DNA of 64,000 nt, taken from NCBI GenBank assembly GCA_963834255.1, contig CAWIBC010000009.1:12924-76923 (forward strand), read 5' to 3'. Source of the DNA: an uncultured Verrucomicrobiae bacterium (GTDB taxonomy: Bacteria; Verrucomicrobiota; Verrucomicrobiia; Chthoniobacterales; UBA10450). The notes beneath the pieces were generated by a model, which saw only the letters and a program-made list of their open reading frames with translations, ran no database searches and was not told where the DNA came from. The translations under genes were made by a program, and so were the position numbers. The number at the start of each line of letters is the position of its first letter. Positions within the stretch are counted from its first letter, which is position 1. Positions 1 through 64,000 of this stretch are shown here, piece by piece.

Positions 1-626
1 GAGCGCGCGATATTTTCCTCAAGCAGCCGGGCGCGAAAGAGGAAGACCTTGTCGTCCTGATGGAGATGACGCTGGAAAACCTGCTCGCGGAGGGCCAGCT
101 CAACCACGCCGATTTTCTCGCCCGGGTGGATATCCTCGGGTCGTTAGGCCGGACGGTTTTGATCTCGAAGTTTGGCGAATATTACCGCCTCGCGAGCTAC
201 CTCTCGCGCTACACCAACCGGATGGTCGCGCTCGTCATGGGCGTACCCAGCCTGCACGAGATCTTCGACGAAAAGTATTATCTCAACCTCGAGGGCGGCA
301 TCCTCGAAGCGCTCGGTCGGATGTTCAAAAGCGGGCTCAAGCTTTTCGTCTACCCGATGGAAGATGAAGCAACCGGCGATCTGCTGAGCGCGACCCAGCT
401 CGAGGTCGCCCCCAACCTGCATCATCTCTACCAATACCTGATCGAGAACGGCTTCATCCAGGAGATCACCCAGTTCCATCGCGAGTATTTGCAAATCTTT
501 CCGCCGGAAGTGCTGGCGAAAATTTGCACGGGCGACCCGAGCTGGGAAAGAATGGTGCCGCGGGAAGTCTCGGAGATGATCAAAGCACGCGGCTATTTCG
601 GTTATCGGCCTTCGGTCGCCGCCTAA
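1..626 (+). CDS. conserved hypothetical protein, 5'-partial (frame open to the window edge)
   Basis: ORF 60..626 has no in-frame stop back to nt 3 (ARDIFLKQPGAKEEDLVVLMEM...). Composition is coding-like. No family recognised. Confidence 0.5.
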   Translation, partial: ARDIFLKQPGAKEEDLVVLMEMTLENLLAEGQLNHADFLARVDILGSLGRTVLISKFGEYYRLASYLSRYTNRMVALVMGVPSLHEIFDEKYYLNLEGGILEALGRMFKSGLKLFVYPMEDEATGDLLSATQLEVAPNLHHLYQYLIENGFIQEITQFHREYLQIFPPEVLAKICTGDPSWERMVPREVSEMIKARGYFGYRPSVAA

Positions 627-685
627 AGAGCAGATGGGCGGGAAATTTTCGAGAAGCCCGGCGTCCTCGGCACGGTTTTCGCTTT

Positions 686-1759
686 ATGAAGCGCAAGACC
701 ATGGCCAAGTCCTCCAATTCAGTTGTCGGCATCGACCTCGGCAAGCACGTTTTCAAGAGCGTCCTGCTACAACGCAAAGGCGATGACCGCTATGTCCTGA
801 CAAATTACGCCTCGCATCCTGTCCCGGACACGATCACCACGGCCGACGAACTCGCGCAGCAGGTCAAACTCCTGCTCAAGGAGATGGGAGGCAGCGCCCG
901 GAGTTGTGCCGTCGCGGCCTCCGATTCCAGTGCGCTCCTGCGCATTATCGAACAGCCGAACACGCCGGTGGAATTGCTTCGCAGCGCGCTCCGCCTCAAC
1001 GGCCTCGCCGTCCTCAACCAGGAATGCAAAGATTTTGTCCTCGATTGCGCGCCGGTCTCCGCGGTCGCTCTCGCCGGCGTGGCCCCGAATGGCGCCGCCA
1101 TCGAAGGCTCGTCGGGCAAGACGCGCTATCTCGTGGGCGGGATGTTGCGCCCGGCGGTGAAACAAATCTCCGAGGCGATGAGCAAGACGAAAACGCCGGC
1201 CAACATCCTCCAGCTCGCGCCCATCTGCTCCTTTAACGCTTTCGAATTCGCCTACCCGGAAGTCTTCGCCAACGAAGCCTTTCTTCTTCTCGACATGGGC
1301 CACGAGCAAAGCACCGTCCTGATCGGGAACAAAACCGAGCTCATGCTGGTACGGAGCGTCGAGTACGGGGGCAAACAATTCAGCGAAGCCCTGACCGCCG
1401 ACGGCGCGGTCAATGCCGAATCCGCCCGCCTGCTCATGCAACAGGGCGACGCCGGCATGGCGGACGCCTGCCGCAGCTCACTTCTCACCCTCGCCACGGA
1501 AGTGCGGAACTCGATCGGGTTCTTCGAAGGCCAGTGCGAGGAAAGCATTCACCGCATCTTTGTTTCCGGCGGGATGGCCCGGACGGAAATGATTTTGCAA
1601 ATCCTAAGCGATGAACTGGGCCTGCCCTGCGAGATTTGGGACCCGCTCGAAACCTGCGAAGTGGCCCTGCCCCCGGCCAAGCGCCAGGCCCTCGCGAGCG
1701 AGTTTGTTTCCCTCAATGTCGCGTGCGGCGCAGCCATCTCCTACCTGAAGTCCGCCTAA
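686..1759 (+). CDS. pilM: type IV pilus assembly protein PilM (actin-like ATPase fold)
   Basis: Motifs VGIDLGKH, LLLDMGHEQSTVLI and IFVSGGMARTE. PilN/O-like genes follow directly. ATG 686 chosen inside ORF 524..1759. Confidence 0.8.
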   Translation: MKRKTMAKSSNSVVGIDLGKHVFKSVLLQRKGDDRYVLTNYASHPVPDTITTADELAQQVKLLLKEMGGSARSCAVAASDSSALLRIIEQPNTPVELLRSALRLNGLAVLNQECKDFVLDCAPVSAVALAGVAPNGAAIEGSSGKTRYLVGGMLRPAVKQISEAMSKTKTPANILQLAPICSFNAFEFAYPEVFANEAFLLLDMGHEQSTVLIGNKTELMLVRSVEYGGKQFSEALTADGAVNAESARLLMQQGDAGMADACRSSLLTLATEVRNSIGFFEGQCEESIHRIFVSGGMARTEMILQILSDELGLPCEIWDPLETCEVALPPAKRQALASEFVSLNVACGAAISYLKSA

Positions 1760-1762
1760 AAG

Positions 1763-2419
1763 ATGGCTCTCCAACTCAATCTTCTCCACGAGGAAATCAG
1801 CGAAAAGCGGCAGCGCAAACGCGACCCGCTCAAACTCGGCATCATGGCCCTGAGCGCGTCCGGCCTCCTCCTCTTCCTCTACTACGGCTGGAACGCCTAC
1901 CAGACGATCCAGATCCGCAGCCAGCTCAACGCCGCCCAGGGCGAATGGCAAAAGGTCGAGCCCAAAGTCACCGCCGCGCAGAAGCGGGCGAACGAACTCC
2001 GCCAGATCATTGACAGCACCAAGGTGCTCGACAGCCTGATCGAAAAGCGCTTCTACTGGGCGCCTTTCCTGGCCCAGGTCGCGCACTGCGTCGCGCCCAA
2101 TCTCCAGGTCACCGGTCTCGACGGCAGCGTCGTGGAAGGCGATGGCTCGATCGCGGTCACCCTCGAAGGCCTCGCCGCCGCCCGCGAACCGCGGGCCGCC
2201 GCCGAAGATTTCCGCCAGCTCCTGACCGAGCAGCTCGAGAAAAATTATGGCGGGGTCAAGGTCACCTTCCGCAACCTCGAGGACCTCGACACGATGGTGA
2301 ACCTGAGCGGGGTCCCGACCCCGAGCGCCCGCTTCGTCCTCAACGTCACGCTTGATCCCGCCGCCACCGACGCGTCCAAGGCAGAAGATCCCACCAAAGC
2401 GATCGCAACCACGAAATGA
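1763..2419 (+). CDS. pilN: PilN-like pilus assembly protein (single N-terminal TM helix plus coiled coil)
   Basis: LNLLHEE start, TM helix LGIMALSASGLLLFLYY, coiled-coil region. Position is immediately after pilM. Confidence 0.6.
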   Translation: MALQLNLLHEEISEKRQRKRDPLKLGIMALSASGLLLFLYYGWNAYQTIQIRSQLNAAQGEWQKVEPKVTAAQKRANELRQIIDSTKVLDSLIEKRFYWAPFLAQVAHCVAPNLQVTGLDGSVVEGDGSIAVTLEGLAAAREPRAAAEDFRQLLTEQLEKNYGGVKVTFRNLEDLDTMVNLSGVPTPSARFVLNVTLDPAATDASKAEDPTKAIATTK

Positions 2420-2985
2420 AGCCGAAAAAATTCAACAAAGATCAGATCCAAAAGATCGTCCTGAGCGTGCTCGGGTTTATCGGGCTGATTTATTGCTACT
2501 TCACCTTCTTCCTCGGACCGCTCGAAAAGAGCCGGAGCTCGATGTCCGCCACCATCGCGGAAGTGCAGGCCAAGACGGCCAACTCCAAGACGGAGATGAA
2601 GAAAACCGCCAATCTCGAAATGCAGGCCAAGGAAGCGACCGGCCGTTACGAGGCGCTCAAGGCCACGACCGCCGACGGCGCTCCCATCGCCTGGTTTCCG
2701 CCGAAAATGCGCACCTTCTTTGCCGAACAAGGGATCGACAAAGTCACCGCGCGACTCGAATCGAGCACCGATTTCAAGCAGCCGGAGCTGGCCGATTGGA
2801 TCAAGAACAACTGGGCCATCGAGCTTCCGCAAAGTGAATACAGCGCCCTCGGCAAGGCGATTGCGCAGCTCGAAAACACCGAGCCGCTGCTCGCCATCAA
2901 CCACGTCGTGATTCACGCCGTGCCGGAAGAACCGCAGTACCAACAAGTCAGCCTCATGGCGCAAACCGCGCTCTTTAAGAAATGA
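2416..2985 (+). CDS. pilO: PilO-like pilus assembly protein
   Basis: Overlapping ATGA start with the upstream gene. N-terminal TM helix VLSVLGFIGLIYCYFTFFL followed by coiled coil. Call rests on operon position. Confidence 0.5.
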   Translation: MKPKKFNKDQIQKIVLSVLGFIGLIYCYFTFFLGPLEKSRSSMSATIAEVQAKTANSKTEMKKTANLEMQAKEATGRYEALKATTADGAPIAWFPPKMRTFFAEQGIDKVTARLESSTDFKQPELADWIKNNWAIELPQSEYSALGKAIAQLENTEPLLAINHVVIHAVPEEPQYQQVSLMAQTALFKK

Positions 2986-3416
2986 AAAAGCTTTTCCCGG
3001 CCCTTTGCCTAACGAGTCTGCTGTTGCTCAGCGCCGCCCGGGCCGAGAACGCCCCGCCCGTGGCGCCGGCGGCGCCCGCGCTCTCGAAGATCGAGCTCAA
3101 GCACAAATCGACCTTTGATGCCGCCGAGGCGCGCGATCCCTTCTGGCCGATCGGCTGGAAAAAGCCGGGACCGAAAAGCTCCTCGCCGAGCGCCGGTCCC
3201 GACCTCTCGCCCGCCTCCTTTTCCCTGACCTCGGTCACGATGGGCGCCGGCACGCATTTCGCCATCCTCAACGGCAAGATCATGCAGGAAGGCCAGCAGT
3301 TCGGCCTCCAATTCGGCAACCAGATTTACCAGGTCACGCTCCGCGCCATCGAAGACGGCCAGGTCGTCCTCGTCTACCAGGACGGCGAGATCATCGTCCC
3401 GCTGCGCCGGAAGTAA
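2982..3416 (+). CDS. secreted PilP-like protein
   Basis: Signal peptide MKKLFPALCLTSLLLLSAARA. C-terminal beta-rich GKIMQEGQQF...VTLRAIEDGQVVLV resembles PilP. Last gene of the pilMNO cluster. Confidence 0.4.
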   Translation: MKKLFPALCLTSLLLLSAARAENAPPVAPAAPALSKIELKHKSTFDAAEARDPFWPIGWKKPGPKSSSPSAGPDLSPASFSLTSVTMGAGTHFAILNGKIMQEGQQFGLQFGNQIYQVTLRAIEDGQVVLVYQDGEIIVPLRRK

Positions 3417-3425
3417 CGTCGCCAC

Positions 3426-4391
3426 TCAAAGGCGATAGAACACGCGATAACCGCGCGCGTTTTCCTCGAGCTTCTGGCGCAACGCTTTCTGCGGGTCGCG
3501 CACCGCCCCGCCGCCCAGGACCAGGGCCAACGCAGAGCCGCACCATCCCGACGAAATCGTCGATCGCGACAAACTCGGCGTCGATGGTGCCGTCCGGCGT
3601 GACGTTGTGATAATTCCCCAGCGCAACGCTCGCCGCCGCGCAGGTATAGCCGTAAAGCTGATAGGCCGTCGCTTCGCAGGTCCCGCCGTCGAGCAGGCAG
3701 CGTTGCACCGGAATTTTCTCCGCCGCCGCCGCCGCCAGCAGCCGCGCCGTCGCCGGTCCGTCGAAAGATCGAGGCCTTGTCCCCTACCCGCACGATCGGT
3801 CCCTTGCCGATCTCCGCCGTCCCGCGCGGTGTGCTCGTCTCGAGCGACAGAATCGTCAGGCTGCGCGGCAGAATCTCTGCCTTCGCCAGCTTGATCGCGC
3901 CGACGAAACCGACTTCCTCCGCCCGGGTGAAAAGCCCGACGCAATGCGACATTCGCGTCGCGCTCTTCCAGCTCGCGGAAGACGCAGATGATTTCCGCGC
4001 AACCGATAAGGTCGTCGCAGGCGCGGGAATGAATCTGCCCGTCGCGAATCTCGCACGGCGGCAGATCCCACATCTCGAAATCGCCAAACGCTTTCTTCTT
4101 CGGGTCGCTCCGGAAACGGGCCGCGACCGAACCGAGAAATTTCATCTCGCCCTCATCGCCCCGAACCCAGCCGGGATGATCCATGTGCGCCGCCAGGCCC
4201 CACTCCGCGGCCTTTTTCCGGCCACGCTGATAATGCGCCACGACATTTCCAAAGGCGTCGCGGGCAAATTTTACATGCGGCATTTCCCGTAGCTGCGCTT
4301 CGATCTCGTCCCGGACCGCGTCTTCGTGAAAAGGAGCCGTCGGCTGCGCCATCAGCGCTTTCACGACCGCGAGCATTTCCTTTTTGCGCAT
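3426..4391 (-). pseudogene. M42/M20-type aminopeptidase (endoglucanase-like) gene, interrupted by about 3 frame changes
   Basis: The protein-like sequence jumps between three minus-strand frames. Frame A covers 4391 to about 3948 (...HMDHPGW...CVFRELEERDANV). Frame B covers about 3946-3764 (HCVGLFTRAEEVGFVGAIKL...GDKASIF). Frame C covers about 3762-3535 (DGPATARLLAAAAAEKIPVQRCLLDGGTCEA...FVGMVRLC). Frame A then resumes to 3426 (ALVLGGGAVRDPQKALRQKLEE...). Confidence 0.6.
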
Positions 4392-4396
4392 CTTGC

Positions 4397-6436
4397 CTAA
4401 CGATTTCCAACCCGGACCCGGGCCAGGGGAACGAATTCGCTCTCATGCAGCACGACCGGTTTCGTCCCGCGCAGGAGCTTCCACCATTGCCAGGCGCAAC
4501 CGGTCACGATCGCGAGCACGAGGACGAGAAAGGTCAGGGCCACGAGCGCGTCGATCCGCCAGATGAGCGCCTGGCGCGCAAAATCGACGTTGGTGGCCGC
4601 GGCCGCGATCCCCGCTTCCAGCTTGTCCGCCCCGCTCAGGAAGCCGATCCGCGGATCGGGCGAAAAAATCTTCAGCAAACCCGACCAAAACGTTACCACC
4701 ACCATGAAGACGAGCGGAAGCAGCGTCGTCCAGAGGTAGCGCGCCTTGCCCATTTTGATCAGGATCGTGGTGCCGAGACAGAGGGCGATGACGGAGAGCA
4801 GCTGATTCGCCAAACCGAAGAGCGGCCAGAGGCTGTTGATCCCGCCTAACGGATCGAGCACGCCCTGGTAGAGAAACCAGCCCCAGGCGCTGACGAGCAA
4901 CGCGCTCGCGAGAAGATTGGCGCCGACCGACTGGGTATTGCCGAGCGGTCGCCAGACATTGCCCAATAAATCCTGGAGGAGAAACCGCCCGACGCGCGTC
5001 CCGGCATCGAGCGTGGTGAGGATGAAGAGCGCCTCAAACATGATCGCGAAATGGTACCAGAGCGCGAGCGCTGTCGGGCTGGAGGTGACACGGGCAAAGA
5101 TGTGCGCCATCCCGACCGCGAAGGTCGGCGCGCCGCCCGCCCGGCCAAACATCGTGTCCTCGCCCAGGTCGTGCGCGAGTTGCTTCATCTCGCCTTCGGT
5201 CACCGGAAACCCGGCCGCCGAAACCTTGGCCACCACTTCAGAGGGCGTGCCTTTGGCGTTGATCGCGAGGTATTGTCCGGTCGGCAGGGCGCAGGCCGCG
5301 ACCAGCGCCATCAACGCCACCACCATCTCAGTGATCATCGCGCCGTAGCCGATGTCGCGAATTCGCGTTTCGCTTTCCAGCATCTTCGGCGTCGTCCCGG
5401 AAGCGATCAGGGAATGAAATCCGGAGACCGCCCCGCAGGCGATGGTGATGCAGACAAAAGGAAAAACCGGCCCGGCAAAAACCAGCCCGCTCCCGTCGAC
5501 GAAGGGCGTGATCGCCGGCATTTGCAGCGTCGGATGGATCACGATCACCGCGACGGCGAGCGCGGCGACGGTGCCGAGTTTTAGAAATGTGCTCAGGTAA
5601 TCGCGCGGAGTCAGGAGCAGCCAGACCGGCAGGGTCGAGGCGGCGAAGCCGTAAATAATCAGCGCCCAGGCGAGCCATTTCTGGTCGTGCCGGAACCAGC
5701 TTTCGATCGCCGGATAATTCCCCAGAAATTGTCCGCCCCAGACGGAGAGGATGAGGCCGAGAACGCCAAAAGCCGTGACCCAGCCGACGCTGACTCGCCC
5801 GCCGCGCAAGCCGAGTCCCATGATGACGGCGAGCGGGATCGTCATCGCGATGGTGAAAACGCCCCACGGGCTTTTCGCCAGCGCCTGCACCACGACGAGC
5901 GCGAGGACGGCGATCAGCACGATCATGATGGCGAGGACGCTGATGAGCGCGAGCGCGCCGACGACGGGTCCGATTTCCTCTTTCACCATCTGGCCTAACG
6001 TCTTGCCCCGCCGCCGCACGGACGCGAAGAGCACGATCATGTCGTGGACGCCGCCGCCTAACGTGGCCCCGACCAGGATCCAGAGCATGCCCGGGAGATA
6101 ACCGAACTGCGCCGCGAGCACCGGCCCGACCAGCGGCCCGGGCCCGGCGATGGCGGCGAAATGATGGCCGAACGCCATCCAACGACTGGTCGGGACGAAG
6201 TCCTTGCCGTCGTTGACGACGAGCGCGGGCGTGGCGCGTTCGTCGTTCAGGACGAGCACTTTTGCGGCGAGCCACTTGCTGTAAAAGCGATAACTGATCG
6301 CGGCCGTACACAAGCCCGCGGTCACGATCCAGAGGGCGTTGATCGGTTCGCCGCGGGCGAATGCCGCCACCCCCACCGCCGTCGCCCCGAGGAGGGCGAT
6401 GCCAAGCCAAAAAAGGATTTTAAGGACCCGGATCAT
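4397..6436 (-). CDS. cstA: carbon starvation protein A (peptide/pyruvate transporter)
   Basis: 679 aa, many TM helices. CstA N-terminus ...ISYRFYSKWLAAKVL...FGHHFAAIAGPGPLVGPVLAAQFGYLPG. Confidence 0.9.
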   Translation of the reverse strand: MIRVLKILFWLGIALLGATAVGVAAFARGEPINALWIVTAGLCTAAISYRFYSKWLAAKVLVLNDERATPALVVNDGKDFVPTSRWMAFGHHFAAIAGPGPLVGPVLAAQFGYLPGMLWILVGATLGGGVHDMIVLFASVRRRGKTLGQMVKEEIGPVVGALALISVLAIMIVLIAVLALVVVQALAKSPWGVFTIAMTIPLAVIMGLGLRGGRVSVGWVTAFGVLGLILSVWGGQFLGNYPAIESWFRHDQKWLAWALIIYGFAASTLPVWLLLTPRDYLSTFLKLGTVAALAVAVIVIHPTLQMPAITPFVDGSGLVFAGPVFPFVCITIACGAVSGFHSLIASGTTPKMLESETRIRDIGYGAMITEMVVALMALVAACALPTGQYLAINAKGTPSEVVAKVSAAGFPVTEGEMKQLAHDLGEDTMFGRAGGAPTFAVGMAHIFARVTSSPTALALWYHFAIMFEALFILTTLDAGTRVGRFLLQDLLGNVWRPLGNTQSVGANLLASALLVSAWGWFLYQGVLDPLGGINSLWPLFGLANQLLSVIALCLGTTILIKMGKARYLWTTLLPLVFMVVVTFWSGLLKIFSPDPRIGFLSGADKLEAGIAAAATNVDFARQALIWRIDALVALTFLVLVLAIVTGCAWQWWKLLRGTKPVVLHESEFVPLARVRVGNR

Positions 6437-6488
6437 TTGCAGGCGAGCGACTATAGCGCGGGCTGCAATCCATCGGCAAACCGCGCCC

Positions 6489-9148
6489 TCAGCCTAACGA
6501 CTCCACCATCCGCTGGAGCTGTTCCAGCTGCTCCGCGAAATCCTTTTCCCGTTGCCGGTGCTCGGCCACGACCGCGGCCGGGGCGTTCGCGACGAAATTT
6601 TCGTTCGCCAGTTTCTTCCGCACCGTGACCAGCTCGGCCTCGGTTTTCGCGATCTCTTTCCCGATCCGCAGCCGTTCCGCCTCGAGATCGATCAAGCCCT
6701 CGAGCGGGAGGTAAAGTTCGCCCAGCGGCGTGAGCGCGGTCGGCGTTCCCTTGGGCGGAGCGTAACTCTGCGGCAGATCGAGCCGATCCGCGTTGAGCAG
6801 GATGCGCAGGACGGCCGCTTCTTCCTCCGGCAACGGACTCGACGGCCGGAGGACAAAAGCGACGCGCTTGTTCGAGGCGATGTTGAAATCGCGCCGCAAA
6901 CGACGGCCGGCGATGACGGTCTCGTATTTCGCGTTCGCGATCTGCTCGTCGTTAGGCGTGAGCCCGTAGTGTTTCCTGAATTCCTCGTCCAGCGGCTGCG
7001 GCCAGTGCGCGAACTGGATCGTCTTCGCGCCCTGCTCTGCGGGCAGATCGACGTTGAATCCCAGCCCATGCCAGAGCTCCTCCGTGATGAAGGGCATGAA
7101 CGGATGAAAGAGGCGCAGGGTGTGGCCGAGGATGAAATCGATCACCGCGAGCGTGTTTGCCTTGCGCGGGCTGGGCGGTTCCGCGTCGGCAAACCCAAGC
7201 GCGGCCTTGCTCGCTTCCAGATACCAGTCGCAGAATTCGCTCCAGAAAAAGCGGTAAAGCGCCTGCGCCGCTTCGCTGAAATTGTATTCCTCGAGCGCCT
7301 GCGTGACCGCGCGGATGGCGTGGTCGAGCCGGAGCAGGATCCATTTGTCATCGCTCGTGAGGAGCGCGGGATTGATTTCGCCCTCGGTCTCGCCGCCGTG
7401 CATTTGGCGAAAGCGGGTCGCGTTCCAAAGCTTGTTCGCGAAGTTGCGCCCTTCCTCGATTTGCTTCTCGTCGTAGCGAATATCCTGCCCGCTCGGCGCG
7501 ATCCGCATCAGGCCGAAGCGCACGCCGTCGGCGCCATATTTCCCGATCAGGTCGAGCGGATCGGGCGAATTGCCTAACGACTTGCTCATCTTTCGCCCCT
7601 GTCCGTCGCGGATCAGGCCGGTGAAGAAGACGTTGCTGAACGGCAGCCTGCCCGGTGTACTCGAGCCCGGCCATGATCATGCGCGCGACCCAGAAAAAGA
7701 TGATGTCGGGCGCGGTCACGAGATCGGTCGTCGGATAAAATTTCGCGCGGGTGGCGTCGTCCATCGTCTCGAAAGGCCAGAGCCAGCTCGAGAACCAGGT
7801 GTCGAGCACATCGGGGTCCTGCGTCCAATTCTCCGGATCCGCCGGCGGCTCGACGTCGACATGCAGCTTCGCCGGGTCGTCGTTGGCATACCAAACCGGG
7901 ATGCGATGGCCCCACCAAAGCTGGCGGCTGATGCACCAGTCCTGGATGTTCTCGAGCCAGTGCTGGTAGACGTTTTCCCAGCGCTCCGGCCGGAAATGAA
8001 TCGCCGCCTGCGGACCGACCGCGGCCCGCGACTCCTCGACCCGCGGATATTTCAAAAACCATTGCTCGCTCAGGCGCGGCTCGATTGGAACGCCCGCGCG
8101 CTCGCTGAAACCGACCGTGCTCTCGTGCGGCTCTTCCTTTGCCAGCAATCCGCTTTCGGCCAGCATCTCCGCCGCCTTTTTGCGCGCGACGAAGCGATCG
8201 AGTCCGTCGAGCTCGGGAACGTTAGGGCAATTGATCGTGCCATTCGGATGCAAAACATCGATCACTGGCAGGCCGTGGCGCTGCCCGATCTCGAAATCCA
8301 CCTTGTCGTGCGCCGGGGTCACTTTCAGGACGCCGGTGCCGAACGCCGGATCGATCCCCTCGTCGCCGACCACCGGCAATTCCGCGCGATCGAGCGGGCG
8401 CCAGACCTTTTTGCCTAACGACGCCCGATAGCGCTCGTCCTGCGGATGCACCGCGAGCGCGACGTCGGCCATGATCGTTTCCGGCCGGGTGGTCGCGACC
8501 TCGATGAATTTCCCCGGCTCCTCCACCAGCTCGTAGCGGACGTAAAAGAGAGAAGATTTCTGCGGGGTCGGGATCACTTCCTCGTCTGAGAGCGCGGTGA
8601 GCGCGACCGGGTCCCAGTTCACCATCCGTCTTCCCGCGGTAGATCAGGCCCTTCTGGTGCAGATCGACGAAGGTGCGCTGCACGGCGCGGGAATAATCGT
8701 CGTCCATGGTGAAGCGTTCGCGCGACCAGTCGCAGGAACAGCCGAGGCGCTTCAGTTGCTCGATGATGATGCCGCCGTGCTTTTCCTTCCATTGCCAGAT
8801 GCGCCTAACGAATTCCTCGCGCCCGAGATCGTGCCGGGTTTTCTTTTCCTCCTTGCGCAACTGGCGTTCCACCACCGTCTGGGTCGCGATCCCGGCGTGA
8901 TCCGTGCCCGGCAGCCAGAGCACTTCCCGGCCGAGCATGCGGGCGCGCCGGGCGAGGATGTCCTGGATGGTGTTGTTCAGGACGTGGCCGAGGGTGAGGA
9001 CGCCGGTCACATTCGGCGGCGGGATGACGATGGAGTAGGCCGGCTTGGGCGAAGCCGGATCGGCCGCAAAACAGCCGTCCGCCAGCCAGCGGGCGTACCA
9101 TTTCGCCTCCACCGCCTGCGGTTCGTATGCTTTGGACAGTTCCGTCAT
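6489..9148 (-). pseudogene. valS: valine--tRNA ligase, reading frame broken twice in this sequence
   Basis: N-terminal frame (from ATG 9148) carries PPPNVTGVLTLGHVLN (HIGH region) and ends sensibly at ...LIYRGK. The middle frame resumes at RMVNWDPVALTALSDEEV through ...FFWVARMIMAGLEYTGQ. The third frame carries LPFSNVFFTGLIRDGQGRKMSKSLGN plus the coiled-coil C-terminus. Junctions are near 8629 and 7645-7651. Confidence 0.85.
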
Positions 9149-9224
9149 TGGGGAGCAATCATCGAAGAGGGCGTGGCGATTGCAAAACGAAAACCTCCGG
9201 GAGGCGTGTGCTAAACTTGGGGTG

Positions 9225-9587
9225 ATGGAAAAGGTCAATCTGGAGGAAAAGTTCGCCGCCTTCACCGAGCATTGGCGGCCGAAGATCGTCGGCGAACTGA
9301 ACGGCCAGGAAGTGAAAGTGGTGAAGTTCCAGGGCGTTTTCCCCTGGCATCAGCATGCGCAGGAGGACGAGCTCTTCCTCGTCTGGCGCGGCCGGATGCG
9401 GATCGAATTCCGCGACCGGATCGTCGAACTGAACGCAGGCGAGTGCCTTGTCGTACCGCACGGGGTCGAGCACCGGACCGCGGCGGACGAGGAAGCGGAA
9501 GTCGTTCTTTTCGAACCCGCCGCGACTCGCAACACCGGCGACGCGCCGGAGTCGGAGTTCACCGCGCCGGAAGGGGTGCGGCTTTAG
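9225..9587 (+). CDS. cupin domain protein
   Basis: ATG 9225 within ORF 9045..9587. Cupin motifs WHQHAQEDELFLVWRG and GECLVVPHGVEH. Confidence 0.7.
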   Translation: MEKVNLEEKFAAFTEHWRPKIVGELNGQEVKVVKFQGVFPWHQHAQEDELFLVWRGRMRIEFRDRIVELNAGECLVVPHGVEHRTAADEEAEVVLFEPAATRNTGDAPESEFTAPEGVRL

Positions 9588-9640
9588 GTGCAACGATCGC
9601 TGACTTGCGCAGTCCGAGCCGCGCCTTCAACTTGCCGCCC

Positions 9641-10754
9641 GTGAATTTATTGAAAGTCATCCTGGCTCTTTTGCTCGCGGGTGTCGTGACACCGCCGGCG
9701 CTGGCTCAGGACTGGGAAGTGATCGAGGCCGAAGGGCGCGATTACGTGAGCTTTGCGAATGTCGCGCAGTTCTATCGCTTCCCGCAATTCTCGCAGGTCA
9801 GCCGAACCGTTTCGCTGCGGGACGAGCGGCGCGGCATTCGCGCGCAGGGCGGGACGAGCGAATTTTTCATCAACGGCGTGCGCTTTTTCAGCAATTTCCC
9901 GCTCCTCGCGCGGGAGAACGCGAATCTCATCTCGGTGATCGACGTTGCCAAGATCGTCGAGCCCGTCCTGCGACCGAACAAAATCCGGGGCGCGAAGGAG
10001 ATCGACACCGTGGTGCTCGATCCCGGCCATGGCGGCGAGGATAGCGGAACTTCCGGCCCGTGGGGAAACGAGAAGACCTTCGCGCTCGATGTCGCGCTGA
10101 CTGCGCGTGAACAATTGCTCCGCGCCGGGTTCAAGGTGGAAATGACGCGCTCGACGGACAAGACGGTCGCGCTCGAGGAGCGGGTCGCGTTTGCCAATCA
10201 ATTTCCCACCGCGGTTTTCATCAGCATTCACTTCAACTCCGCCCGCGGCGGTTCGGGAGTGGAAAGCTATGTCCTCGCCCCGGCCGGGGTGCCCTCGAAT
10301 GCCTCGACCGAAGAATCATCCGAGTTCGACCGAGACGGAATTTTTGCAGGGCAATGCGCAGGATGCGGCCAACATCGCGCTGACCGCGGCGGTGCATGCC
10401 TCGATTTTATCGAAGGTCTCGGTCTTCGATCGCGGAGTGCGGCACGCGCGCTTTCACGTCCTGCGCGACATCACCATCCCGGCGGTGCTGGTGGAGGCCG
10501 GTTTCCTGAACGACCGGGTGGAGGGCGCGCAGATCGCGACCGCGGCCTACCGGCAAAAGCTCGGTCAGGCGATGGCGGCCGCGGTCAGCAATTATAATCG
10601 CGCGGTGCATTTCCAGACCTCGGGGCCCACCTTGGTCGCGGCCGCGAGCAATCTTCCGCCGCACTCGCGTGCCATCACCGATTCGTTAGGCCGGCCGCCT
10701 CCTGCCAGTCCGATGCCTTCGCCGCCCTCGGCCGCGATCCAGAATTCCAATTAA
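9641..10754 (+). pseudogene. N-acetylmuramoyl-L-alanine amidase (AmiC-like), one apparent frameshift
   Basis: GTG 9641 and signal peptide LLKVILALLLAGVVTPPALA. Amidase_3 motifs VVLDPGHGGEDSG and FISIHFNS lie in frame 1. The C-terminal half (FLQGNAQDAANIALT...IPAVLVEAGFLN...) lies in frame 2. The junction is at the T5 run 10341-10345. Confidence 0.75.
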
Positions 10755-10755
10755 A

Positions 10756-11592
10756 ATGACCGTACCAGCGAGCGCGAGCAGGCGGGAAAAACCGATCGGC
10801 GTCTTCGATTCCGGGATCGGCGGGCTGACCGTGGTCCGCGCCCTGCGCGGGCTGTTGCCTAACGAGGGGATTTTTTACCTGGGCGACACGGCTCGCGTCC
10901 CCTACGGCGGCAAAAGCGCGGCCACGGTCGAGCGCTACAGCCTCGAGATCACCGAGATGTTGCTGGCGGAAAACTGCAAGACCGTCGTCGTCGCCTGCAA
11001 CACCGCTTCTGCCCTCGCCCTGCCGCGGCTCGAATCGACCACGCCGATCCCGATCACCGGGGTGATCCAGCCGGGCGCGCAGGCGGCAGTGGCTGCGACC
11101 CGCAACGGCCACATCGGGGTCATCGGTACCCGGGCGACGATCAAGAGCGGCGCCTACGAGCGCGCGCTCCTCGCCCTCGACCCGGCGGTGCGCGTCTCGG
11201 CCCGGCCCTGCCCGCTTTTCGTCCCCCTGATCGAGGAAGGCTGGCTCGAAAGCGAGATCACTGACGGAGTCGTTAGGCAATATCTCACCCCGCTGGTCGA
11301 CGACGGCATCGATACTCTTGTTCTCGGCTGCACCCATTACCCGCTTCTGCGCGAGGCGATCGGACGTTTCCTCGGCGAATCGGTGCAGCTGGTCGATTCG
11401 GCGCAGAATTGCGCGACCGCGGTGGCGCAGATGCTGGAGGAGGAAGGCCTGCGCGCCGAGCCCGACGCGGAAGGGCGATTGGCGGTCGCCCTAACCGATC
11501 CGCCCGATGCCTTTCTCGATGTCGCCTTAAAGGCGCTGCAACTCGACATCGGCACGGTGCAGCTGCGCCAGGTCATCCACCCCGCTCGTTAG
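10756..11592 (+). CDS. murI: glutamate racemase
   Basis: IGVFDSGIGGLTV, VVACNTAS and LVLGCTHYPLL motifs. Confidence 0.9.
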   Translation: MTVPASASRREKPIGVFDSGIGGLTVVRALRGLLPNEGIFYLGDTARVPYGGKSAATVERYSLEITEMLLAENCKTVVVACNTASALALPRLESTTPIPITGVIQPGAQAAVAATRNGHIGVIGTRATIKSGAYERALLALDPAVRVSARPCPLFVPLIEEGWLESEITDGVVRQYLTPLVDDGIDTLVLGCTHYPLLREAIGRFLGESVQLVDSAQNCATAVAQMLEEEGLRAEPDAEGRLAVALTDPPDAFLDVALKALQLDIGTVQLRQVIHPAR

Positions 11593-11933
11593 GATCGGGT
11601 TTTCCCTTTTTTCGGCCGGGGCGCGACCAGGTCGTAGGAGTGATCGATCATGGCGCGCAGTTCAGCGTCCGGGATTCGGCCGGCGAGCGCGACCGTGTTC
11701 CAGTGCTTCTTGTTCATGTGATAACCGGGCTGCACTTCCTCGTAGCGATCGCGCAAATCGAGCGCACGGTCCGGGTCGCACTTCAGATTGGCGCGCGGCG
11801 GCACTTCGTCGAGCGAAGCGAGGGCGAAAATCTTTCCGGCGACCTTGAAGACGATCGTGTCCTCGCCAAAAGGCGTGCCCTCGGTCGCGCCCGCTTTCGT
11901 TAGGCAATAATCGCGGAAATCTTCCAGGTTCAC
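11589..11933 (-). CDS. MmcQ/YjbR-family DNA-binding protein
   Basis: 114 aa: ...DYCLTKAGATEGTPFGEDTIVFKVAGKIFA...KCDPDRALDLRDRY..VQPGYHMNKKHWNTV. GTG start overlaps the glyQS stop by 1 nt. Confidence 0.7.
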   Translation of the reverse strand: MNLEDFRDYCLTKAGATEGTPFGEDTIVFKVAGKIFALASLDEVPPRANLKCDPDRALDLRDRYEEVQPGYHMNKKHWNTVALAGRIPDAELRAMIDHSYDLVAPRPKKGKTRS

Positions 11934-13303
11934 TAAGCAATCGCGCTCGCGAGCCTCCCGGCCAGCTCGCTGATTTTCACCCGCTCCTGCTCCATGCTGT
12001 CGCGGTGGCGCAGGGTGACCGTGTCCCGCAGTGCGGGATCGCGTTCGCCCAGCGTCTCAAAATCGATCGTGATGCCAAAGGGCGTGCCCGCCTCGTCCTG
12101 GCGGCGATAACGCCGGCCGATCGCGCCCGTCTCGTCGTAGAAAACGTTCATGAGCGGGCGGAGCAAGGCCTGCACTTCGCGCGCCTTCTCAACCAGCGGC
12201 GGCTGATTTTTCAAGAGCGGAAAAATGCCGGCCTTGACCGGCGCGATCCGCGGATGGAAACGGAGCACGATCCGCGTCTCGCTCTTGCCCTTCTCGTCGG
12301 TCACCGTCTCCTCGTCGTAGGCTTCGCAGATGAGCGCGAGGACGGTGCGATCGACCCCGGCGCTCGGCTCCACGACGTGCGGGATGAAACGCGCCTTCGT
12401 GTCCTCGTCGAAATAATCGAGCGTCTTGCCGCTCGCCGTCTGGTGCTGAGTCAGGTCGTAATCGGTCCGGTAGGCGACGCCTTCGAGTTCCTGTTTTCCA
12501 AACGGAAATTCATACTCGATGTCGTAGGTGCCCTTGGAATAAAAGGCGCGATCGGCATCGGGCACGGTGAGGACGTGCAGCTTCGTCCGCGGCAGGCCGA
12601 TGTTTTCGTAGAACTTGAGCCGCTCCTCGAGCCAGTAATCGAGCAACTCCATCCCCTGCTCGGGCCGGCAGAAATATTCCAGCTCCATCTGCTCAAACTC
12701 GCGCGAGCGAAAGATGTAATTGCGCGGGTTGATCTCGTTCCGGAACGCCTTCCCGATCTGCGCGATGCCGAAGGGCAGCTTTTTGCGAGCGGTATCGAGG
12801 ACATTCTTGAACTGGACGAAAATCGATTGCGCCGTCTCCGGCCGCAGGTAGGCAATCGAGTCGGGATCGGCCGAGGCGCCCATCTGGGTCGAGAACATGA
12901 GGTTAAAGGGCCGCGCTTCGGTCAGGTCCTTGCCGCCGCAGTTCGCGCACTGTTTGACGCCGTTTTTTTCCGGAAGCTGATCCGCTCGCAAACGCGCCTT
13001 GCAGGTGCGGCAATCGACCATCGGGTCGCTGAACGTGTCTTCATGCCCGCTGGCCTTGAGCACGGCGCGGTGGGTAAGAATGGCGCCGTCCATCCCGACG
13101 ACGTCGTCGCGTTCGCGCACCATCACGCGCCACCAGTAATCTTTCAGGTTGCGCTTCAGCTCGACCCCGAGCGGGCCGTAGTCCCAGACGCCATTGAGGC
13201 CGCCGTAGATTTCGCTGCCCTGGAAAATAAAGCCGCGCCTCTTGCAGAGGCTGACGATTCGTTCCATGCGCTGAAGATCCTGCGTTCCGGTTGCCATCGG
13301 CAT
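11933..13303 (-). CDS. glyQS: glycine--tRNA ligase (class II, homodimeric type)
   Basis: RRGFIFQGSEIYGGLNGVWDYGPLG, the Cys cluster CRTCKARLRAD...CANCGG, and the class II motif 3 region. Start is uncertain (ATG 13303 or 13297 inside ORF ending at 13360). Confidence 0.9.
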   Translation of the reverse strand: MPMATGTQDLQRMERIVSLCKRRGFIFQGSEIYGGLNGVWDYGPLGVELKRNLKDYWWRVMVRERDDVVGMDGAILTHRAVLKASGHEDTFSDPMVDCRTCKARLRADQLPEKNGVKQCANCGGKDLTEARPFNLMFSTQMGASADPDSIAYLRPETAQSIFVQFKNVLDTARKKLPFGIAQIGKAFRNEINPRNYIFRSREFEQMELEYFCRPEQGMELLDYWLEERLKFYENIGLPRTKLHVLTVPDADRAFYSKGTYDIEYEFPFGKQELEGVAYRTDYDLTQHQTASGKTLDYFDEDTKARFIPHVVEPSAGVDRTVLALICEAYDEETVTDEKGKSETRIVLRFHPRIAPVKAGIFPLLKNQPPLVEKAREVQALLRPLMNVFYDETGAIGRRYRRQDEAGTPFGITIDFETLGERDPALRDTVTLRHRDSMEQERVKISELAGRLASAIA

Positions 13304-13446
13304 ACAACTGGGACCGAGCCCCTCGTTTGGCAAATGATTTGGACCTTCGCTGTCCAGCACGCTCGTTCCTTCGGCAACGAACAGGTCGTAAGCCGATGAA
13401 CGCCACCCCGCGCTTTTACCGCGTCATCGTTCCTTAGGGGAATGCG

Positions 13447-13890
13447 CTACTTCACCGTCACCTCGGTCTTGACCGAGTTGGCGATGAAACAGTTTTCGTG
13501 CGCGAAGTGGTGCATCTCTTCGATATCCTTCTCGCTCGGCTGATTATCGCCGGAGAAGGTCAGCTTCGGATGCAGCTCGACCCGGGTGATGGCGAGTTTG
13601 CCATCGGCATTTTTCTCCATGTGGCCGACCGCCTCGTCGACGTACTCGTCGAGCAGGAATTTCTTCTTACAGGCCGCGGCGAGGAAGGTAAGCATATGGC
13701 AGCTGGCGAGGGCGGAGACGAACGCCTCCTCGGGGTCGACCAGTTTCGGGTTGCCGAGGTAAGCCGGGGCGGCTGAGGCCTCCATTTGGTGGCCGCCGTC
13801 GAAACTCCAGCTGTGATCGCGGTTGTAGGTTTTGTACTCGAAGTCTTGCGTGGCGCGCTTCCAGGTGAGCGTCATTTTGTGTTCGGACAT
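13447..13890 (-). CDS. OsmC-family peroxiredoxin-like protein
   Basis: ATG 13890 (MSEHKMTLTWKR...). OsmC-like ...EEAFVSALASCHMLTFL...HHFAHENCFIANS. Confidence 0.8.
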   Translation of the reverse strand: MSEHKMTLTWKRATQDFEYKTYNRDHSWSFDGGHQMEASAAPAYLGNPKLVDPEEAFVSALASCHMLTFLAAACKKKFLLDEYVDEAVGHMEKNADGKLAITRVELHPKLTFSGDNQPSEKDIEEMHHFAHENCFIANSVKTEVTVK

Positions 13891-14029
13891 GCCTTTAGAT
13901 AAGTGCCGGGTCGCAATTCGCAAGCGGCCGTGATTCCGGCCCGTGGGTGGAACAAATCTTGCACTAAAGAATGGCCGAAACCCGCCCGCCGGCGGAAAAC
14001 CCGCCGGGGCCGGACCATTTTTTAAGCAA

Positions 14030-15181
14030 ATGAAGAACGAAGATCTGCAAGCGCTACTGACCGCCATGCTCGAGAGCGGCGAGGGCGTGTCGGACTGTCT
14101 TTTTATCAACGGCAAACCGCCCTTGGTCGAGCGCTACGGCAAACTGCACGAATTGCCGATGGAAGAAGCCGGCGCCGCGCTCCAGCCCTCGCACATCGAC
14201 GCGATCGCGGCGCTGCTCATGGCCGGGAGCGAACGCCTTCAGAGCGACCTGCAAACGACCGGCTCCTGCGACACCAGCTATTCGTTAGGCGAGCTGGCGC
14301 GTTTCCGGGTCAATATCTATCGTCAAAATGGCCACCACGGCATTGTCATGCGCAAGTTGCAGTCCGCCGTGCCCACCCTCGAGACGCTCGGGTTGCCGCC
14401 CATTTTTCAGCAAATGGTTCAGGAAAAATTCGGGATCATTTTCCTCACCGGCAGCACCGGCAGCGGCAAGACGACCACCCTGGCCGCGATGTTGAACGAA
14501 ATAAATCAGTCGCAGGAAGTTCACGTTGTCACCCTCGAGGATCCGATCGAATTCCTGCACCCGCACCAGAAGGCGGTCTTCAGCCAGCGGGAATTAGGGA
14601 AGGATTTTTCCGATTTCGCCACCGGCCTGCGCGCCGCCCTGCGGCAGGCGCCGAAAGTGATCCTGCTCGGCGAAATTCGCGACCGCGAGACGATGGAGAT
14701 CGCGCTCTCGGCGTCCGAAACCGGCCACCTCGTCCTGAGCACGCTGCACACCATCAACGCCGGCCAGAGCATCAACCGAATCCTTGGCCTCTTCACCAAC
14801 GACGAAGAGAAACAGATCCGCGAACGCCTTGCCGACACCCTGCGCTATGTCGTTAGTCAGCGGCTGGTCAACAAAATCGACGGCGGCCGTCTCCTCGTGA
14901 CCGAGATCATGGGCAGCAGCCTGCGCACCCGCGAGACCCTCCTCTACGGCGAAGGCGAAAACCGCAGCTTCCAGGAAATCATCGAGGCCGGCAGCACCCT
15001 CGGCTGGCACAGCTTCGACCAATCCCTCATGCGGGCCTTCGAAGAGGACCTCATCACAGAAGAGAGCGCCCTCCTCTTTTGCACCCACAAAAACAAAATG
15101 CGGCGCGACTTGGAGATGGCGAAAAAGCTTCGGGGCGTCATTCCGGAAGAGCCGTCGGGCTTACGCATGGCCTCCCTTTAA
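14030..15181 (+). CDS. pilT: type IV pilus twitching-motility (retraction) ATPase PilT/PilU family
   Basis: Walker A GSTGSGKTTT, the Asp box VVTLEDPIEF, and GHLVLSTLHT. ATG 14030 inside ORF 13943..15181. Confidence 0.85.
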   Translation: MKNEDLQALLTAMLESGEGVSDCLFINGKPPLVERYGKLHELPMEEAGAALQPSHIDAIAALLMAGSERLQSDLQTTGSCDTSYSLGELARFRVNIYRQNGHHGIVMRKLQSAVPTLETLGLPPIFQQMVQEKFGIIFLTGSTGSGKTTTLAAMLNEINQSQEVHVVTLEDPIEFLHPHQKAVFSQRELGKDFSDFATGLRAALRQAPKVILLGEIRDRETMEIALSASETGHLVLSTLHTINAGQSINRILGLFTNDEEKQIRERLADTLRYVVSQRLVNKIDGGRLLVTEIMGSSLRTRETLLYGEGENRSFQEIIEAGSTLGWHSFDQSLMRAFEEDLITEESALLFCTHKNKMRRDLEMAKKLRGVIPEEPSGLRMASL

Positions 15182-15192
15182 GAAATACGAGC

Positions 15193-15786
15193 ATGAAGAC
15201 AGAGAATCACGATCACTTGCGCCAGGAACTCCGCCTCGCCCAACTCGAAATCAAGGTATTGCGCGACCAACTCCAGTCGAAGCAGGAAGCGCAACAGAGG
15301 GGCGCCAAAAGCGAGCAAGCGGACACGCCCGCGCCGGTCGCGCCGGCCCTGAACTCGGTCATCATCCAGATGAAGCCCAATGGTTCCGAACCGGCGGCAC
15401 GCCGCCCCGGCCCTCATCCGCGCGTGCTTTACATTGAAGACAGCGAACCCAATTTCCGCCTCGTCCAGAGCATCCTGGAAGATCGCCCCGGGACCGAGCT
15501 GGCCTGGGCCGAGACCGGCCAAAAAGGCCTCGAAATGGCGCGGACCCATTCCCCGCAGCTCGTCCTCCTCGACCTCGACCTGCCCGACCTGCACGGGAGC
15601 AAGATCCTCGAAGAGCTGCAAGCGCAACCCGAGACTGCGCAGATTCCAGTCATCGTCATCAGCGCCGACGCCACCCCGAGCCAGATTGAGCGCATGCTCA
15701 CGGCCGGAGCCCGCAATTACCTGACCAAGCCGTTCGAGATTCGCCGCTTGCTCTGCATGTTTGACGAAATTTTTCTTCCCGCCTGA
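15193..15786 (+). CDS. response regulator receiver protein with N-terminal coiled coil
   Basis: RVLYIEDSEPN...LVLLDLDLPDLHG...PVIVISADA...YLTKPF (REC domain). Lies directly downstream of pilT. Confidence 0.8.
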   Translation: MKTENHDHLRQELRLAQLEIKVLRDQLQSKQEAQQRGAKSEQADTPAPVAPALNSVIIQMKPNGSEPAARRPGPHPRVLYIEDSEPNFRLVQSILEDRPGTELAWAETGQKGLEMARTHSPQLVLLDLDLPDLHGSKILEELQAQPETAQIPVIVISADATPSQIERMLTAGARNYLTKPFEIRRLLCMFDEIFLPA

Positions 15787-15851
15787 CGACGGCGCCGGAA
15801 CGAAAAACTTGATTTGCCGCAAAGCGGCGGCGCGCTGATGGTTCCGCCCTG

Positions 15852-17504
15852 ATGGAGCGGTCGCTGACTTCCGCCAACATGCGGGCCTCGCTCCGCCGCC
15901 GGCAAATTCTCCTCGCGCTGGTTCTGCTCGCGCTCCTCGCCGGAGGGATCGCTCTCCGTCACTTCACCTGGCAGCAGACGACGCACCTGCGCTTTCAGCG
16001 CGACATCGTAAACGGATTTTACTGGGGCAGCCAGACGCTGGCCGAAGGGCGACGCCTTTCGCCGGGGGAAGAAGGCGACTCCTGGGTAACGCTCGCGCGC
16101 GGCTACTTTGGGCTCTACGACCGAGTCCAGAAGGAATCCTACGGACGTGATTATCATCTCGATTATCCGCCGCTCCGGCTCCTCGTCATGTCGATCTGGG
16201 CCAAGGAAGTGCGGGCAAAATTCCCCGGAGCCGAGGATGGCACGCCGGAATATGTCGAGCCGCTGCTGACGGTTAATCTCTTCGCCGAACTGGCCACCGC
16301 GCTCGGCATTTTCCTGCTTGTGAGGCTGGGAGTCCGCCGGGCCTCGGGGGCGACCGATTCGGGTCTTCTGCATCGCCTGCCGGCGGTCGAGCGCGGCTGG
16401 GTTTGCGGTTTGGTCGCGGCCAGCGTGGCCTGGCTCGAGCCCTCGCTCATCCTCGACGCTCACGCCTGGCCACAGTGGGATTGCTGGATTCTCCCGTTCT
16501 ATCTTTTTGCCGCGCTCTCTGCCCTAACGAGACGTTGGTTTTGGTGCGGCTGCCTCCTCGCGGCCGGTGGCATGCTCAAGGGCCAGCTCCTTTTCGTCGC
16601 GCCCTTTTTCCTCTTTTGGCCGCTCTGGCAGAAACGCTGGGCGCGCGCCGGCCGATTCCTCGCCGGCTTCACTGCAACGGCGGCACTCCTGGTTTCGCCC
16701 TGGCTCCTGCAAACGCCCCTCGCCTGGGCTGGAGTCGCGACGGTCGGGATCGTCGTTGCTGGATTGTTGAGGCATCGGCGCTCGCGCCACACCTGGGCCT
16801 GGGCGGCTGGATTGGCGGGCGTCGCGGCCTTTGCGATCGGCGCTTTTGGCGGCGGCAGCTTCGCCTGGTTGCAGATCGGGTTTTTCTACGGGAGCGAGCG
16901 TTACCCGTACCTCTTCATCAGCTCCTGTTACAATCTCCCTTCCCTGCTTTCCTACTGGAACCTCTCGCTTAAGACGCCGCTCTGGTCGCCGCACCTCGGC
17001 TCGCTCCATTTCGCTTTCACCCTGCAATGGATTCTGCGCCTCGTTTACCTCGGCGCCCTCGCCCTCTGCGCCCTCGGCGCTGCCCGCCACGCGCGCGCTC
17101 GGGATCCGCGGCTCCTTATTGCTCTCATTACGCCCTGGCTGCTGATGTTTGCCCTCCTCGCCCAAATGCATGAGCGCTACCTCCTCTGGGGCGCAGTCCT
17201 GAGCGCCGTCGCGCTCGGGGTCAGCGCGCGATTGAGCGTAATCCACTTCGTTTTCTCCCTCATGAGCACTGCCATGATCACCCAGGTGCTCCTGATGGAT
17301 AAAAAGCTCGGCCCGACTCTTTCGACCATCGATTTCCTGGAGCGGATGCGGCCGCTCGCCTCCGGGCTGCTTCTGTTCTGTGTCGCAATCTATTTTCGCG
17401 AAGCGCTCTCGCGGCGGGCACCGCAGTTCCGTCGCCCGCGCAAGGCCGGGGCGCCGGAGCCGCCCGCGCCGCTCGTCCTGGCGGTCGCGGGCGAAAAAGC
17501 CTAA
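15852..17504 (+). CDS. polytopic membrane protein, glycosyltransferase-like (PMT/ArnT-type fold suspected)
   Basis: 550 aa with more than 10 predicted TM helices. Periplasmic-loop motif YGRDYHLDYPPLRL. The family call is weak. Confidence 0.5.
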   Translation: MERSLTSANMRASLRRRQILLALVLLALLAGGIALRHFTWQQTTHLRFQRDIVNGFYWGSQTLAEGRRLSPGEEGDSWVTLARGYFGLYDRVQKESYGRDYHLDYPPLRLLVMSIWAKEVRAKFPGAEDGTPEYVEPLLTVNLFAELATALGIFLLVRLGVRRASGATDSGLLHRLPAVERGWVCGLVAASVAWLEPSLILDAHAWPQWDCWILPFYLFAALSALTRRWFWCGCLLAAGGMLKGQLLFVAPFFLFWPLWQKRWARAGRFLAGFTATAALLVSPWLLQTPLAWAGVATVGIVVAGLLRHRRSRHTWAWAAGLAGVAAFAIGAFGGGSFAWLQIGFFYGSERYPYLFISSCYNLPSLLSYWNLSLKTPLWSPHLGSLHFAFTLQWILRLVYLGALALCALGAARHARARDPRLLIALITPWLLMFALLAQMHERYLLWGAVLSAVALGVSARLSVIHFVFSLMSTAMITQVLLMDKKLGPTLSTIDFLERMRPLASGLLLFCVAIYFREALSRRAPQFRRPRKAGAPEPPAPLVLAVAGEKA

Positions 17505-17587
17505 CGAATGGAGCGGGAGCGTCGGGGACGATCAAACCAGTTGCCCGGCGCCCGGAGCGGGCTAAATCTACGGTCGCCCGTTTTTCC

Positions 17588-17662
17588 GCGCGATTAGCTC
17601 AGTGGTAGAGCGCTTGCTTCACACGCAAGAAGTCGCAGGTTCGAACCCTGCATCGCGCACCA
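17588..17662 (+). tRNA. tRNA-Val (anticodon CAC)
   Basis: Cloverleaf: acceptor GCGCGAT/ATCGCGC, D-arm TAGCTCAGTGGTAGAGC, anticodon stem-loop CTTGC-TTCACAC-GCAAG, T-arm GCAGGTTCGAACCCTGC. CCA is encoded. Confidence 0.9.
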
Positions 17663-17687
17663 CCGGCGTCGCCTTTTCGGCCGCGGG

Positions 17688-17855
17688 CTATTTCGTGAAC
17701 TGAAACTCCTCCTGCTGAAAACGCGGGTATTTGTCCGCCGCGAGGCGCAAACGCAGCGCCCGCAACATGGCCAGCCCACGCGGGGCCCGCATGCCCGCGG
17801 GACGATTGATGAGGGAGCCGGTCATGCGCGAATTCAAACGAATATTTTTTGTCAT
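17688..17855 (-). CDS. possible small hypothetical protein (55 aa)
   Basis: ATG...TAG ORF below the track cutoff: MTKNIRLNSRMTGSLINRPAGMRAPRGLAMLRALRLRLAADKYPRFQQEEFQFTK. It fills the gap between the tRNA and the next gene. No family recognised. Confidence 0.25.
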   Translation of the reverse strand: MTKNIRLNSRMTGSLINRPAGMRAPRGLAMLRALRLRLAADKYPRFQQEEFQFTK

Positions 17856-17910
17856 GGCACCAATCTAAAACACCGGGTCAGACATTCGCTGTCCGACAGA
17901 CAAAAATATT

Positions 17911-18267
17911 TTGCCGTGTTATTCTCCCGCCGTGCCCCGTGCGGAAAAATTTCATCACAACGTTTACGTCATCCTGCTCGACGAGGCGGTTCTGAAGCAC
18001 CGCTCTGTCCTCCGACTCAATCCGAAACGCGACGCGGCCAAGCCCTGTCTCTACGTCGGCATGACGGGCCTGCCGGTGGAGCATCGCTTCGAGAACCACA
18101 AGCACGGTTACAAGGCCGCCTGGGTGGTCGAGAAATATGGCCTCCGTCTCCTGCCGGAATTCTACGCACATCTCAACCCGATGCCGTTCGACGCTGCCGT
18201 GCAGATGGAAATGGAGCTCGCGCAAGATCTGCGGGCGGAAGGCTACACCGTGACCGGCGGAAAATAG
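17911..18267 (+). CDS. GIY-YIG-like domain protein
   Basis: NVYVILLD...CLYVGMTGLPVEHRFENHKHG resembles the GIY...YIG...R..H core. Start may be TTG 17911 or GTG 17932. Confidence 0.45.
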   Translation: MPCYSPAVPRAEKFHHNVYVILLDEAVLKHRSVLRLNPKRDAAKPCLYVGMTGLPVEHRFENHKHGYKAAWVVEKYGLRLLPEFYAHLNPMPFDAAVQMEMELAQDLRAEGYTVTGGK

Positions 18268-18297
18268 ACGACTCTCGCCTAACGACGAAGGCGCTCG

Positions 18298-19626
18298 TTA
18301 TTCAAAGATCTGGCCGTGATTAAATCGCCAGATGCTGAAAACATTCACCACCAGCGCGATCCCGGCCAGGATTGCCAGGGTCGGGAGAAGTTCGAGCGTG
18401 GTGCAATTCGCCCACAGGACCTTGATGAAGCCATCGAGCGACCAATAGACAATCGTCAGCTTGCTCAGTTTCTGGATGAACTCCGGCATGAAACTGGTCG
18501 GGAACCAGGCGCCGCCGATCGCGCTCATGGTGAGGATGAGAAATGTGCCCAGCCCGCTGGCCGCGGCGGCGGAGGGCGAGACCGCGGCCAGCAGCATGCC
18601 GAAGGAAACGCAGGCCATTGATGCGCCCAGACAGATGAGGAGGAGGTTGCCGAAATTGGTCGTGATATCGATCCCGAAGAGGAGGCTGCCGGCGAGGAAG
18701 AGCGCGCACAGTTGCACCATCCCGATGAACATTCCGAAGAGATATTTGCTCCAGAGAATGTGCGTTCGCCGCACCGGCGCCGCGAGGAGACGTTGAAAGA
18801 GACCAGCCTTCTTCTCGTCGAAGAGCGAAGTCGCCGCGCCCGAGAGGGAGAAGAGCAGAAACATGATCGCCCAGCCGCCGACGCTGCGTGTCGCCATGCT
18901 GCTTTTCACCTGGCGGCCGCCGATCTGCTCGGAATCGATTTTGATCAGGCTCTCGAAAAGTGAACTGGTCTCGCCCGAGGAGCCAGCCGCGTCGACATTG
19001 CCCAATCCGAAGTCGCCCTTGCTCAGGTCCGCGTAAATTTCTTCCGCGTCCCCGCCGAAACCCTGCGCGATGGCGCTCGCGATCGCGCGGTTGAATTGAT
19101 CGAAGTTTTCCTGCCCGATGAAATTGGCGCCCTTCTTTTGCAGCGAAAGCAGGAGGGCCTGCGGCGCGGAAGTGTAGATCGTTTTCTGCACCAGCCCGGT
19201 CACGGTCTGGGTTTCGATTTCGTTCCGCGGGTTGTGCAGAAATTTCAGCTTCAGCCCGAAGCTCTCGTCGCTCTGCGTATCGGGCGGAAAGACGAGCGCA
19301 AACCGGAGCGACCCGGCCTGCATCTTTTCCCGCACGCGCGCTTCCGTCAGCGGGACCTCCTTCCCGTCTTGCGTTTCCGTGGTCAGGACTTTGAAGGCTT
19401 TTTCCTTTTGTAAAGCCGCCGTGATCGCGGCCACCACCGGCGCGTCGGTCGCGCTCACCACGGCGATGGGAATTCCCGTCGGCCCACCCCCACCGCTGGT
19501 CACCCCGAAGACGTGCCCGAAAATATAAATGAGCACCATGGGGACGAGAAAAGTGAGCGAGAGCGCCGTCTTGTCGTGGAGGAAGCGGCGCAGCTCGTTG
19601 CCGAATAAAATCAAAACTGTGCGCAT
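18298..19626 (-). CDS. ABC-2 type transporter permease
   Basis: 442 aa: N-terminal TM helix, large extracytoplasmic loop, then 5 C-terminal TM helices. Immediately downstream of an ABC ATPase. Confidence 0.8.
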   Translation of the reverse strand: MRTVLILFGNELRRFLHDKTALSLTFLVPMVLIYIFGHVFGVTSGGGGPTGIPIAVVSATDAPVVAAITAALQKEKAFKVLTTETQDGKEVPLTEARVREKMQAGSLRFALVFPPDTQSDESFGLKLKFLHNPRNEIETQTVTGLVQKTIYTSAPQALLLSLQKKGANFIGQENFDQFNRAIASAIAQGFGGDAEEIYADLSKGDFGLGNVDAAGSSGETSSLFESLIKIDSEQIGGRQVKSSMATRSVGGWAIMFLLFSLSGAATSLFDEKKAGLFQRLLAAPVRRTHILWSKYLFGMFIGMVQLCALFLAGSLLFGIDITTNFGNLLLICLGASMACVSFGMLLAAVSPSAAAASGLGTFLILTMSAIGGAWFPTSFMPEFIQKLSKLTIVYWSLDGFIKVLWANCTTLELLPTLAILAGIALVVNVFSIWRFNHGQIFE

Positions 19627-19646
19627 CTGTTTATCTCCCTTGAAAA

Positions 19647-20567
19647 TCAGGCATCTCGCAAAGTCTTGCCGGTGAGATGCAGAAAAACATTCTCCAACGT
19701 CGGCCGCGTGACCGCGAAATGGCGATAGGACAAGCCCTGCCGTTCGATTGCCGCGAACAAATCCGACAGGCGCAGCCCGTCGCGCGGCGTGAGAACGAAA
19801 GCCTCCTCCGTCTCCACGATCTCGCCAAACTCGCGCAGCGCGTCCAACTGGGCGGTCACCGCCTCATGCCGCGCGAGGCGGATCTGCTCCGAAAACGGCA
19901 ACTGCACGAGGAGCTCATCGAGCGTGCCGAGGGCGAGCAACTGTCCGTGATCGATGATCCCGATGCGCGAGCAGAGCCGGGTCGCCTCTTCCATGTAGTG
20001 AGTCGAATAAACAATCGTCATCCCGTCGTCGTTCAGCTTCTGCACAAATTCGAAGATGGCGTTGCGCGATTGCGGATCGACTCCGACCGTCGGCTCATCG
20101 CAGAGGAGGAGCCGGGGGCGGTGTAAAATGGCGGCGACAATGTTCAGCCGCCGCTTCATCCCGCCGGAATAGTTTTTCACCTGGTCGCGCCGCCGATCCT
20201 GCAACTGCGCCGCGAGCAATCCTTCCTCGACCCGCTCGCGCAGAAGGGCACCGCGCAATCCGTAAAGCCGGCCAAACAACCGCAGGTTTTCCTCGCCGCT
20301 CAGATCGTCGTAGAGCGCCAGCGCCTGCGGGACAAAGCCGAGCTGCAATCGTTGCGCGACCCGCTCGGGCTGAAATTTTTCGCCCTCCAGAAAAATCTCG
20401 CCGCTATCCGCCGGCCGAATGCCGGCGACGAGCGACATCAGGGTCGTCTTGCCCGCGCCGTTGGGGCCGAGCAGTCCGAAAAATTCGCCCGGCTCCAGGG
20501 CGAGCGAGACATCCTGCAACGCGACGATGGAACCGTAGCGCTTGGAAAGATTCTTGAGCGTGAGCAT
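19647..20567 (-). CDS. ABC transporter ATP-binding protein
   Basis: Walker A GPNGAGKTT, signature YSGGMKRRL, Walker B LLLCDEPT. ATG 20567 inside ORF ending at 20630. Confidence 0.9.
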   Translation of the reverse strand: MLTLKNLSKRYGSIVALQDVSLALEPGEFFGLLGPNGAGKTTLMSLVAGIRPADSGEIFLEGEKFQPERVAQRLQLGFVPQALALYDDLSGEENLRLFGRLYGLRGALLRERVEEGLLAAQLQDRRRDQVKNYSGGMKRRLNIVAAILHRPRLLLCDEPTVGVDPQSRNAIFEFVQKLNDDGMTIVYSTHYMEEATRLCSRIGIIDHGQLLALGTLDELLVQLPFSEQIRLARHEAVTAQLDALREFGEIVETEEAFVLTPRDGLRLSDLFAAIERQGLSYRHFAVTRPTLENVFLHLTGKTLRDA

Positions 20568-20690
20568 TTCCGGCAATGCTGTTCGCGGCGGCGATGTTGC
20601 GCAAGATTCGAAGCGTCTCAAAAAGGGCAAATTGAGGCTTTTTCTTCGACCCCGCGCCTGCTAGAAACCAGGGCAAGAGGAGAAACCCAA

Positions 20691-21413
20691 ATGTTCTATT
20701 TTCGGATCGATCGCGTTCGCTTTCTCGATAATGGCGGGGTCAAATCCGTCCTCGGCGTCTTCGGGCACGACTTCGCCCAGGTGAAGTTCCTCAGCTTCGT
20801 CACCCGCTCCGACCAAACGGCGCCGGACCTCGACGAATGGATGCAGAACAACGACCCGGCGACGAAGAAATCGGCCCTCCAGGCGCTGGTCGATAACACT
20901 CTCACCACCCGCATCCTGACCGAAGTCGATCGCGTCCAGGACAACCACCCGGTCAGTTTCGGCGACACCGGTCTCATCCTCTACGAGGCGGAGGAAATCC
21001 CGGAGGCTTTCACCTGGACGTTCGTCGCCGTGCGCTCGGCCCGGGAACTGCGCGAGGCGGCGGGCGATGTGAACGACATTCTGCGCGAACCCGGTTTCGG
21101 TTCCTTTTCCACCAGCCTGCTCGGCGTGATCAAGGCCGGCTCCACTATCGCCAACCCGGCCTACGCCGCCGGCATCGAGGTGGCGAAATTTGCCGCCCAG
21201 GCCGGGGCCCGTCGTCTGATGAAAAAGGGCGACCGGCAACTCGGCGCAGTCACGGTCAGCTTCATCCGGCCGGAGCATTACCCGCAGGGCATCCGGGAGA
21301 GCCGCGATGTGCATGACATGACGGGCAACATGTTTTTCGACTACACCATCTTTGGTTATAAACGCGCCCTGCCGGTGATCCGGCGAAAGCAAAAGCGAAA
21401 GCCAAAGCGATGA
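20691..21413 (+). CDS. hypothetical protein (240 aa, no family recognised, poly-basic C-terminus)
   Basis: ATG 20691 preceded by AGGAGA. Coding-like composition. Overlaps the next gene by ATGA. Confidence 0.6.
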   Translation: MFYFRIDRVRFLDNGGVKSVLGVFGHDFAQVKFLSFVTRSDQTAPDLDEWMQNNDPATKKSALQALVDNTLTTRILTEVDRVQDNHPVSFGDTGLILYEAEEIPEAFTWTFVAVRSARELREAAGDVNDILREPGFGSFSTSLLGVIKAGSTIANPAYAAGIEVAKFAAQAGARRLMKKGDRQLGAVTVSFIRPEHYPQGIRESRDVHDMTGNMFFDYTIFGYKRALPVIRRKQKRKPKR

Positions 21414-22387
21414 AAAAGCGCAAACCCGCAGCCAACCCGGCGAAGAAACGGAAACCCTCCGTCCGCACCGCAAAAAAGCCGCGCCCGAAGCCGGCGAAGC
21501 GTCCGCGCCGGAAAAAGAAGCCCGCGGCAACTCCCGAAATCCGGCGCGCGATTCCGCTCGAGTACGTCACCACCGGCGAGATCAATCTGCTCGCGGCGCC
21601 CGACCTTGCGGCGGCGAAATTAAGTGGTGGCCTGCTCGGCAAAGGGACCGTGGTCAAGATCGCGCCGCAGGATTGGTGGTATGTCGAGGTCGAACGGCCC
21701 GCGACCGCCTCCGGCGTCTTGCGCGGCTGGGTTTCCAACGCCTCGCTGCGCCGGGCAACAGAAGCCGATCTCGCCGCCGCCCCGCCGCCGCCGCCCGCGC
21801 AACCGGTTTCGCCTCTGCCCGCCGACGCAGCGCATCGCGCCGCGCTGCGAAAAAAAATGGCACACGCAATCGTGCAATTCGAAGGCCGGCGCGATGCGCA
21901 GGGCCGTCTCAAGGTTTACATCCTGCCCGCTGGCGACGGCGGCGGTCGTTATGAGATTGCCGGGATCAATGATCGCTATCACCCGCGCGAAGCGGCCCGG
22001 CTGCGCCAGTTGATCGAAGCCGGGCGCCACCAGGAGGCGGAAGATCATGCCACCGAGGTCATCGCCGCTTACACCGATGTCGTCGCGAAGTGGACCACCG
22101 TGCCTGCGATCGAGTCGTATCTGCGCGATTCCGCCTTTAATCGCGGCCCGGGCGGCGCGGCCAAGATTCTCCAGATCGCATTGGGCGTGAAAGTCGATGG
22201 CGGCGTCGGCCCGGAGACGCTCAAGGCGATGCGCGAAGCGGAAAAGGATCCGGTCAAACTTCTGGCCGCGTTGCGCGTCGCCCGGGAAAAATACGAGCTG
22301 CGAGTGGCCGGGCGCCGCGAGAAATTCTGGAAAGGGCTGGTCAATCGCTGGGATGGCTCGCTCGACTTCGCCAGCCGTGTCGCTTAA
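21410..22387 (+). CDS. poly-basic N-terminus + SH3b-like domain + GH108-like muramidase/PG_binding_3-like domain protein
   Basis: MKKRKPAANPAKKRKP...RRKKKP tail. SH3b-like GTVVKIAPQDWWYVEV...LRGWVSN. Then IVQFEGRRD...GGGRYEIAGIN... and the C-terminal ...ALGVKVDGGVGPETLKAM resemble the GH108 + peptidoglycan-binding architecture. Confidence 0.55.
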   Translation: MKKRKPAANPAKKRKPSVRTAKKPRPKPAKRPRRKKKPAATPEIRRAIPLEYVTTGEINLLAAPDLAAAKLSGGLLGKGTVVKIAPQDWWYVEVERPATASGVLRGWVSNASLRRATEADLAAAPPPPPAQPVSPLPADAAHRAALRKKMAHAIVQFEGRRDAQGRLKVYILPAGDGGGRYEIAGINDRYHPREAARLRQLIEAGRHQEAEDHATEVIAAYTDVVAKWTTVPAIESYLRDSAFNRGPGGAAKILQIALGVKVDGGVGPETLKAMREAEKDPVKLLAALRVAREKYELRVAGRREKFWKGLVNRWDGSLDFASRVA

Positions 22388-22414
22388 CGAAAAGGCGAGC
22401 GTTTTCGCCTCACG

Positions 22415-23622
22415 ATGAGCCGCGCCGACCAGGTCCGCTTCTTTCTTAATCCGCATCCGGCCACTTCGGCCGCCGCACGCTGCCAGCTCCGACCCGCGCG
22501 GGCCGCTCGAGTTTCATCGGCGCCTGCCCGGCTATGCGCCGACGCCGCTGCTCGACACGCCTGCGCTCGCGCGCCGCCTCGGGATCGGGCAGCTCCTGAT
22601 CAAAAACGAATCGAGCCGCCTCGGCCTTCCTGCGTTCAAGATCCTCGGCGCGTCCTGGGCGGTCTACCGAGCGGTCGAAACCCGCCTCGGCCGCACGCTC
22701 GAACCCTGGCAAACCGTGCCGGAACTCGCGCAGCGCCTCGCGCCGATCCGTCCCCTCACCCTCGCCACTGCCACCGATGGCAACCACGGACGCGCCGTCG
22801 CGCATGTCGCGGCCCTGTTTGGCTTTGAGGCAAAAATCTACGTCCCCGCCGGCACGGCCCAGGCGCGGATCGATGGAATCGCAAGCGAAGGAGCGCAGGT
22901 CGAGATCGTAGCCGGCACCTACGACGACGCGGTCGCGCGCGCGGCCGAGGACGCAGGCGAACGTTGTCTTGTTATTTCCGATACTTCGTGGCCCGGCTAC
23001 GAAGATGTGCCGCACTGGGTCATGGACGGCTATTCCACCATCATGAGCGAGATCGACGACGAGTTGCAGAAGCGAGGCGGCAAACAACCGAACCTGGTCG
23101 CGGTTCAATTCGGGGTCGGGGCGCTGGCCGCGGCGGTCGTCCGGCACTACGCCGGAAATTCGCCTAACGAGCGCACGAAAATCCTCAGCGTCGAGCCGCT
23201 CCACGCCGCCTGCATGCTCGCGTCGATGGAAGCGGGCGAAGTCGTGACCGTGCCCGGCCCGCATGACTCGATCATGGCCGGCCTCAACTGCGGCCGCCCG
23301 TCGCTCATCGCCTGGCCGATTGTTTCACGCGGGATCGACGCCTTCATCGCTGTCCCCGACGAGCGCGCGCGGGAAGCGATGCGACTGCTCGCCGCCGCCG
23401 GCATCGTGGCCGGCGAAACGGGCGGTGCGGGTCTGGCGGGATTGATCGAACTCCTGACCGGCCGGGAAAGCGCACAGCACCGTGAGGTAATGGAAATCGA
23501 CGAGACGACCCGGGCACTGATCCTTGTCACCGAGGGCGCGACCGATCCCGAATCGTACCGGCAAATCGTCGGGACAGAACCCGAACCCGAATGCCGAAGA
23601 CGAATCTCGAAAGTCGCCCTAA
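22415..23622 (+). pseudogene. diaminopropionate ammonia-lyase (PLP-dependent), frame broken near the N-terminus and probably again near the C-terminus
   Basis: ATG 22415 gives MSRADQVRFFLNP... and then becomes junk. The protein-like frame (PLEFHRRLPGYAPTPLLD...ESSRLGLPAFKILGASWA...ATATDGNHGRAVA...) has no start codon before 22716. That frame runs on to 23849 across ruvA. An alternative frame stops at TAA 23620-23622, giving the expected length of about 400 aa. Confidence 0.6.
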
Positions 23623-24233
23623 CGCCCGGAAGCGAGCCGCTGCAAAGTCAGCCTAACGAGATCTTCCGCGGTCTTCGCTTCCTTTCCGCTTTGCTGGATG
23701 TCGCGCACCGCCTTGTGCGCCTCGACCTGCTTGTAGCCGAGCGCGATGAGGGCGAGGACCGCTTCGTTCGCCTGCTCCTGCTCCGGCGTTGGGGCCTGCG
23801 CGCCGCTGGCCACTTCCCAGGCCGCGGCTACGCCCAGTTTATCCTTTAACTCGAGGACGATCCGTTCCGCCGTTTTTTTGCCCAGCCCGCTGATCTTGGA
23901 GAGCGACGCGACATCGGAATTGACGACCGCGTTTTTGAAATAGCTCACGCTCATTCCGCTAAGGACAGCGAGGGCGAGCTTCGGGCCGATCCCGCTAACG
24001 TGATTGACGAGGAGACGAAACAAATCGCGCTCCGCCGCGGTCATGAAGCCGTAGAGGATGTGCGCGTCTTCCCGCACGTGCAGATGGGTCAGGATCTGCA
24101 CCGCCTCTCCCGGCGCGGGCAGTTTGTCGTAGCTCGAGAGCGGAATGAAAACCTCGTAGCCGACGCCGCCGACATCGACGATCGCCTGGGTCGGAAGCGC
24201 GCTCGTTAGGCGGCCGTGCAGGAAAGTGATCAT
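23619..24233 (-). CDS. ruvA: Holliday junction branch migration complex subunit RuvA
   Basis: MITFLHGRL...VDVGGVGYEV.IP...HLHVREDAH.LYGF. HhH motifs ISGIGPKLA and ISGLGKKTAERI. C-terminal domain III. Confidence 0.9.
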   Translation of the reverse strand: MITFLHGRLTSALPTQAIVDVGGVGYEVFIPLSSYDKLPAPGEAVQILTHLHVREDAHILYGFMTAAERDLFRLLVNHVSGIGPKLALAVLSGMSVSYFKNAVVNSDVASLSKISGLGKKTAERIVLELKDKLGVAAAWEVASGAQAPTPEQEQANEAVLALIALGYKQVEAHKAVRDIQQSGKEAKTAEDLVRLTLQRLASGR

Positions 24234-25729
24234 GTGTTTTTCATTATCAAGGTCAGCTCGACCCAGCGGCCCTTCGCAATGTCGAAGCCGCGGGTGGAGA
24301 ACTTCCGATAACCGCGCGGGAGCGCCGGGTAAAGTCGATCCGCCACCGCCGTCGGGAGGACGACAAAATGCGGTCCGGGGCTGGCGAGAAAGGGCGGAAT
24401 CTGATCGGGCTGCAAAGTGGCGACGTCGCGATTGCCTTCGCGATTGTAGTGGAGAAATCCCCGCACCCGGCCGCGAAAAGTCCAGACCAGGCTCGGCGCG
24501 TCGAAATCGTAGGCAGCGAAATCCATCTCCGGCTGGAGATACGGCTCCGCCTTCTTGAAAAGGACCGTGGATGGAAACCAGGGCGTGATGAGCGGGAAGA
24601 CGATCAATGCCACCGTCAGCATGACCGCCGCGGTCGCGAGCGAGGCCCGGCGCAGCACCCGCTCCGTCGCCCCGGCCGCGAGCCAATGCCGCGCCAGGAG
24701 CAGCGCGAGCAGCGGAAACGCCGGCAGGATGTAGTGCGGCAGTTTCGTCTTCACGATGCTGAAGATGACGACGATGACCGCGCAACCCGCGACCAGGTAA
24801 AGATCGAGCGCATCGCGCTTCTGCCAAAGCCGGCGGGTCAGCCAGGGCAGCTTCCAAGACCAGGGCGCAAAAGTGAGGAAGACCGTGATGAGATAAAACG
24901 GAAGCGAGGCGAGCGCGGTCAGGATGGACGACCCGCCGTGTCCCTGCATCGTGCCAAAAGAACGCCCGACGACATGCCGTCCGAGGCCGATTTTGACAAA
25001 TTCGCCCTGCGTCTGGAGGAGCGCCGGCACGCCCCAGAGCGCGACGAGCACGAGGACGAGCAGAATTCCCCTAACGAAAAGAAACCGGCCGCCAAAATCC
25101 GTCACCGGCCGGAGCGCCTGGAAAACCATGACCGCGCCTAACGGCAGCAGGCCGATCGGGCCCTTGGCCAGGAAAGCGAGCGCGAGCGAGAGATAAAATA
25201 TCCACCACCAGCCGCGCAGCCCGCCCGGCTTCAGGACCACGCTGCGCCACGTGCCCCCGAAACGGTCGCGCAGCAGCTCGTAACCCGCCCACGACGCGGT
25301 GGTCATGAAAAGGACCAGCCACATGTCGGCCACCGCCGCCTTGGCATGGACGAACGTCTGCAGGCAAAGGGTGAAAATGATCGCCGCCCAAAAACCGGCG
25401 CGCGCGAGATCGAGCCGGCGGCCCCACGCGAGCACCGCGACCGCGGTCAGGGCCGCGGCCAGCGCGCTGGGGAAGCGGGCCGCGAACGGATTCTGCCCGA
25501 AGAGGCGATAGCTCGCGACCTGGGCCCAGTAGGTCAGCGGCGGCTTGTCGAAGCGGTAGCGGTCGTTGAAATAGGGCACGATGTAATCGCGGCGTTCCAT
25601 CATCTCGCGCGAGGCCTCCGCAAAACGCGGCTCGTCGCGGTCGACCAGCGGCAGCATCCAGGTCCCGGCCAGATGGAAAAGCAGCGCGCCAAGGAAGAGC
25701 GCCGCGAAATTGCGAGTTGCAGGTTGCAA
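24230..25729 (-). CDS. GT39/ArnT-like glycosyltransferase (4-amino-4-deoxy-L-arabinose/mannosyl transferase family)
   Basis: LVDRDEPRFAEASREMMERRDYIVPYFNDRYRFDKPPLTYW motif and about 12 TM helices. Stop overlaps the ruvA start (ATGA). Confidence 0.8.
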   Translation of the reverse strand: MQPATRNFAALFLGALLFHLAGTWMLPLVDRDEPRFAEASREMMERRDYIVPYFNDRYRFDKPPLTYWAQVASYRLFGQNPFAARFPSALAAALTAVAVLAWGRRLDLARAGFWAAIIFTLCLQTFVHAKAAVADMWLVLFMTTASWAGYELLRDRFGGTWRSVVLKPGGLRGWWWIFYLSLALAFLAKGPIGLLPLGAVMVFQALRPVTDFGGRFLFVRGILLVLVLVALWGVPALLQTQGEFVKIGLGRHVVGRSFGTMQGHGGSSILTALASLPFYLITVFLTFAPWSWKLPWLTRRLWQKRDALDLYLVAGCAVIVVIFSIVKTKLPHYILPAFPLLALLLARHWLAAGATERVLRRASLATAAVMLTVALIVFPLITPWFPSTVLFKKAEPYLQPEMDFAAYDFDAPSLVWTFRGRVRGFLHYNREGNRDVATLQPDQIPPFLASPGPHFVVLPTAVADRLYPALPRGYRKFSTRGFDIAKGRWVELTLIMKNT

Positions 25730-25779
25730 GAGAGCGATTCAAAGATGGCGCAGGCCGAAACACAACCGGCAAATTTTCG

Positions 25780-26382
25780 ATGAGCAAAATCACGCCGGCC
25801 AGGAAATGGTTGTTTCTCCTCCTCCTCGCCCTCCTCGCGATCGGAGCGGCGTTTTATTTCGACGATGCCGTCCGCGCCTGGATGACCGCGCACTCCGATC
25901 GGAGCGTAAAACGGTTCATGCGCAACGTCAGCCGCTACGGCGACTGGCCCACGCACGTCATCGCGGGGCTCCTCCTCATTGCCATCGCCTGGCTGCGCGG
26001 GAGCAAGCGCTGGACGCAAATCGGCCTAACGATGCTGATCGCCTGCGCCCTCGCCGGCATCACCGCGCGCGGGCTGAAGGTTGCGACCGGCCGCGCCCGG
26101 CCCGCAGTCAAACAGGAGCTGGGCTGGACCGGACCGCGCCTGAGCTCGAAATACAATTCATTCCCGAGCGGGCACACCGCCGCGACGACCGGGTTTTTCG
26201 GCGTCCTTCTCTTTGCCAACCGCCGCCTCGCCCTTGCCCTCTCGCCCATCCCGCTCCTCATCGCCTTCTCCCGCATGTACGTGGGGGCGCATTATCTCTC
26301 CGATGTGGTCTGCGCGCTCGTGCTCGGGCTTTTCTGCGCCTGGCTCTGCGCGCGCTGGCGACCGCCCCCGATCGGTCCGTGA
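25780..26382 (+). CDS. PAP2-family phosphatase
   Basis: KVATGRARP...SFPSGHTAA...SRMYVGAHYLSDV (the three PAP2 motifs). ATG 25780 inside ORF 25717..26382. Confidence 0.8.
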   Translation: MSKITPARKWLFLLLLALLAIGAAFYFDDAVRAWMTAHSDRSVKRFMRNVSRYGDWPTHVIAGLLLIAIAWLRGSKRWTQIGLTMLIACALAGITARGLKVATGRARPAVKQELGWTGPRLSSKYNSFPSGHTAATTGFFGVLLFANRRLALALSPIPLLIAFSRMYVGAHYLSDVVCALVLGLFCAWLCARWRPPPIGP

Positions 26383-26407
26383 CCGGCGCTCGCATTCCGC
26401 TCGCGGC

Positions 26408-26839
26408 TCAGGCGCGGGCGAATTGCTGGCTCAGCCGGGCCAGCGCGAGGGCGGCGAGGAGGAGGCCGAAATCGCGCAGGGCAACGTCGAAGTAACCTGG
26501 AATGAGGAGCAGATTGACAATGATCAGCGCCAGCCATCCCGCGACGACATAAGCGAAGATGCGCGGCTTCCAGGCGACGCCGAGGCCGGCGACGATCTCG
26601 ACCACACCGGCGACCAGCATCAAATCATGCCCCTCAATCGGGGAGAGCCGGGCCACCACCGGCGGCAGATACTGGTCCCAGTTAACGAGGAGATGAAAAA
26701 ACTTATCCAGGCCGGCGAGGATCGGCGCCACGACAAAACCGATGTGCAGAATACGGAAGGCTTGATAAGCCGGCGAAGCGGCCGCGCGATCGAGCTCCGG
26801 GCCCTGGGCCCCCGCGGGGTGTGAGGTAGTCGTGCTCAT
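26408..26839 (-). CDS. small integral membrane protein (DoxX-like)
   Basis: 143 aa with 4 hydrophobic helices. Family call is tentative. Confidence 0.45.
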   Translation of the reverse strand: MSTTTSHPAGAQGPELDRAAASPAYQAFRILHIGFVVAPILAGLDKFFHLLVNWDQYLPPVVARLSPIEGHDLMLVAGVVEIVAGLGVAWKPRIFAYVVAGWLALIIVNLLLIPGYFDVALRDFGLLLAALALARLSQQFARA

Positions 26840-26869
26840 GAGCGGGAGCTTGATTCGTCACGACCTAAT

Positions 26870-26889
26870 AGTCAACACTAAATTTGACT
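26870..26889. promoter_or_regulatory. candidate operator palindrome AGTCAA-N8-TTGACT in an AT-rich gap
   Basis: Perfect 6-bp arms in the 111-bp gap between the wHTH regulator gene (ends 26951) and the downstream membrane-protein gene (starts 26839). This is the only markedly AT-rich stretch there. Confidence 0.3.
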
Positions 26890-26950
26890 TATTTGAACGT
26901 CCTGTTTTAAGCCGATCGGAAACAAGCCGGGCCGCGGAGGGCCGACGGGA

Positions 26951-27553
26951 TCACCCAACTTGGAATCGGCAAGACGGCACGGCGCCGTGAATGCAGCGCT
27001 CCCTCACGGGGGCGTCGATGATTTGCGTGAGCAGAGATTCCGCGATCAGGCACGCCTCGGGATGCCGCCCGGTGACGGCGGCCAGCGGGCAGCCGTTGCC
27101 GCGAATGAGTTGTTTGCCTTCGCTCTTGTGCAAGGTCGCTGAACCCCCCATCTCTTTCAGAATCCGGAGCGCTGCCTCGAGCCTTTGCGGGCGCGACTTT
27201 CCCTCGACCCCGACCAGGTGGTTATCCGCGGCTTTTTTTCCCACTTCCCGGAGGGCCGCTCGCAACGCGGTTGGGCTCAGCTTTTTCGCGAAAACGGTGA
27301 GGCAGAGATCGAGCAGCGATCCGTAGGCCCGGGGAAAAACCTGCTCCGCCGCGGCCGTCAGCGCATAGGTCACGTGCGGTCTGCGAAAACCGGGTTGGAT
27401 TCCGGCCTGATGAATCAGCCCTTCCCGCTCCAAGTTGAGGAGGTGCGCCCGGACTGCATTATCGGTCAAACTCAGCGCCGCGGCCAAGTCGTTGACCGTT
27501 TGCTCCCGACCGCGAAGCAGCTCGAGGATCCGGCCGCGGGTGCTTCCCTGCAT
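26951..27553 (-). CDS. ArsR-like winged-helix transcriptional regulator with Cys-rich C-terminal domain
   Basis: RGRILELLRGREQTVNDLAAALSLTDNAVRAHLLNLEREGLI (wHTH). C-terminal GNGCPLAAV...HPEAC...RCIHGAVPSC. Confidence 0.7.
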   Translation of the reverse strand: MQGSTRGRILELLRGREQTVNDLAAALSLTDNAVRAHLLNLEREGLIHQAGIQPGFRRPHVTYALTAAAEQVFPRAYGSLLDLCLTVFAKKLSPTALRAALREVGKKAADNHLVGVEGKSRPQRLEAALRILKEMGGSATLHKSEGKQLIRGNGCPLAAVTGRHPEACLIAESLLTQIIDAPVRERCIHGAVPSCRFQVG

Positions 27554-27702
27554 TTGCTTCTGCCTGCCAATCGATCTCACCCTCGCACCCTAGGGGAACA
27601 ACCGGAATCACTCAAGAACGCCTTTGATTATCTCGCTCATCCCACGCGGCGAGCGGAAGTGGAGGCGTCCCCTGGCGCAGGAAACCGCATGCAAAAATTC
27701 GC

Positions 27703-27790
27703 TGGCGGAGGGGGTGGGATTCGAACCCACGAGGGCTTGCGCCCTGCCAGTTTTCAAGACTGGAGCCATCAACCGCTCGACCACCCCTCC
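27703..27790 (-). tRNA. tRNA-Ser (anticodon TGA)
   Basis: Reverse complement reads GGAGGGGTGGTCGAGCGGTTGATGGCTCCAGTCTTGAAAACTGGCAGGGCGCAAGCCCTCGTGGGTTCGAATCCCACCCCCTCCGCCA. It has a long variable arm and anticodon loop CTTGAAA. Confidence 0.9.
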
Positions 27791-27867
27791 ATCGACTTGC
27801 GACCGAGCGTTAGTTTTATCCGACAATCGCTCATCGGCAAGATCGTTAGGCGAAAGAGAGGTCGTTC

Positions 27868-27956
27868 GGTAGGGCGAGACTCCGTCGAACCGGGGATGGC
27901 GCACGGCTTCAAGAAAAACGATTTTCCCCCGCGGCTTGACAGAGTCTCGCCCTACC
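27868..27956. repeat. long imperfect inverted repeat (hairpin) between tRNA-Ser and the radical SAM gene
   Basis: GGTAGGGCGAGACTC (27868-27882) is perfectly complementary to GAGTCTCGCCCTACC (27942-27956). Pairing extends imperfectly inward (GTCGAACCGGGG / CCCCGCGGCTTGAC). Confidence 0.6.
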
Positions 27957-27996
27957 ATTCTGCTGGACAAGCGATACGTTCACGCGAACGTGTTTC

Positions 27997-29080
27997 ATGC
28001 CGAGCTCGACCAATGACGCCGCGCACGCCGGGAAACCACTCCACGGACGCGGCGCATCCCATAATCCGGCCAATCGCTTCGAGGCTCTCCATCTCGAGCC
28101 CGATCCCGAGGATGAAAACGATCCGGAGCGGCCAAAACGCCGCACCATTTACTACCGCGACTTCACCCGCACCATCATTGCGCATAACGACAGTCCGGAT
28201 GTCGGGTTCGAGTCGAGCGTCAACCCCTACCGCGGCTGCGAGCACGGTTGCATCTATTGTTATGCGCGCCCGACGCACGAGTTCCTTGGCTTTTCCGCCG
28301 GGCTCGATTTCGAGAGCCGGATCATGGTCAAGGAAGACGCGCCCGAGCTGCTCGCGGCGGAGCTGGCCAGGCCGCGCTGGAAACCGCAGACCCTCGTCAT
28401 GAGCGGCGTGACCGATCCCTACCAGCCGGTCGAACGCAGGTTGCAGATCACGCGGCGCTGTCTCGAGGTGCTGGCGCGGTTTCGGAATCCGGTCGGGATC
28501 ATTACCAAAAACCATCTCGTCACGCGCGACATCGACTGGCTGGGCGAACTGGCCGCGCACAGGAGCGGCGGCGGTCAACATTTCCATCACCTCGCTCGAT
28601 CCGAAACTGCAACGCGTGCTTGAGCCGCGCACCTCCACCCCGCGGGCGCGGCTGGAGGCGATCCGGCAGCTGCGCGCGGCCGGCATCCCGGTCGGGGTGA
28701 TGACCGCGCCGATCATTCCCGGGCTGACCGATCATGAAGTGCCGGCGATCCTGGCCGCGGCGGCGGAAGCGGGGGCGCAGTTCGCCGGTTACACTGTCGT
28801 TAGGCTGCCCTACGCGGTGGCGCCGTTGTTCGAACGCTGGCTGGAAGAACATTTCCCCGACCGGAAGGAGAAGGTTCTCGGCCGCATCCGCCATCTCCGC
28901 GGTGGCGAGCGGCTGAACGATCCGCGTTTTGGATCGCGCATAAAAGGCGAAGGCATTTTTGCGGAACAAATCCGCGATCTCTTCAGCGCCGGCTGCAAAC
29001 GGGCCGGGATCGGCGAGCGGCCGCGTCTTTCCATCGCCGCGTTCCGCCGCCCTAACGATCAGCTGAATCTGTTCGACTAG
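27997..29080 (+). pseudogene. radical SAM protein (PA0069-like family), one apparent frameshift
   Basis: NPYRGCEHGCIYCYA (CxxxCxxC) lies in frame 1 up to ...WLGELAAH. The sequence continues as AAAVNISITSLDPKLQRVLEPRTSTP...GIPVGVMTAPIIPGLTD in frame 2. Junction is near 28558-28566. Confidence 0.7.
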
Positions 29081-30432
29081 CCGTTTGCCGCCGCCGTCAG
29101 TCGCCGCTGTTTGCGCATCACCAGCAGCATGGAGCAACCACCGATGATACCGAACCCCGCCATCACCGGGTACCACGCGCCCCAGCCGTATTTGTCGATC
29201 AGCCATCCAGTGAGGGGCAGGGCGATGGCCGTCCCATAATATTGAAAGGAGTCGATCACCCCGGAGGCGAAGCCCGCCATTTTGCGCCCGCCGATATCCA
29301 TCGGCGCCGCCGTGCCGACAATGGAATGAGTCGAGTTGGCGGTCAGCGCGATGAGAACGAGGAACATGCAGCCAATGAAAATGCCACTCGGAGTCGGCCC
29401 AACCACCCCGGAGAAAATGACCGCGGCCGCCACCAGGATCACCACCGTCTCGAGAAAATAAAGACCCATCGCCACGGGCGAGCGCTGCCCTTTGAAGATC
29501 TTGTCGGAAATGATGCCGGAGGCGAACGAAGCGCTGACCGCGACCAACGGCATCAGGTTCATCGTCCAGAAAACCGCCGGCGGCCGCGCCTGCATATCGA
29601 GCCCGAGCTGTTCAGCAAAGTAGAGAATCGCGAGCTGATCGGAGCTGTTGCGCACCGCGCCGGTGCAGGCGTAGGCGACGGCGTAAAACCAAACCAGCGG
29701 ATGGGTGAAGATGGTGAGGAACGATTCGCGCAGGCTGACCGTGACTTTTTCATCGTCCGGCGGCCCTTCGTGCTCGATCACCCCGCGGTAACCGGCTTCC
29801 TCCGGCGTCTGCTTGACGAAGAGGACGAGCAGAATGACGACGGCGGCGGTGATGAGCGGCGGGAGGCGGAAGAGCCAGCGCCAGTCGCCTTTTGCCACCA
29901 CCCACATCCCGACGCTGAAACCGGCGAGAATGATCGGCGCAAGATTATTGATCCCGAACTGGCCGAGCTGAATCATGAACCCGAAAATGCCGGCGAAGGT
30001 GCCGCGCTCGGTCCGGTTAAACCAGGCCGCGTTCATCTTGATCATGCCGGGCGCGCCAAAGGACTGGAGATAGCCGTTGAGCAACCAGATGAGGGAGAAG
30101 GTCGAGAAGGTGCCGGCGAAAGAACCGAAACCGAAGATGAGATTGATCGTGATCGTGCCGATAGCGCCAATCGTCATCGCGGTTTTGCCGCCGATCCGGT
30201 CGGTCAGGAGGCCGTTGACGAGCTGCCCCGTGCCGTAGGCGAGCGACCAGGCGCTGAGCATTCCGGTGATTTGGAATTTGGTGAAACCAAACTCCTCCAC
30301 CATCCCGGGCGTGGCCCAGCGGAAGTTGTAGCGGCACATGTAATACGAGGCGTAGAGCAAGCCGATGATGAACCAGTTCAGACCGCGCCGGGCGCGGAAG
30401 CCGGGTGGATATTTGATCGCGATCTCACTCAT
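29077..30432 (-). CDS. MFS transporter, organophosphate:Pi antiporter (GlpT/UhpC-like) family
   Basis: 451 aa, 12 TM helices. YASYYMCRYNF....GLLTDRIGGK motifs. Confidence 0.75.
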   Translation of the reverse strand: MSEIAIKYPPGFRARRGLNWFIIGLLYASYYMCRYNFRWATPGMVEEFGFTKFQITGMLSAWSLAYGTGQLVNGLLTDRIGGKTAMTIGAIGTITINLIFGFGSFAGTFSTFSLIWLLNGYLQSFGAPGMIKMNAAWFNRTERGTFAGIFGFMIQLGQFGINNLAPIILAGFSVGMWVVAKGDWRWLFRLPPLITAAVVILLVLFVKQTPEEAGYRGVIEHEGPPDDEKVTVSLRESFLTIFTHPLVWFYAVAYACTGAVRNSSDQLAILYFAEQLGLDMQARPPAVFWTMNLMPLVAVSASFASGIISDKIFKGQRSPVAMGLYFLETVVILVAAAVIFSGVVGPTPSGIFIGCMFLVLIALTANSTHSIVGTAAPMDIGGRKMAGFASGVIDSFQYYGTAIALPLTGWLIDKYGWGAWYPVMAGFGIIGGCSMLLVMRKQRRLTAAANG

Positions 30433-30644
30433 ACGTTAGGCGGCGGAAAGAATGAGGGAGCGAGCCCTTTCTGCCCAGCGGAAAAAATTTGTCCGGCAAC
30501 AGCGGCTGTAACCGAAGATGGCGGGACGCTGTCTTGAAATGAATGTGGGAAGGAGGGCAACCGGACCGGGGCCTCGATTCGTAATATGTGTGAGGCGCTC
30601 CAAGGGAACTCCGGCGCCGCAATCTTAACCAAAGGAGAAATGGA

Positions 30645-31259
30645 ATGAAAAAGCTTATCCTCAGTACAATTGTCTTCACGACTCTCGCTGCCTTCACCCA
30701 GGCCGGGCCGATGGAGACCTCGCAAACCCAAGTCGAGCAGAGCACGTATCAGCCTTCGCAGGAATGGTTTCGCGATCGCGAATGGAACTTCGACCTCTTT
30801 GGCGCCTACGCCTTTACGACGCGGCCTTACCAGAGCGACCGTTACCTCGGCGCAGATCACGCGTGGGGCGGCGGCATCGGCGCGAACTACATGTTCAACC
30901 GCTACTTCGGCGTCGGCCTCGAGGGCTACGGTCTCGCGGCGGACGACGCCATTGGCCAGACCTCAGGAAATTTAATCTTCCGCTACCCGGTGCCGGGCAC
31001 TCGCCTTGCCCCCTACGGTTACGCCGGCGGCGGGGTGATTTTTAACGGCTCGCGCGTCGAGGATCTGGTTGATCGCGGCCGGAGCATCGGCAGCATTCGG
31101 CGCAACGCCGAGGTCGAGGGCATGGGCCAATTCGGAGCCGGTTTCGAAATTCGCCTCACGCCTAACATTGGCGTGATCAACGATTTCAGCTGGAACGTCG
31201 TCCATGGCGACCGCAACGATTTCGGGATGGTCCGTTCCGGCGTCCGCTTTGCTTTCTAA
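30645..31259 (+). CDS. outer-membrane beta-barrel protein
   Basis: Signal peptide MKKLILSTIVFTTLAAFTQA, alternating beta-strand pattern, terminal ...GVRFAF. RBS AAAGGAG upstream. Confidence 0.65.
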   Translation: MKKLILSTIVFTTLAAFTQAGPMETSQTQVEQSTYQPSQEWFRDREWNFDLFGAYAFTTRPYQSDRYLGADHAWGGGIGANYMFNRYFGVGLEGYGLAADDAIGQTSGNLIFRYPVPGTRLAPYGYAGGGVIFNGSRVEDLVDRGRSIGSIRRNAEVEGMGQFGAGFEIRLTPNIGVINDFSWNVVHGDRNDFGMVRSGVRFAF

Positions 31260-31924
31260 ATAAAATCGCTGGTCTCGGGCAGCGTTTTACGCTGGATGTC
31301 GGGCACCTTCGCATCCCCCGCAGGGTGCCCGACGACGAGGAGCAGAAACGGCTTCTCGTGTGCCGGCCGGTGCAAGAGCCCGTTCAGGAAACTCATCGGG
31401 CTTGGGGTGTGGGTGAGCGAGACCAGGCCCGCCTGGTGGACCGCCGCGATCAGGAGGCCGGTCGCGATGCCGACCGATTCAGTTGCGTAGTAATGCTTCA
31501 ATTTTCGCCCGTCCGGCAGCAGCCGGTAGGGCTGGGAAAAAATCGCGATCAACCACGGCGCCGTCTCGAGGAATGGTTTCCGTGCGTCGGTCCCGATCGT
31601 GGCCAGGGCTTCCAGCCACTCGTTAGGCGCGCGATGGGCGTAGAATTCTTCTTCCTCCGCTTCCGCCGCTACGCGGATTTCCCGCTTCAGTGCCGGCTCG
31701 CTCACCGCCACGAAATGCCACGGCTGGAGGTTTGCGCCGCTCGGGGCGGACCCGGCCGCGCGCAGGCAATGCTCGATCACTTCCCGCGGCACCGGGCGAT
31801 CGGAAAAATCGCGGACCGTCCGGCGCTGCGACATCTGCGTGGAAAAATCGCGCGCGCGCTGCGCGATCTCCTCGTCGCTGCGGGCTTCGCGTTTCGGTAA
31901 CGGGACAAAGGTCGGTTTGCTCAC
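31256..31924 (-). CDS. nitroreductase-family flavoprotein (iodotyrosine-deiodinase/BluB-like subgroup)
   Basis: RRTVRDFSDRPVP...SAPSGANLQPWHFV...ESVGIATGLL. GTG 31924 chosen because the earlier ATG would overlap the divergent thiH. Confidence 0.7.
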   Translation of the reverse strand: MSKPTFVPLPKREARSDEEIAQRARDFSTQMSQRRTVRDFSDRPVPREVIEHCLRAAGSAPSGANLQPWHFVAVSEPALKREIRVAAEAEEEEFYAHRAPNEWLEALATIGTDARKPFLETAPWLIAIFSQPYRLLPDGRKLKHYYATESVGIATGLLIAAVHQAGLVSLTHTPSPMSFLNGLLHRPAHEKPFLLLVVGHPAGDAKVPDIQRKTLPETSDFI

Positions 31925-31988
31925 GATCGTGACCTTACAATGCGTGCGGGGCGATTGCGATTCCCGGCGGAACCGCGAAATTAACGCG

Positions 31989-33104
31989 ATGTCTTTCGCT
32001 ACCATTCTCGATCGGCTCCCGGTCCAATCGCCGCTCGTGCGGCGCTTTGCCGGGCTCATCGCGCCTGTCGACGACGCCCGCCTCGAGGCGATGGCGCAGG
32101 AAGCGCGCGTCCTGACCCGGCAGAATTTCGGCCGCACGATGCGAATGTTTGCCCCGCTTTACCTGAGCAACGAATGCATTAACAACTGCCGCTATTGCGG
32201 ATTCTCGCGCGATAATCCAATCCTCCGCGTCACTCTCACGGTCGACGAGGTGGTGACCGAAGGCCGGCATCTGGCGGCCCAGGGATTTCGCCAGGTGCTG
32301 CTGGTGGCGGGGGAACATCCGAAATTTGTCAGCGGCACTTACCTGGCCGACTGCGTGCGCGCGCTCCAACCGTATTTTTCCTCGATCTCGCTCGAGCTCG
32401 GGCCGATGGAGACGGCGGAATACGAACCGCTGGTCGCGGCCGGCGCGGAAGGGCTGGTCGTTTACCAGGAAACCTACGACCGCTCCGTCTACGCCGAGAT
32501 GCATACCTCGGGGCCGAAACGCGATTTTAACTGGCGGCTCGATTGTCCCGAGCGCGCCTACGCCGCCGGCTTCCGGCGGATCGGAGTGGGCGCGTTGTTC
32601 GGGCTCGCGCCCTGGCGGCCGGAAGCGCTCGCACTCGCGGCCCATGTCGAATACCTCCTCAAACATTGCTGGCAATCGGACCTGACCGTGAGCCTGCCGC
32701 GGCTCCGCCCGGCGGCGGGAGAATTCGTGCCGCCCTTCTCGTTAGGCGAGCGCGAGCTCGCGCAACTGATCTGCGCTTTCCGGATTTGTTTTCCGCAGGT
32801 CGGCATCGTCCTGAGCACGCGCGAGCCGGCGCCGCTGCGCGACGCCCTGGCGTCGTTAGGCGTGACGATGATGAGTTCCGGCAGCCACACCGAGCCCGGC
32901 GGTTACACCGGCCAGGGCCGCGGCGCGGTGCACCAGACGGTGCGCGGCCGCATTCTGCCGCCGGATGAAAGCGTGGACGCGCTCGCCACCGGCCAATTCG
33001 AGATCAGCGACGACCGTTCACCGGCCGAAGTCGCGACCGTGCTCCGCCGCGGCGGATTCGAGCCCGTCTGGAAGGATTGGGACCAGGCGCTGGCAGGTCG
33101 ATGA
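31989..33104 (+). CDS. thiH: 2-iminoacetate synthase ThiH (radical SAM)
   Basis: APLYLSNECINNCRYCGF motif. About 370 aa. Followed by thiS with an ATGA overlap. Confidence 0.85.
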   Translation: MSFATILDRLPVQSPLVRRFAGLIAPVDDARLEAMAQEARVLTRQNFGRTMRMFAPLYLSNECINNCRYCGFSRDNPILRVTLTVDEVVTEGRHLAAQGFRQVLLVAGEHPKFVSGTYLADCVRALQPYFSSISLELGPMETAEYEPLVAAGAEGLVVYQETYDRSVYAEMHTSGPKRDFNWRLDCPERAYAAGFRRIGVGALFGLAPWRPEALALAAHVEYLLKHCWQSDLTVSLPRLRPAAGEFVPPFSLGERELAQLICAFRICFPQVGIVLSTREPAPLRDALASLGVTMMSSGSHTEPGGYTGQGRGAVHQTVRGRILPPDESVDALATGQFEISDDRSPAEVATVLRRGGFEPVWKDWDQALAGR

Positions 33105-33301
33105 AGATTTTTTTGAATGGCGAAACCGCCGAGTGCGACGCGGCGGGCACGGTGCAGGATTTGATTACTCGCCACGGACTCCTGCCGGAGACGACGCTGG
33201 TCGAGCGCAACGGCGTGGCGTTGCGCCGCGGCGAATGGGGGACGCAAAAGTTGCAGGAAGGCGACCGGCTCGAGATTCTGCGCGTGGCCGCGGGCGGCTA
33301 G
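33101..33301 (+). CDS. thiS: sulfur carrier protein ThiS
   Basis: 66 aa, MKIFLNGE......VERNG..L.R.EW....L.EGDRLEILRVAAGG with a terminal GG. Confidence 0.8.
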   Translation: MKIFLNGETAECDAAGTVQDLITRHGLLPETTLVERNGVALRRGEWGTQKLQEGDRLEILRVAAGG

Positions 33302-34840
33302 GGGCTGATATTGTAAACCTCGATCAACCCGGTGCCGGTCGTGCTATTCACGTCGGACAAGATCGCGGTGTACGCGCCGGGCAGGAGCGGCGCGAGGATG
33401 GCTGACTCGAGAGTGTTCGTCGGCGCGAGACCGGTATCGGCAATCTCGCTCGCCTGCGTGTCCTGCCAGTCATTATTCATCGCCACGACGGTGCCAAAAC
33501 TGTCGCGAAGCGATAACTGGGGGTCGGACAGTGCGTTCGGGACCGAGTTGGCCAAAGAAGGCCCAATGCCACGGATGATCACACTCTGGCCGGACGTGCC
33601 GCCGACGATTACGCCCGCGATCATCACGCTTTCGAAGGTCGAGACCGTCCCGCGGGTGGAAATGTTTTGCAGCTGCGGCGTGTTGACCGAGTCGAGGTCG
33701 TAAACCTCGACCAGCGCGATGTTGCTCGTCGTTCCGTCGATGCCGGTGACGATCGCGGTGTAAGCACCGGGCGCGAGCTCGATCAGGATGGCCGATTCCC
33801 GATCGTCGGTCGGAGCCAGGCCGCTGTCGGCGATCGCCTGCTGGTTGGCGTTCGTCATCCAGTCGCCGTTGGTCGCGATCGATTGCCCGGAAGAATTGAA
33901 AAGCTGCAGGCTCGGATCGAGCAGGGGCGAGTTGACGCCGCGCGAGCCTAACGACGGTCCAAGAGCGCGCACGACGATCGTTTTGGTCGCGCCGTCGCCG
34001 AGAATAAAGCCGCCGATGAGGACGTGATCGCCCGTTTCCGCGCGCGCGCGGGTCGAGATGTTGAGAAGCGCATCGCCCGAGACAGTCGGAGTCGGTGAAG
34101 CCGAGGGATCGGGCGTCGGGGTGGCGCGGGCTCGGGGTCGGCGTGACCGATGGCGTTGGCGTAACGCTCGGAGTCGCGGTCGGGGTTGGAGTCACCGTCG
34201 GCGTGGGCGTGACGGTCGGCGTCGGAGACGGCGTCGGCGAACTAACGGGCGAATTGGCATAGCCTTCAATCTCGTGCTGGGTGCCGCCGTCGTCCGCATC
34301 GACGGTGAAGAAATTGAGCTGAATCGAGCCGCCGGCCGGCAGCAACCAGGGATCTCCGCCATCGGGGTCGTCAGTCGTGTTCGGCGGAATGGAAGTGCGC
34401 GGGTTGTAGGTGCCGAAACGCTGCCCGGCGGAAGGCTTGGTCCCGGCGAGATACTGCGCGTAGGTGATATCGGGAAACCAGCGCAACGCGATCCGATCGT
34501 CCGCGGGCAGAGCCAGGCCCCCGGTCGGGACGGAAAAAAACGTGATCGTTTGATCGGTACCGCCGCCGTTGTTGAATCCACCGGCAGCCAGCAGAACATC
34601 ATTCCCGGCAATGAAATTGCCCGGGGTGACCGCAGCCGAGAAAAGCCCGTCGCCATTGGCGGCGATGAGGAGCAGGAGCGAGCCATTGGAAAACGGGATG
34701 ACGTTGTCGACATGCGGCATCGGGCCGCCGGCGAATGCTTTCAGCCGGCCCGCATCCACCGTGGCGGAAAAATCGGCATAGGCCGAGGTGCAGATGAAGG
34801 CAAAAACGAGGAGAAACCTGGACACGGACGCAACCTTCAT
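33298..34840 (-). pseudogene. secreted protein: N-terminal domain + Pro/Thr linker + 2 copies of a ~105-aa C-terminal module; one apparent frameshift in the linker
   Basis: ATG 34840 and signal peptide MKVASVSRFLLVFAFICTSAYA. The frame is lost at about 34126 inside ...[12 protein letters not shown]. The C-terminal part ([43 protein letters not shown]...VVRALGPSLG...) is in another frame and continues as ORF 33298..33972. Confidence 0.6.
34081..34250. repeat. degenerate short tandem repeat encoding a (P-T/S-V)n linker
   Basis: Reiterated GGCGT(G/C)(A/G)C(C/G)G.-type units on the + strand, inside the gene above. Confidence 0.7.
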
Positions 34841-34928
34841 CAGAACGGGGAAACCGTAAATAGCGGGGGCCCCTATTCGAGCGAGAAACCCCGCGCCAGG
34901 GCGAGGTGCATTGCGCGGCCGCAGACGG

Positions 34929-36488
34929 CTAGGGGTTATCCGTAATGTTGTAAACTTCCACCAGCCCAATCCCGGTCGTGCCGTCCGCATCGGAGAGGAT
35001 CGCAGTGTAGCTCCCGGGAGGCAGGGAAATCAGAATAGCCGATTCCAGATCATCGGTCGGGGCGAGGCCGGTGGCGGCGATGTCGGCCTCCTGCGTGTCC
35101 TGCCAGTTTTCGTTCGAGGCGATCGGTTGCCCGAAACTATTGAAGAGGGCCAGGGTCGGGTCGGGCAACGGATTTTCAATCGCAGAGGCGAGCGACGGTC
35201 CGAGCCCCCGGATGACGAGCTCCTTGGTCTCCACTCCGCCCACGATCACGCCCGCGATCATGACCCCGTCTTCCGTTTCGGCCGAGCCGCGGGTCGAGAT
35301 ATTTTGCAACTGCGGGGTGTTAATCGAATCGAGGTCGTAGACTTCGACCAGAGCAATATTCTCGGTCCCGTCGATCCCGGGCAAGACGACGGTGTAGGCG
35401 CCGGGCGCGAGCGAAGTGAGGACAGCCGCTTCCAGCGCATCGGTCGGGGCCAGCCCGCTGGCACTCAGAGCGGCCGAGTTTGGGTCGGTCATCCAATCGT
35501 TGTTGCTCGCGATCATTTCTCCGGAGGAATTGAAGAGTTGCAGGCTGGGATCGAGGAGCACGCCCGAAATTATGCTGCCAAGCGACGGTCCAATCGCCCT
35601 AACGACGACGTTCTTGTTCGCGCTCCCGCCCCCGAGGATGAAACCGCCGATCAACACGTTCTGGTCGGTCTCAGTCCGGGCGCGGGTGGATATGTTGAGC
35701 AGCGCCTCCCCCGAAGGAGTCGGGCTTGGCGTGGCCGACGGGTCGGGGGTGGGCGTGACGCTGGGAGTCGGCGTGACGCTCGGCGTCGGCGTCACCGACG
35801 GCGTCGGGGGGACGCTCGGAGTTGGGGTGACGCTCGGCGTGGGAGTGACCGACGGGGTCGGGGTCACAGTCGGGGTGACGCTGGGCGTCGGCGTAGCGGT
35901 CGGAGTCGGGGTCGGGGTCGGACTTCCGGAAAGCGAGGCCAGATTATAAAGGAGGGACCCGGTCAGATCCGAGGTTCCAACTCCATACCCTCCAACCAAG
36001 AGGCCGGTGATGTCATGGGGCACGTTCGAGATATCGGTGGTGGTCGTGTTCGGAATCTGGTCATCGGCCGGAAACACCCAGGCGGAACTGCTCGGCGCGG
36101 TGAAGATGCCGATCTGGCTCGGGGTGGAGCCGGCCGGGACGTCGTAAATGAAATAGTAGATTCTTTTTCCCTGAATCCCGAGCGCGTTGGTCGAGGCGGT
36201 GCTGTTAGCGAACCAGTGGGCTGGGTTGGCAATCACGCTGCCAATCGTGGAACGGGCAAACTCGGTAAATTGCGAATCGAGAAACGCGAAATTGGTCCGG
36301 TTCGCGATGATCTCGGCGTCGGTGATGGAAAAACTCCCGACTCGGACGAGATCGTTGATCGGAAGATCGGTGCCGTTGGCGAGACCGACGCCGTTGCTCT
36401 CGGCCGCGCCCCAACTGACCTGAGCGGCGGGTGCCGTCGCGGCGACGAAGATCGCAGCGAGAAGAGCAAACGCGCGCTTAAGCATCAC
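34929..36488 (-). CDS. secreted protein: N-terminal domain + 70-aa PT linker + 2 copies of the ~105-aa C-terminal module
   Basis: Signal peptide [21 protein letters not shown]. Linker (TPTPSV)n. The module NISTRA...VLIGGFILG...[10 protein letters not shown]...[17 protein letters not shown]....A......GLAPTD.LE.A.L..L.PG.YT......DGT..I.LVEVY appears twice. Confidence 0.7.
35715..35927. repeat. 18-bp-unit degenerate tandem repeat encoding (PSVTPT)n
   Basis: Units such as GGCGTGACGCTCGGCGTC/GGCGTCACCGACGGCGTC are repeated about 11 times. This corresponds to aa 188-258 of the gene above. Confidence 0.75.
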
Positions 36489-36550
36489 GAGAGCTTCCTC
36501 GAAAAACGCGGAGCGCTCAACTCCCGGTCCTCCGCGGCGGTAAGCCGGAA

Positions 36551-37232
36551 TCAGGAGTCGGCGCGGAGGCGGCGCCGGCGGAGGTAGAACAAGGCAGCTC
36601 CACCAGCGAGCACGAGCGCATAAGTAGAAGGCTCGGGGATCACCGCGAGATTAAAATCGAGGACGTTGCCGGGGCCCTGTTGGAAATCACCGATGACGAT
36701 ATCTGCTCCGGCGATCAGGGCGGTGCCGGCGGCATTCGTTAGGTCGGTGATGTCGATGGTCGTGGTCGTAATCGGAATGTCGTTGTCGTGCGGGAAATCC
36801 CAGTCAGCATCGAGCGTCTGGCTGAAGATGCCCTGCTGGGTGGCCGCGCCCATCGTCGAGGCATTGAAGGCCCAGATGTAGATGCTCAAGCCGGCGACCG
36901 GGAATGGGCTGGTGGTGTCGAAGTTTCCGTACGGTGCTTTGAAAAAAGAAACCGGGTAGTCCGCCGACATTATTGCCAATCGAAGAAATTCCGAAGGTCG
37001 TGAAATGAGAGGAGAGAAAAGCGACATTCGAAGCATTGGCCTGAATAACCGCGTCGGTAATATCGAAAGCGCCAACCAGCAGCAGACTGCCTGGCGAAAG
37101 TTTGACCCCGCTGGCATCCGCCAGGCCGTTGTCGGTGGCGGCGCCCCAGTTCACGGTCCCGGCAAAAGGCGTCGCTACGCCCACGAGGAGCAGCGCGAGG
37201 GTCGAAAGAAGTGCGGTCTTAATGGTTTTCAT
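36551..37232 (-). pseudogene. PEP-CTERM sorting-domain secreted protein, one apparent frameshift at a homopolymer
   Basis: ATG 37232 and signal peptide MKTIKTALLSTLALLLVGVATPFA. The N-terminal domain is homologous to that of 34929..36488. The frame switches at the A6 run 36942-36947 (...GGLPGFFF | KAPYGNFDTTSPFP...). The C-terminus [25 protein letters not shown] is a PEP-CTERM signal. Confidence 0.7.
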
Positions 37233-37234
37233 AC

Positions 37235-38326
37235 TTACGGTCCGACAACAAAGGGCTGAGGCGAAGTCCAAACGAAGGCGAGGTTGGCCAGCCGCTTGAT
37301 GATGATGGCGTGACCAGCAGGGAGCGGCGTCCCGCTGACATCGGTGCCGAGCGGGTTTGGCCCGGAGGTCGAGCGCCAACCGTCGCCACCGAAAACGCCG
37401 CCCACCTTGTAATAATAAGTGATGTATTGCGCTCCGTCGTAGATCAACACCTGGTCCGCGGTCGAGGCGCTGCCGCCCTGGAGCGACGTCGCGGGATGCG
37501 CGGGATCATACAGCCCGCTGTTCGCCAGCGTTGTGCCCGAAGCATACAGGTCGCCGGCAATGTTCAGCCCGGGAACGACGGCGCGCTGGGTGGCGCCGAG
37601 CTTAACCGCGCCGGGCAGGGTCAAAGACACCGCCGCGAAGAGCTTGCGGCGAACAATCAGCCCGTCGGTAATGCGGAGGACGGTATTGGAAACATCGGTT
37701 GCGAGCGGATTCGGCCCGGAAGTCGAGCGCCAGCCGTCGCCGCCGAAAACTCCGCCCACCTTGTAATAATAAGTGGTGTATTGCTGGGTCAAAGGATCAT
37801 AGGCCAGCACTTCATCGGCCGTGCTCGCGCTCCCCGGGCCGAGGATGACCTGGTTGCTGGTGTTCGCGTTCGGTCCGAACACGCTGAGCAGGGTCCAATG
37901 TTTGCGAATCCGGAACGATTCCCCGCCGGCCAACTGCGCGCTCAAATCGTCCGCCGTCGTGATCGAGCTGGTGGAAGTGGCGGTGATGTCACTCAGAAGC
38001 CCGGCCGCGGTCCCGGACGTAATCTCAACGAAGTGCGCTCCACTGGCGCCGTTGAATTGATCGACCGTAAATGTCCCGCTGGTGGGGATAAGCATCTTCG
38101 TCCCGCCATTGTAGGTGCTGATCGTGCTCTGGAAGGCGACCGGCTGCGTGGTGGAAAGACCGACGAAGGTCAGCGCGCTGCTTGAAGCGCCATTGGTTCC
38201 GTTGATCGTCGTATTGACGAAGCCGACCGGGTCGGTGACGACGTTGGCCTCGGTAAAGGAAGCCGAAAGAAGAGCGGTAGAGGCGCAGAGTACGGCCAGA
38301 CTTTTACGAAAATGAGAGAATAACAT
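37235..38326 (-). CDS. secreted protein with an internal ~120-aa duplication
   Basis: Signal peptide MLFSHFRKSLAVLCASTALLSASF. The motif STAD.VL.YD....Y.TYYYKVGGVFGGDGWRSTSGPNPL.TDVS occurs twice. Stop lies 2 nt before the next gene's start. Confidence 0.6.
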   Translation of the reverse strand: MLFSHFRKSLAVLCASTALLSASFTEANVVTDPVGFVNTTINGTNGASSSALTFVGLSTTQPVAFQSTISTYNGGTKMLIPTSGTFTVDQFNGASGAHFVEITSGTAAGLLSDITATSTSSITTADDLSAQLAGGESFRIRKHWTLLSVFGPNANTSNQVILGPGSASTADEVLAYDPLTQQYTTYYYKVGGVFGGDGWRSTSGPNPLATDVSNTVLRITDGLIVRRKLFAAVSLTLPGAVKLGATQRAVVPGLNIAGDLYASGTTLANSGLYDPAHPATSLQGGSASTADQVLIYDGAQYITYYYKVGGVFGGDGWRSTSGPNPLGTDVSGTPLPAGHAIIIKRLANLAFVWTSPQPFVVGP

Positions 38327-38537
38327 GCGACTGCGGACGAGTTGGCCCCTCAAAGGCAGCCGTGATTATTGTCTATCCGGAATTGGCCGGAATTCTTAGC
38401 GGATGGGCTCGCCCGCTGCAAGCTTATTCTCTGGACTTTGCGGGTTAACCGTTAATCCCTTTTCCAAACCGCGCGCCCGCGCTCTTTTCGCCGAGGCGCG
38501 GCGCGCTAAACGTCCGCGACTCAACGTTTTCGTTCTC

Positions 38538-40115
38538 TTACGAAAGCTCGGCGCCGGTGTTCGCGTCGGTGACGAGAAATTTCTCGTGGTGAAACGTCGG
38601 ATCGGCCCGGAACATGAGCCGGCCGGCGTAGCGCCGTTCCAATTCGACGAGCAATTCTTCATCCTCTTCTTTCAAACGCTTCAGCACGTCCGGATTCAGA
38701 ATGACGCGAATGTCGTGAATCGTGTCCTGGTATTTGCGCATGACGGCGTTGAGGGCACGATGCACTTCCACGCTCGTGCTCATGGTCGTCTTCACCACCC
38801 CGCGGCCTTCGCAGTAGGGACAGTTTTGATAAAGCGAATCGCTCAGGCTTTCCTGCGCCCGCTGCCGCGTCATCTCCATCAGGCCTAACGACGAGAGCGG
38901 CAGGACGTGCGTCTTGGCCTTGTCCCGCTTCAGGCGCTCGCGCATCCGGTTGTAAACCATCTGCTGGTCCTTGCGGTTCTTCATGTCGATGAAATCGCCG
39001 ATGATGAGGCCGCCGATGTTGCGCAAACGCAACTGGCGCGCGATTTCGTCGGCCGCTTCGAGGTTGGTTTGGAGGATGGTTTTTTCGACGTCGCGTCCGC
39101 CCTTGTTCCGGCCGGTGTTCACGTCGACCGCGACGAGCGCTTCGGTTTCATCGATGACAATGTAGCCGCCGCACTTCAGCCAGACCTGGCGATGGAAGGC
39201 GTCGTCGATCTGTTTCTGCACCCCGAAGGTCTCAAAGATCGGCGCGTTGCTGTCGTAAAACTTGATCCGGCTTTTGGCCCGGCGCGAAATTTCGCCGACC
39301 ATATCGGCCATCCGCTCGACCGCGCCGTGATCGTCGCAGACCACTTCGTCAATTTCGTCGGTCAGAAAATCGCGCACCGTGCGGTCGACCAGGTCGGGTT
39401 CCTCGAAAACGCGGGCCGGCGCCGGCAGACTCTCGATCTGCTGCTCGATCTTGGACCATTGCTCGAGGAGGAAGGAAAGATCGCGGACGAAATAGCGGGC
39501 GCGCTGTCCCTCGCCCACGGTCCGGATGATGACGCCGATGCCGTCCGGGATGTCGAGTTCGCGCAGAATTTTGCGCAGTCGCGCGCGCTCTTTCGGGTCT
39601 TCGATCTTGCGCGAGATGCCGCTGCGTTCGCTGAAGGGCATGAGCACGAGATAGCGGCCGGCGAAACTGAGGTTGGTCGAAACGCGCGGGCCTTTCGTGC
39701 CGATCGGGCCTTTCGTCACCTGCACGATCACTTCCGAACCGACGGGATAAATGCTCGGAATGTCTTTCGCGGTGAGGCGCTTTTTCGGGTTCTTCCGGTT
39801 CCCGCGCTCGGGGCGTTCGATTTCCTCGATGCCGCTGTCGAGCGCGGCCGGGATGGCGTCCCAGAAATGGAGGAAAGCGTTTTTTTCCAGGCCGATGTCG
39901 ACAAACATCGCTTTCAAACCGGGCTCGATGTTCTTCACCCGGCCCTTGTAAACGCTGCCCGCGATGTTGCGGGAACCGTCGCGCTCGACGCTATATTCCT
40001 CGAGCTGCCCGTCCTCGAGGAGGGCGACCCGGCGTTCGAGTTTTTCGACGCTGATAACGATTTTGTTGCCGGTCTTGCGACGCAGGCCAAGAATTCTTTT
40101 CACTTGTTCGATCAT
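38538..40115 (-). CDS. rng: ribonuclease G/E family endoribonuclease
   Basis: S1 domain GSVYKGRVKNIEPGLKAMFVDIG. Catalytic region GGYIVIDETEALVAVDVNTG. CPYCEGRG zinc link. 525 aa suggests RNase G. Confidence 0.85.
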   Translation of the reverse strand: MIEQVKRILGLRRKTGNKIVISVEKLERRVALLEDGQLEEYSVERDGSRNIAGSVYKGRVKNIEPGLKAMFVDIGLEKNAFLHFWDAIPAALDSGIEEIERPERGNRKNPKKRLTAKDIPSIYPVGSEVIVQVTKGPIGTKGPRVSTNLSFAGRYLVLMPFSERSGISRKIEDPKERARLRKILRELDIPDGIGVIIRTVGEGQRARYFVRDLSFLLEQWSKIEQQIESLPAPARVFEEPDLVDRTVRDFLTDEIDEVVCDDHGAVERMADMVGEISRRAKSRIKFYDSNAPIFETFGVQKQIDDAFHRQVWLKCGGYIVIDETEALVAVDVNTGRNKGGRDVEKTILQTNLEAADEIARQLRLRNIGGLIIGDFIDMKNRKDQQMVYNRMRERLKRDKAKTHVLPLSSLGLMEMTRQRAQESLSDSLYQNCPYCEGRGVVKTTMSTSVEVHRALNAVMRKYQDTIHDIRVILNPDVLKRLKEEDEELLVELERRYAGRLMFRADPTFHHEKFLVTDANTGAELS

Positions 40116-40178
40116 AGTGCTGCAAATTTTTCGAAGTCATCGCGGTTATCCGTGGCTGAGCTTCCATTGGTTAATTGA

Positions 40179-42467
40179 CTAAAAAGCCGGCCGCTCGCGC
40201 CTCGATTTCGGAGGCGGCGTGGGTGCGGCGGGACGCGGACGGGTATTGAACATCCGCTCAAAGAAATTGCGAGGGCGTTCCCTCGGCGGTGGGTTGTTGA
40301 CCGGCTGGGCGCGCAGGGCGCGGCGGACGCGGGGCGCGTTCTTCACCTGGCCGCGGGCGTCGGCTTCGGGCTCGACATCCGGCGCGGCCTCGGCCCCGGA
40401 AAGCTGGGCCGCACTGCTTTGCGCATCGGGAGAATTGGTTTCGTCGGCGGCTACCAGGAGCGCCGGTCCTTCATCGGCGAAAGCCACCGCGTCGAGGAAC
40501 TGGAAGGGATCCTTTTTTCGCGCCGGTTCAAGCCAGGCGAGTTGGGCGTCGAAGGTTCCGTTCTCCAGGGCAAAGGCTCGTTCCAAGATGCGATGCGCGA
40601 TGGGCGCGGCCACAGCACCACCGCCTTTCCCGCCCTGGACCATCACGGCCACGGCATAACGGGGATTCTCGTAGGGCGCAAAACAGCCAAACCAGGCAAT
40701 GGTATCGCTCTTCCCATCCGTCATCGCCTGCGCCGAGCCGGTCTTGCCCGCGACCCGGATCCCTGGGAGGCGGGCCTTGCTGCCGGTGCCGCCGGGTTCG
40801 TTCACCACTTTCCAGAGTCCCTGGCGGGCGAGTTCGATCTGTTCCGGCCGGAAATCGACCCGCAGATCGCCGCGCACCTGTTTCTCCTGCGGAATGACCG
40901 GCTGGCCGTTCTCGTTCAAAACGGGCCGATTGGCGGCGTCGACGACGTTCTTGACCAGCCGGGGCTGATAAGCGACGCCGCCGTTGGCGAGCGCGGCGTA
41001 GACCATCGCGAGCTGGAGCGGGCTGACCAGATCGTAGCCCTGGCCAATGGAGACGTTAGCCGTGTAGGCGGAACTCCAGCGTTCGTTAGGGTAATGGATC
41101 CGCATCCATTCCGGGCCGGGCAGAACGCCGGGTTGCTCGCCGGTGATTTCCACGCCGGTCGCCTTCCCCAGGCCGAGCGTCTCGCCGGTGTCGACGATGG
41201 CGTTGATGCCGGCCGCGTTGCCCATCTGGTAAAAATAGGAATTGCAGGAAACCTTGATCGCTTCCTCGAGCCCGACCACCCCGTGGGTGCGGCCTTTCTC
41301 CGCGATGTGGCAGCGAAAAAAGTGATCGCCGTAGCCGACCCCGCCACCGCAATTGTAACGCGCACCCGAGAGCCCTTTGCGCAGCCCGGCCAGCGCCGTC
41401 ACCAGCTTGAAGGTCGAACCCGGGGGAAAAGCGCTGACCGCGCGGTTGATCAGCGGGTGGGCCTTCTCCTGGCGCAGCTCCGCCCAGTCTTTGGCCTTGA
41501 TGCTGGGAATGAAAGCATTCGGATTAAAAGAGGGAACCGAAGCCATCGCGAGGATGTCGCCGCTGTTGGGATCGACCACCACGACGGCGCCGCGCCCGAC
41601 GGCGCGGAGCGCCTCCTCCGCGATCATCTGGATCCGGGCATCGAGGGTGAGAATGACATTGCCGCCGACCTTCGGCGGTTCCTCGCGCACTACACCGTCG
41701 ATCGCGCCCTTGGCATTGCGCCGCATGACCCGGATGCCGGGCTGGCCGCGCAGATATTCGTCCATCGTTTTCTCGATGTTCGATTTCCCTTCCACGTCGC
41801 CCTGGAAAAAGGTGAATTTACGCGCCTCTTCCCGATTGGTTTCATCCGGCGCGCCGACATAGCCTAACAAGTGGGCGGCGAGCGCCCCGTAAACGTAGGA
41901 ACGGACCGGCTTGATCGCGATATCGACTCCGGGCAGGCCGACATCGTGCTCGGAAAATTTCGCCATCGTCGCGAAATCGATGTCCTTGATATAGGAATAC
42001 GGCACTTCGGTGTTGTTGCGGTAATGGCGCTGGAGCTGGTTGGCGTTGTAATCCCGCGCCAGGTCCAGGTCCTCCAGTCGCGGCACGATGCCGTCGTTCA
42101 CGATCCGGACGATGTCCGGTTCCTTCATGTCTTTCGGCATGCCGCTGATGGTGGCGCGGTATTGCGTCTCGGGCGGGCGGCCGTAGCGCTGGCGATAGCC
42201 CTTCACCATTTCCGGCAAATAAAAATCGACTTCGTAGCTGGCGCGATTTTGCACCAGGGCAACGCCGTTGCGGTCGCGGATTTCTCCACGGATCGACGGA
42301 ATGCGGACCGTCGCCTCCGAGCTGCCCTGGACCCTTGCGGTCCATTCCTTGCCCCGCGCCACCTGCACCCACCAGAGACGAGCGACGATCGCGGCCAGCC
42401 CGAGGAGCATGAGAAGCCCGAGAAACTGGATGCGGAAGATCGGTCTAACGCGACGCGAATTCATCAA
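40179..42467 (-). CDS. mrdA: penicillin-binding protein 2 (elongasome transpeptidase) with a long Pro/Ala-rich C-terminal tail
   Basis: TM anchor. Motifs PPGSTFKLVT (SxxK), SCNSYF (SxN) and AGKTGSAQ (KTG). Located downstream of mreBCD. Confidence 0.9.
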   Translation of the reverse strand: MMNSRRVRPIFRIQFLGLLMLLGLAAIVARLWWVQVARGKEWTARVQGSSEATVRIPSIRGEIRDRNGVALVQNRASYEVDFYLPEMVKGYRQRYGRPPETQYRATISGMPKDMKEPDIVRIVNDGIVPRLEDLDLARDYNANQLQRHYRNNTEVPYSYIKDIDFATMAKFSEHDVGLPGVDIAIKPVRSYVYGALAAHLLGYVGAPDETNREEARKFTFFQGDVEGKSNIEKTMDEYLRGQPGIRVMRRNAKGAIDGVVREEPPKVGGNVILTLDARIQMIAEEALRAVGRGAVVVVDPNSGDILAMASVPSFNPNAFIPSIKAKDWAELRQEKAHPLINRAVSAFPPGSTFKLVTALAGLRKGLSGARYNCGGGVGYGDHFFRCHIAEKGRTHGVVGLEEAIKVSCNSYFYQMGNAAGINAIVDTGETLGLGKATGVEITGEQPGVLPGPEWMRIHYPNERWSSAYTANVSIGQGYDLVSPLQLAMVYAALANGGVAYQPRLVKNVVDAANRPVLNENGQPVIPQEKQVRGDLRVDFRPEQIELARQGLWKVVNEPGGTGSKARLPGIRVAGKTGSAQAMTDGKSDTIAWFGCFAPYENPRYAVAVMVQGGKGGGAVAAPIAHRILERAFALENGTFDAQLAWLEPARKKDPFQFLDAVAFADEGPALLVAADETNSPDAQSSAAQLSGAEAAPDVEPEADARGQVKNAPRVRRALRAQPVNNPPPRERPRNFFERMFNTRPRPAAPTPPPKSRRERPAF

Positions 42468-43002
42468 ACCTTTCTGACTCCTCAAGATAAGGATTGTTCA
42501 CCAGCCGACCCACCCAATGGAGCGACCAGAAGACGAGCGGCGCCATCAGCATCGCGAGCAGACCCGGCCCGCCGATCTGCCACCAGACCTCGCGGTCGAA
42601 GAAAATGGAGCCGCGGCGAAAAGAAATCATCAGATATTGGGAGAGGAGAATAAGCGACGTGCAGACGCCGCTAAGAACACAATGTACTTCCCAGCGACCC
42701 CGGTTAAACAAGGGCTTGAGACCGTGCATGATGGCGGCGAGCACCGCGTAGAGGAGTATCGACCATCCGAAGGAGATTTCAACACTCGTGTCGAGCACCT
42801 GGACGGTCATTGCATCCCATAAAAAGCCCGCGATGAAGGCGAGACAGAGCATGAGCGGGAACGGCAGCGCCATCGCGCCGTAAAAAACGATCACCGGCAC
42901 GATGTAAACGTGGGCGTTAAACATCCAGTCGAGCGGCGGAATGAAAATCTCGATGATCTGCGCGACGACGACGAGCGCGGCCAGGATGAGAAAGAAGATC
43001 AT
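42445..43002 (-). CDS. mreD: rod shape-determining protein MreD
   Basis: 185 aa, 5 TM helices. Positioned between mreC and mrdA. Confidence 0.75.
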   Translation of the reverse strand: MIFFLILAALVVVAQIIEIFIPPLDWMFNAHVYIVPVIVFYGAMALPFPLMLCLAFIAGFLWDAMTVQVLDTSVEISFGWSILLYAVLAAIMHGLKPLFNRGRWEVHCVLSGVCTSLILLSQYLMISFRRGSIFFDREVWWQIGGPGLLAMLMAPLVFWSLHWVGRLVNNPYLEESERFDEFASR

Positions 43003-43006
43003 CGCG

Positions 43007-43810
43007 CTACTTCCTCCCGATCACGACGAAGACGTCCTCGAGTTTCGCGAGGTCGACGGCGGGCGTGAGCGTGGCCTGGCTGTCGAGCGCGCGCACCTGG
43101 AAACGCTTGATCGTTCCGACAAAAAGTCCGGACGGAAAAACACCGCCGACGCCTGAGGTGTAAACTTTCTGGCCTTCCTTCAGCTCGGCCTGTTTCGAAA
43201 GATAATTGAGGTCGAGCATGGGCGAGAGGCTGCCCGCGACGCGCTCGCCCGTGACGATCCCCTGCTCGCGCGTCCCCTCGACACTGGCGGCGACGCGGCA
43301 GTTTTCATCCGAGATGAGGAGGACGACGGAAATGTTTTCGCTCACCGTGGTGGTGCGGCCGACGAGGCCTTCGTCGGTCAGGACCGGCATTTCGGGCGCG
43401 AGACCGTCGACCGAGCCGCGGTTGATCGTGACCGTGCGCCACCAGGTCGAGGAATCGCGCGAGACAACCTCCGCCGGGACGAGACGAAAGAGCGAGCGCT
43501 CGCGATAATTGAGCGCGTGCCGGAGACGATTGACTTCGTGTTCGACATCGCGCAGTGCTTCGTTGGTCGCCTTGAGCGAGCGATTTTCCACCTTCAGGAC
43601 GGAGTTTTCGCGTTCCAGGACCTCGAGCGATTTCAGGCCGGCGCGCACTGAGGTGATCTGCCGCTCCAGACCCGAGCCCGTTTTCAGAAAGGGCGAGATC
43701 GCCTGGAAAAAAGTCGCCTGAATTTTCCGCGTCGCCTGCGGCCCGAGACTGAAAAGGCCAAGCAGCGCGGCGGCGAAAAGAACGATCGCGACAATGCTGC
43801 TGCGATTCAT
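43007..43810 (-). CDS. mreC: rod shape-determining protein MreC
   Basis: N-terminal TM helix, coiled coil (LERENSVLKVENRSLKATNEALR), and C-terminal beta domains with GLVGRT...VYTSG.GGVFP.GL.VG. Confidence 0.85.
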   Translation of the reverse strand: MNRSSIVAIVLFAAALLGLFSLGPQATRKIQATFFQAISPFLKTGSGLERQITSVRAGLKSLEVLERENSVLKVENRSLKATNEALRDVEHEVNRLRHALNYRERSLFRLVPAEVVSRDSSTWWRTVTINRGSVDGLAPEMPVLTDEGLVGRTTTVSENISVVLLISDENCRVAASVEGTREQGIVTGERVAGSLSPMLDLNYLSKQAELKEGQKVYTSGVGGVFPSGLFVGTIKRFQVRALDSQATLTPAVDLAKLEDVFVVIGRK

Positions 43811-43892
43811 GCCGTTTCCGTTTTCAAATTTTCGATCTCAGATTTCACCGTGCGGCCAATCTGCAATCTGCAATTTGAAACTCTGCCATCCC

Positions 43893-44933
43893 TCACTGCC
43901 GCCACTGCCGATCGGCGGTCGCGACCTGGCGGAGAAACTTGATTTCGTTCAGACATTTGCCCGTGCCCTCGGCCACCGCGCTCAACGGATCTTCCGCCAC
44001 ATGCACCGGCAAACCGGTCTCTTCGCTCAGAAGCCGATCGAAGCCGCGCAGAAGCGCGCCGCCCCCGGCCAGGACCAGCCCGCGGTCGACCAGGTCGGCC
44101 GATAATTCCGGCGGGCAACGCTCGAGCGTGATCCGGACCGAATCGACGATGGTCGAGATCGGTTCGAGCAAAGCTTCCCGCACTTCCTGCGAGGTGATGG
44201 TGAGGGTTTTGGGCAGGCCGGCCACGAGATCGCGGCCTTTCACTTCGACGCTGGTTTCTTTTTCGCTCGGGTAGGCCGAGCCAATTTTGATTTTGATTTC
44301 CTCTGCCGTGCGCTCCCCGATCATCAGGTTGTAGGCGCGCTTCATGTACTGGACGATCGCTTCGTCGAGCTCATCGCCCGCCACCCGCACGCTGCGGCTG
44401 AAGACAATCCCAGAAAGCGAAATCAGCGCGACCTCAGTCGTGCCGCCGCCGATGTCGATGATCATGTTGCCGGCCGGATCCTGCACCGGCAGGCCGACCC
44501 CGATCGCGGCCGCCATCGGTTCCTCGATCAAATAAACTTCGCGGGCACCGGCGTGAGTGGCGGACTCGCGGACGGCGCGTTTTTCCACTTCGGTAATTCC
44601 AGAAGGGACCGCGATCACGACCCGGGGCCGGGCGCGGACGCGGCTGTTGTGCACCTTGGTAATAAAATGGCGCAGCATCGCCTCGGTCACCTCGAAGTCG
44701 GCGATAACGCCATCCTTCAGCGGCCTAACGGCCACGATATTGGCCGGCGTACGACCGAGCATGCGCTTCGCCTCGTCACCGACCGCGAGCACCTTGGAAG
44801 TGCCGGCCTGGACTGCCACGACTGAAGGTTCGCGCAGGACGATGCCCTGATCCTTGACGTAAACGAGCGTGTTAGCGGTCCCGAGATCAATCCCGATATC
44901 GCTGGAGAACCATCCGAAAAGTCTATTTAACAT
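43893..44933 (-). CDS. mreB: rod shape-determining protein MreB (actin homolog)
   Basis: [28 protein letters not shown] and [11 protein letters not shown] motifs. Confidence 0.95.
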
Positions 44934-45131
44934 GTGAAAAGCCTTAGATTTGCGTCTACGCCGGCGGACCCACCGAAGCGAAAGCTATGCCGCACATCCG
45001 GGCAGGCGAAAAACCATGTATCTTGGAACGCCCCTCCCTCGCGTCAAGGGAAAGCTGGCCGCGGCCGGTGGAAACCCGGGCCGCTTTCAGGATTGAACCT
45101 TCCGCTTTGAACGTTCAACCTTCGGTTTTCC

Positions 45132-45797
45132 ATGACCGCGCACCGCATTTTGATCGCTCCTTCCATCCTCGCGGCCGATTTCGGCCACCTCGCTGAGGAC
45201 GTGGAACGCGTCGTCGCGGCTGGCGCCGACTGGCTCCATCTCGACATCATGGATGGCCAGTTCGTTGACAACATTTCCTTTGGCCCGGCAATCGTGAAAC
45301 TGGTCCGCGGCCTAACGAGTCTGCCGCTGGACGTTCATCTCATGATCGAGCGGGCCGATCATTACGTCCCGCGTTTTCTCGAAGCGGGCGCCAACTCGAT
45401 CACGGTTCATGTCGAACCGGAGGCCAAACACGATGTCTCGGCCACGCTCCGTCTCATTCGCGAGCATGGCTGTCGCGCCGGGCTGACCTTGAATCCCGCC
45501 ATGCCCTTCGCCGCGGTTGAGCCGCACTTGCACCATATCGACCTGCTTCTCGTGATGACCGTCCATCCCGGGTTCGGCGGCCAGTCGTTCCAGGGCGAAA
45601 TGATGGGCAAAGTGCGGCGCGCGCGCGAACTGCGCGACTCGTTAGGCTTGAATTACGAGATCGAGGTCGACGGCGGGATCACGGCCGAGACCGCGCCCGT
45701 TTCGATCGAGGCCGGGGCCAACGTCCTTGTTGCCGGCACCGCCATTTTCAAGAGCGCCGATTACGCAGAAGCCATTCGCACTCTGCGCGGCGGCTAG
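45132..45797 (+). CDS. rpe: ribulose-phosphate 3-epimerase
   Basis: IAPSILAADF, LHLDIMDG.FV.N..FG, MTV.PGFGGQ.F and EVDGGI motifs. Confidence 0.9.
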   Translation: MTAHRILIAPSILAADFGHLAEDVERVVAAGADWLHLDIMDGQFVDNISFGPAIVKLVRGLTSLPLDVHLMIERADHYVPRFLEAGANSITVHVEPEAKHDVSATLRLIREHGCRAGLTLNPAMPFAAVEPHLHHIDLLLVMTVHPGFGGQSFQGEMMGKVRRARELRDSLGLNYEIEVDGGITAETAPVSIEAGANVLVAGTAIFKSADYAEAIRTLRGG

Positions 45798-45831
45798 CGG
45801 CCGTCCGGTCCGCGCGCTCCTCCTTACCTTT

Positions 45832-47562
45832 ATGCACGAACTCATTCGCGACATCACGTTTAGTATTGCCGCCGCCTGGCTTCTCGGGCTGGTCGCGCAG
45901 CAATTTCGGCAGCCGATCCTGCTCGCTTATCTCATCGCGGGCTTTTTCCTCGGGCCGGCCGGCTCGGGCCTGATCGCCTCCGCCGACAGCATTTCCGCCA
46001 TCGCCGAGCTCGGGCTCATTTTTCTCCTCTTCATGATCGGGCTTGAGATCGATCTGAAAAAAATCGTCAGCGCGGGCCGCTCCATCACCCTGACCGCGCT
46101 CGTCCAGATCAGCGCCGGGGCCATCATTGGCATTTTCTTTTTCCGGCTCTGCGGTTTTGGCCTCGGCGGCGGCGAATGGGACGCGCTTTATCTCGGCGCG
46201 GCGGGCGCGCTCAGCAGCACGGTCATCATCGTCAAGGTGCTCTACGAAAAGCAGGAGCTCGACACTTTAACCGGGCGCATCACGCTCGGCGTGCTCGTGC
46301 TGCAGGATTTGGCGGCGATTCTTTTCCTCGCCGTCCAGCCGAACCTCGAGAATCTCGCGCCCAGCATCCTGCTCCTCTCGCTTGTCCGCGTCGTCCTGCT
46401 CGTGGCCGCGGCCCTGGTCGTTAGTCGTTATGTTCTGCCGGCGATTTTCCGGCGCGTCTCGCGCTCGCCCGAACTGGTCCAGGTCGGCGCGCTGGCCTGG
46501 TGTTTCCTCGTCGGCGAACTCGGCGAACGGCTCCATCTCTCGCGCGAAATGGGCGCGCTCATCGCCGGCGTGGCGCTCTCCACCTTCCCCTACGCCCTCG
46601 ATGTGACGGCGAAAGTGACGAGCCTGCGCGATTTTTTCCTCACTCTTTTCTTCGTCGGCCTCGGCATGCAGATCCCCTTCCCCTCGCCGATGCTGGTCGG
46701 TTGGGCGCTCGTCTTCGCCGCCTTCGTCCTGATCAGCCGCTACGTCACGGTGTTCGCGCCGCTCTATCTCATGCGGCAGGGGCTGAGGACCAGCATCATC
46801 CCCGCGATCAACCTCGGGCAGGTGAGCGAATTCTCGCTCGTCATCCTCGCCCTCGGCGCGCAGAGCAAACACTTCGCCCACCCCGCCACCACCGGGATGG
46901 TCGCGCTCGCTTTTACCCTCCTTGCGGCTGTTTCCACTTTCGGAATGTCGAAATCCGACAGCCTCGCCCGCGGCCTCATCCCCTGGTTTAAAAAACGCGG
47001 GCTGCGCGATCTCGATCACGTCTCCGACGACGCCCACGCCGAAGGCGGCGCGAGTCAGAGCAAGGCGCGGATTGTCTTCCTCGGCTTCTTTCGCACCGCC
47101 AGTTCGCTCCTCGAGGAAATGCAGCGGCACGCGCCGGACCTGATCGGCGACACCGCGGTGGTCGATTTCAGTCCGGTGGCGCGGGAAGGCCTGCTCCAGC
47201 GCAAGGTGCGGGTGATCTACGGCGACATCAGCCAGCGCGACACCCTGCACCACGCCGAGATCGAGCACGCCGAGGTGCTCATCTGCACCATCCCGGATTC
47301 GATCCTGAAAGGCACGACGAACGAACGGCTCGTCAGAATGCTGCGCAGCCTGAATCCAACCGCGCAGATCATCGCCACCGCTGAAGTGCTTTCCCAGGCC
47401 GACCCACTCATCGCGGCGGGCGCGAACTATGTCTCCTTCGCCCGTCTGCACGAGGCGACCGATTTGCTGGAAGCGGTGCGGGCGGCGACCGAGGGATTGT
47501 TAGGCGAGAAACGGAGCGAGGCCGAACGTGCCCTGCGCGACCGGGCGGAAGTGCTGGCGTGA
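45832..47562 (+). CDS. cation:proton antiporter (Kef/CPA2-like) with C-terminal RCK/TrkA-N domain
   Basis: ATG 45832. 12-13 TM helices with LGPAGSGLI and IAELGLIFLLFMIGLE. C-terminal IVFLGFFRT...VIYGDIS Rossmann-like domain. Confidence 0.8.
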   Translation: MHELIRDITFSIAAAWLLGLVAQQFRQPILLAYLIAGFFLGPAGSGLIASADSISAIAELGLIFLLFMIGLEIDLKKIVSAGRSITLTALVQISAGAIIGIFFFRLCGFGLGGGEWDALYLGAAGALSSTVIIVKVLYEKQELDTLTGRITLGVLVLQDLAAILFLAVQPNLENLAPSILLLSLVRVVLLVAAALVVSRYVLPAIFRRVSRSPELVQVGALAWCFLVGELGERLHLSREMGALIAGVALSTFPYALDVTAKVTSLRDFFLTLFFVGLGMQIPFPSPMLVGWALVFAAFVLISRYVTVFAPLYLMRQGLRTSIIPAINLGQVSEFSLVILALGAQSKHFAHPATTGMVALAFTLLAAVSTFGMSKSDSLARGLIPWFKKRGLRDLDHVSDDAHAEGGASQSKARIVFLGFFRTASSLLEEMQRHAPDLIGDTAVVDFSPVAREGLLQRKVRVIYGDISQRDTLHHAEIEHAEVLICTIPDSILKGTTNERLVRMLRSLNPTAQIIATAEVLSQADPLIAAGANYVSFARLHEATDLLEAVRAATEGLLGEKRSEAERALRDRAEVLA

Positions 47563-47592
47563 TCCACGTCGAGGCGTGAAATTCGTGCTGCG

Positions 47593-48033
47593 ATGAAGAA
47601 CAAAAAAGACACGGTTGATCCGGGCGCGGTCGAGGACCACGGCGGCATCCTCACCATCCGCGGCGGCGGCGCGCGCCGGGATTGGAACGGCATTCACTAT
47701 AAACAAGGGATGTCGGCCAAGAACGTCGGCACGACCAAGCTCTCGGCCAACATCGCGACTATCCCGCCGGGCGGGGTGGCCTACGCGCACATTCACGTCG
47801 GCTTCGAGCTCATCCTCTACATCCTGGAAGGCAAAGTGCGGCACGAGTTCGGTGCCGGCCTAACGAAAACGATCGAGAACGAGGCGGGCGACTTCATTTA
47901 CATCCAGCCGGGCGTGCCGCATGAAGTCTTCAACATGAGCGAGACAGAGCCTGTCGTTGCTTTTGTCGCGCGCTCCTCGGCGGAGGAGTGGGATAACATT
48001 ATTCCTTACGAACGGCCGCCGACGAAGAGCTAA
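47593..48033 (+). CDS. cupin domain protein
   Basis: IPPGGVAYAHIHVGFELILYILEG....GDFIYIQPGVPHEV. Confidence 0.7.
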   Translation: MKNKKDTVDPGAVEDHGGILTIRGGGARRDWNGIHYKQGMSAKNVGTTKLSANIATIPPGGVAYAHIHVGFELILYILEGKVRHEFGAGLTKTIENEAGDFIYIQPGVPHEVFNMSETEPVVAFVARSSAEEWDNIIPYERPPTKS

Positions 48034-48071
48034 AGATCGCTCTGCCGGCGCGGCTGAGACACCGCCAGCCA

Positions 48072-49859
48072 TCACCGGCTCTTATTACCGGCGACCTCAA
48101 ATCCATGTAGGAATTCTTCGACGGTGCCGCGGTGTTCCTGCAAAAGAGATCGATAGGTCCAGGCCAAAAACTGAATCGAGCCGGAAGCGTCGCTATAGTA
48201 GTGAATATAGTAAGATAACGGGAGATCGTTCACGTTCGCTTCAACCTCACGGAAGAGCATGTTCACCCCGTTGATGTCGTGCGAACCCTCGCGGGTCACC
48301 TGCGCTCCCGGATCAAGTCTTCTTATATGGTCGAGGCCGAGCTGGGCCATTCGTGGCGGAGGCATTTGAATTCGTTCCGCGATGACTTTGCACCAGACCT
48401 CCCCGCTTTTGTGGACATATCCAAGTTCGCCCGGGCCGGTGGCGACACTCTTCTCCGCCTGCCATGTCGCGGGACTGTAGTGCAAGACCGCCGCCCCCTT
48501 GAGCAGTGGCGCTGAGGCCCGGCCGCTGGCGCCGGTCCCGGAAGAAAGTTCCGCAAACCCGTTGAGAAACTGTTCGATCGTGCTGCGATGTTCGCCCAAC
48601 AAGGACCGACCGGTCCAGCCGACAAACTGGATCGAGCCGGAGGGGCCGCTGTGGTAGTGAATGTAATAGATAAGAGGAACCCCGCTGGGAGTCGCTTCGA
48701 CCTCTCGGTAGGCCATTCCGCTTCCGTTGACCTCGCGATATCCTTCGCGCGTGACTTGCGCGTTCGGATCCAGTTGCCGGATTTGCGCGAGATTTAGTTC
48801 GACGAGGCGTTCGAGCGGAATTTCAATGCGTTCGGCGACCACTTTGAGCCAGACCTCGCCGCTTTTATGCTGGTATTGGAATTGACCGGACGGCGTGGTC
48901 ACGGTCGGGTCGACGTGCCAGAGCGCCGGGTCGTAGCGAATCACAGCCCGGCCATTGAGCAGCGGAACGGAAGTAAATTCAGGCACCTTGGTTAGGGCCG
49001 GGCTGGCGCTTGGACCAGGCACGGGTCTGGGCATATCCGGGTCCGGCGCGATCAGCCCGTCGAGCGCGGCGATAAATCCAATCAAGCCGAGAATCGCGAC
49101 ACTCGTCCCCAGGATCCATCCCCTTTTGGTCCGTTGAAATCTGCTCTCGCGCCAGGAGATGATGCCCATGACCAGCCCTATGACCGCAATAATGGCCAAC
49201 CCGACGCGACCGGATCGGTCAAGATCCTTTGCACTCAGCCCCATGGGCGCGATCACGACCAGGACGGCGCCGATGGTGCCTGTGACGACACCAAAGATGC
49301 CCTTCTTTGCCACCGGACGGGACGAATCGTGATCCTCCGAGAGCGACGGCTTGTGCGAAGCGATTGGCTGAAAGCCAGCTTTCTCCAGGGTCTTGCAAAT
49401 GCGGTCGAGATCATAGTGCCAGTCGCCGTCGCGAAGCTTGAGCGCATTGAGATCCGCCAGCGGGCGCAGCTCGGTCGGTAGTTCGTCCGCGCCCGGCATC
49501 TGCGCGTTCTCCAACAGCACTGGGAGAATGGTCGCTCCGTCCTTCAGGCCATCCGCGATTTCGAGCCGAAGGGGATCATCGTCATCCTCCAGGCGTCGTT
49601 GTCCACGGGCGTCCCGGGCATCGGCCCAATCTTTATCGATCAGCACGAGGAGAGCAGAGTCCTCGTCAATTTCCTCCAGCACGTGCTCTTTCCAGGAGAC
49701 GCCTCCCTCGATCGCTTCCTTGTCTCGGAAGATAAGTTCTTCGCCGAAATGACGGCGCAATTCACGGCTGAGTGCGCCCGCGGCATACTCCGCTTCCGTC
49801 CGACGGTAGCTGATGAAAATTCTTCGGATGGCCGAATCCTCCAGTAAAACCTATGGCAT
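48072..49859 (-). CDS. TIR domain - 3 TM helices - tandem duplicated extracytoplasmic domain protein; in-frame TAG at codon 3 (or non-canonical start)
   Basis: The track ORF starts at TTG 49760, but the frame stays open upstream and encodes the TIR start (RRIFISYRRTEAEYAAGALSRELRRHFG...). Upstream in frame is ATG(49859)-CCA-TAG(49853-49851). TM helices are GIFGVVTGTIGAVLVVIAPMG, VGLAIIAVIGLVMGIISW and ILGTSVAILGLIGFIAAL. The C-terminal ~125-aa module is repeated twice (HKSGEVW.KV.AERI..P..R......IR.LDP.AQVTREG....NG....REVEA......L.YYIHY.S..SGSIQF..WT.RSLL.EHR.T.E.FL.GF). Confidence 0.65.
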
Positions 49860-50444
49860 GGGAGTAAGCGGGGGGTTCCTGCCTAACGAATAAAAATTAC
49901 AGACCACTTTGGAAAGGTCAATCTGCAATGCGTCGCCAAAAGCTCACCGTAAAAAAGCTGTCAACCCGAGCCCGGTCTTCGAAATGGTAACTCCGGCCGC
50001 GCGGCCAGAGTCCCGTCATCGATAACCGCGTTCACTCGCGAGAAGTATCCCGGCTAAAGCCAACGTGGAGGGAAGCAACATCCGCAGCCCGGACTGAACT
50101 GAGGCCCGACAGGACAGTAGCTTTCGTTAGGCTAGCAATCTCAAGATACCGGGAAAAGAGACGAAGAGAAATTCCAGCCTTGCCAGAAGAACCCGGTCTG
50201 GGTCAAGCGAAGGTTTGTATGTTCCTCGGCGATGACAGCGGACAGGCCAATTGACCGTTCAGCCGTCAGCGGCGGCCTCGATTTTCCCAAGGTCCCCGCA
50301 ATCCGTCACTGCGCGGACTGATCGCCGCGTTTCCTGTGCATCCGAAAGACCTCGGTTGTCGGATATCGTCACAGCTTGGGGGTTAATTCCGTCCAAAATC
50401 GGAGCCACCAGGCCAAACCCGTAAAATTAGAAAGAAAATAAGTT

Positions 50445-51317
50445 ATGCTCAAAACAATCTTGATGATCGCGTCGTTAGCCGCGGTCCTTCCTGCCACTTC
50501 CCAGGCCCAGGTGAACAACACCAGCTCGAGCATTCGCGGCTCCGCTGTCGAATCAATCAGTCGCAACGTCAACCCGCGCGTAAAGGCCTTTGGCCTAACG
50601 ACCGATCAGCGGCTGATTGGGTTTAAATCAAGCGCGCCGCAACGGGCGCGAACGATCGGACCGATCCAGGGATTGATCGATGACACGGCGCTCGTCGGGA
50701 TGGATTTCCGCGTCCAGAACGGTCTCCTTTACGGTGTGGGAAACCAGGGCGGCATCTACACCATTGATACGACCAGCGGCGTCGCGACCTTCGTCAACCG
50801 GCTCAGCATTGCCCTGACCGGCACCTCCTTTGGGGTAGACTTCAACCCGGCCGCCGATCGCCTGCGCATCATTAGCAACGACGGACAAAACCTGCGTCAC
50901 GACGTCAACCCCGCCGGCGTCACGATCGCCGATGGCCGGCTTAATTACGTCGTCGGAACAGACGCACTCGGCATTGTCAGCGCGGCTTACACGAATAACG
51001 ACCTCGACACCAACACTGCGACCACGCTTTACGTGATCGACTCCATCCTCGACCAGGTCGTCCTGCAATCGCCTGCCAATGCCGGCACGCTCGCCGCCAC
51101 CGGTAAGTTGACCGTGGACACTGGCACAGATGTCGGCTTCGACATCTTCAGCACGCTCAGCGGCGGTGTGACGGTTGAAGTCCAGGGCTTCGCCTCGCTC
51201 GTTGATAGCGTCGGAATGGCGAGCTTCTACAGCATCAGCCTCCCGACCGGCAAAGCCGAGTTGCTTGGCGCCTTCCGCGCCGAGGACCAGGTGATCGACA
51301 TCGCCATCCCGCTCTAA
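50445..51317 (+). CDS. DUF4394 domain-containing secreted protein
   Basis: Signal peptide MLKTILMIASLAAVLPATSQA. Motifs ...LVGMDFRVQNGLLYGVG..GGIYTID...FGVDFNPAADRLRIIS..GQNLR...LYVID.... Confidence 0.7.
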   Translation: MLKTILMIASLAAVLPATSQAQVNNTSSSIRGSAVESISRNVNPRVKAFGLTTDQRLIGFKSSAPQRARTIGPIQGLIDDTALVGMDFRVQNGLLYGVGNQGGIYTIDTTSGVATFVNRLSIALTGTSFGVDFNPAADRLRIISNDGQNLRHDVNPAGVTIADGRLNYVVGTDALGIVSAAYTNNDLDTNTATTLYVIDSILDQVVLQSPANAGTLAATGKLTVDTGTDVGFDIFSTLSGGVTVEVQGFASLVDSVGMASFYSISLPTGKAELLGAFRAEDQVIDIAIPL

Positions 51318-51374
51318 ACGGGCAGCTATCGTTAGTCTCGAAGGCCTTCGTGGGAAACCGCGAAGGCCTTTTCG

Positions 51375-53114
51375 CTACTCCGCGCCGGCCGGCTCGGCGA
51401 AGCCAGTCGTCTCCGCCATCACTTCGTCGGTCTGCGTCACCCGCACGACTTCTTCGATCGTCGTTTTGCCTTCCATCACGCGCCGCCAGCCGTCCTGGCG
51501 CAGGGTCAGCATCCCCTGGGCGATGGCGGTTTGCTTGAGCTCGCCACCGTCGCGCTTTTGCATGATGAGACGCTTCAGCGGCTCGGTCACGACACAGATT
51601 TCGTAGATCGCGAGGCGGCCCTGGTAGCCGGTCTGGCGACAATTTTCGCAGCCCGCGCCGCGCCGGAAAGTGAGTCCGTGGTCGAGCGGAAAGTTTATTT
51701 CTTCGAGATACTCTTTCGGATATTCGACCTTCTCCGCGCAATCGGGGCAGACCGTGCGGACGAGTCGTTGGGCCAGGAATGCTTTCACGACCGAGGCGAG
51801 GAGGAAGGGCTCGACGTCCATGTCGAGCAAACGGGTGATGCCGCCGACCGCGTCGTTCGTATGCAGGGTGCTGAAGACGAGGTGACCCGTCATGGCCGCG
51901 CGAATCGAGATGTCGGCCGTCTCGACGTCGCGGATTTCTCCGACCATCACGACGTTCGGGTCCTGCCGCAGAATGTGGCGCAGGCCCTTGGCAAAGGTGA
52001 GGTCGATCTCCGGTTTCACGTCGATCTGCGAGACGCCGGGCAGGCGATATTCGACCGGTTCCTCGATCGTGATGATGCGGCGCTGGACGGAGTTGATGCT
52101 GCTGAGGAAACAATAAAGCGAAGTCGATTTGCCCGAGCCGGTCGGGCCGGTGACGAGAACGATTCCGTTAGGCTGGGCAAGCAGCGCCTTCATGATCCGC
52201 GTCTGCTCCGGGCTCAGGTCGAGGCGTTCGAAACCGAACGCTTTTTGCTGGTCGCGCGCGAGCAGACGCAGGCTGATCGATTCACCGTTGACGGTTGGGA
52301 TGGTGGAAACGCGCACGTCGATGGTTTGCTCGGCCGATTGCAGGTTGATGCGGCCGTCCTGCGGCAAACGGCGCTCGGCGATGTCCATGTGCGCCATCAC
52401 TTTCAGGCGCGAGATGATGGCCGATTGCAGGAGGCGCAATTGCGGCGGAACCGCGACTTCGTGCAGGATGCCGTCGATGCGATAACGAATGCGCAGATCG
52501 TTCTCGAGCGGTTCGACGTGGATGTCGGTCGCGCGTTCGTGGATCGCTTCGCGGATGATCTGGTTGACGAACTTCACCACCGACGCTTCCGGGTCGTCGG
52601 CGTTCAGGTCGGTGCTCGTCTCGATGTCCTGGAGCGCTTCAAAGGAGCGATTCGTCTTGAGGATTTCGTCAAACGTTTCCGCCCCGACGCCGTAAAGCGT
52701 TTTCATCGCGCGCAGGATTTGCGCGCGCGGGACGAGGACCCACTCCGCCGGTTTATCCAGCAGCTGCGAGGCGAGCTGGCGCCCGGTCGAGTTAAACAAA
52801 TCGTAGGTCGCGAGGACGACGGCGTTGTCCTTGATCTCGATCGGCAGGATGTGGTGCTGGAAAACAAAACGGCTCGGCAGCACCAGCAAGGTCGCGCGCT
52901 CGATGCTCTTGGCGTCGATCGAGATGACCGGGACGCTGAAAAAATCGCCGATCGCTTTCAGGAAAAGCTGTTCGTCGACTTTGCCGGAATTGAGGACGTC
53001 GGCCGTCCAGGAGTTGCCGTTGAGATTGGCCGCGAGCGCGGTCGCTTCGTCCCGCGATGGGACGCCGCTGGCGAGAAGGATGTCGACGAGTGATTTACTC
53101 AGTGCCGGACTCAT
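51375..53114 (-). CDS. pilB: type IV pilus assembly (extension) ATPase PilB / GspE family
   Basis: N-terminal GSPII-type domain, Walker A GPTGSGKST, GEIRD, GHLVFSTLHTNDA, and the tetracysteine CPDC...CENC. Confidence 0.9.
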   Translation of the reverse strand: MSPALSKSLVDILLASGVPSRDEATALAANLNGNSWTADVLNSGKVDEQLFLKAIGDFFSVPVISIDAKSIERATLLVLPSRFVFQHHILPIEIKDNAVVLATYDLFNSTGRQLASQLLDKPAEWVLVPRAQILRAMKTLYGVGAETFDEILKTNRSFEALQDIETSTDLNADDPEASVVKFVNQIIREAIHERATDIHVEPLENDLRIRYRIDGILHEVAVPPQLRLLQSAIISRLKVMAHMDIAERRLPQDGRINLQSAEQTIDVRVSTIPTVNGESISLRLLARDQQKAFGFERLDLSPEQTRIMKALLAQPNGIVLVTGPTGSGKSTSLYCFLSSINSVQRRIITIEEPVEYRLPGVSQIDVKPEIDLTFAKGLRHILRQDPNVVMVGEIRDVETADISIRAAMTGHLVFSTLHTNDAVGGITRLLDMDVEPFLLASVVKAFLAQRLVRTVCPDCAEKVEYPKEYLEEINFPLDHGLTFRRGAGCENCRQTGYQGRLAIYEICVVTEPLKRLIMQKRDGGELKQTAIAQGMLTLRQDGWRRVMEGKTTIEEVVRVTQTDEVMAETTGFAEPAGAE

Positions 53115-53123
53115 GCTGCAAAT

Positions 53124-53519
53124 CTACGGCAAATGCAGCGCGCGGCGAACCCCGAGAGTCAGGGTTCCGGTGACGGTCTGCGAATAATTTTTCTGCATGC
53201 GCGCGATCGCGACACTGACCTCGGCAGAGAAGATGCCGTCGATCGGGCCGCAATAATAACCATTGCGGTACAAAGCGGTCTGGAGCGCGCCGACGTAAGC
53301 GACATCGCCGGCCAGCGTTTGGCTCGGGATTAAGTAATAGGCCCAACGCGACGGATAGCGCGGCGCGAAGTCGGTGCGATTCACGTGCGGGCTTTGATGC
53401 AAACGCCCGAACTCATCGGTCTGGGCCAGGGGGTCGGTGTAGAACGAAAATCGATCCGCCTGCGCGCAGATCGGCAGGAGGCAGGATGAAACCAGGAGCA
53501 GGATCAAAAAGCGGCGCAT
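53124..53519 (-). CDS. secreted/lipoprotein with peptidoglycan-binding (PG_binding_1) domain
   Basis: Signal peptide MRRFLILLLVSSCLLPICA. VGALQTALYRNGYYCGPIDGIFSAEVSVAIARMQKNY..TVTGTL. Confidence 0.6.
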   Translation of the reverse strand: MRRFLILLLVSSCLLPICAQADRFSFYTDPLAQTDEFGRLHQSPHVNRTDFAPRYPSRWAYYLIPSQTLAGDVAYVGALQTALYRNGYYCGPIDGIFSAEVSVAIARMQKNYSQTVTGTLTLGVRRALHLP

Positions 53520-53532
53520 AACGACAAGCAGT

Positions 53533-55848
53533 TTATTTTACCATCGGCAGGTCCGGCGGTGGCAAAGCCTTGCCATCGAGCACCGGCGGGCAATCGGGAC
53601 AATCGTCTTCTTCCAACTCGGGACCGAAATGCGTCTTGCTCTCCTGCTTCTCACGCAGGCGATACATGTCGAGCTTCGTCAGCGTCACTTCCGGCCGCAT
53701 GAGAACGATGAGCTCGTTGCGTTCCTTGGTTTTGTTCGTGGTGCTGAAGAGCGCCCCGACGACCGGGAGGCGACTCAGAATCGGGAAGCCGCTGCGGGCG
53801 CGGTCGTTGCGATCCATGATCAGGCCGCCGAGGACGACAGTCGATCGGTTAGGCGCGGCGACGGTGGTCTTGATGTAGCGAGTCGAGATATTGGGAATGT
53901 CGTTGTTATCGATCCGGGTGGTGCCGGCGACGCTGTCGACCTTTTGCAGGATATCGAGCGAGACTTCATTCTCGGAGTTGATCAGCGGCACGACCTCAAG
54001 CTGGAGCGCGACCTTCTTGAACTCGATGTTCGACTGCTGCGAGAGCCCGGTGCTGATCAGGCTGGTGCCGGTCGAGGCGCTCAGGGTGCTGACCGGGACG
54101 GGAATTTCGGTGCCGGAAGCGATGATCGCCTTCTTGTTGTTGCTCGTGAAAACGGTTGGCCGCGAGATGGTGCGGAAACGCCCGGACGATTCCAGCGCGC
54201 GAACGATCGCGGCCAGGGTGTTGCCGGCCGCGACATAGGCCGTCGCCCCACTGGTATTACCGAGGGCGCTGCTAAAGGCGGGGAAAGTGATCAGGCTGGC
54301 CGGGTCAATAATCGACGCGCCGGTATTCCTGAGGCCGCCACCGACCCCGACATCGGGGCTTTGCGCGATGTTGTTTTTCTTGAACTGGAGCAGGTAATCA
54401 ATCCCGAACTCTTCTTCATTATTCAGGCGCAGTTCGCCGATGACCGTGCTGAGGGCGACCTGCGGCGCTTTCACGTCCATCTCGTCGAGGATCGCCGTCA
54501 CCTTGCTCACCACTTCGCGGGTACCGAGGACGATGATGGTGTTGGCGCGGGCGTCGGCGATCAGCTTGGTGTTGCCGACCGTGACCGATTGCGGGGTGGT
54601 GTCGGTCGGTTCGGTCGAAAGCTGCTCACTGACCTGGAGCGTGCTCTCACCGCCGGTGCCGGTGTTGTCGGTCAATGGTTGATTGTTAGGCAGATTCTGG
54701 TTCCGCTGCTGGTTGCGCTGATTGGGATTGAGCCCCTGCTGGCCTTGTTGTCCCTGGTCGCCGGGCTCGGTCAGGGCGTTCACCAAAACCTGCAGCACAT
54801 CGGCCGCCGCGATGTATTTCAAGGGCCGCACGACGGGCTCGCCAAACTCCACGTTGGCGTCAAACTCGGCGATGAGCTTTTCGATAAACGGGAGGTTCAC
54901 CGGCCGGGTGATGACGTGGATGCGGTTGGTCCGGACATCGGCTTCGAGCTTGATTTTGCCGACGATGAGCGAGTCCTCCGACAGAACCGCTCCGCTGTCA
55001 TCCTCGGCGATCTGCTGCTGCGGATTACCGGGCGGAACCACTCCGCGCACCCGCCGCGCGACCGGTTGGCCGGCCTGGTCGCCCTTGTCGAAAATCTCCT
55101 TCAACATGTCGACCACCTTTTGCGCATCGGCCCGCTCGAGTTTGATGAAGAGGCTCGTCACTTCGGCCGGAGCGACGTCGATCTGCTCGACCATCGCCAC
55201 CAGCTTGCGCAGCACGTCCGCGCTCTGGGTGATGAGGAGGCTGGAAGATTTCGGAAGAGCGAGAATCGGCGCCTGGCCGCCAATGCCGGCGAGGTACTGG
55301 GAGAGGACCTGCTGCAATTCCTGGGTATCGGCGTAGTTCAGCCGGAAAAGATAACTCACCACCATCGCGCCCGTCGGGAGGTCGGCCGGGTCGGAGATGA
55401 TCGGGACGGCGGCGGCGCGCGGATTCTTGTTCACCCCAATGACCTCGACGATGTCACCTGTGGCCGGGACGAGGGAAAAGCCGTTCAAGGCCAGGTTCAT
55501 CTCGATGATGGTGATGGCTTCTTCGCGCGGGATCGGCTTGGCGAGGAAGATGTTCACTTTGCCCTGGACGTTGTTGTCCATGACGAGCTTTTTGCCGGTC
55601 AGGTTTTCGTAGAGGCGCAGGACGTCGAGCACGTCGCTGTTGGGGTATTGCATCGTCACCATGTCGGCCGTGCGCGTGGCGGTGCCGGGCCGGGCCGGTT
55701 GCACGCCGGGTCGAGGCGGAACGAACGGGGTTGCGGCGGGCACCTGGCCGGGCAACGCCTCGGTGAAAAGAAGGAACGGAACGAGGCAGCAAAGGAAGCG
55801 GCGAAGCACGGGCTGTATGTAATTGTTTGGCAAGCGGAGGTCAACCAT
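53533..55848 (-). CDS. pilQ: type IV pilus / type II secretion family secretin (PilQ/GspD)
   Basis: 771 aa. N0/N1-type repeats (VLRLYENLTGKKLV..., ...IIVLGT). C-terminal secretin core TVVLGGLI......SGFPILSRLPVVGALF......R.ELIVLMRP. Confidence 0.85.
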   Translation of the reverse strand: MVDLRLPNNYIQPVLRRFLCCLVPFLLFTEALPGQVPAATPFVPPRPGVQPARPGTATRTADMVTMQYPNSDVLDVLRLYENLTGKKLVMDNNVQGKVNIFLAKPIPREEAITIIEMNLALNGFSLVPATGDIVEVIGVNKNPRAAAVPIISDPADLPTGAMVVSYLFRLNYADTQELQQVLSQYLAGIGGQAPILALPKSSSLLITQSADVLRKLVAMVEQIDVAPAEVTSLFIKLERADAQKVVDMLKEIFDKGDQAGQPVARRVRGVVPPGNPQQQIAEDDSGAVLSEDSLIVGKIKLEADVRTNRIHVITRPVNLPFIEKLIAEFDANVEFGEPVVRPLKYIAAADVLQVLVNALTEPGDQGQQGQQGLNPNQRNQQRNQNLPNNQPLTDNTGTGGESTLQVSEQLSTEPTDTTPQSVTVGNTKLIADARANTIIVLGTREVVSKVTAILDEMDVKAPQVALSTVIGELRLNNEEEFGIDYLLQFKKNNIAQSPDVGVGGGLRNTGASIIDPASLITFPAFSSALGNTSGATAYVAAGNTLAAIVRALESSGRFRTISRPTVFTSNNKKAIIASGTEIPVPVSTLSASTGTSLISTGLSQQSNIEFKKVALQLEVVPLINSENEVSLDILQKVDSVAGTTRIDNNDIPNISTRYIKTTVAAPNRSTVVLGGLIMDRNDRARSGFPILSRLPVVGALFSTTNKTKERNELIVLMRPEVTLTKLDMYRLREKQESKTHFGPELEEDDCPDCPPVLDGKALPPPDLPMVK

Positions 55849-55902
55849 TTAGCCGAGGGGAGAAAGCTCGACCGGCCGCGCCCGGCGCGGAATGATCGGC
55901 TC

Positions 55903-56340
55903 ATGCGGCCGTTTCGCTTTCTCCTTCTCGTCGTTTCGTTAGGCATCTCCCTCCCCGCTTCCGCGCCCGCCGCCGCCGATCCGTCGGTGGCGATCCGCGA
56001 CCTGCTCGCGCAACAGGCGGCGGCCTGGAACCGGGGCGAGATCGACGCCTTCATGGCCGGCTACGCCCGTTCGCCCGAGACCACGTTTGTTTCCGGCAAC
56101 GAGGTGACCCACGGCTGGCAGACGGTGCGCGATCGTTATGCCAAAAAATACGACAGCCGGGAAAAAATGGGCCGGCTGACTTTCTCCCGCCTAACGATCA
56201 CGCCGCTCTGCGACGATTCCGCGATGGTCCTGGGCAGTTGGCGGCTGGAACGCAAAGAAGATCAGCCGCAGGGGAAGTTTACCCTCCTCCTGCGCAAGCT
56301 GCCGGAAGGTTGGCGCATTGTGATGGATCACACCTCATGA
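55903..56340 (+). CDS. SnoaL-like/DUF4440 (NTF2-fold) protein with signal peptide
   Basis: ATG 55903 within the long antisense ORF frame. ...IRDLLAQQAAAWNRGEIDAFMAGYA......GW..VRDRY......L.F......L.D..A...G.W.L....P.G.FTLL.RK...GWRIV.DH. Confidence 0.65.
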   Translation: MRPFRFLLLVVSLGISLPASAPAAADPSVAIRDLLAQQAAAWNRGEIDAFMAGYARSPETTFVSGNEVTHGWQTVRDRYAKKYDSREKMGRLTFSRLTITPLCDDSAMVLGSWRLERKEDQPQGKFTLLLRKLPEGWRIVMDHTS

Positions 56341-56352
56341 GGAACAGGAAAA

Positions 56353-57753
56353 TCACCGCTGGTAATTCCGCAAACGCCCGAGCAGCTTCTCGTGGATCCC
56401 GTCAAAGCCGCCATTGCTGAAGATGGCGACGACGTCGTTAGGCTGGAGCAGCGGCACGAGCCGGTCGAGAATCGCCTCCGCGTCGCGCTCGTAGAACGCC
56501 AGCCGGCCCGCCTCGGCGATGGCCGCGACGACCGCTTCGGGATTCAGCCGTTCGCCTTCCGGGATCTGCTCCAAGCCCGCGATCTGGGCGATGAAAACGC
56601 CGTCGGCCAACTGCAGCGCCTCCGGCAATTGCTGCTGGAAAACCGCCCGTCGGGTCGTGTTGGAGCGCGGCTCGAAAATGGCCCAGAGCCGGTGCCCCGG
56701 ATAACGATGGCGCAACGCGCCTAACGTTTCCCGGATCGCCGTCGGGTGATGTCCGAAATCGTCGATCACGGTCACCCCGCCCACACTTCCCCGCACCTCC
56801 TGGCGGCGCGCGATCCCTTCGAAGCTGGTCAGGGCGGTCTGGATGACCTCGGGCGTGAGGCCATAGAAACGGGCCGCGACCGCCGCCATGGCGGCATTGC
56901 GGACGTTAAACTCGCCGATGAGCGGAGACTCGAAGGTCGCCTCCCCTAACGAAAAGCGAGAACCGCCCGCGGAGTAGCTGACCTCGCGGATTCGCTCCGC
57001 GCAATTCTCGGAAAAGCCCACCCCCACGAGTGGCGCGAGGCAGTCGCGGGTGACTTCGAGGCAGTTCGCGTCGTCGCCGTTGAGCAGGATCATTCCGTTT
57101 TGCGGCACGATGTTGACCAGCCGGCGGAAACTCAGTTTCACCGCGTCGAGATCGTCAAAAATATCGGCGTGATCGAACTCGATATTGTTGAGGATGAGCA
57201 GCTCCGGCAGGTAGTGGATGAACTTGGAACGCTTGTCGAAAAAGGCGCTGTCGTACTCGTCGCCCTCGATCACGAAATGTTTCGAGTCATTGAAGAGCGC
57301 GCCCTGCCCAAGGTTGCGCGGCAACCCGCCGACGACATAGCCCGGCTCCAGTTCCCCGACGGTCAGCATCCAGGCGAGGAGCGCGCTCGTGGTCGTTTTC
57401 CCGTGCGTGCCGGTGACGACGAGGTTGTGTTTTCCGCGCAAAAAAAACTCCTTCAGCACTTCCGGCAGCGAGAGGTAATAAAGCTTGCGGTTGAGGACCG
57501 CCTCCACTTCCGGGTTGCCGCGCTTGATCGCGTTCCCGATCACGACCACCTCGGCGTCGTCAGGTAAATTTTCCGCGCGATACGGCTCGCTCAGCGCGAT
57601 TCCCCGGGCGCGCAGGAAATCGGACATCGGCGGGTAAACCTTTTCATCCGAGCCGGTCACGATGCAGCCGCGCTCGCGCAGAGCCGCCGCCACCCCGCCC
57701 ATGGCGGTGCCGCAAATTCCAAGGAAATGGAAATGCTGCGGCGTTTTTTTCAC
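56353..57753 (-). CDS. mpl: UDP-N-acetylmuramate:L-alanyl-gamma-D-glutamyl-meso-diaminopimelate ligase (murein peptide ligase)
   Basis: HFLGICGTAMGGVA...TGSDEKVYPPMS...VIGNAIKRGNPEVEAVL...VTGTHGKTTT closely follows the Mpl N-terminal pattern. GTG 57753 chosen. Confidence 0.85.
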   Translation of the reverse strand: MKKTPQHFHFLGICGTAMGGVAAALRERGCIVTGSDEKVYPPMSDFLRARGIALSEPYRAENLPDDAEVVVIGNAIKRGNPEVEAVLNRKLYYLSLPEVLKEFFLRGKHNLVVTGTHGKTTTSALLAWMLTVGELEPGYVVGGLPRNLGQGALFNDSKHFVIEGDEYDSAFFDKRSKFIHYLPELLILNNIEFDHADIFDDLDAVKLSFRRLVNIVPQNGMILLNGDDANCLEVTRDCLAPLVGVGFSENCAERIREVSYSAGGSRFSLGEATFESPLIGEFNVRNAAMAAVAARFYGLTPEVIQTALTSFEGIARRQEVRGSVGGVTVIDDFGHHPTAIRETLGALRHRYPGHRLWAIFEPRSNTTRRAVFQQQLPEALQLADGVFIAQIAGLEQIPEGERLNPEAVVAAIAEAGRLAFYERDAEAILDRLVPLLQPNDVVAIFSNGGFDGIHEKLLGRLRNYQR

Positions 57754-57870
57754 CCGCCTCTTTAAGCCGAGGGGAAACACTTTGCCAGTGGCAGGTGTCG
57801 ATGATGTCACGAAAAAGTTACCGATTTGACGGTGGCACCGGCGGCCCATCGAGAGTAGGGAAAAGAGAAC

Positions 57871-59631
57871 GTGAAATTTTTGTTTTTCTTCTGCGCTTTT
57901 TTCATCGCAGCCCCGTTTTCATTCGCCGGGCAAGCCGACAATAATGCTCCAACCGCCCCTGAAACATTCGCTCTCGCGAGCGACGGGACACCGCTGCAAT
58001 GGATCGTCTATACACCGGCTGGCACGGGGCCGTGGCCGGCTGTCCTGGTCATCCACGGCGGCCGCTTTGTGGGCGGGGATCCCGAGGATGCGGGCGTGGC
58101 GGGATGCGCGCAAGACTTGGCGGACGCGGGTTTCATCGCCTTCACGATCGATTACCGGCTCGCGCCTCCCGGTTCCCTTCCGGGTCAGACATCGTCTGGC
58201 CGATTCCCCGATCAATACGACGATGTGCACCTGGCGGTGCGGGCGGCGCGAAATGATCCCCGCAGCAACGGCCAGGTGGGATCGGTCGGCGGGTCGGCGG
58301 GTGGAACGCATACCGCCTGGGTGGCCGCGACCGGCACGCCCGGAGACGATCGCCTCGACGTGGGTGTCTCCCTTTCCGGCGCCTATGATTTCGCCGATTT
58401 CAGCCCCGATCCAAATCTCCCGGCGTTCATCGATGCCGTCACCAACTACGTCGGCGTAGAGCAATCCGACACCGCCGCCCTGCAAGCGGCTTCACCCGCC
58501 TGGGTGTTGGATTCCAGCGTCGCCCCGCTCTACCTCATCGACACCCGAGGCGACCAGATGCCCAGCGTCCAGTTGGACAACATGGTGAGCCACCTCGCGG
58601 ACGCGGGCCTGACCAATTACCAGTGGAAGCGGATCGGAGGAAACCTGCACTCGTTTGCCTACTGGTCGACGATCAAGGTCGGCGCGATCGCCTTTCTGGC
58701 GGAGCATTTCGGCGCGCCCACGCCGACGCCGACGCCCACGCCGACCGCAACCCCCACCCCAACGGCGACACCCACCCCGACGGCGAGCCCTACTCCGACT
58801 CCCACGCCGATTGCCGACGCGACTCCGACGCCCAATTCGCTCCTCAACCTTTCCACCCGCGGCCGGGCTGCGACCGGTGACAGTGTCCTGATCGGCGGTT
58901 TTATTCTCGGGCCGCACGGCTTTCCGAAAGAGATCGTGGTGCGGGCAATCGGACCCTCCCTGGCCGCGGCCGGGGTCGACTCCGCGCTGCTTAATCCGAC
59001 CTTGCAGCTGGTGGATTCGACCGGTCAGATCGTGGCTGAGAACGACGATTGGATGACCAGCGGCCAGGCCCAGGAAATCATCGACAGCAACCTCGCGCCG
59101 ACCGACTCCAGGGAATCCGCCATCATCGCTGCCCTCGCTCCCGGGGCCTACACGGCGATCGTCACCGGCACCGACGGCACGCAAAATATCGCGCTGGTCG
59201 AGGTTTACGATTTGGAAGCCAGCCGTTTCCCGCAATTGCTCAACATCTCGACCCGCGGCGCGATCGACTCCGGGGAGGGCGTCATGATCGCGGGCACGAT
59301 CATCGGTGGCACTCTGTCAGAGACTTTGCTCTTCCGCGGCCTCGGCCCTTCGCTCGCGCCCGACGTCAGCAATTCGTTGCCGAACCCGCAGCTGCAACTC
59401 ATCGATGCCCAGGGCACGACCATCTCCGTGAATGACGACTGGTCCGATACCCAGGCGAGCGAGATCGGGCTGACCGGGCTGGCCCCGACCGATGCCTTGG
59501 AGTCCGCTCTTCTTATTACTCTCCCGCCCGGAAACTACACCGCATTGATGTCGGATCTGGAGGGCGCAACCGGCATCGGACTGCTGGAAGTTTACAACCT
59601 CACTTCCAGCCAGGACCAAACCCAGCGCTAA
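57871..59631 (+). CDS. secreted alpha/beta-hydrolase (esterase-like) + PT linker + 2 copies of the ~105-aa C-terminal module
   Basis: WPAVLVIHGGRFVGG (oxyanion HGG) and the GGSAGG nucleophile elbow. Linker (TPTPTA)n. Then [22 protein letters not shown]...VVRAIGPSL... twice. Confidence 0.7.
   Translation: MKFLFFFCAFFIAAPFSFAGQADNNAPTAPETFALASDGTPLQWIVYTPAGTGPWPAVLVIHGGRFVGGDPEDAGVAGCAQDLADAGFIAFTIDYRLAPPGSLPGQTSSGRFPDQYDDVHLAVRAARNDPRSNGQVGSVGGSAGGTHTAWVAATGTPGDDRLDVGVSLSGAYDFADFSPDPNLPAFIDAVTNYVGVEQSDTAALQAASPAWVLDSSVAPLYLIDTRGDQMPSVQLDNMVSHLADAGLTNYQWKRIGGNLHSFAYWSTIKVGAIAFLAEHFGAPTPTPTPTPTATPTPTATPTPTASPTPTPTPIADATPTPNSLLNLSTRGRAATGDSVLIGGFILGPHGFPKEIVVRAIGPSLAAAGVDSALLNPTLQLVDSTGQIVAENDDWMTSGQAQEIIDSNLAPTDSRESAIIAALAPGAYTAIVTGTDGTQNIALVEVYDLEASRFPQLLNISTRGAIDSGEGVMIAGTIIGGTLSETLLFRGLGPSLAPDVSNSLPNPQLQLIDAQGTTISVNDDWSDTQASEIGLTGLAPTDALESALLITLPPGNYTALMSDLEGATGIGLLEVYNLTSSQDQTQR
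58717..58836. repeat. degenerate tandem repeat encoding a (PT)n linker
   Basis: CCCACGCCGACGCCGACGCCCACGCCGACCGCAACC... reiteration inside the hydrolase gene. Confidence 0.7.
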
Positions 59632-59744
59632 GAAATCACAGCGGCGGGCGTCGAACACCGCTGGAGCAAAACCACCCGAAAACGGGTGCAACAGGAAGGA
59701 TGGCGGCGAATTCGACGACGCCGGGCAAAGGAAAGGCAAATCTC

Positions 59745-60614
59745 ATGAGACAATATCTTCGTTTGTTCTCCCTGTTCTTGGCGGTCGCCGTGACCGCTGC
59801 CAACGCGGCCGCACAGGCCAAACCAAGACCGACTCCCCCGCCGACCGAAGTGTATGCCATCGCGAGCGATAATACGCAGCTGACATGGACGGTGTACACG
59901 CCCGCGGGGCGAGGCCCCTGGCCGGCCGTGCTCGTCATTCACGGGGGCCGGTTCGTCGGCGGCGACGCCAGTGAAGCGGGTGTCGTGACCGCCGCGCAGG
60001 ATTTGGCCGCGGCCGGTTACGTGGCTTACGCGATCAATTATCGCCTTGCCCCGCCCGGCAAGATTCCCGGCCAGCGTTCGTTAGGCAGATTTCCCGATCA
60101 ATACAACGATGTCCACCTCGCGGTGCAGGCAGCGCGCGATGACAGCCGCTCCAATGGCAAGGTCGGGGCCGTCGGCGGATCGGCGGGGGCGACGCACGCC
60201 GTCTGGGTCGCCGCCACCGGCATGGCTGGCCAGGATCGGCTTGATGCCGCCGTCGGTATCTCGGGCGCGTATGATTTCTCCGATTTCAGCGCCGATCCCA
60301 ACCTCGCCTTGTTTATCGACACGGTGACAAATTACGTCGGCGTCCCGACGAGCGACACCGTCTCTCTGCGCGCGGCTTCGCCGGCCTGGATCGTGACTAA
60401 GACCGTGGCTCCACTGTATCTGGTCGATTCCGCGGGCGACGTGATGCCGGCCGCGCAACTCGATGACATGGTGGCGCATCTCATTTCGAACGGGGTACGC
60501 GACTACACGGCGATAACGACCTCGGGCAAGCTCCACTCCTTCGCCAACTGGCCACAGGTCAAGAGCGGCGCCCTCGCTTTTCTCGCCTCCGAGCTGGGCA
60601 CGGGAGGTCGTTAG
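59745..60614 (+). CDS. secreted alpha/beta-hydrolase, paralog of the upstream gene without the linker/C-terminal modules
   Basis: ATG 59745 and signal peptide MRQYLRLFSLFLAVAVTAANAAAQA. WPAVLVIHGGRFVGG, GGSAGATH. Colinear with aa 30-285 of 57871..59631. Confidence 0.7.
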   Translation: MRQYLRLFSLFLAVAVTAANAAAQAKPRPTPPPTEVYAIASDNTQLTWTVYTPAGRGPWPAVLVIHGGRFVGGDASEAGVVTAAQDLAAAGYVAYAINYRLAPPGKIPGQRSLGRFPDQYNDVHLAVQAARDDSRSNGKVGAVGGSAGATHAVWVAATGMAGQDRLDAAVGISGAYDFSDFSADPNLALFIDTVTNYVGVPTSDTVSLRAASPAWIVTKTVAPLYLVDSAGDVMPAAQLDDMVAHLISNGVRDYTAITTSGKLHSFANWPQVKSGALAFLASELGTGGR

Positions 60615-60629
60615 GCAAGCCGGAGTCGT

Positions 60630-61016
60630 TCAGGCCAGGCGCGGGAAACGCGCCCCGTGGCGGAGCCGCTCGAGGAGATTGGCCTTGCGCAGGTTGGGAT
60701 CATCGCGGCGCAGGCAGTGGTGTTCCATGAGCGGGGTCACGGCCACGATCCGGCCGTCCTCGAGCACCTGCTCGACCCGCCAGTATTTCTTGATCAGGTG
60801 ATGGTAAAGGTCGCCGCGCTTGGCCGGCCGGATATCGCTCGCTTCCCGGCCGGGCGGCCGGCTAGAGCTTGCGGCCATTCGATAGACGATCGGCGCCCCG
60901 GGCTGCAGCCGCCGCCGCAGGAAATGCCCGTTCAAGGAAAAGTGCCGGCGCGAGACGAGAAAGCACACTCCCGCCGGGAGCACGAGCAGGATCACGTAGA
61001 GCGAGAGCGTGGCCAT
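60630..61016 (-). CDS. hypothetical small membrane-anchored protein
   Basis: ATG 61016 (MATLSLYVILLVLPAGVCFLV...). One TM helix. No family recognised. Confidence 0.4.
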   Translation of the reverse strand: MATLSLYVILLVLPAGVCFLVSRRHFSLNGHFLRRRLQPGAPIVYRMAASSSRPPGREASDIRPAKRGDLYHHLIKKYWRVEQVLEDGRIVAVTPLMEHHCLRRDDPNLRKANLLERLRHGARFPRLA

Positions 61017-61128
61017 CGCCCTCTTTTGAGCAGGCCGTGTGCCCCGGGGCGGCCTTCCCGGTCGCCCGGGCGGTTGTTCTCTGCGGTTGATCCTTCCCCT
61101 TCCAGCGTGGAAAGTCGGGCCACTTTCC

Positions 61129-62088
61129 ATGCGCATTCTTTCCGGCATTCAACCGAGCGGCGTTCTGCATATCGGCAATTACTTTGGCATGATGCGGCCC
61201 GCCATCGCCCTTCAGGCGGAGGGGGAAGCGCTCTACTTTATCGCCAATTACCATGCTCTCACGAGTCTGCGCGATCCCGCTGCCCTGCGCGAAAACAGCC
61301 GGCGGGTGGCGCTCGATTTCCTCGCCTGCGGGCTCGACCCGGAAAAGGCGGCGCTTTTTCTTCAATCCGACGTGCCGCAGGTCACGGAACTGACCTGGAT
61401 TTTGAGCACGGTCGCGCCCATGGGACTGCTGGAGCGCGCGCATTCCTACAAGGACAAGGTGGCGCGCGGGTTGCCCGCCTCGGTCGGGCTCTTTTCCTAT
61501 CCGGTGCTGATGGCGGCGGACATTCTCATCTTCGACAGCGCCGTGGTGCCGGTCGGTCGCGACCAGAAACAGCACGTCGAGATCGCCCGCGATCTCGCGA
61601 TCAAGATCAATGAAACCTACGGCGAAATCCTGCGCGTGCCGGAGCCGCGGATTCATGAGCAGACCCAGACCGTGCCCGGCCTCGACGGCCAGAAGATGAG
61701 CAAGAGCTACGGCAACACGATCGACATTTTTGCGGAGGAAAAAGAGATGCGGAAACGAGTGATGAGCATCGTGACCGACTCGACGCCGGTGGAAGCGGCG
61801 AAAGACCCGGCGGCTTCGTCGATCTTCCAGCTTTATTCGTTAGTCGCGACCTCCGAGGAGGCGGCCACGATGCGCGCCGCCTTCGAAGCGGGCGGAACCG
61901 GTTACGGCGATTTCAAGAAACAGCTCTTTGGAAAGCTCTGGGAGTTTTTCGCCCCAATGCGCCAGCGGCGGGAGGAGATTTTGGCGCACCCGGATTACAT
62001 CGAAGATGTCCTGGCCAAAGGCGCGCAGGGGGCGAACGCAATCGCGAACCAGGTGATGGACCGGGTGCGGAGCGCCGTTGGGTTATAG
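61129..62088 (+). CDS. trpS: tryptophan--tRNA ligase
   Basis: ILSGIQPSGVLHIGNYFG (HIGH) and KMSKSYGN (KMSKS). About 320 aa. ATG 61129. Confidence 0.9.
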   Translation: MRILSGIQPSGVLHIGNYFGMMRPAIALQAEGEALYFIANYHALTSLRDPAALRENSRRVALDFLACGLDPEKAALFLQSDVPQVTELTWILSTVAPMGLLERAHSYKDKVARGLPASVGLFSYPVLMAADILIFDSAVVPVGRDQKQHVEIARDLAIKINETYGEILRVPEPRIHEQTQTVPGLDGQKMSKSYGNTIDIFAEEKEMRKRVMSIVTDSTPVEAAKDPAASSIFQLYSLVATSEEAATMRAAFEAGGTGYGDFKKQLFGKLWEFFAPMRQRREEILAHPDYIEDVLAKGAQGANAIANQVMDRVRSAVGL

Positions 62089-63117
62089 AACCTGGAGGGC
62101 GGCGCGCACGCGCGAGTTTTCCTTTAACTCCGCAAAGATGAGCCGGCCCCCGCCGGTTTGCAGTGCGCTCGAGACCACCACCGTCGCCACCCGCCCGATG
62201 TGCGGGCGGCCCTGGTTGACCACGATCATCGTCCCATCGGGCAAATAACCGACCGCCTGATGATGGTCGCGGCCTTCCTTGACCAGATTCAACTCCAGTT
62301 CGTCGCCCGCCACCACCACCGGTCGCAAGGCATGAGCGAGGTCGGTCAGGTTCAACACCGGCACCTGCTGTAAACGCGCAACTTTCCCGAGCGCCTGGTC
62401 GTTGGTCAAAAGCCGCGCCTGGAGCACCTGCGCGACCCGGACGAGCCGGGTGTCGACCGGGAGTTCGCTGTCGTCGAGCCCGCTGTCGTGGATGGTGAGA
62501 TCGATTTCGCGCGATTGCTGAAGCTGATTCAAAATGTCGAGGCCACGCCGGCCGCGCTCGCGCTTGATCGAATCGTGTGCATCGGCCAGGAGCTGCAACT
62601 CGCCGAGGACGAAGCGCGGCACGATGAGCGCCCGGCTCAGGAAACCAGTCGCGCAAAGATCGGCGATGCGGCCGTCGATGATGATGTTGGTGTCGATCAC
62701 GAGCGGCTCGTGCTGAGTCGTCTCCCGCGCAAAACGGACGTAGGGGATGATGAGGGAAAATTCGTCACGGCTGCTGCGCATCGCGAGCATGGTGCCGAGG
62801 TAGCCAAAGGTGCAATAGACGACCAGGCGGGCGATCCATTGCGTTTCTTCCGACTGGTAACGGAGGACTTGCGAGGCGATGAGCAGGTTGGCCAAAAAAA
62901 GACCCAGCAGCAGTCCCAGCGTGGCCGAGGAAAAAGCGCGCAGGGAGAGCCCCTTGAGGAGCCGATCGGCCAGGACAAGGATGAGCCCGAAGAGGGCGCC
63001 GAGGAGCAGCCCGGGTATGGCGTTCTCCTGGACCTCGACCGAAACGAGCGCGCCGACCACCCCGGCAAAGGTGACGAAAAGAATCCGCAAAAGATTGATG
63101 GTGAGGAGCGGAGTCAT
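62083..63117 (-). CDS. membrane-anchored PIN + TRAM domain protein (YacL-like)
   Basis: 4 N-terminal TM helices. PIN domain LVIDTNIIIDGRI. C-terminal TRAM-like GTMIVVNQGRPHIGRVATVVVSSALQTGGGRLIFAEL. Confidence 0.75.
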   Translation of the reverse strand: MTPLLTINLLRILFVTFAGVVGALVSVEVQENAIPGLLLGALFGLILVLADRLLKGLSLRAFSSATLGLLLGLFLANLLIASQVLRYQSEETQWIARLVVYCTFGYLGTMLAMRSSRDEFSLIIPYVRFARETTQHEPLVIDTNIIIDGRIADLCATGFLSRALIVPRFVLGELQLLADAHDSIKRERGRRGLDILNQLQQSREIDLTIHDSGLDDSELPVDTRLVRVAQVLQARLLTNDQALGKVARLQQVPVLNLTDLAHALRPVVVAGDELELNLVKEGRDHHQAVGYLPDGTMIVVNQGRPHIGRVATVVVSSALQTGGGRLIFAELKENSRVRAALQVL

Positions 63118-63123
63118 GCCAGC

Positions 63124-64000
63124 CTAACGATTTGATCTGCGCCGCGGCGCGGGCGTGTTTTCGGGCGGCGGCGCGACCCTGGCGGCGCTGTCCCGGTAAA
63201 AGAGGACGCCGTGACGCCGCAGGTTACTAATGAGAGCGCGCAGGTCGTTCGCCACGGCTTCATTCGTAAGCAACAATGGGACCAACCCGTCCCCTTTCGT
63301 GGCCTCGTTCAGGAGCCGGCTGGCCGCCTGCACGGTCTTCTGGGCATCGGCGGCGGCCGCCTCGATTTTGTCCGCCGCCTCCTTCGCCGAGCCCATCGTG
63401 CCGTCCGCTTTTTCGAGGACGCCATCGATCTTTTTCGACGACTCAGAAAGGGCCGCGGTTGTCTTACTTAGGTTGTCGAAGGTCTCTTTCAGGTGCTCCA
63501 TGTTGGCCTGGGAAAGTGCGTCTCCATTCAGCTTGCTCACCGCGATGTCGATCTTCGCGATCGTCCCGCGCAGGTCCTTGATCAAGGCGCCGCCCTCTTT
63601 CGTGATGTCGTCGAGGCCTTTCTCGCGCGCGCCTTCGACCCGCGCGCCCTTGGCGATGTAAGCCGTCGGTTTGTCGGTCGGGGGAAAGATCGCGACGAAG
63701 CGATCGCCTAACAATCCCGAGCTCCCGACCGTGATCGAGCTGCCGACCGGGATTTTGACGAAATCGAAAATCTTCAGCGGGACCTCGACCCCGCGCCCGA
63801 CCGTGACCAGGCGCGGGGCGCCCGCCACCTGCCCGACCTTGGCCCCGCCCATCAGGACATCCGAATTCTTCAGCAAGCCGCTCGCATCGGAAAAGTGGAC
63901 GGTGAGATTGTCGTACTTCTTGAAGCCTTCGCCGAGCCGGCCGAACTGCACCACGAGCGCGGCCAGGACGGCCAGCCCGACGGCGACAAAAATTCCCACC
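63124..64000 (-). CDS. MlaD/MCE-domain protein, 5'-partial (continues beyond the window end)
   Basis: GIFVAVGLAVLAALVV TM helix. MCE core ...VHFSDASGLLKNSDVLMGGAKVGQV.... C-terminal coiled coil. The frame is still open at nt 64000. Confidence 0.7.
   Translation of the reverse strand, partial: VGIFVAVGLAVLAALVVQFGRLGEGFKKYDNLTVHFSDASGLLKNSDVLMGGAKVGQVAGAPRLVTVGRGVEVPLKIFDFVKIPVGSSITVGSSGLLGDRFVAIFPPTDKPTAYIAKGARVEGAREKGLDDITKEGGALIKDLRGTIAKIDIAVSKLNGDALSQANMEHLKETFDNLSKTTAALSESSKKIDGVLEKADGTMGSAKEAADKIEAAAADAQKTVQAASRLLNEATKGDGLVPLLLTNEAVANDLRALISNLRRHGVLFYRDSAARVAPPPENTPAPRRRSNR

Follow-up and report, generated by a model that had tools for sequence, protein, structure and literature searches.

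Over the 64 kb analysed here (the window), from an uncultured soil bacterium of the order Chthoniobacterales, one short word, TCGTTAGGC (GCCTAACGA on the other strand), recurs at about one copy per kb. This raises the question of whether the word is a signal read in the DNA itself and, if so, what would read it.

Abundance and codon spelling of the word

The window holds 38 exact copies of TCGTTAGGC (17 on + and 21 on -), its commonest 9-mer, compared to an expectation of 0.35 (maximum 3) in dinucleotide shuffles (Table 1). The core CGTTAGG/CCTAACG occurs 56 times (24 on + and 32 on -) against 3.16 expected (maximum 8), and CGTTAGGC is found 46 times. The counts of 46 and 38, the 56 core positions and their strands, and the tens-fold excess given in a preliminary description are all reproduced, while its G+C content of about 65% is corrected to 62.4%. 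Under a stricter null, in which the synonymous codons of 40 confident ORFs were shuffled with protein sequence and codon usage held, 0.21 exact copies (maximum 3) and 1.5 cores are obtained, against 21 and 35 in the real ORFs. Enrichment of TCGTTAGGC is approximately 100-fold over both nulls, and once it is masked no further word in the window is similarly over-represented.

That selection on the word acts on DNA and not on protein, as the preliminary description proposed, is strongly supported by codon spelling, by the synonymous-codon shuffles, and by DNA identity at unchanged amino acids (see below). Ser-Leu-Gly is spelled TCG-TTA-GGC, which is TCGTTAGGC, in 10 of 13 tripeptides (0.4% expected), and PN[DE] is spelled CCTAACGA in six of seven (4.5% expected), these copies using the rare codons TTA or CCT. 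TTA makes up 2.6% of Leu codons, in keeping with its supposed rarity, and 10 of the 46 TTA codons lie within TCG-TTA-GGC. Copies are read in all four open frames, extending the earlier multi-frame observation, and the one singled out in the KMSKSLGN motif of valS is correctly placed. Six copies provide the stop codons of seven genes, and about 6 of the 56 are intergenic.

A sequence logo of 287 distinct contexts spans exactly 9 bp, with flanks of at most 0.14 bit; the word is a sharply bounded 9-mer. Conserved flanks, named beforehand as the mark of a mobile repeat, are absent around the copies, which are therefore not a mobile repeat. One-mismatch 9-mers number 36 in the window against 13 expected and include the variants reported earlier (TCGTTAGTC and TTGTTAGGC, four times each). 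Spacing along the window resembles a Poisson process more than an even array (CV 0.95), with + and - copies interspersed along the 64 kb. No copies in the window are paired in inverted-repeat terminators, the nearest oppositely oriented copies being 174 bp apart.

Table 1. Copies of the word in the window. "Exact" denotes TCGTTAGGC; for other core copies the 9-mer is given.
Copy	Position	Strand	Reading or location	State in relatives
exact	141..149	+	Ser-Leu-Gly, ORF 3-626 (+)	
exact	3007..3015	-	Cys-Leu-Thr by N-terminus of + ORF 2979-3416 (manual frame check)	
exact	4395..4403	-	TAG = stop of cstA (4397-6436, -)	
CCGTTAGGC	4844..4852	-	Pro-Leu-Gly, cstA	
ACGTTAGGC	5993..6001	-	Thr-Leu-Gly, cstA	
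ACGTTAGGC	6056..6064	-	Thr-Leu-Gly, cstA	
exact	6492..6500	-	Ser-Leu-Gly directly ahead of valS stop	
exact	6949..6957	+	Pro-Asn-Asp, valS (gene on -)	
exact	7572..7580	-	SLG of valS KMSKSLGN	L002: synonymous TCGCTCGGC
ACGTTAGGG	8219..8227	+	Pro-Asn-Val, valS	
exact	8413..8421	-	Ser-Leu-Gly, valS	L002 TTAATCGGC, L004 TTGATCGGG = Leu-Ile-Gly in frame
exact	8803..8811	-	Phe-Val-Arg, valS	
exact	10683..10691	+	between amidase and racemase genes; frame uncertain	
exact	10857..10865	-	Pro-Asn-Glu, racemase gene (+)	kept in L001, L002, L004
exact	11270..11278	+	Val-Val-Arg, racemase gene	kept in L001
TCGTTAGGA	11586..11594	+	TAG stop, racemase gene (+); TAA stop, convergent ORF 11589-12056 (-)	
exact	11897..11905	+	Leu-Thr near start of YjbR-like gene (-)	kept in L001
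exact	14282..14290	+	Ser-Leu-Gly, PilT/PilU-family ATPase gene	
TCGTTAGGG	16522..16530	-	Leu-Thr, membrane-protein gene 15852-17504 (+)	
exact	17499..17507	-	TAA = stop of gene 15852-17504 (+)	
exact	18277..18285	-	intergenic, immediately 3' of ABC-2 permease gene	
exact	23162..23170	-	Pro-Asn-Glu, PLP-enzyme gene (+)	
GCGTTAGGG	23617..23625	-	TAG stop, - ORF 23619-24857	
exact	23651..23659	-	overlap of convergent ORFs; frame ambiguous	
exact	24203..24211	+	Leu-Thr, - ORF	
TCGTTAGGG	25069..25077	-	Phe-Val-Arg, PMT_2 glycosyltransferase gene (-)	
CCGTTAGGC	25136..25144	-	Pro-Leu-Gly, PMT_2 gene	
exact	26024..26032	-	Leu-Thr, + ORF	
exact	27843..27851	+	intergenic, adjoins tRNA-Ser	
exact	28797..28805	+	Val-Val-Arg, radical-SAM ORF (+)	
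TCGTTAGGG	29050..29058	-	Pro-Asn-Asp, same radical-SAM ORF (+) as 28797..28805	
ACGTTAGGC	30433..30441	+	1 nt upstream of ATG, MFS gene (-)	
exact	31620..31628	+	Pro-Asn-Glu, nitroreductase gene (-)	kept in 5/6
exact	32739..32747	+	Ser-Leu-Gly, radical-SAM/BATS gene	kept in 6/6
exact	32853..32861	+	Ser-Leu-Gly, radical-SAM/BATS gene (second copy)	kept in 6/6
exact	33946..33954	-	Ser-Leu-Gly, - ORF	kept in 4/5
TCGTTAGGG	35597..35605	-	Val-Val-Arg, - ORF	
TCGTTAGGT	36736..36744	+	Leu-Thr, PEP-CTERM ORF (-)	
exact	38883..38891	-	Ser-Leu-Gly, RNase E/G gene	kept in 9/9
TCGTTAGGG	41083..41091	+	Pro-Asn-Glu, PBP2 gene (-)	
CCGTTAGGC	44723..44731	-	Ala-Val-Arg, mreB	
exact	45310..45318	-	Leu-Thr, rpe (+)	kept in 8/10
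exact	45639..45647	+	Ser-Leu-Gly, rpe	kept in 8/10
exact	47858..47866	-	Leu-Thr, cupin gene (+)	kept in 4/10
exact	49881..49889	-	intergenic, upstream of TIR-domain gene	
exact	50124..50132	+	intergenic	
exact	50593..50601	-	Leu-Thr, DUF4394 gene (+)	
CCGTTAGGC	52165..52173	+	Pro-Asn-Gly, GspE/PilB-like ATPase gene (-)	
exact	55936..55944	+	Ser-Leu-Gly, small + gene between secretin and Mur-ligase genes	
exact	56189..56197	-	Leu-Thr, small + gene between secretin and Mur-ligase genes	
exact	56435..56443	+	Pro-Asn-Asp, Mur-ligase gene (-)	kept in 4/4
ACGTTAGGC	56719..56727	-	Thr-Leu-Gly, Mur-ligase gene	
TCGTTAGGG	56944..56952	-	Ser-Leu-Gly, Mur-ligase gene	
exact	60078..60086	+	Ser-Leu-Gly, gene 59700-60614 (+)	
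exact	60608..60616	+	TAG = stop of gene 59700-60614	
exact	63122..63130	-	TAG = stop of gene 63124-63999 (-)	

Relatives and phage-derived contigs

The word ranks first or close to first among the 9-mers of 16 related Chthoniobacterales assemblies (Verrucomicrobiota) and is fainter in more distant relatives, which settles the earlier question of whether relatives share it. Loci L081-L090 (77-91% nucleotide identity) show this high rank, with 0.7-1.4 cores per kb. It also occurs in L137-L139, is less marked in L001, L004, and L002, and is missing from L003, L005, L006, and every locus from other phyla. Across L081-L090 and L001, motif sites are conserved at 50-100%, compared to 15-59% for all 9-mers, and where amino acids are identical between genomes the DNA is identical at 54 of 58 motif sites versus 39% of control 9-mers. 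Motif sites turn over between genera, with gains and losses at differing positions. Where orthologous sites lack the motif they hold near-matches, in some cases synonymous ones, such as CCGCTCGGC and ACGCTTGGC in cstA and TCGTCAGGC at the orthologue of the stop-codon copy at 17499-17507; copies of the word arise by point mutation.

Three IMG/VR contigs hold TCGTTAGGC at host density: a Mu-like phage contig (17 copies in 18 kb), a phage fragment with head genes (9 copies in 12 kb), and a contig with a gene for a ParB-like protein (6 copies in 8.3 kb). This parallels the build-up of the uptake signal sequence (USS) of Pasteurellaceae, which accumulates in all known phages lysogenising that family (PMC6776037). 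Ten successive copies in the Mu-like phage share one orientation.

Candidate readers of the word

The chances are about even that TCGTTAGGC is an undescribed, lineage-specific self-recognition word of uptake type in one soil-dwelling clade of Chthoniobacterales. By analogy with USS and the DUS of Neisseriaceae, the competence machinery would include a surface receptor, probably associated with a pilus, that binds double-stranded DNA bearing the asymmetric 9-mer in either orientation, and word-bearing fragments would be taken up and recombined more frequently. Point mutations making the word would then spread in the population and those breaking it would be replaced, a molecular drive possibly joined by selection. 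The word would build up wherever coding constraints permit, to about one copy per kb, and likewise in temperate phages long integrated in these chromosomes.

The proposed signature of USS and of the Neisseriaceae DUS holds for the genomic properties, namely length, density, asymmetry, point-mutation origin, conservation, and temperate-phage accumulation, but fails for placement: TCGTTAGGC copies lie outside inverted-repeat terminators, whereas about half of DUS/USS sit within them (bioRxiv 10.1101/2025.10.24.684340). Against an uptake-type word also weigh the small number of intergenic copies, the Poisson-like spacing, and a density in widely shared segments that does not exceed that in variable ones. 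The known unpolarised hyper-abundant short words, namely USS, DUS, and lately HIP1, are tied to transformation (bioRxiv 10.1101/2025.10.24.684340; bioRxiv 10.64898/2026.06.24.733823).

The argument from the type IV pilus machinery initially read in the window is weak. Of its pilus-like proteins the PilT/PilU-family ATPase alone clears a curated cut-off; the score of the PilM-like one falls short, and the secretin and second ATPase match type II secretion GspD/GspE at least as well. Judged from these scores, the latter two may belong to a type II secretion system. No prepilin-type N-termini were found in the window or 15 related loci.

The positive evidence is also compatible with another orientation-independent DNA-binding function. 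It is possible, if rather unlikely, that an abundant chromosomal protein with no part in uptake binds TCGTTAGGC sequence-specifically, and that the word is kept by selection on all host replicons including phages; such a protein might shape the nucleoid, or a nuclease or defence system might read the word as a mark of 'self'. Strong conservation at synonymous positions, host-level density in the phage-derived and ParB-encoding contigs, and the missing terminator association would all suit such a protein, as would the lack of a density difference between core (widely shared) and variable segments (0.63 against 0.81 per kb; p = 0.62, in a test of low power), and so sharp a word (∼16 bits) suggests one specific reader. 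However, the sites of nucleoid proteins are usually degenerate, and we know of no unpolarised exact asymmetric 9-mer serving as a chromosomal-protein site at about one per kb. The inter-genus turnover of sites suits a density requirement better than a site-specific function, and random spacing also speaks against this explanation.

Improbable is a functionless origin in a neutral or selfish repair ratchet of the kind proposed for HIP1 (summarised in bioRxiv 10.64898/2026.06.24.733823), in which sequence-directed mismatch correction or a methylation-linked process turns near-matches into the word on any host-replicated DNA. Such a ratchet would accommodate the point substitutions at near-matches, the 2.7-fold enrichment of one-mismatch neighbours versus ∼100-fold for the exact word, and the affected phage contigs. 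A Vsr-type process, however, mends one position only, and the variant on which it would be expected to act, TTGTTAGGC, is over-represented (4 against 0.21) rather than depleted. The usual methyltransferase sites are also shorter than nine contiguous asymmetric base pairs. Moreover, HIP1 itself has lately been tied to transformation (bioRxiv 10.64898/2026.06.24.733823).

A polar chromosome signal of Chi (RecBCD/AddAB) or KOPS (FtsK) type is disfavoured and very improbable. Length (8-9 bp), core-gene over-representation, and the same-orientation run in the Mu-like phage recall such signals, but the strand bias that would favour them was seen in none of 13 loci (the window, 24:32, and 12 more; pooled chi-square 8.4, df 13, p = 0.82), and the orientations are interspersed; without polarity the word is not Chi/KOPS-like. 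An artefact, whether of systematic long-read base-calling error, as the single-base frameshifts in the window's valS (typical of error-prone assemblies) might suggest, or as the core of a MITE/REP mobile repeat, is refuted for practical purposes by uninformative flanks, in-frame synonymous changes to and from the word, and its presence in assemblies from differing assemblers and platforms (SPAdes-style L002, L001, L087/L088, as inferred from contig names).

As for an uptake-type word, we know of no case of natural competence in the Chthoniobacterales group. An exact word written about once per kb by way of rare codons is a footprint hitherto known only from naturally transforming bacteria that recognise their own DNA.

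A bare 9-mer and its spread among relatives

The commonest 9-mer of the window (G+C 62.4%) is TCGTTAGGC, which occurs in 38 exact copies against 0.35 expected and a maximum of 3 in dinucleotide-preserving shuffles. Its 7-mer core, CGTTAGG/CCTAACG, is found 56 times in the 64 kb, 24 times on the plus strand and 32 times on the minus strand, where the same shuffles gave 3.2 copies and a maximum of 8. The core counts and all coordinates of the preliminary description proved exact, and the excess that it had estimated is borne out by the shuffles. With the word masked, no other comparably over-represented word was found in the window, while one-mismatch neighbours are modestly enriched (36 vs 13 expected), led by TCGTTAGGG and TTGTTAGGC in each relative as well as in the window. 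A stricter null, in which synonymous codons were shuffled in 40 confident ORFs with proteins and overall codon usage kept, gave 0.21 exact copies (maximum 3) and 1.5 cores vs 21 and 35 observed, which rules out an artefact of protein sequence or codon usage.

No conserved flanks emerged from an alignment of all window copies. A logo built on the window plus 16 related loci (287 distinct GTTAGG contexts) has information only at T-C-GTTAGG-C, and the flanks hold at most 0.14 bit at every position. The bare 9-mer is therefore the whole element, and no mobile repeat surrounds it; the conserved flanks of a mobile family, which the preliminary description had named as evidence against its proposal, appear in neither alignment nor logo. 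Neither an extended conserved sequence nor a hairpin is present, and orthologous sites differ by substitutions, without the indels of an inserted element. REP/MITE and NTS/SRM hairpin repeats are likewise dispersed and high in copy number, but they are 20-150 bp long, intergenic and structured, with conserved flanks, whereas the word is 9 bp, flankless and mostly coding. Ssn/NTS-type repeats are ruled out, being 30-bp intergenic hairpins in their published description.

Some 90% of copies fall within genes or at their stop codons. Only about 6 of the 56 are intergenic, and none is paired as in inverted-repeat terminators; the closest oppositely oriented copies in the window lie 174 bp apart, so hairpin pairs do not occur. 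The word is not self-reverse-complementary and thus lacks the palindromic form of HIP-type words. Even spacing was sought in the window and not found, core spacing being indistinguishable from random placement (CV 0.95; largest gap 4.9 kb). Segments common to at least five relatives carry 0.63 copies per kb vs 0.81 in those common to at most one, a comparison of low power in which no density difference between widely shared and variable segments was found (p = 0.62).

By its GlyRS homologues, the window belongs to the order Chthoniobacterales of soil Verrucomicrobiota; the organisms with the word are known from metagenomes alone. At 77-91% DNA identity to the window, ten assemblies encoding an identical MreB (L081-L090) have core densities of 0.7-1.4 per kb, and the word is the top 9-mer in eight of them; three more loci, around glyS (L137-L139), also have it. 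Core density is 0.33-1.4 per kb across 16 related loci (two further genomic regions). It drops with distance: L001 and L004 (GlyRS 89% and 84% identical) have 0.33-0.36 per kb and L002 (80%) has 0.25, and values near zero were obtained for L003, L005 and L006 (75-80%) and for every other locus sampled, from Verrucomicrobia or from other phyla. The comparison with relatives that the preliminary description had proposed thus finds the word in 16 related loci and not in the loci sampled outside the clade. Judging from contig names, the assemblies with the word stem from different assemblers and platforms; this, together with the synonymous, in-frame nature of some changes, excludes a base-calling artefact.

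Neither the window nor any of 12 further loci departs from a 50:50 split between the strands (pooled over 13 loci, chi-square 8.4, 13 df, p = 0.82), and both orientations are interspersed throughout the 64 kb. The absence of strong strand bias, first noted for the window, therefore extends to 13 loci. Chi and KOPS/AIMS octamers are likewise over-represented in core chromosomal DNA, but they are strongly co-oriented with replication; the absence of polarity here argues against a Chi- or KOPS-type role, which was rejected.

Other words were met in the comparison loci. A Spartobacteria MAG locus (L019, JAYVOE010000128.1) contains a repeated word, (G)ATGTTAGGAG, that has the GTTAGG core in common with TCGTTAGGC and may hint at a dialect of it; ATGTTAGGAG is absent from all 26 metagenomic relatives of that locus. 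Two near-identical contigs related to L019 (L098/L099; Ga0105046_10024082 and Ga0209181_10008226) have dispersed words of their own on both strands, with GAGACGC, mostly followed by TG (GAGACGCTG), 12 times and GAGTTCC(T) 8 times in 13.6 kb; both are built from common codons and their significance is doubtful. The apparent enrichment of TGACTGG in L096 and L097 is due to a local tandem repeat. Palindromic octamers are over-represented in Persicirhabdus sediminis (L023; CCAGCTGG, two-strand count 42 in 21.6 kb vs 8.9 expected, or ~21 sites) and in a Planctomycetota MAG (L024; CCTCGAGG, two-strand count 22 vs 6.5 expected), and may represent a HIP-like phenomenon elsewhere in the superphylum.

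Constraint and turnover in coding sequence

Copies are read as Ser-Leu-Gly (~23), Pro-Asn-Asp/Glu (~10), Leu-Thr (~10) and Val-Arg (~7), and intergenic copies exist too; frame assignment included manual corrections, and stop-codon copies were scored with upstream-only windows. Gene ends make use of the two frames with a stop: there, 6 copies provide the stop codons of 7 genes, including cstA. One copy ends two convergent genes, a racemase gene and a YjbR-like ORF, which consequently overlap by 4 nt. Among confident ORFs, Ser-Leu-Gly is spelled TCG-TTA-GGC in 10 of 13 tripeptides vs 0.4% predicted by codon usage, and Pro-Asn-Asp/Glu is spelled CCTAACGA in 6 of 7 vs 4.5% predicted, while TTA accounts for 2.6% of Leu codons. 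The multiple frames, the rare TTA codon and the synonymous-shuffle null uphold the earlier proposal of selection at the DNA level. Selection acts on the DNA, and the word is a clean, strong case of DNA-level constraint overriding codon usage.

Orthologous positions without a copy hold near-matches, some of them synonymous (see table), which indicates that copies arise by point substitution. Such a substitution sometimes alters the protein, as at the site listed in the table with Ser-Leu-Gly in the window and Leu-Ile-Gly in L002 and L004. Private copies are present in each genome, and sites thus turn over. Relatives that are 78% identical overall retain 50-75% of the exact copies present in the window vs 15-17% of all 9-mers, and where the amino acids are identical the DNA is also identical at 54 of 58 motif sites vs 39% of 117,325 control 9-mers. 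Existing copies are strongly retained, beyond what protein constraint would demand.

Some genes of these assemblies are broken. The valS gene of the window is split into three reading frames, most likely by assembly indel errors rather than by decay to a pseudogene; in the close relative L137 the gene is whole (878 aa), and the long-read relatives L085, L086, L089, L090 and L138 contain fragmented genes as well. Other window genes may be affected likewise. The duplication in L081 is probably a long-read assembly artefact.

Features of the window, related loci and viral contigs
Locus	Position (strand)	Feature	Observation
Window	524-3416 (+)	Region of PilM-like gene	Resembles Akkermansia Amuc_1101 family
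Window	6489-9265 (-)	valS	Two single-base indels, near 8630-8634 and 7645-7670
L002		valS KMSKSLG site	Near-match TCGCTCGGC
		Orthologous cstA sites	Near-matches CCGCTCGGC, ACGCTTGGC, ACCCTGGGC
Window	8413-8421	Copy read as Ser-Leu-Gly	L002 TTAATCGGC and L004 TTGATCGGG, Leu-Ile-Gly in the same frame
Window	11587-11593	Copy ending racemase gene (+) and YjbR-like ORF (-)	TAG on one strand, TAA on the opposite strand
Window	13943-15181 (+)	PilT/PilU-family ATPase	Above curated cut-off
Window	15852-17504	Membrane-protein gene	Stopped by the word
Window	17499-17507	Stop-codon copy	Near-match TCGTCAGGC at orthologous site
Window	23619-24857, 24230-25738	Genes	May be affected by assembly indels
Window	48072-49850 (-)	TIR-domain protein	562-592 aa, TIR domain N-terminal
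Window	51375-55848 (-)	Secretin and neighbouring ATPase	Score as GspD/GspE at least as high as PilQ/PilB
Window	59700-60614	Gene	Stopped by the word
L019	3061-9669	(G)ATGTTAGGAG	8 copies in 12.5 kb, both strands; 0.36 expected
L081	15611-21041 vs 3749-11041	Inverted partial duplication of mreB-rpe-cupin-MMPL region	Truncated mreB and rpe
L142/L168 (IMGVR_UViG_3300037261_000237)		Mu-like viral contig	17 exact copies in 18 kb
L168	7411-14268	Viral genes	Coding-strand lean towards GCCTAACGA
L164 (IMGVR_UViG_3300036819_000104)		Terminase, portal, head protease, major head protein	9 copies in 12 kb; same lean
L161 (IMGVR_UViG_3300044812_000039)		ParB-like protein	6 copies in 8.3 kb; same lean

Viral contigs and pilus genes

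IMG/VR was scanned for the word in closely spaced pairs. Most matches were due to chance, but three contigs (L168, L164 and L161) resemble the host in G+C and carry the word as densely as it does. The first of these encodes a Mu-type transposase, a MuB-like transposition protein, a repressor-like regulator, a holin, a large terminase and a portal protein. In annotated genes of L168 and L164 the word spells 6 of 7 Pro-Asn-Asp/Glu tripeptides. Because the motif is at or above host density, all three contigs can be assigned to the Chthoniobacterales clade as host, and the word has accumulated in temperate phages of that clade. Searches with single terminase proteins found almost no relatives, and a distant terminase relative (L169) has 0 copies. 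The known parallel is the uptake sequence of Pasteurellaceae (USS), which accumulates in all known phages lysogenising that family, up to host-like saturation and in proportion to the length of co-evolution (PMC6776037). By that precedent, presence of the word in phages does not count against an uptake role.

The three viral loci also lean towards one orientation on the coding strand, including a run of ten copies in a row within the structural module of L168. The bias of host genes is opposite, about 35:21. Amino-acid composition or a phage-specific polarity may account for the lean of the phages.

The type IV pilus machinery of the preliminary description holds in part. The PilT/PilU-family ATPase stands, as the sole candidate pilus protein above a curated cut-off. 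The secretin and the second ATPase match type II secretion components equally well or better, and are ambiguous between pilus and type II secretion. The ORFs after the PilM-like gene have no family matches, and neither prepilin N-termini nor a ComP-like pilin were identified in the 64-kb window or the related 20-kb loci.

A gene for a TIR-domain protein is flanked by two intergenic motif copies. Its third-position G+C (0.68) is below that of its neighbours, and its segment is common to few relatives; PADLOC gave no match for this protein or for the other unannotated proteins tested.

A candidate uptake word in soil Verrucomicrobia

The word is 9 bp long and asymmetric, occurs about once per kb in either orientation, is mostly intragenic, born by substitution, retained, clade-specific and present in temperate phages. 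Since these tested properties are those of USS and of the Neisseriaceae uptake sequence (DUS), and in part those of the cyanobacterial octamer HIP1, the most likely explanation is that TCGTTAGGC serves as an uptake-type word for self-recognition, a reading to which about an even chance is given. The density, asymmetry, dual orientation and mostly intragenic location that had suggested a USS/DUS-like signature to the preliminary description are all confirmed.

Like USS (core AAGTGCGGT), the word has an asymmetric 9-bp core at roughly 1 per kb in both orientations, lies mostly within genes in several frames, is created by point mutation, is common to related species and reaches host-like density in temperate phages. 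It differs in being of unrelated sequence and in another phylum, in lacking AT-rich flanking segments (flanks at most 0.14 bit) and in not being associated with terminators, and its proposed uptake role is read from the genomic footprint. With DUS (GCCGTCTGAA and its dialects), which is read by the minor pilin ComP and present in hundreds to thousands of copies, it has in common a short, asymmetric, clade-specific form. The length and abundance typical of USS and DUS (9-12 bp, non-palindromic, about 1 per kb) are found in the window and related loci, as are the two orientations without polarity and the over-representation shared by a clade. DUS, however, is found above all in intergenic inverted repeats serving as terminators, and about half of DUS/USS copies lie in terminators (bioRxiv 10.1101/2025.10.24.684340), whereas about 90% of copies here are intragenic or at stops and none are paired. 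Such placement is common among uptake sequences but does not strictly define them.

This lack of terminator association weighs against the uptake reading, as do, in a comparison of low power, the widely shared segments without excess, and pilus evidence that is weaker than first thought, with no pilin genes in the 64-kb window or 20-kb loci. The main rival, rated as rather unlikely, is that the word is a binding site of another sequence-specific chromosomal protein or a self-marker, from which phages would also benefit. A repair or methylation ratchet of the type proposed for HIP1 is improbable. HIP1 (GCGATCGC) likewise occurs ~1 per kb in coding and non-coding DNA, has spread by substitution, not insertion, and has sites conserved beyond codon expectation, but it is palindromic with methyltransferase sites and quasi-periodic in spacing, whereas TCGTTAGGC is asymmetric, 9 bp long and Poisson-like in its placement. 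The function of HIP1 was long unknown, and a link to transformation has recently been proposed (bioRxiv 10.64898/2026.06.24.733823).

Full-text literature searches turned up the 9-mer only where it has no bearing on the subject, for instance in oligonucleotide sequences. No paper in the literature searched connects the word with a genome feature, with uptake or with Verrucomicrobia, and none reports an uptake sequence of any kind for that phylum; within those limits, the feature is undescribed. Sequence-specific self-DNA uptake has been described in only two proteobacterial families (bioRxiv 10.1101/2025.10.24.684340), and the same footprint in another phylum would show that the phenomenon is not confined to host-associated Proteobacteria. 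Should TCGTTAGGC be an uptake sequence, a new phylum would join the two families with such motifs; if it is not, it would be a new kind of unpolarised genome-wide signal. Whatever its function, the word is a practical marker for the clade and its viruses: it has singled out three contigs in IMG/VR, a Mu-like phage among them, and could help to design DNA with which to manipulate these organisms genetically or to enrich them.

A third uptake system, independent of those of Neisseriaceae and Pasteurellaceae, with a receptor unrelated to ComP and at work in globally abundant, uncultured soil Verrucomicrobia, is a tentative proposal, put at slightly under an even chance. If it is true, the 9-mer would be a barcode for the DNA of the clade and its phages in metagenomes, and sequence-selective natural transformation would shape genomes in soil communities. 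The word offers a direct handle on whether transformation is active in soil Verrucomicrobia.

Follow-up and report, generated by a model that had tools for sequence, protein, structure and literature searches.

The window, by which is meant the whole 64,000-nucleotide stretch analyzed here, carries on its minus strand a frame that is open between a TAG at 49851-49853 and a stop codon at 48072-48074, and the locus raises the question of whether this frame is a genuine gene and what kind of protein it specifies. Homologues of the TIR protein aligned with E values of 1e-146 to 1e-101, with alignment beginning at residue 1, and the nearest full-length genomic relative, from a Vicinamibacterales MAG, exhibited 48% identity. 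The gene at 48075-49829 is genuine and specifies a membrane protein in which a TIR domain is joined to three transmembrane (TM) helices and two PsbP/DcrB-fold domains (Table 1). This order of TIR domain, three TM helices and tandem domain had been read from the translation in a first-pass annotation, and it was borne out by a Pfam TIR_2 match, three hydrophobic segments that were helical in the AlphaFold2 model, and alignment of the repeats. The full-length AlphaFold2 model had a pTM of 0.39, and the relative placement of the domains in it is unreliable.

Table 1. Positions of the features of the TIR gene and its 5' flank in the window
Feature	Position	Strand	Basis or remark
Full coding sequence	48075..49829	-	585 codons, ATC to last sense codon; open frame and homologues aligned from residue 1
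Stop codon TGA	48072..48074	-	
ATC, most likely translation start	49827..49829	-	Start-site comparison; ATG or GTG there in 16/16 homologous loci
GGAGGA, Shine-Dalgarno-like motif	49837..49842	-	7 nt before ATC; sequence read
ATG-CCA-TAG, upstream in-frame three-codon element outside the gene	49851..49859	-	
TTG, codon 24, mechanical ORF start	49758..49760	-	Product from here would miss strand beta-A and the greater part of helix alpha-A
TIR domain, aa 1-155, SARM1-like	49365..49829	-	Pfam TIR_2, phmmer versus PDB, Foldseek
GAA codon, Glu90, candidate catalytic residue	49560..49562	-	Aligned with SARM1 E642; invariant, 16 family members
TM helix 1, aa 178-198	49236..49298	-	Hydrophobic segment and AlphaFold2
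TM helix 2, aa 205-232	49134..49217	-	Hydrophobic segment and AlphaFold2
TM helix 3, aa 235-260	49050..49127	-	Hydrophobic segment and AlphaFold2
PsbP/DcrB-fold domain copy 1, aa 286-427	48549..48974	-	
PsbP/DcrB-fold domain copy 2, aa 438-579	48093..48518	-	AlphaFold2 pLDDT 96.2; Foldseek CyanoP, DcrB, PsbP, E ~2e-6, TM 0.6-0.7
Divergent intergenic region, lower GC, between TIR gene and DUF4394 gene	49830..50444	.	GC profile; no Rfam match; short unsupported ORFs only

The first-pass annotation had placed a TAG at codon 3, and the triplets ATG (49859), CCA and TAG are indeed present, but they are not codons 1 to 3 of the gene. At the position of the ATC at 49829-49827, an ATG was found in 14 of 16 homologous loci and a GTG in 2 of 16, and all of these loci had in common the N-terminus M/V-R/K-K-I-F-I-S-Y-R-R; the start context 'GCC ATG CG' was common to loci L002 and L004. 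The TAG is upstream of this conserved start and is thereby ruled out as a nonsense codon inside the gene, so that the proposal of a gene switched off by this codon falls away. CTG 49844 and ATT (49820), put forward earlier as non-canonical starts, were dropped in favor of an ATC that was absent from that list, matches the start position of the homologues and has a Shine-Dalgarno (SD) motif at the distance given in Table 1. The AlphaFold2 model confirmed that the first canonical start, TTG 49760, comes after all of strand beta-A (aa 3-7) and the greater part of helix alpha-A (aa 10-28), and no motif comparable to the GGAGGA sequence was read in front of it. The practical lesson of this ATG-to-ATC difference is that mechanical ORF calling produced a truncated product of 562 aa without the first TIR strand.

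The anomaly is therefore the substitution of ATC for ATG, which means that the start is weak, that the gene was recently inactivated or that the base is wrong. An RNA hairpin predicted to cover the start codon (49836-49823) was uninformative, with approximately equal fold energies of -11.8 kcal/mol for ATG and -11.5 kcal/mol for ATC. No closer relatives or other strains were detected for a check of the start in a single-protein scan of genome contigs or in an exact-pattern scan of metagenome contigs. Initiation at AUC in E. coli occurs at 0.02-3% (about 1-2%) of the AUG level (bioRxiv 10.1101/063800). The start is ATC rather than ATG or GTG, and very little TIR protein, or none, is therefore expected to be produced; the gene may not be functional in its organism. 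Very poor initiation at AUC, the use of ATG or GTG by all 16 homologues and a next canonical start (TTG 49760) that lacks an SD motif and would give a protein with a truncated TIR core are what would be seen in a recent pseudogene, in which the change to ATC had ended useful translation in this genome and the remaining frame had not yet decayed. However, 585 of 585 codons are intact, all invariant and near-invariant family residues are kept in both domain copies, the strong SD motif is retained at an ideal spacing, and a cell might tolerate, or even benefit from, weak expression of a potentially toxic NADase; a recent pseudogene is possible, but we are inclined to doubt it. A base-calling or assembly error in a normal gene that really starts with ATG would leave just such a single third-position difference within an otherwise conserved 'GCC ATG CG' context, and the source is apparently an environmental metagenome assembly. 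Nevertheless, the same 562-aa product, called from the TTG, is recorded on a separate 2161-nt contig of run ERR12037361, where a gene call should have reached any ATG that was present; this contig is possibly from the same sample and its independence is not full. We consider an error of this kind to be quite improbable.

The TIR domain matched Pfam TIR_2 (PF13676) with 33.4 bits (gathering threshold, 28); the match extended through aa 4-143 and positions 1-120 of the 122-position profile. Its best PDB sequence match in a phmmer search was SARM1 (E = 0.011). The AlphaFold2 model was flavodoxin-like, with strands 3-7, 33-35, 58-64 and 100-105 alternating with helices and a pLDDT mostly >90. Foldseek comparison of this model matched SARM1 (7anw_A, E = 5e-6, rmsd of 2.9 Å over 147 columns; 6o0v, TMt of 0.76) and C. 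elegans TIR-1 (rmsd of 2.4 Å). A TIR fold was found both by HMM and by structure prediction, and the candidate catalytic Glu suggested by the first-pass annotation is also present, E90 being aligned with SARM1 E642 and invariant in the family (16 members). The BB-loop Gly was likewise invariant, with G42/G43 aligned with G601 of the SARM1 BB loop. Judged by this alignment, the domain has the conserved catalytic Glu in helix alpha-C by which enzymatic NADase TIRs are recognized.

The placement of the TIR domain inside the cell and of the repeats outside, in the periplasm, as had been proposed, is supported by the distribution of charge and by the relatives of the outer domain. The loop between TM2 and TM3 has 5 K/R residues. 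Two other segments are acidic, namely, the tail that follows TM3 and, in the family consensus ('SDDLDRDGH'), the loop joining TM1 to TM2. The relatives of the outer domain are mostly secreted, with a signal-like N-terminus in 99 of the 124 family proteins that have >35 aa before the first domain. A one-TM variant of the family, P0012, retains an odd number of helices. The window protein had no match to DUF4190 (PF13828) in its TM1-TM2 hairpin, and in several relatives with a TIR domain and three TM helices this match was sub-threshold (16-28 bits; cut-off, 35). A GspD secretin is encoded in the window, which indicates a diderm host.

The outer part of the protein is a duplication, as claimed previously, although each copy is ~142 aa long rather than the ~125 aa first estimated. 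The two copies had a local BLOSUM62 score of 437 and were 56% identical in amino acids and 64% in nucleotides. Foldseek comparison with the PDB detected 35 matches at E <= 1e-3, nearly all with a PsbP/Mog1/DcrB-like fold and with TMq values up to 0.71; they included PsbP, CyanoP, DcrB, Mog1, EagT6, MTC28, Apa, LpqN and Tsi3. Such proteins are protein or lipid binders, many of them extracytoplasmic. Among 15 aligned outer-domain sequences, there was no credible Pfam match at E <= 10 (best E = 0.06, to unrelated families) and none to the PsbP or DUF1795 (DcrB, Eag) profiles at E <= 10; no Pfam match at E <= 0.001 covered the outer-domain region in 148 full-length relatives, and an outer-domain profile search of PDB sequences yielded nothing significant. 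By these sequence comparisons, the outer domain is a separate large family without a Pfam model or a name. It comprised 1390 cluster representatives at 50% identity, mostly secreted proteins, and the domain array was C-terminal in 140 of 148 relatives. Most members were plain secreted proteins without an output domain; elsewhere, the domain was fused to secreted trypsin-like and caspase peptidases and to YbjN, TonB_C and TPR modules. Free secreted relatives had no conserved neighborhood (three loci). This family of secreted proteins is uncharacterized and merits a family definition.

The genomic context was then considered. The neighbors in the window are housekeeping genes (MreBC, Rpe, Kef antiporter, cupin, DUF4394, type II secretion [GspE] and MurC), and no conserved partner gene was detected across 18 loci in an all-against-all comparison. 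An apparent second paralog in locus L004 was actually a membrane Ser/Thr kinase. The lower-GC non-coding region that had been described as 585 bp following the gene is a lower-GC spacer (0.53-0.57 versus 0.61-0.65), but it is 5' of the gene and is shared with the DUF4394 gene. No Rfam match at E <= 1 was found in this spacer and promoter and terminator scans of it were at background level, and a regulatory RNA there was accordingly rejected. Among 81 neighboring ORFs from 11 loci, whose Pfam content was transport, metabolism and PAS/GGDEF signaling, only weak generic PADLOC matches were detected, with no recognizable system and no defense-island signal.

These observations bear on the antiphage association raised by the first-pass annotation, which is without contextual support: housekeeping neighbors without defense association, a finding named beforehand as telling against it, were largely what was observed, and the defense claim is weakened. 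Against PADLOC and NCBIfam models, the protein itself gave only weak partial TIR matches (aa 2-65), namely, to ThcB4, with 30.9 bits compared to a cut-off of 220, and partially to ThsB1 (E = 2.9e-4). With nothing coherent among the neighbors either, assignment to a known defense system was rejected. A single-gene antiphage (abortive-infection) system, in which NAD+ depletion by the TIR domain would follow when the outer domains sensed either a component of the phage or damage to the envelope linked to injection, would be in keeping with the conserved catalytic Glu and with these ThsB-type matches, weak and partial as they are. Furthermore, a screen of TIR systems in E. coli reported defense systems made up of a single gene, and in some of the newly described ones a TM domain accompanies the TIR domain (PMC11350192). 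The gene contexts vary between genomes, as expected for an accessory gene, and P0012 adjoins prophage-like genes and another TIR gene. Set against these points are the housekeeping genes around the window gene, the lack of a recognizable PADLOC system in the neighboring ORFs of the 11 loci, and the ThsB and ThcB4 scores far under the cut-offs; we regard an antiphage role as unlikely.

Comparison of the family pointed to a receptor. Close relatives of the window protein have a single copy of the outer domain, and across 29 proteins the core of TIR domain and three TM helices was joined to C-terminal tails of at least 7 unrelated kinds. The same outer domain, again in two copies and again together with TM helices, occurs independently in P0088, an unrelated TIR_2 protein. 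The swappable tails point to a putative receptor with interchangeable sensors, and we propose a single-chain receptor-type TIR protein in which a cytoplasmic SARM1-like TIR domain is linked through three helices to two periplasmic PsbP/DcrB-fold domains, a reading that we hold to have an even chance of being right. The ligand of the outer domains would come from the envelope or from outside the cell and would probably be a protein, a peptide or a lipid-linked molecule, and its binding would alter the packing or clustering of the membrane module and so bring TIR domains together. Active TIR NADases require TIR association. Once associated, the TIR domains could cleave NAD+ or produce a signal derived from ADP-ribose, with growth arrest or signaling as the outcome. 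The gene context, with unconserved neighbors and no defense-island signal, gives no functional hint, an observation that speaks against the receptor model.

The outer domain could alternatively be an anchoring or assembly module instead of a sensor. The TIR domain would in that case be a non-enzymatic interaction scaffold and the PsbP-like domains would anchor an envelope complex or help to assemble it, with no outside-in signaling. Among the fold matches, PsbP, DcrB, LpqN and the Eag proteins work as assembly factors, chaperones or binding proteins, the plain secreted members of the family are the majority, and a type II secretion cluster is nearby in the window, all of which would suit such a role. 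Conversely, the catalytic Glu and the BB-loop Gly are invariant, the TIR fold is closest to that of the enzyme SARM1, interchangeable outer tails on one core are more easily reconciled with a sensor than with a fixed role in structure, and the neighbors are unconserved. A scaffold of this type consequently seems to us very unlikely.

Most of what is known of bacterial TIR proteins concerns cytoplasmic effectors or sensors of phage defense. On a broader and more speculative version of the receptor reading, the TIR core with three TM helices and interchangeable outer domains would be an unrecognized bacterial class of receptor-type TIR proteins that signal from outside to inside, a functional counterpart of Toll-like receptors (TLRs) with SARM1-type enzymatic output, and the duplicated domain would found a large, undescribed PsbP-fold family of envelope sensor or binding domains; we offer this tentatively, as something that may well prove wrong. 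If it is true, the use of TIR domains in receptors extends to bacteria, where a TIR enzyme is connected across the membrane to an exchangeable outer domain, and the protein would be a tractable model for activation of a SARM1-like NADase by cross-membrane clustering.

The outer domain shares the beta-sheet-plus-two-helices fold of PsbP/CyanoP, DcrB, Mog1p, Eag (DUF1795), MTC28, Apa, LpqN and Tsi3 (Foldseek probability of 1.00; TM of 0.55-0.71), most of which are extracytoplasmic binding or assembly modules, but it has only 8-16% identity to them and is fused to a TM-TIR module. The type VI secretion immunity proteins Tli4/TplEi are likewise periplasmic tandems of two domains with the same fold and were aligned with the window pair over ~340 columns; however, the rmsd of ~18 Å means that the inter-domain arrangement does not match, and they have no TM or TIR part and no sequence relationship. 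Thoeris ThsB and other bacterial TIR defense proteins have a TIR_2-type domain in common with the window protein, as reflected in the weak partial ThsB1 and ThcB4 matches, whereas the ThsB-family scores are far below cut-off, no ThsA-like (SIR2 or Macro, SLOG) gene adjoins the window TIR gene, and the membrane and outer parts are missing from Thoeris-type systems. In SARM1 and TIR-1, which are animal NAD+ hydrolases, strand beta-A likewise has the 'FISYRR' motif; they also have in common with the window protein the BB-loop Gly, the catalytic Glu (E642, corresponding to E90) and a loop inserted at the same place before helix alpha-C. Unlike SARM1, which is ARM-SAM-SAM-TIR, the window protein has no ARM or SAM domains, and its TIR domain is bacterial, N-terminal and membrane-tethered by three helices; sequence identity is ~19-20%, and NAD+ cleavage by the window TIR domain is a prediction. 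Toll-like and IL-1 receptors follow the same logic, in that a binding domain on the outside is connected by a membrane span to a TIR domain in the cytoplasm, but the window protein is reversed, with an N-terminal rather than a C-terminal TIR domain, has three spans instead of one and a PsbP-like outer domain instead of LRR or Ig, and its TIR domain resembles the enzymatic SARM1 type and not the scaffold type of TLRs.

The gene for the TIR protein lies in a minus-strand frame that is open from a TAG down to a TGA, and the first-pass annotation had counted this TAG as codon 3. In a mechanical ORF list, the gene began at an internal TTG and gave a product of 562 aa; the translation 5' of the TTG reads 'IRRIFISYRRTEAEYAAGALSRE', and an AlphaFold2 model indicated that the TTG-started product lacks strand beta-A (aa 3 to 7) and most of helix alpha-A (aa 10 to 28) of the TIR fold. 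A database search detected about a dozen relatives with the full architecture at 45 to 55% identity and about 30 further relatives with only the TIR and membrane parts in common. Every complete relative had the N terminus M/V-R/K-K-I-F-I-S-Y-R-R, with which I-R-R-I-F-I-S-Y-R-R of the window aligned residue for residue, and DNA comparison detected an ATG in 14 of 16 homologous loci, and a GTG in the other 2, at the position of an ATC in the window. The local context GCC ATG CG was common to the window, with ATC for ATG, and to homologous loci L002 and L004. A GGAGGA motif was found 7 nt before the ATC, and no comparable motif was present ahead of the TTG. The start codons of the homologs and the placement of GGAGGA therefore indicated that ATG-CCA-TAG is an upstream in-frame triplet run and not codons 1 to 3; the reading of a TAG within the gene was mistaken, since this triplet lies upstream of a start position conserved in 16 homologous loci. 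The true anomaly is a third-base change in the start codon.

Coordinates of the features discussed (positions in the window unless a homologous locus is named)
Feature	Position	Strand	Remark
TAG opening the TIR gene frame	49851-49853	-	
TGA closing the frame	48072-48074	-	
ATG-CCA-TAG	49859-49851	-	
GGAGGA	49842-49837	-	
ATC	49829-49827	-	start of 585-aa version
Hairpin over ATC	49823-49836	-	TTCGG-CCAT-CCGAA
TTG	49760	-	start in mechanical ORF list
DUF4394 secreted protein	50445-51317	+	divergent from TIR gene
Type II secretion-like cluster	51375-55848	-	GspE ATPase, small PG_binding_1 protein, GspD secretin
Kef-type Na+/H+ exchanger	45727-47562	+	TrkA_N domain; adjoins TIR gene
Kef-type exchanger, locus L011	9821-11269		related Gammaproteobacteria MAG locus
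Kef-type exchanger, locus L012	13157-14941		related Gammaproteobacteria MAG locus
Locus L003, which holds one-TM variant P0012	1-2181, 16285-17094		prophage-like genes and a TIR gene beside P0012

As a Met initiator in E. coli, AUC reaches about 1 to 2% of the AUG level (range, 0.02 to 3%; bioRxiv 10.1101/063800). The identical 562-aa product was on record for a separate 2161-nt contig of run ERR12037361, which may be from the same sample; this second record counts mildly against a one-off assembly error, and a base error at the ATC is improbable. Effective inactivation of the gene by the ATC start is possible but rather unlikely, and we slightly favor an ATC that is real and still allows some translation. 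A 5-bp hairpin was observed over the start; the C of ATC lengthens its stem by one pair relative to ATG, and folding of the region was predicted to have about the same energy with either codon.

Profile matching was performed with the 585-aa version. Pfam TIR_2 matched aa 4 to 143 (profile positions 1 to 120 of 122) at 33.4 bits (threshold, 28). PADLOC/NCBIfam gave weak partial TIR matches only; a match to ThsB1 was partial (E = 2.9e-4), and one to ThcB4 scored 30.9 bits against a cutoff of 220. The only solved structures matched by sequence were SARM1 TIR domains (E = 0.011), with Glu90 of the window (RLEI) falling on SARM1 Glu642 (HKEI) and the EGG loop on Gly601 of the SARM1 BB-loop, in a numbering counted from the positions that we take G601 and W638 to occupy. 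The full-length AlphaFold2 model had a mean pLDDT of 85.6, mostly above 90 in the TIR region, and its best TIR structure matches were human SARM1 (7anw_A; E = 5e-6, rmsd of 2.9 A, 147 columns), SARM1 TIR 6o0v (TM score of 0.76 on target) and C. elegans TIR-1 (rmsd of 2.4 A, 153 columns). The above-threshold TIR_2 match and the SARM1 structures confirmed the TIR-like domain of the first-pass annotation, and its candidate catalytic Glu is probably Glu90, which was invariant in a 16-member family alignment, as were F5, Y8, R9, R10, G43, W46 and E107. The SARM1 matches and the invariant Glu90 thus suggested a TIR domain that looks enzymatically competent and SARM1-type, with activity presumed.

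Hydropathy analysis detected three hydrophobic segments, and the AlphaFold2 model placed membrane helices at aa 178 to 198, 205 to 232 and 235 to 260. Four K/R residues lie in the stretch before TM1 and five in the TM2-TM3 loop, the tail that follows TM3 carries a net negative charge, and the TM1-TM2 loop is acidic in the family consensus (SDDLDRDGH); the relative P0012, with a single helix, keeps an odd helix count. As the protein has no N-terminal signal peptide, a cytoplasmic TIR domain and external C-terminal domains are expected, and the GspD secretin encoded in the window indicated a diderm host, in which the outside is the periplasm. Helix prediction and loop charges agreed with the topology proposed at first reading, and the architecture and predicted topology are well supported. 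Subthreshold Pfam DUF4190 matches were observed over the TM1-TM2 hairpin (aa ~172 to 248) of relatives P0016, P0020, P0032, P0037 and P0039, so the membrane module may be a divergent DUF4190 member.

The two outer-domain copies (aa 286 to 427 and 438 to 579) shared 56% protein and 64% DNA identity and were mutual closest relatives in a neighbor-joining tree, beside P0002 and P0003, bearing out the tandem repeat first described. All invariant or near-invariant family positions (W21, E50, N85, G86, G115, Q118, T123 and others) were kept in both copies, and all close relatives had one copy. The identity and tree position of the copies indicated an old, lineage-specific duplication. No credible Pfam match was obtained with 15 aligned domain sequences (E ≤ 10), no match with the outer-domain regions of 148 relatives (E ≤ 0.001) and nothing significant when PDB sequences were searched with a profile. 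Copy 2, modeled from a 62-sequence alignment (pLDDT, 96.2; pTM, 0.89), had the order five strands, helix, four strands, helix and final strand. Foldseek comparison of this model with the PDB detected a consistent match set (probability, 1.00; TM, 0.55 to 0.71; 8 to 16% identity) consisting of PsbP, CyanoP, DcrB and Mog1p, the Eag/SciW chaperones, mycobacterial MTC28, Apa and LpqN, and the type VI immunity protein Tsi3. Two further type VI immunity proteins, Tli4 and TplEi, each with two domains, aligned with the tandem pair, but their interdomain arrangement did not match. The lack of a named sequence family and the consistent fold matches indicated that the outer domain is a new sequence family within the PsbP/Mog1/DcrB fold, whose known members are protein or lipid binders, many of them extracytoplasmic.

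A search of 1.84 billion cluster representatives with the outer-domain profile detected 1390 proteins at E ≤ 1e-3, of which 766 reached E ≤ 1e-10; the source names inspected were "hypothetical protein" except for one transthyretin-like and one "TonB family" label. The domain array was C-terminal in 140 of 148 top representatives, and a signal-like hydrophobic N terminus was present in 99 of the 124 that were long enough ahead of the domain to have one. Tandem duplication is common in the family, since 54 of 162 domain-bearing proteins (a set that includes the TIR relatives) had two copies and 4 had three. Partners included YbjN (20), trypsin-like peptidases (12), caspase C14 (3), TPR and TonB_C, with GYF_2, zinc ribbon and TIR on the cytoplasmic side of TM helices. 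One family member, P0088 (644 aa), combines a TIR_2 domain (77.7 bits), TM helices and two outer-domain copies; its TIR had no significant BLAST similarity to that of the window, and hence the combination has arisen at least twice. The copies in P0088 are nearly identical, a recent duplication. The commonest form of the family is a secreted protein of ~208 aa (P0140, P0141, P0167, P0227 and many others) with a conserved N-terminal motif, ATTEDGKxVxLxxDGTWxY, ahead of the domain; a few relatives match Pfam MORN (PF02493). Nothing was common to the contexts of secreted relatives at the three loci compared.

The TIR gene is flanked on one side by MreC, MreB, ribulose-phosphate epimerase, Kef-type antiporter and cupin genes and on the other by genes for the DUF4394 protein, GspE, a peptidoglycan-binding protein, the GspD secretin and a Mur ligase. 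No clear compositional island was detected (GC of 0.59 to 0.62 in the gene and 0.61 to 0.65 in the flanks), and the 615-bp upstream spacer, of lower GC, had no Rfam match or convincing ORF. The relatives came from Acidobacteriota (Vicinamibacterales), Burkholderiales, Gammaproteobacteria and Myxococcota MAGs. Called genes around three of them were metabolic or housekeeping, the one-TM variant excepted. This variant, P0012, adjoins TerL/DnaB prophage-like genes and a CAP12-PCTIR-type TIR gene, and its locus was the sole one examined with a mobile-element or defense flavor. Kef-type exchangers also lie within ~5 kb of the TIR-3TM gene at loci L011 and L012; two independent occurrences among 18 loci are probably chance. 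The suggested defense association found no support in the contexts: besides the TIR gene itself, no neighbor family was common to the 18 loci, and PADLOC gave only weak generic matches (MotB/OmpA-like, TPR, one caspase and one SAVED-TIR) among 81 neighboring ORFs from 11 loci, whose Pfam content was transport, metabolism and PAS/GGDEF signaling. A specifically antiphage role is nevertheless possible, given the activity in E. coli of TIR systems that consist of one gene and of others that include TM domains (PMC11350192).

The C-terminal tails of 29 proteins that aligned through TM3 in their TIR and membrane parts fell into at least seven unrelated groups: PsbP-like (11), ~140 aa (10), ~260 aa (3), ~240 aa (2) and three singletons, one with a CarboxypepD_reg-like domain. 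Sensor kinases, chemoreceptors and anti-sigma factors likewise have a constant inner module and interchangeable outer modules, and this arrangement is the main reason for which we infer, by analogy, that the outer domains may be sensors. Of the possible mechanisms, a one-protein receptor is the most likely. In it, a ligand from the envelope or from outside would be bound by the outer PsbP-like domains, the three-helix module would pass binding on through changed self-association, and the SARM1-like TIR domains, brought together, would cleave NAD+; SARM1 and bacterial TIR NADases need TIR self-association. The result may be defense, stress signaling or cell-cell interaction. Demonstrated outside-in TIR signaling would raise the interest of the protein. 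Overall, the gene is real and its architecture is interesting, and set against known systems it is a bacterial TIR protein joined to a new sequence family of known fold.
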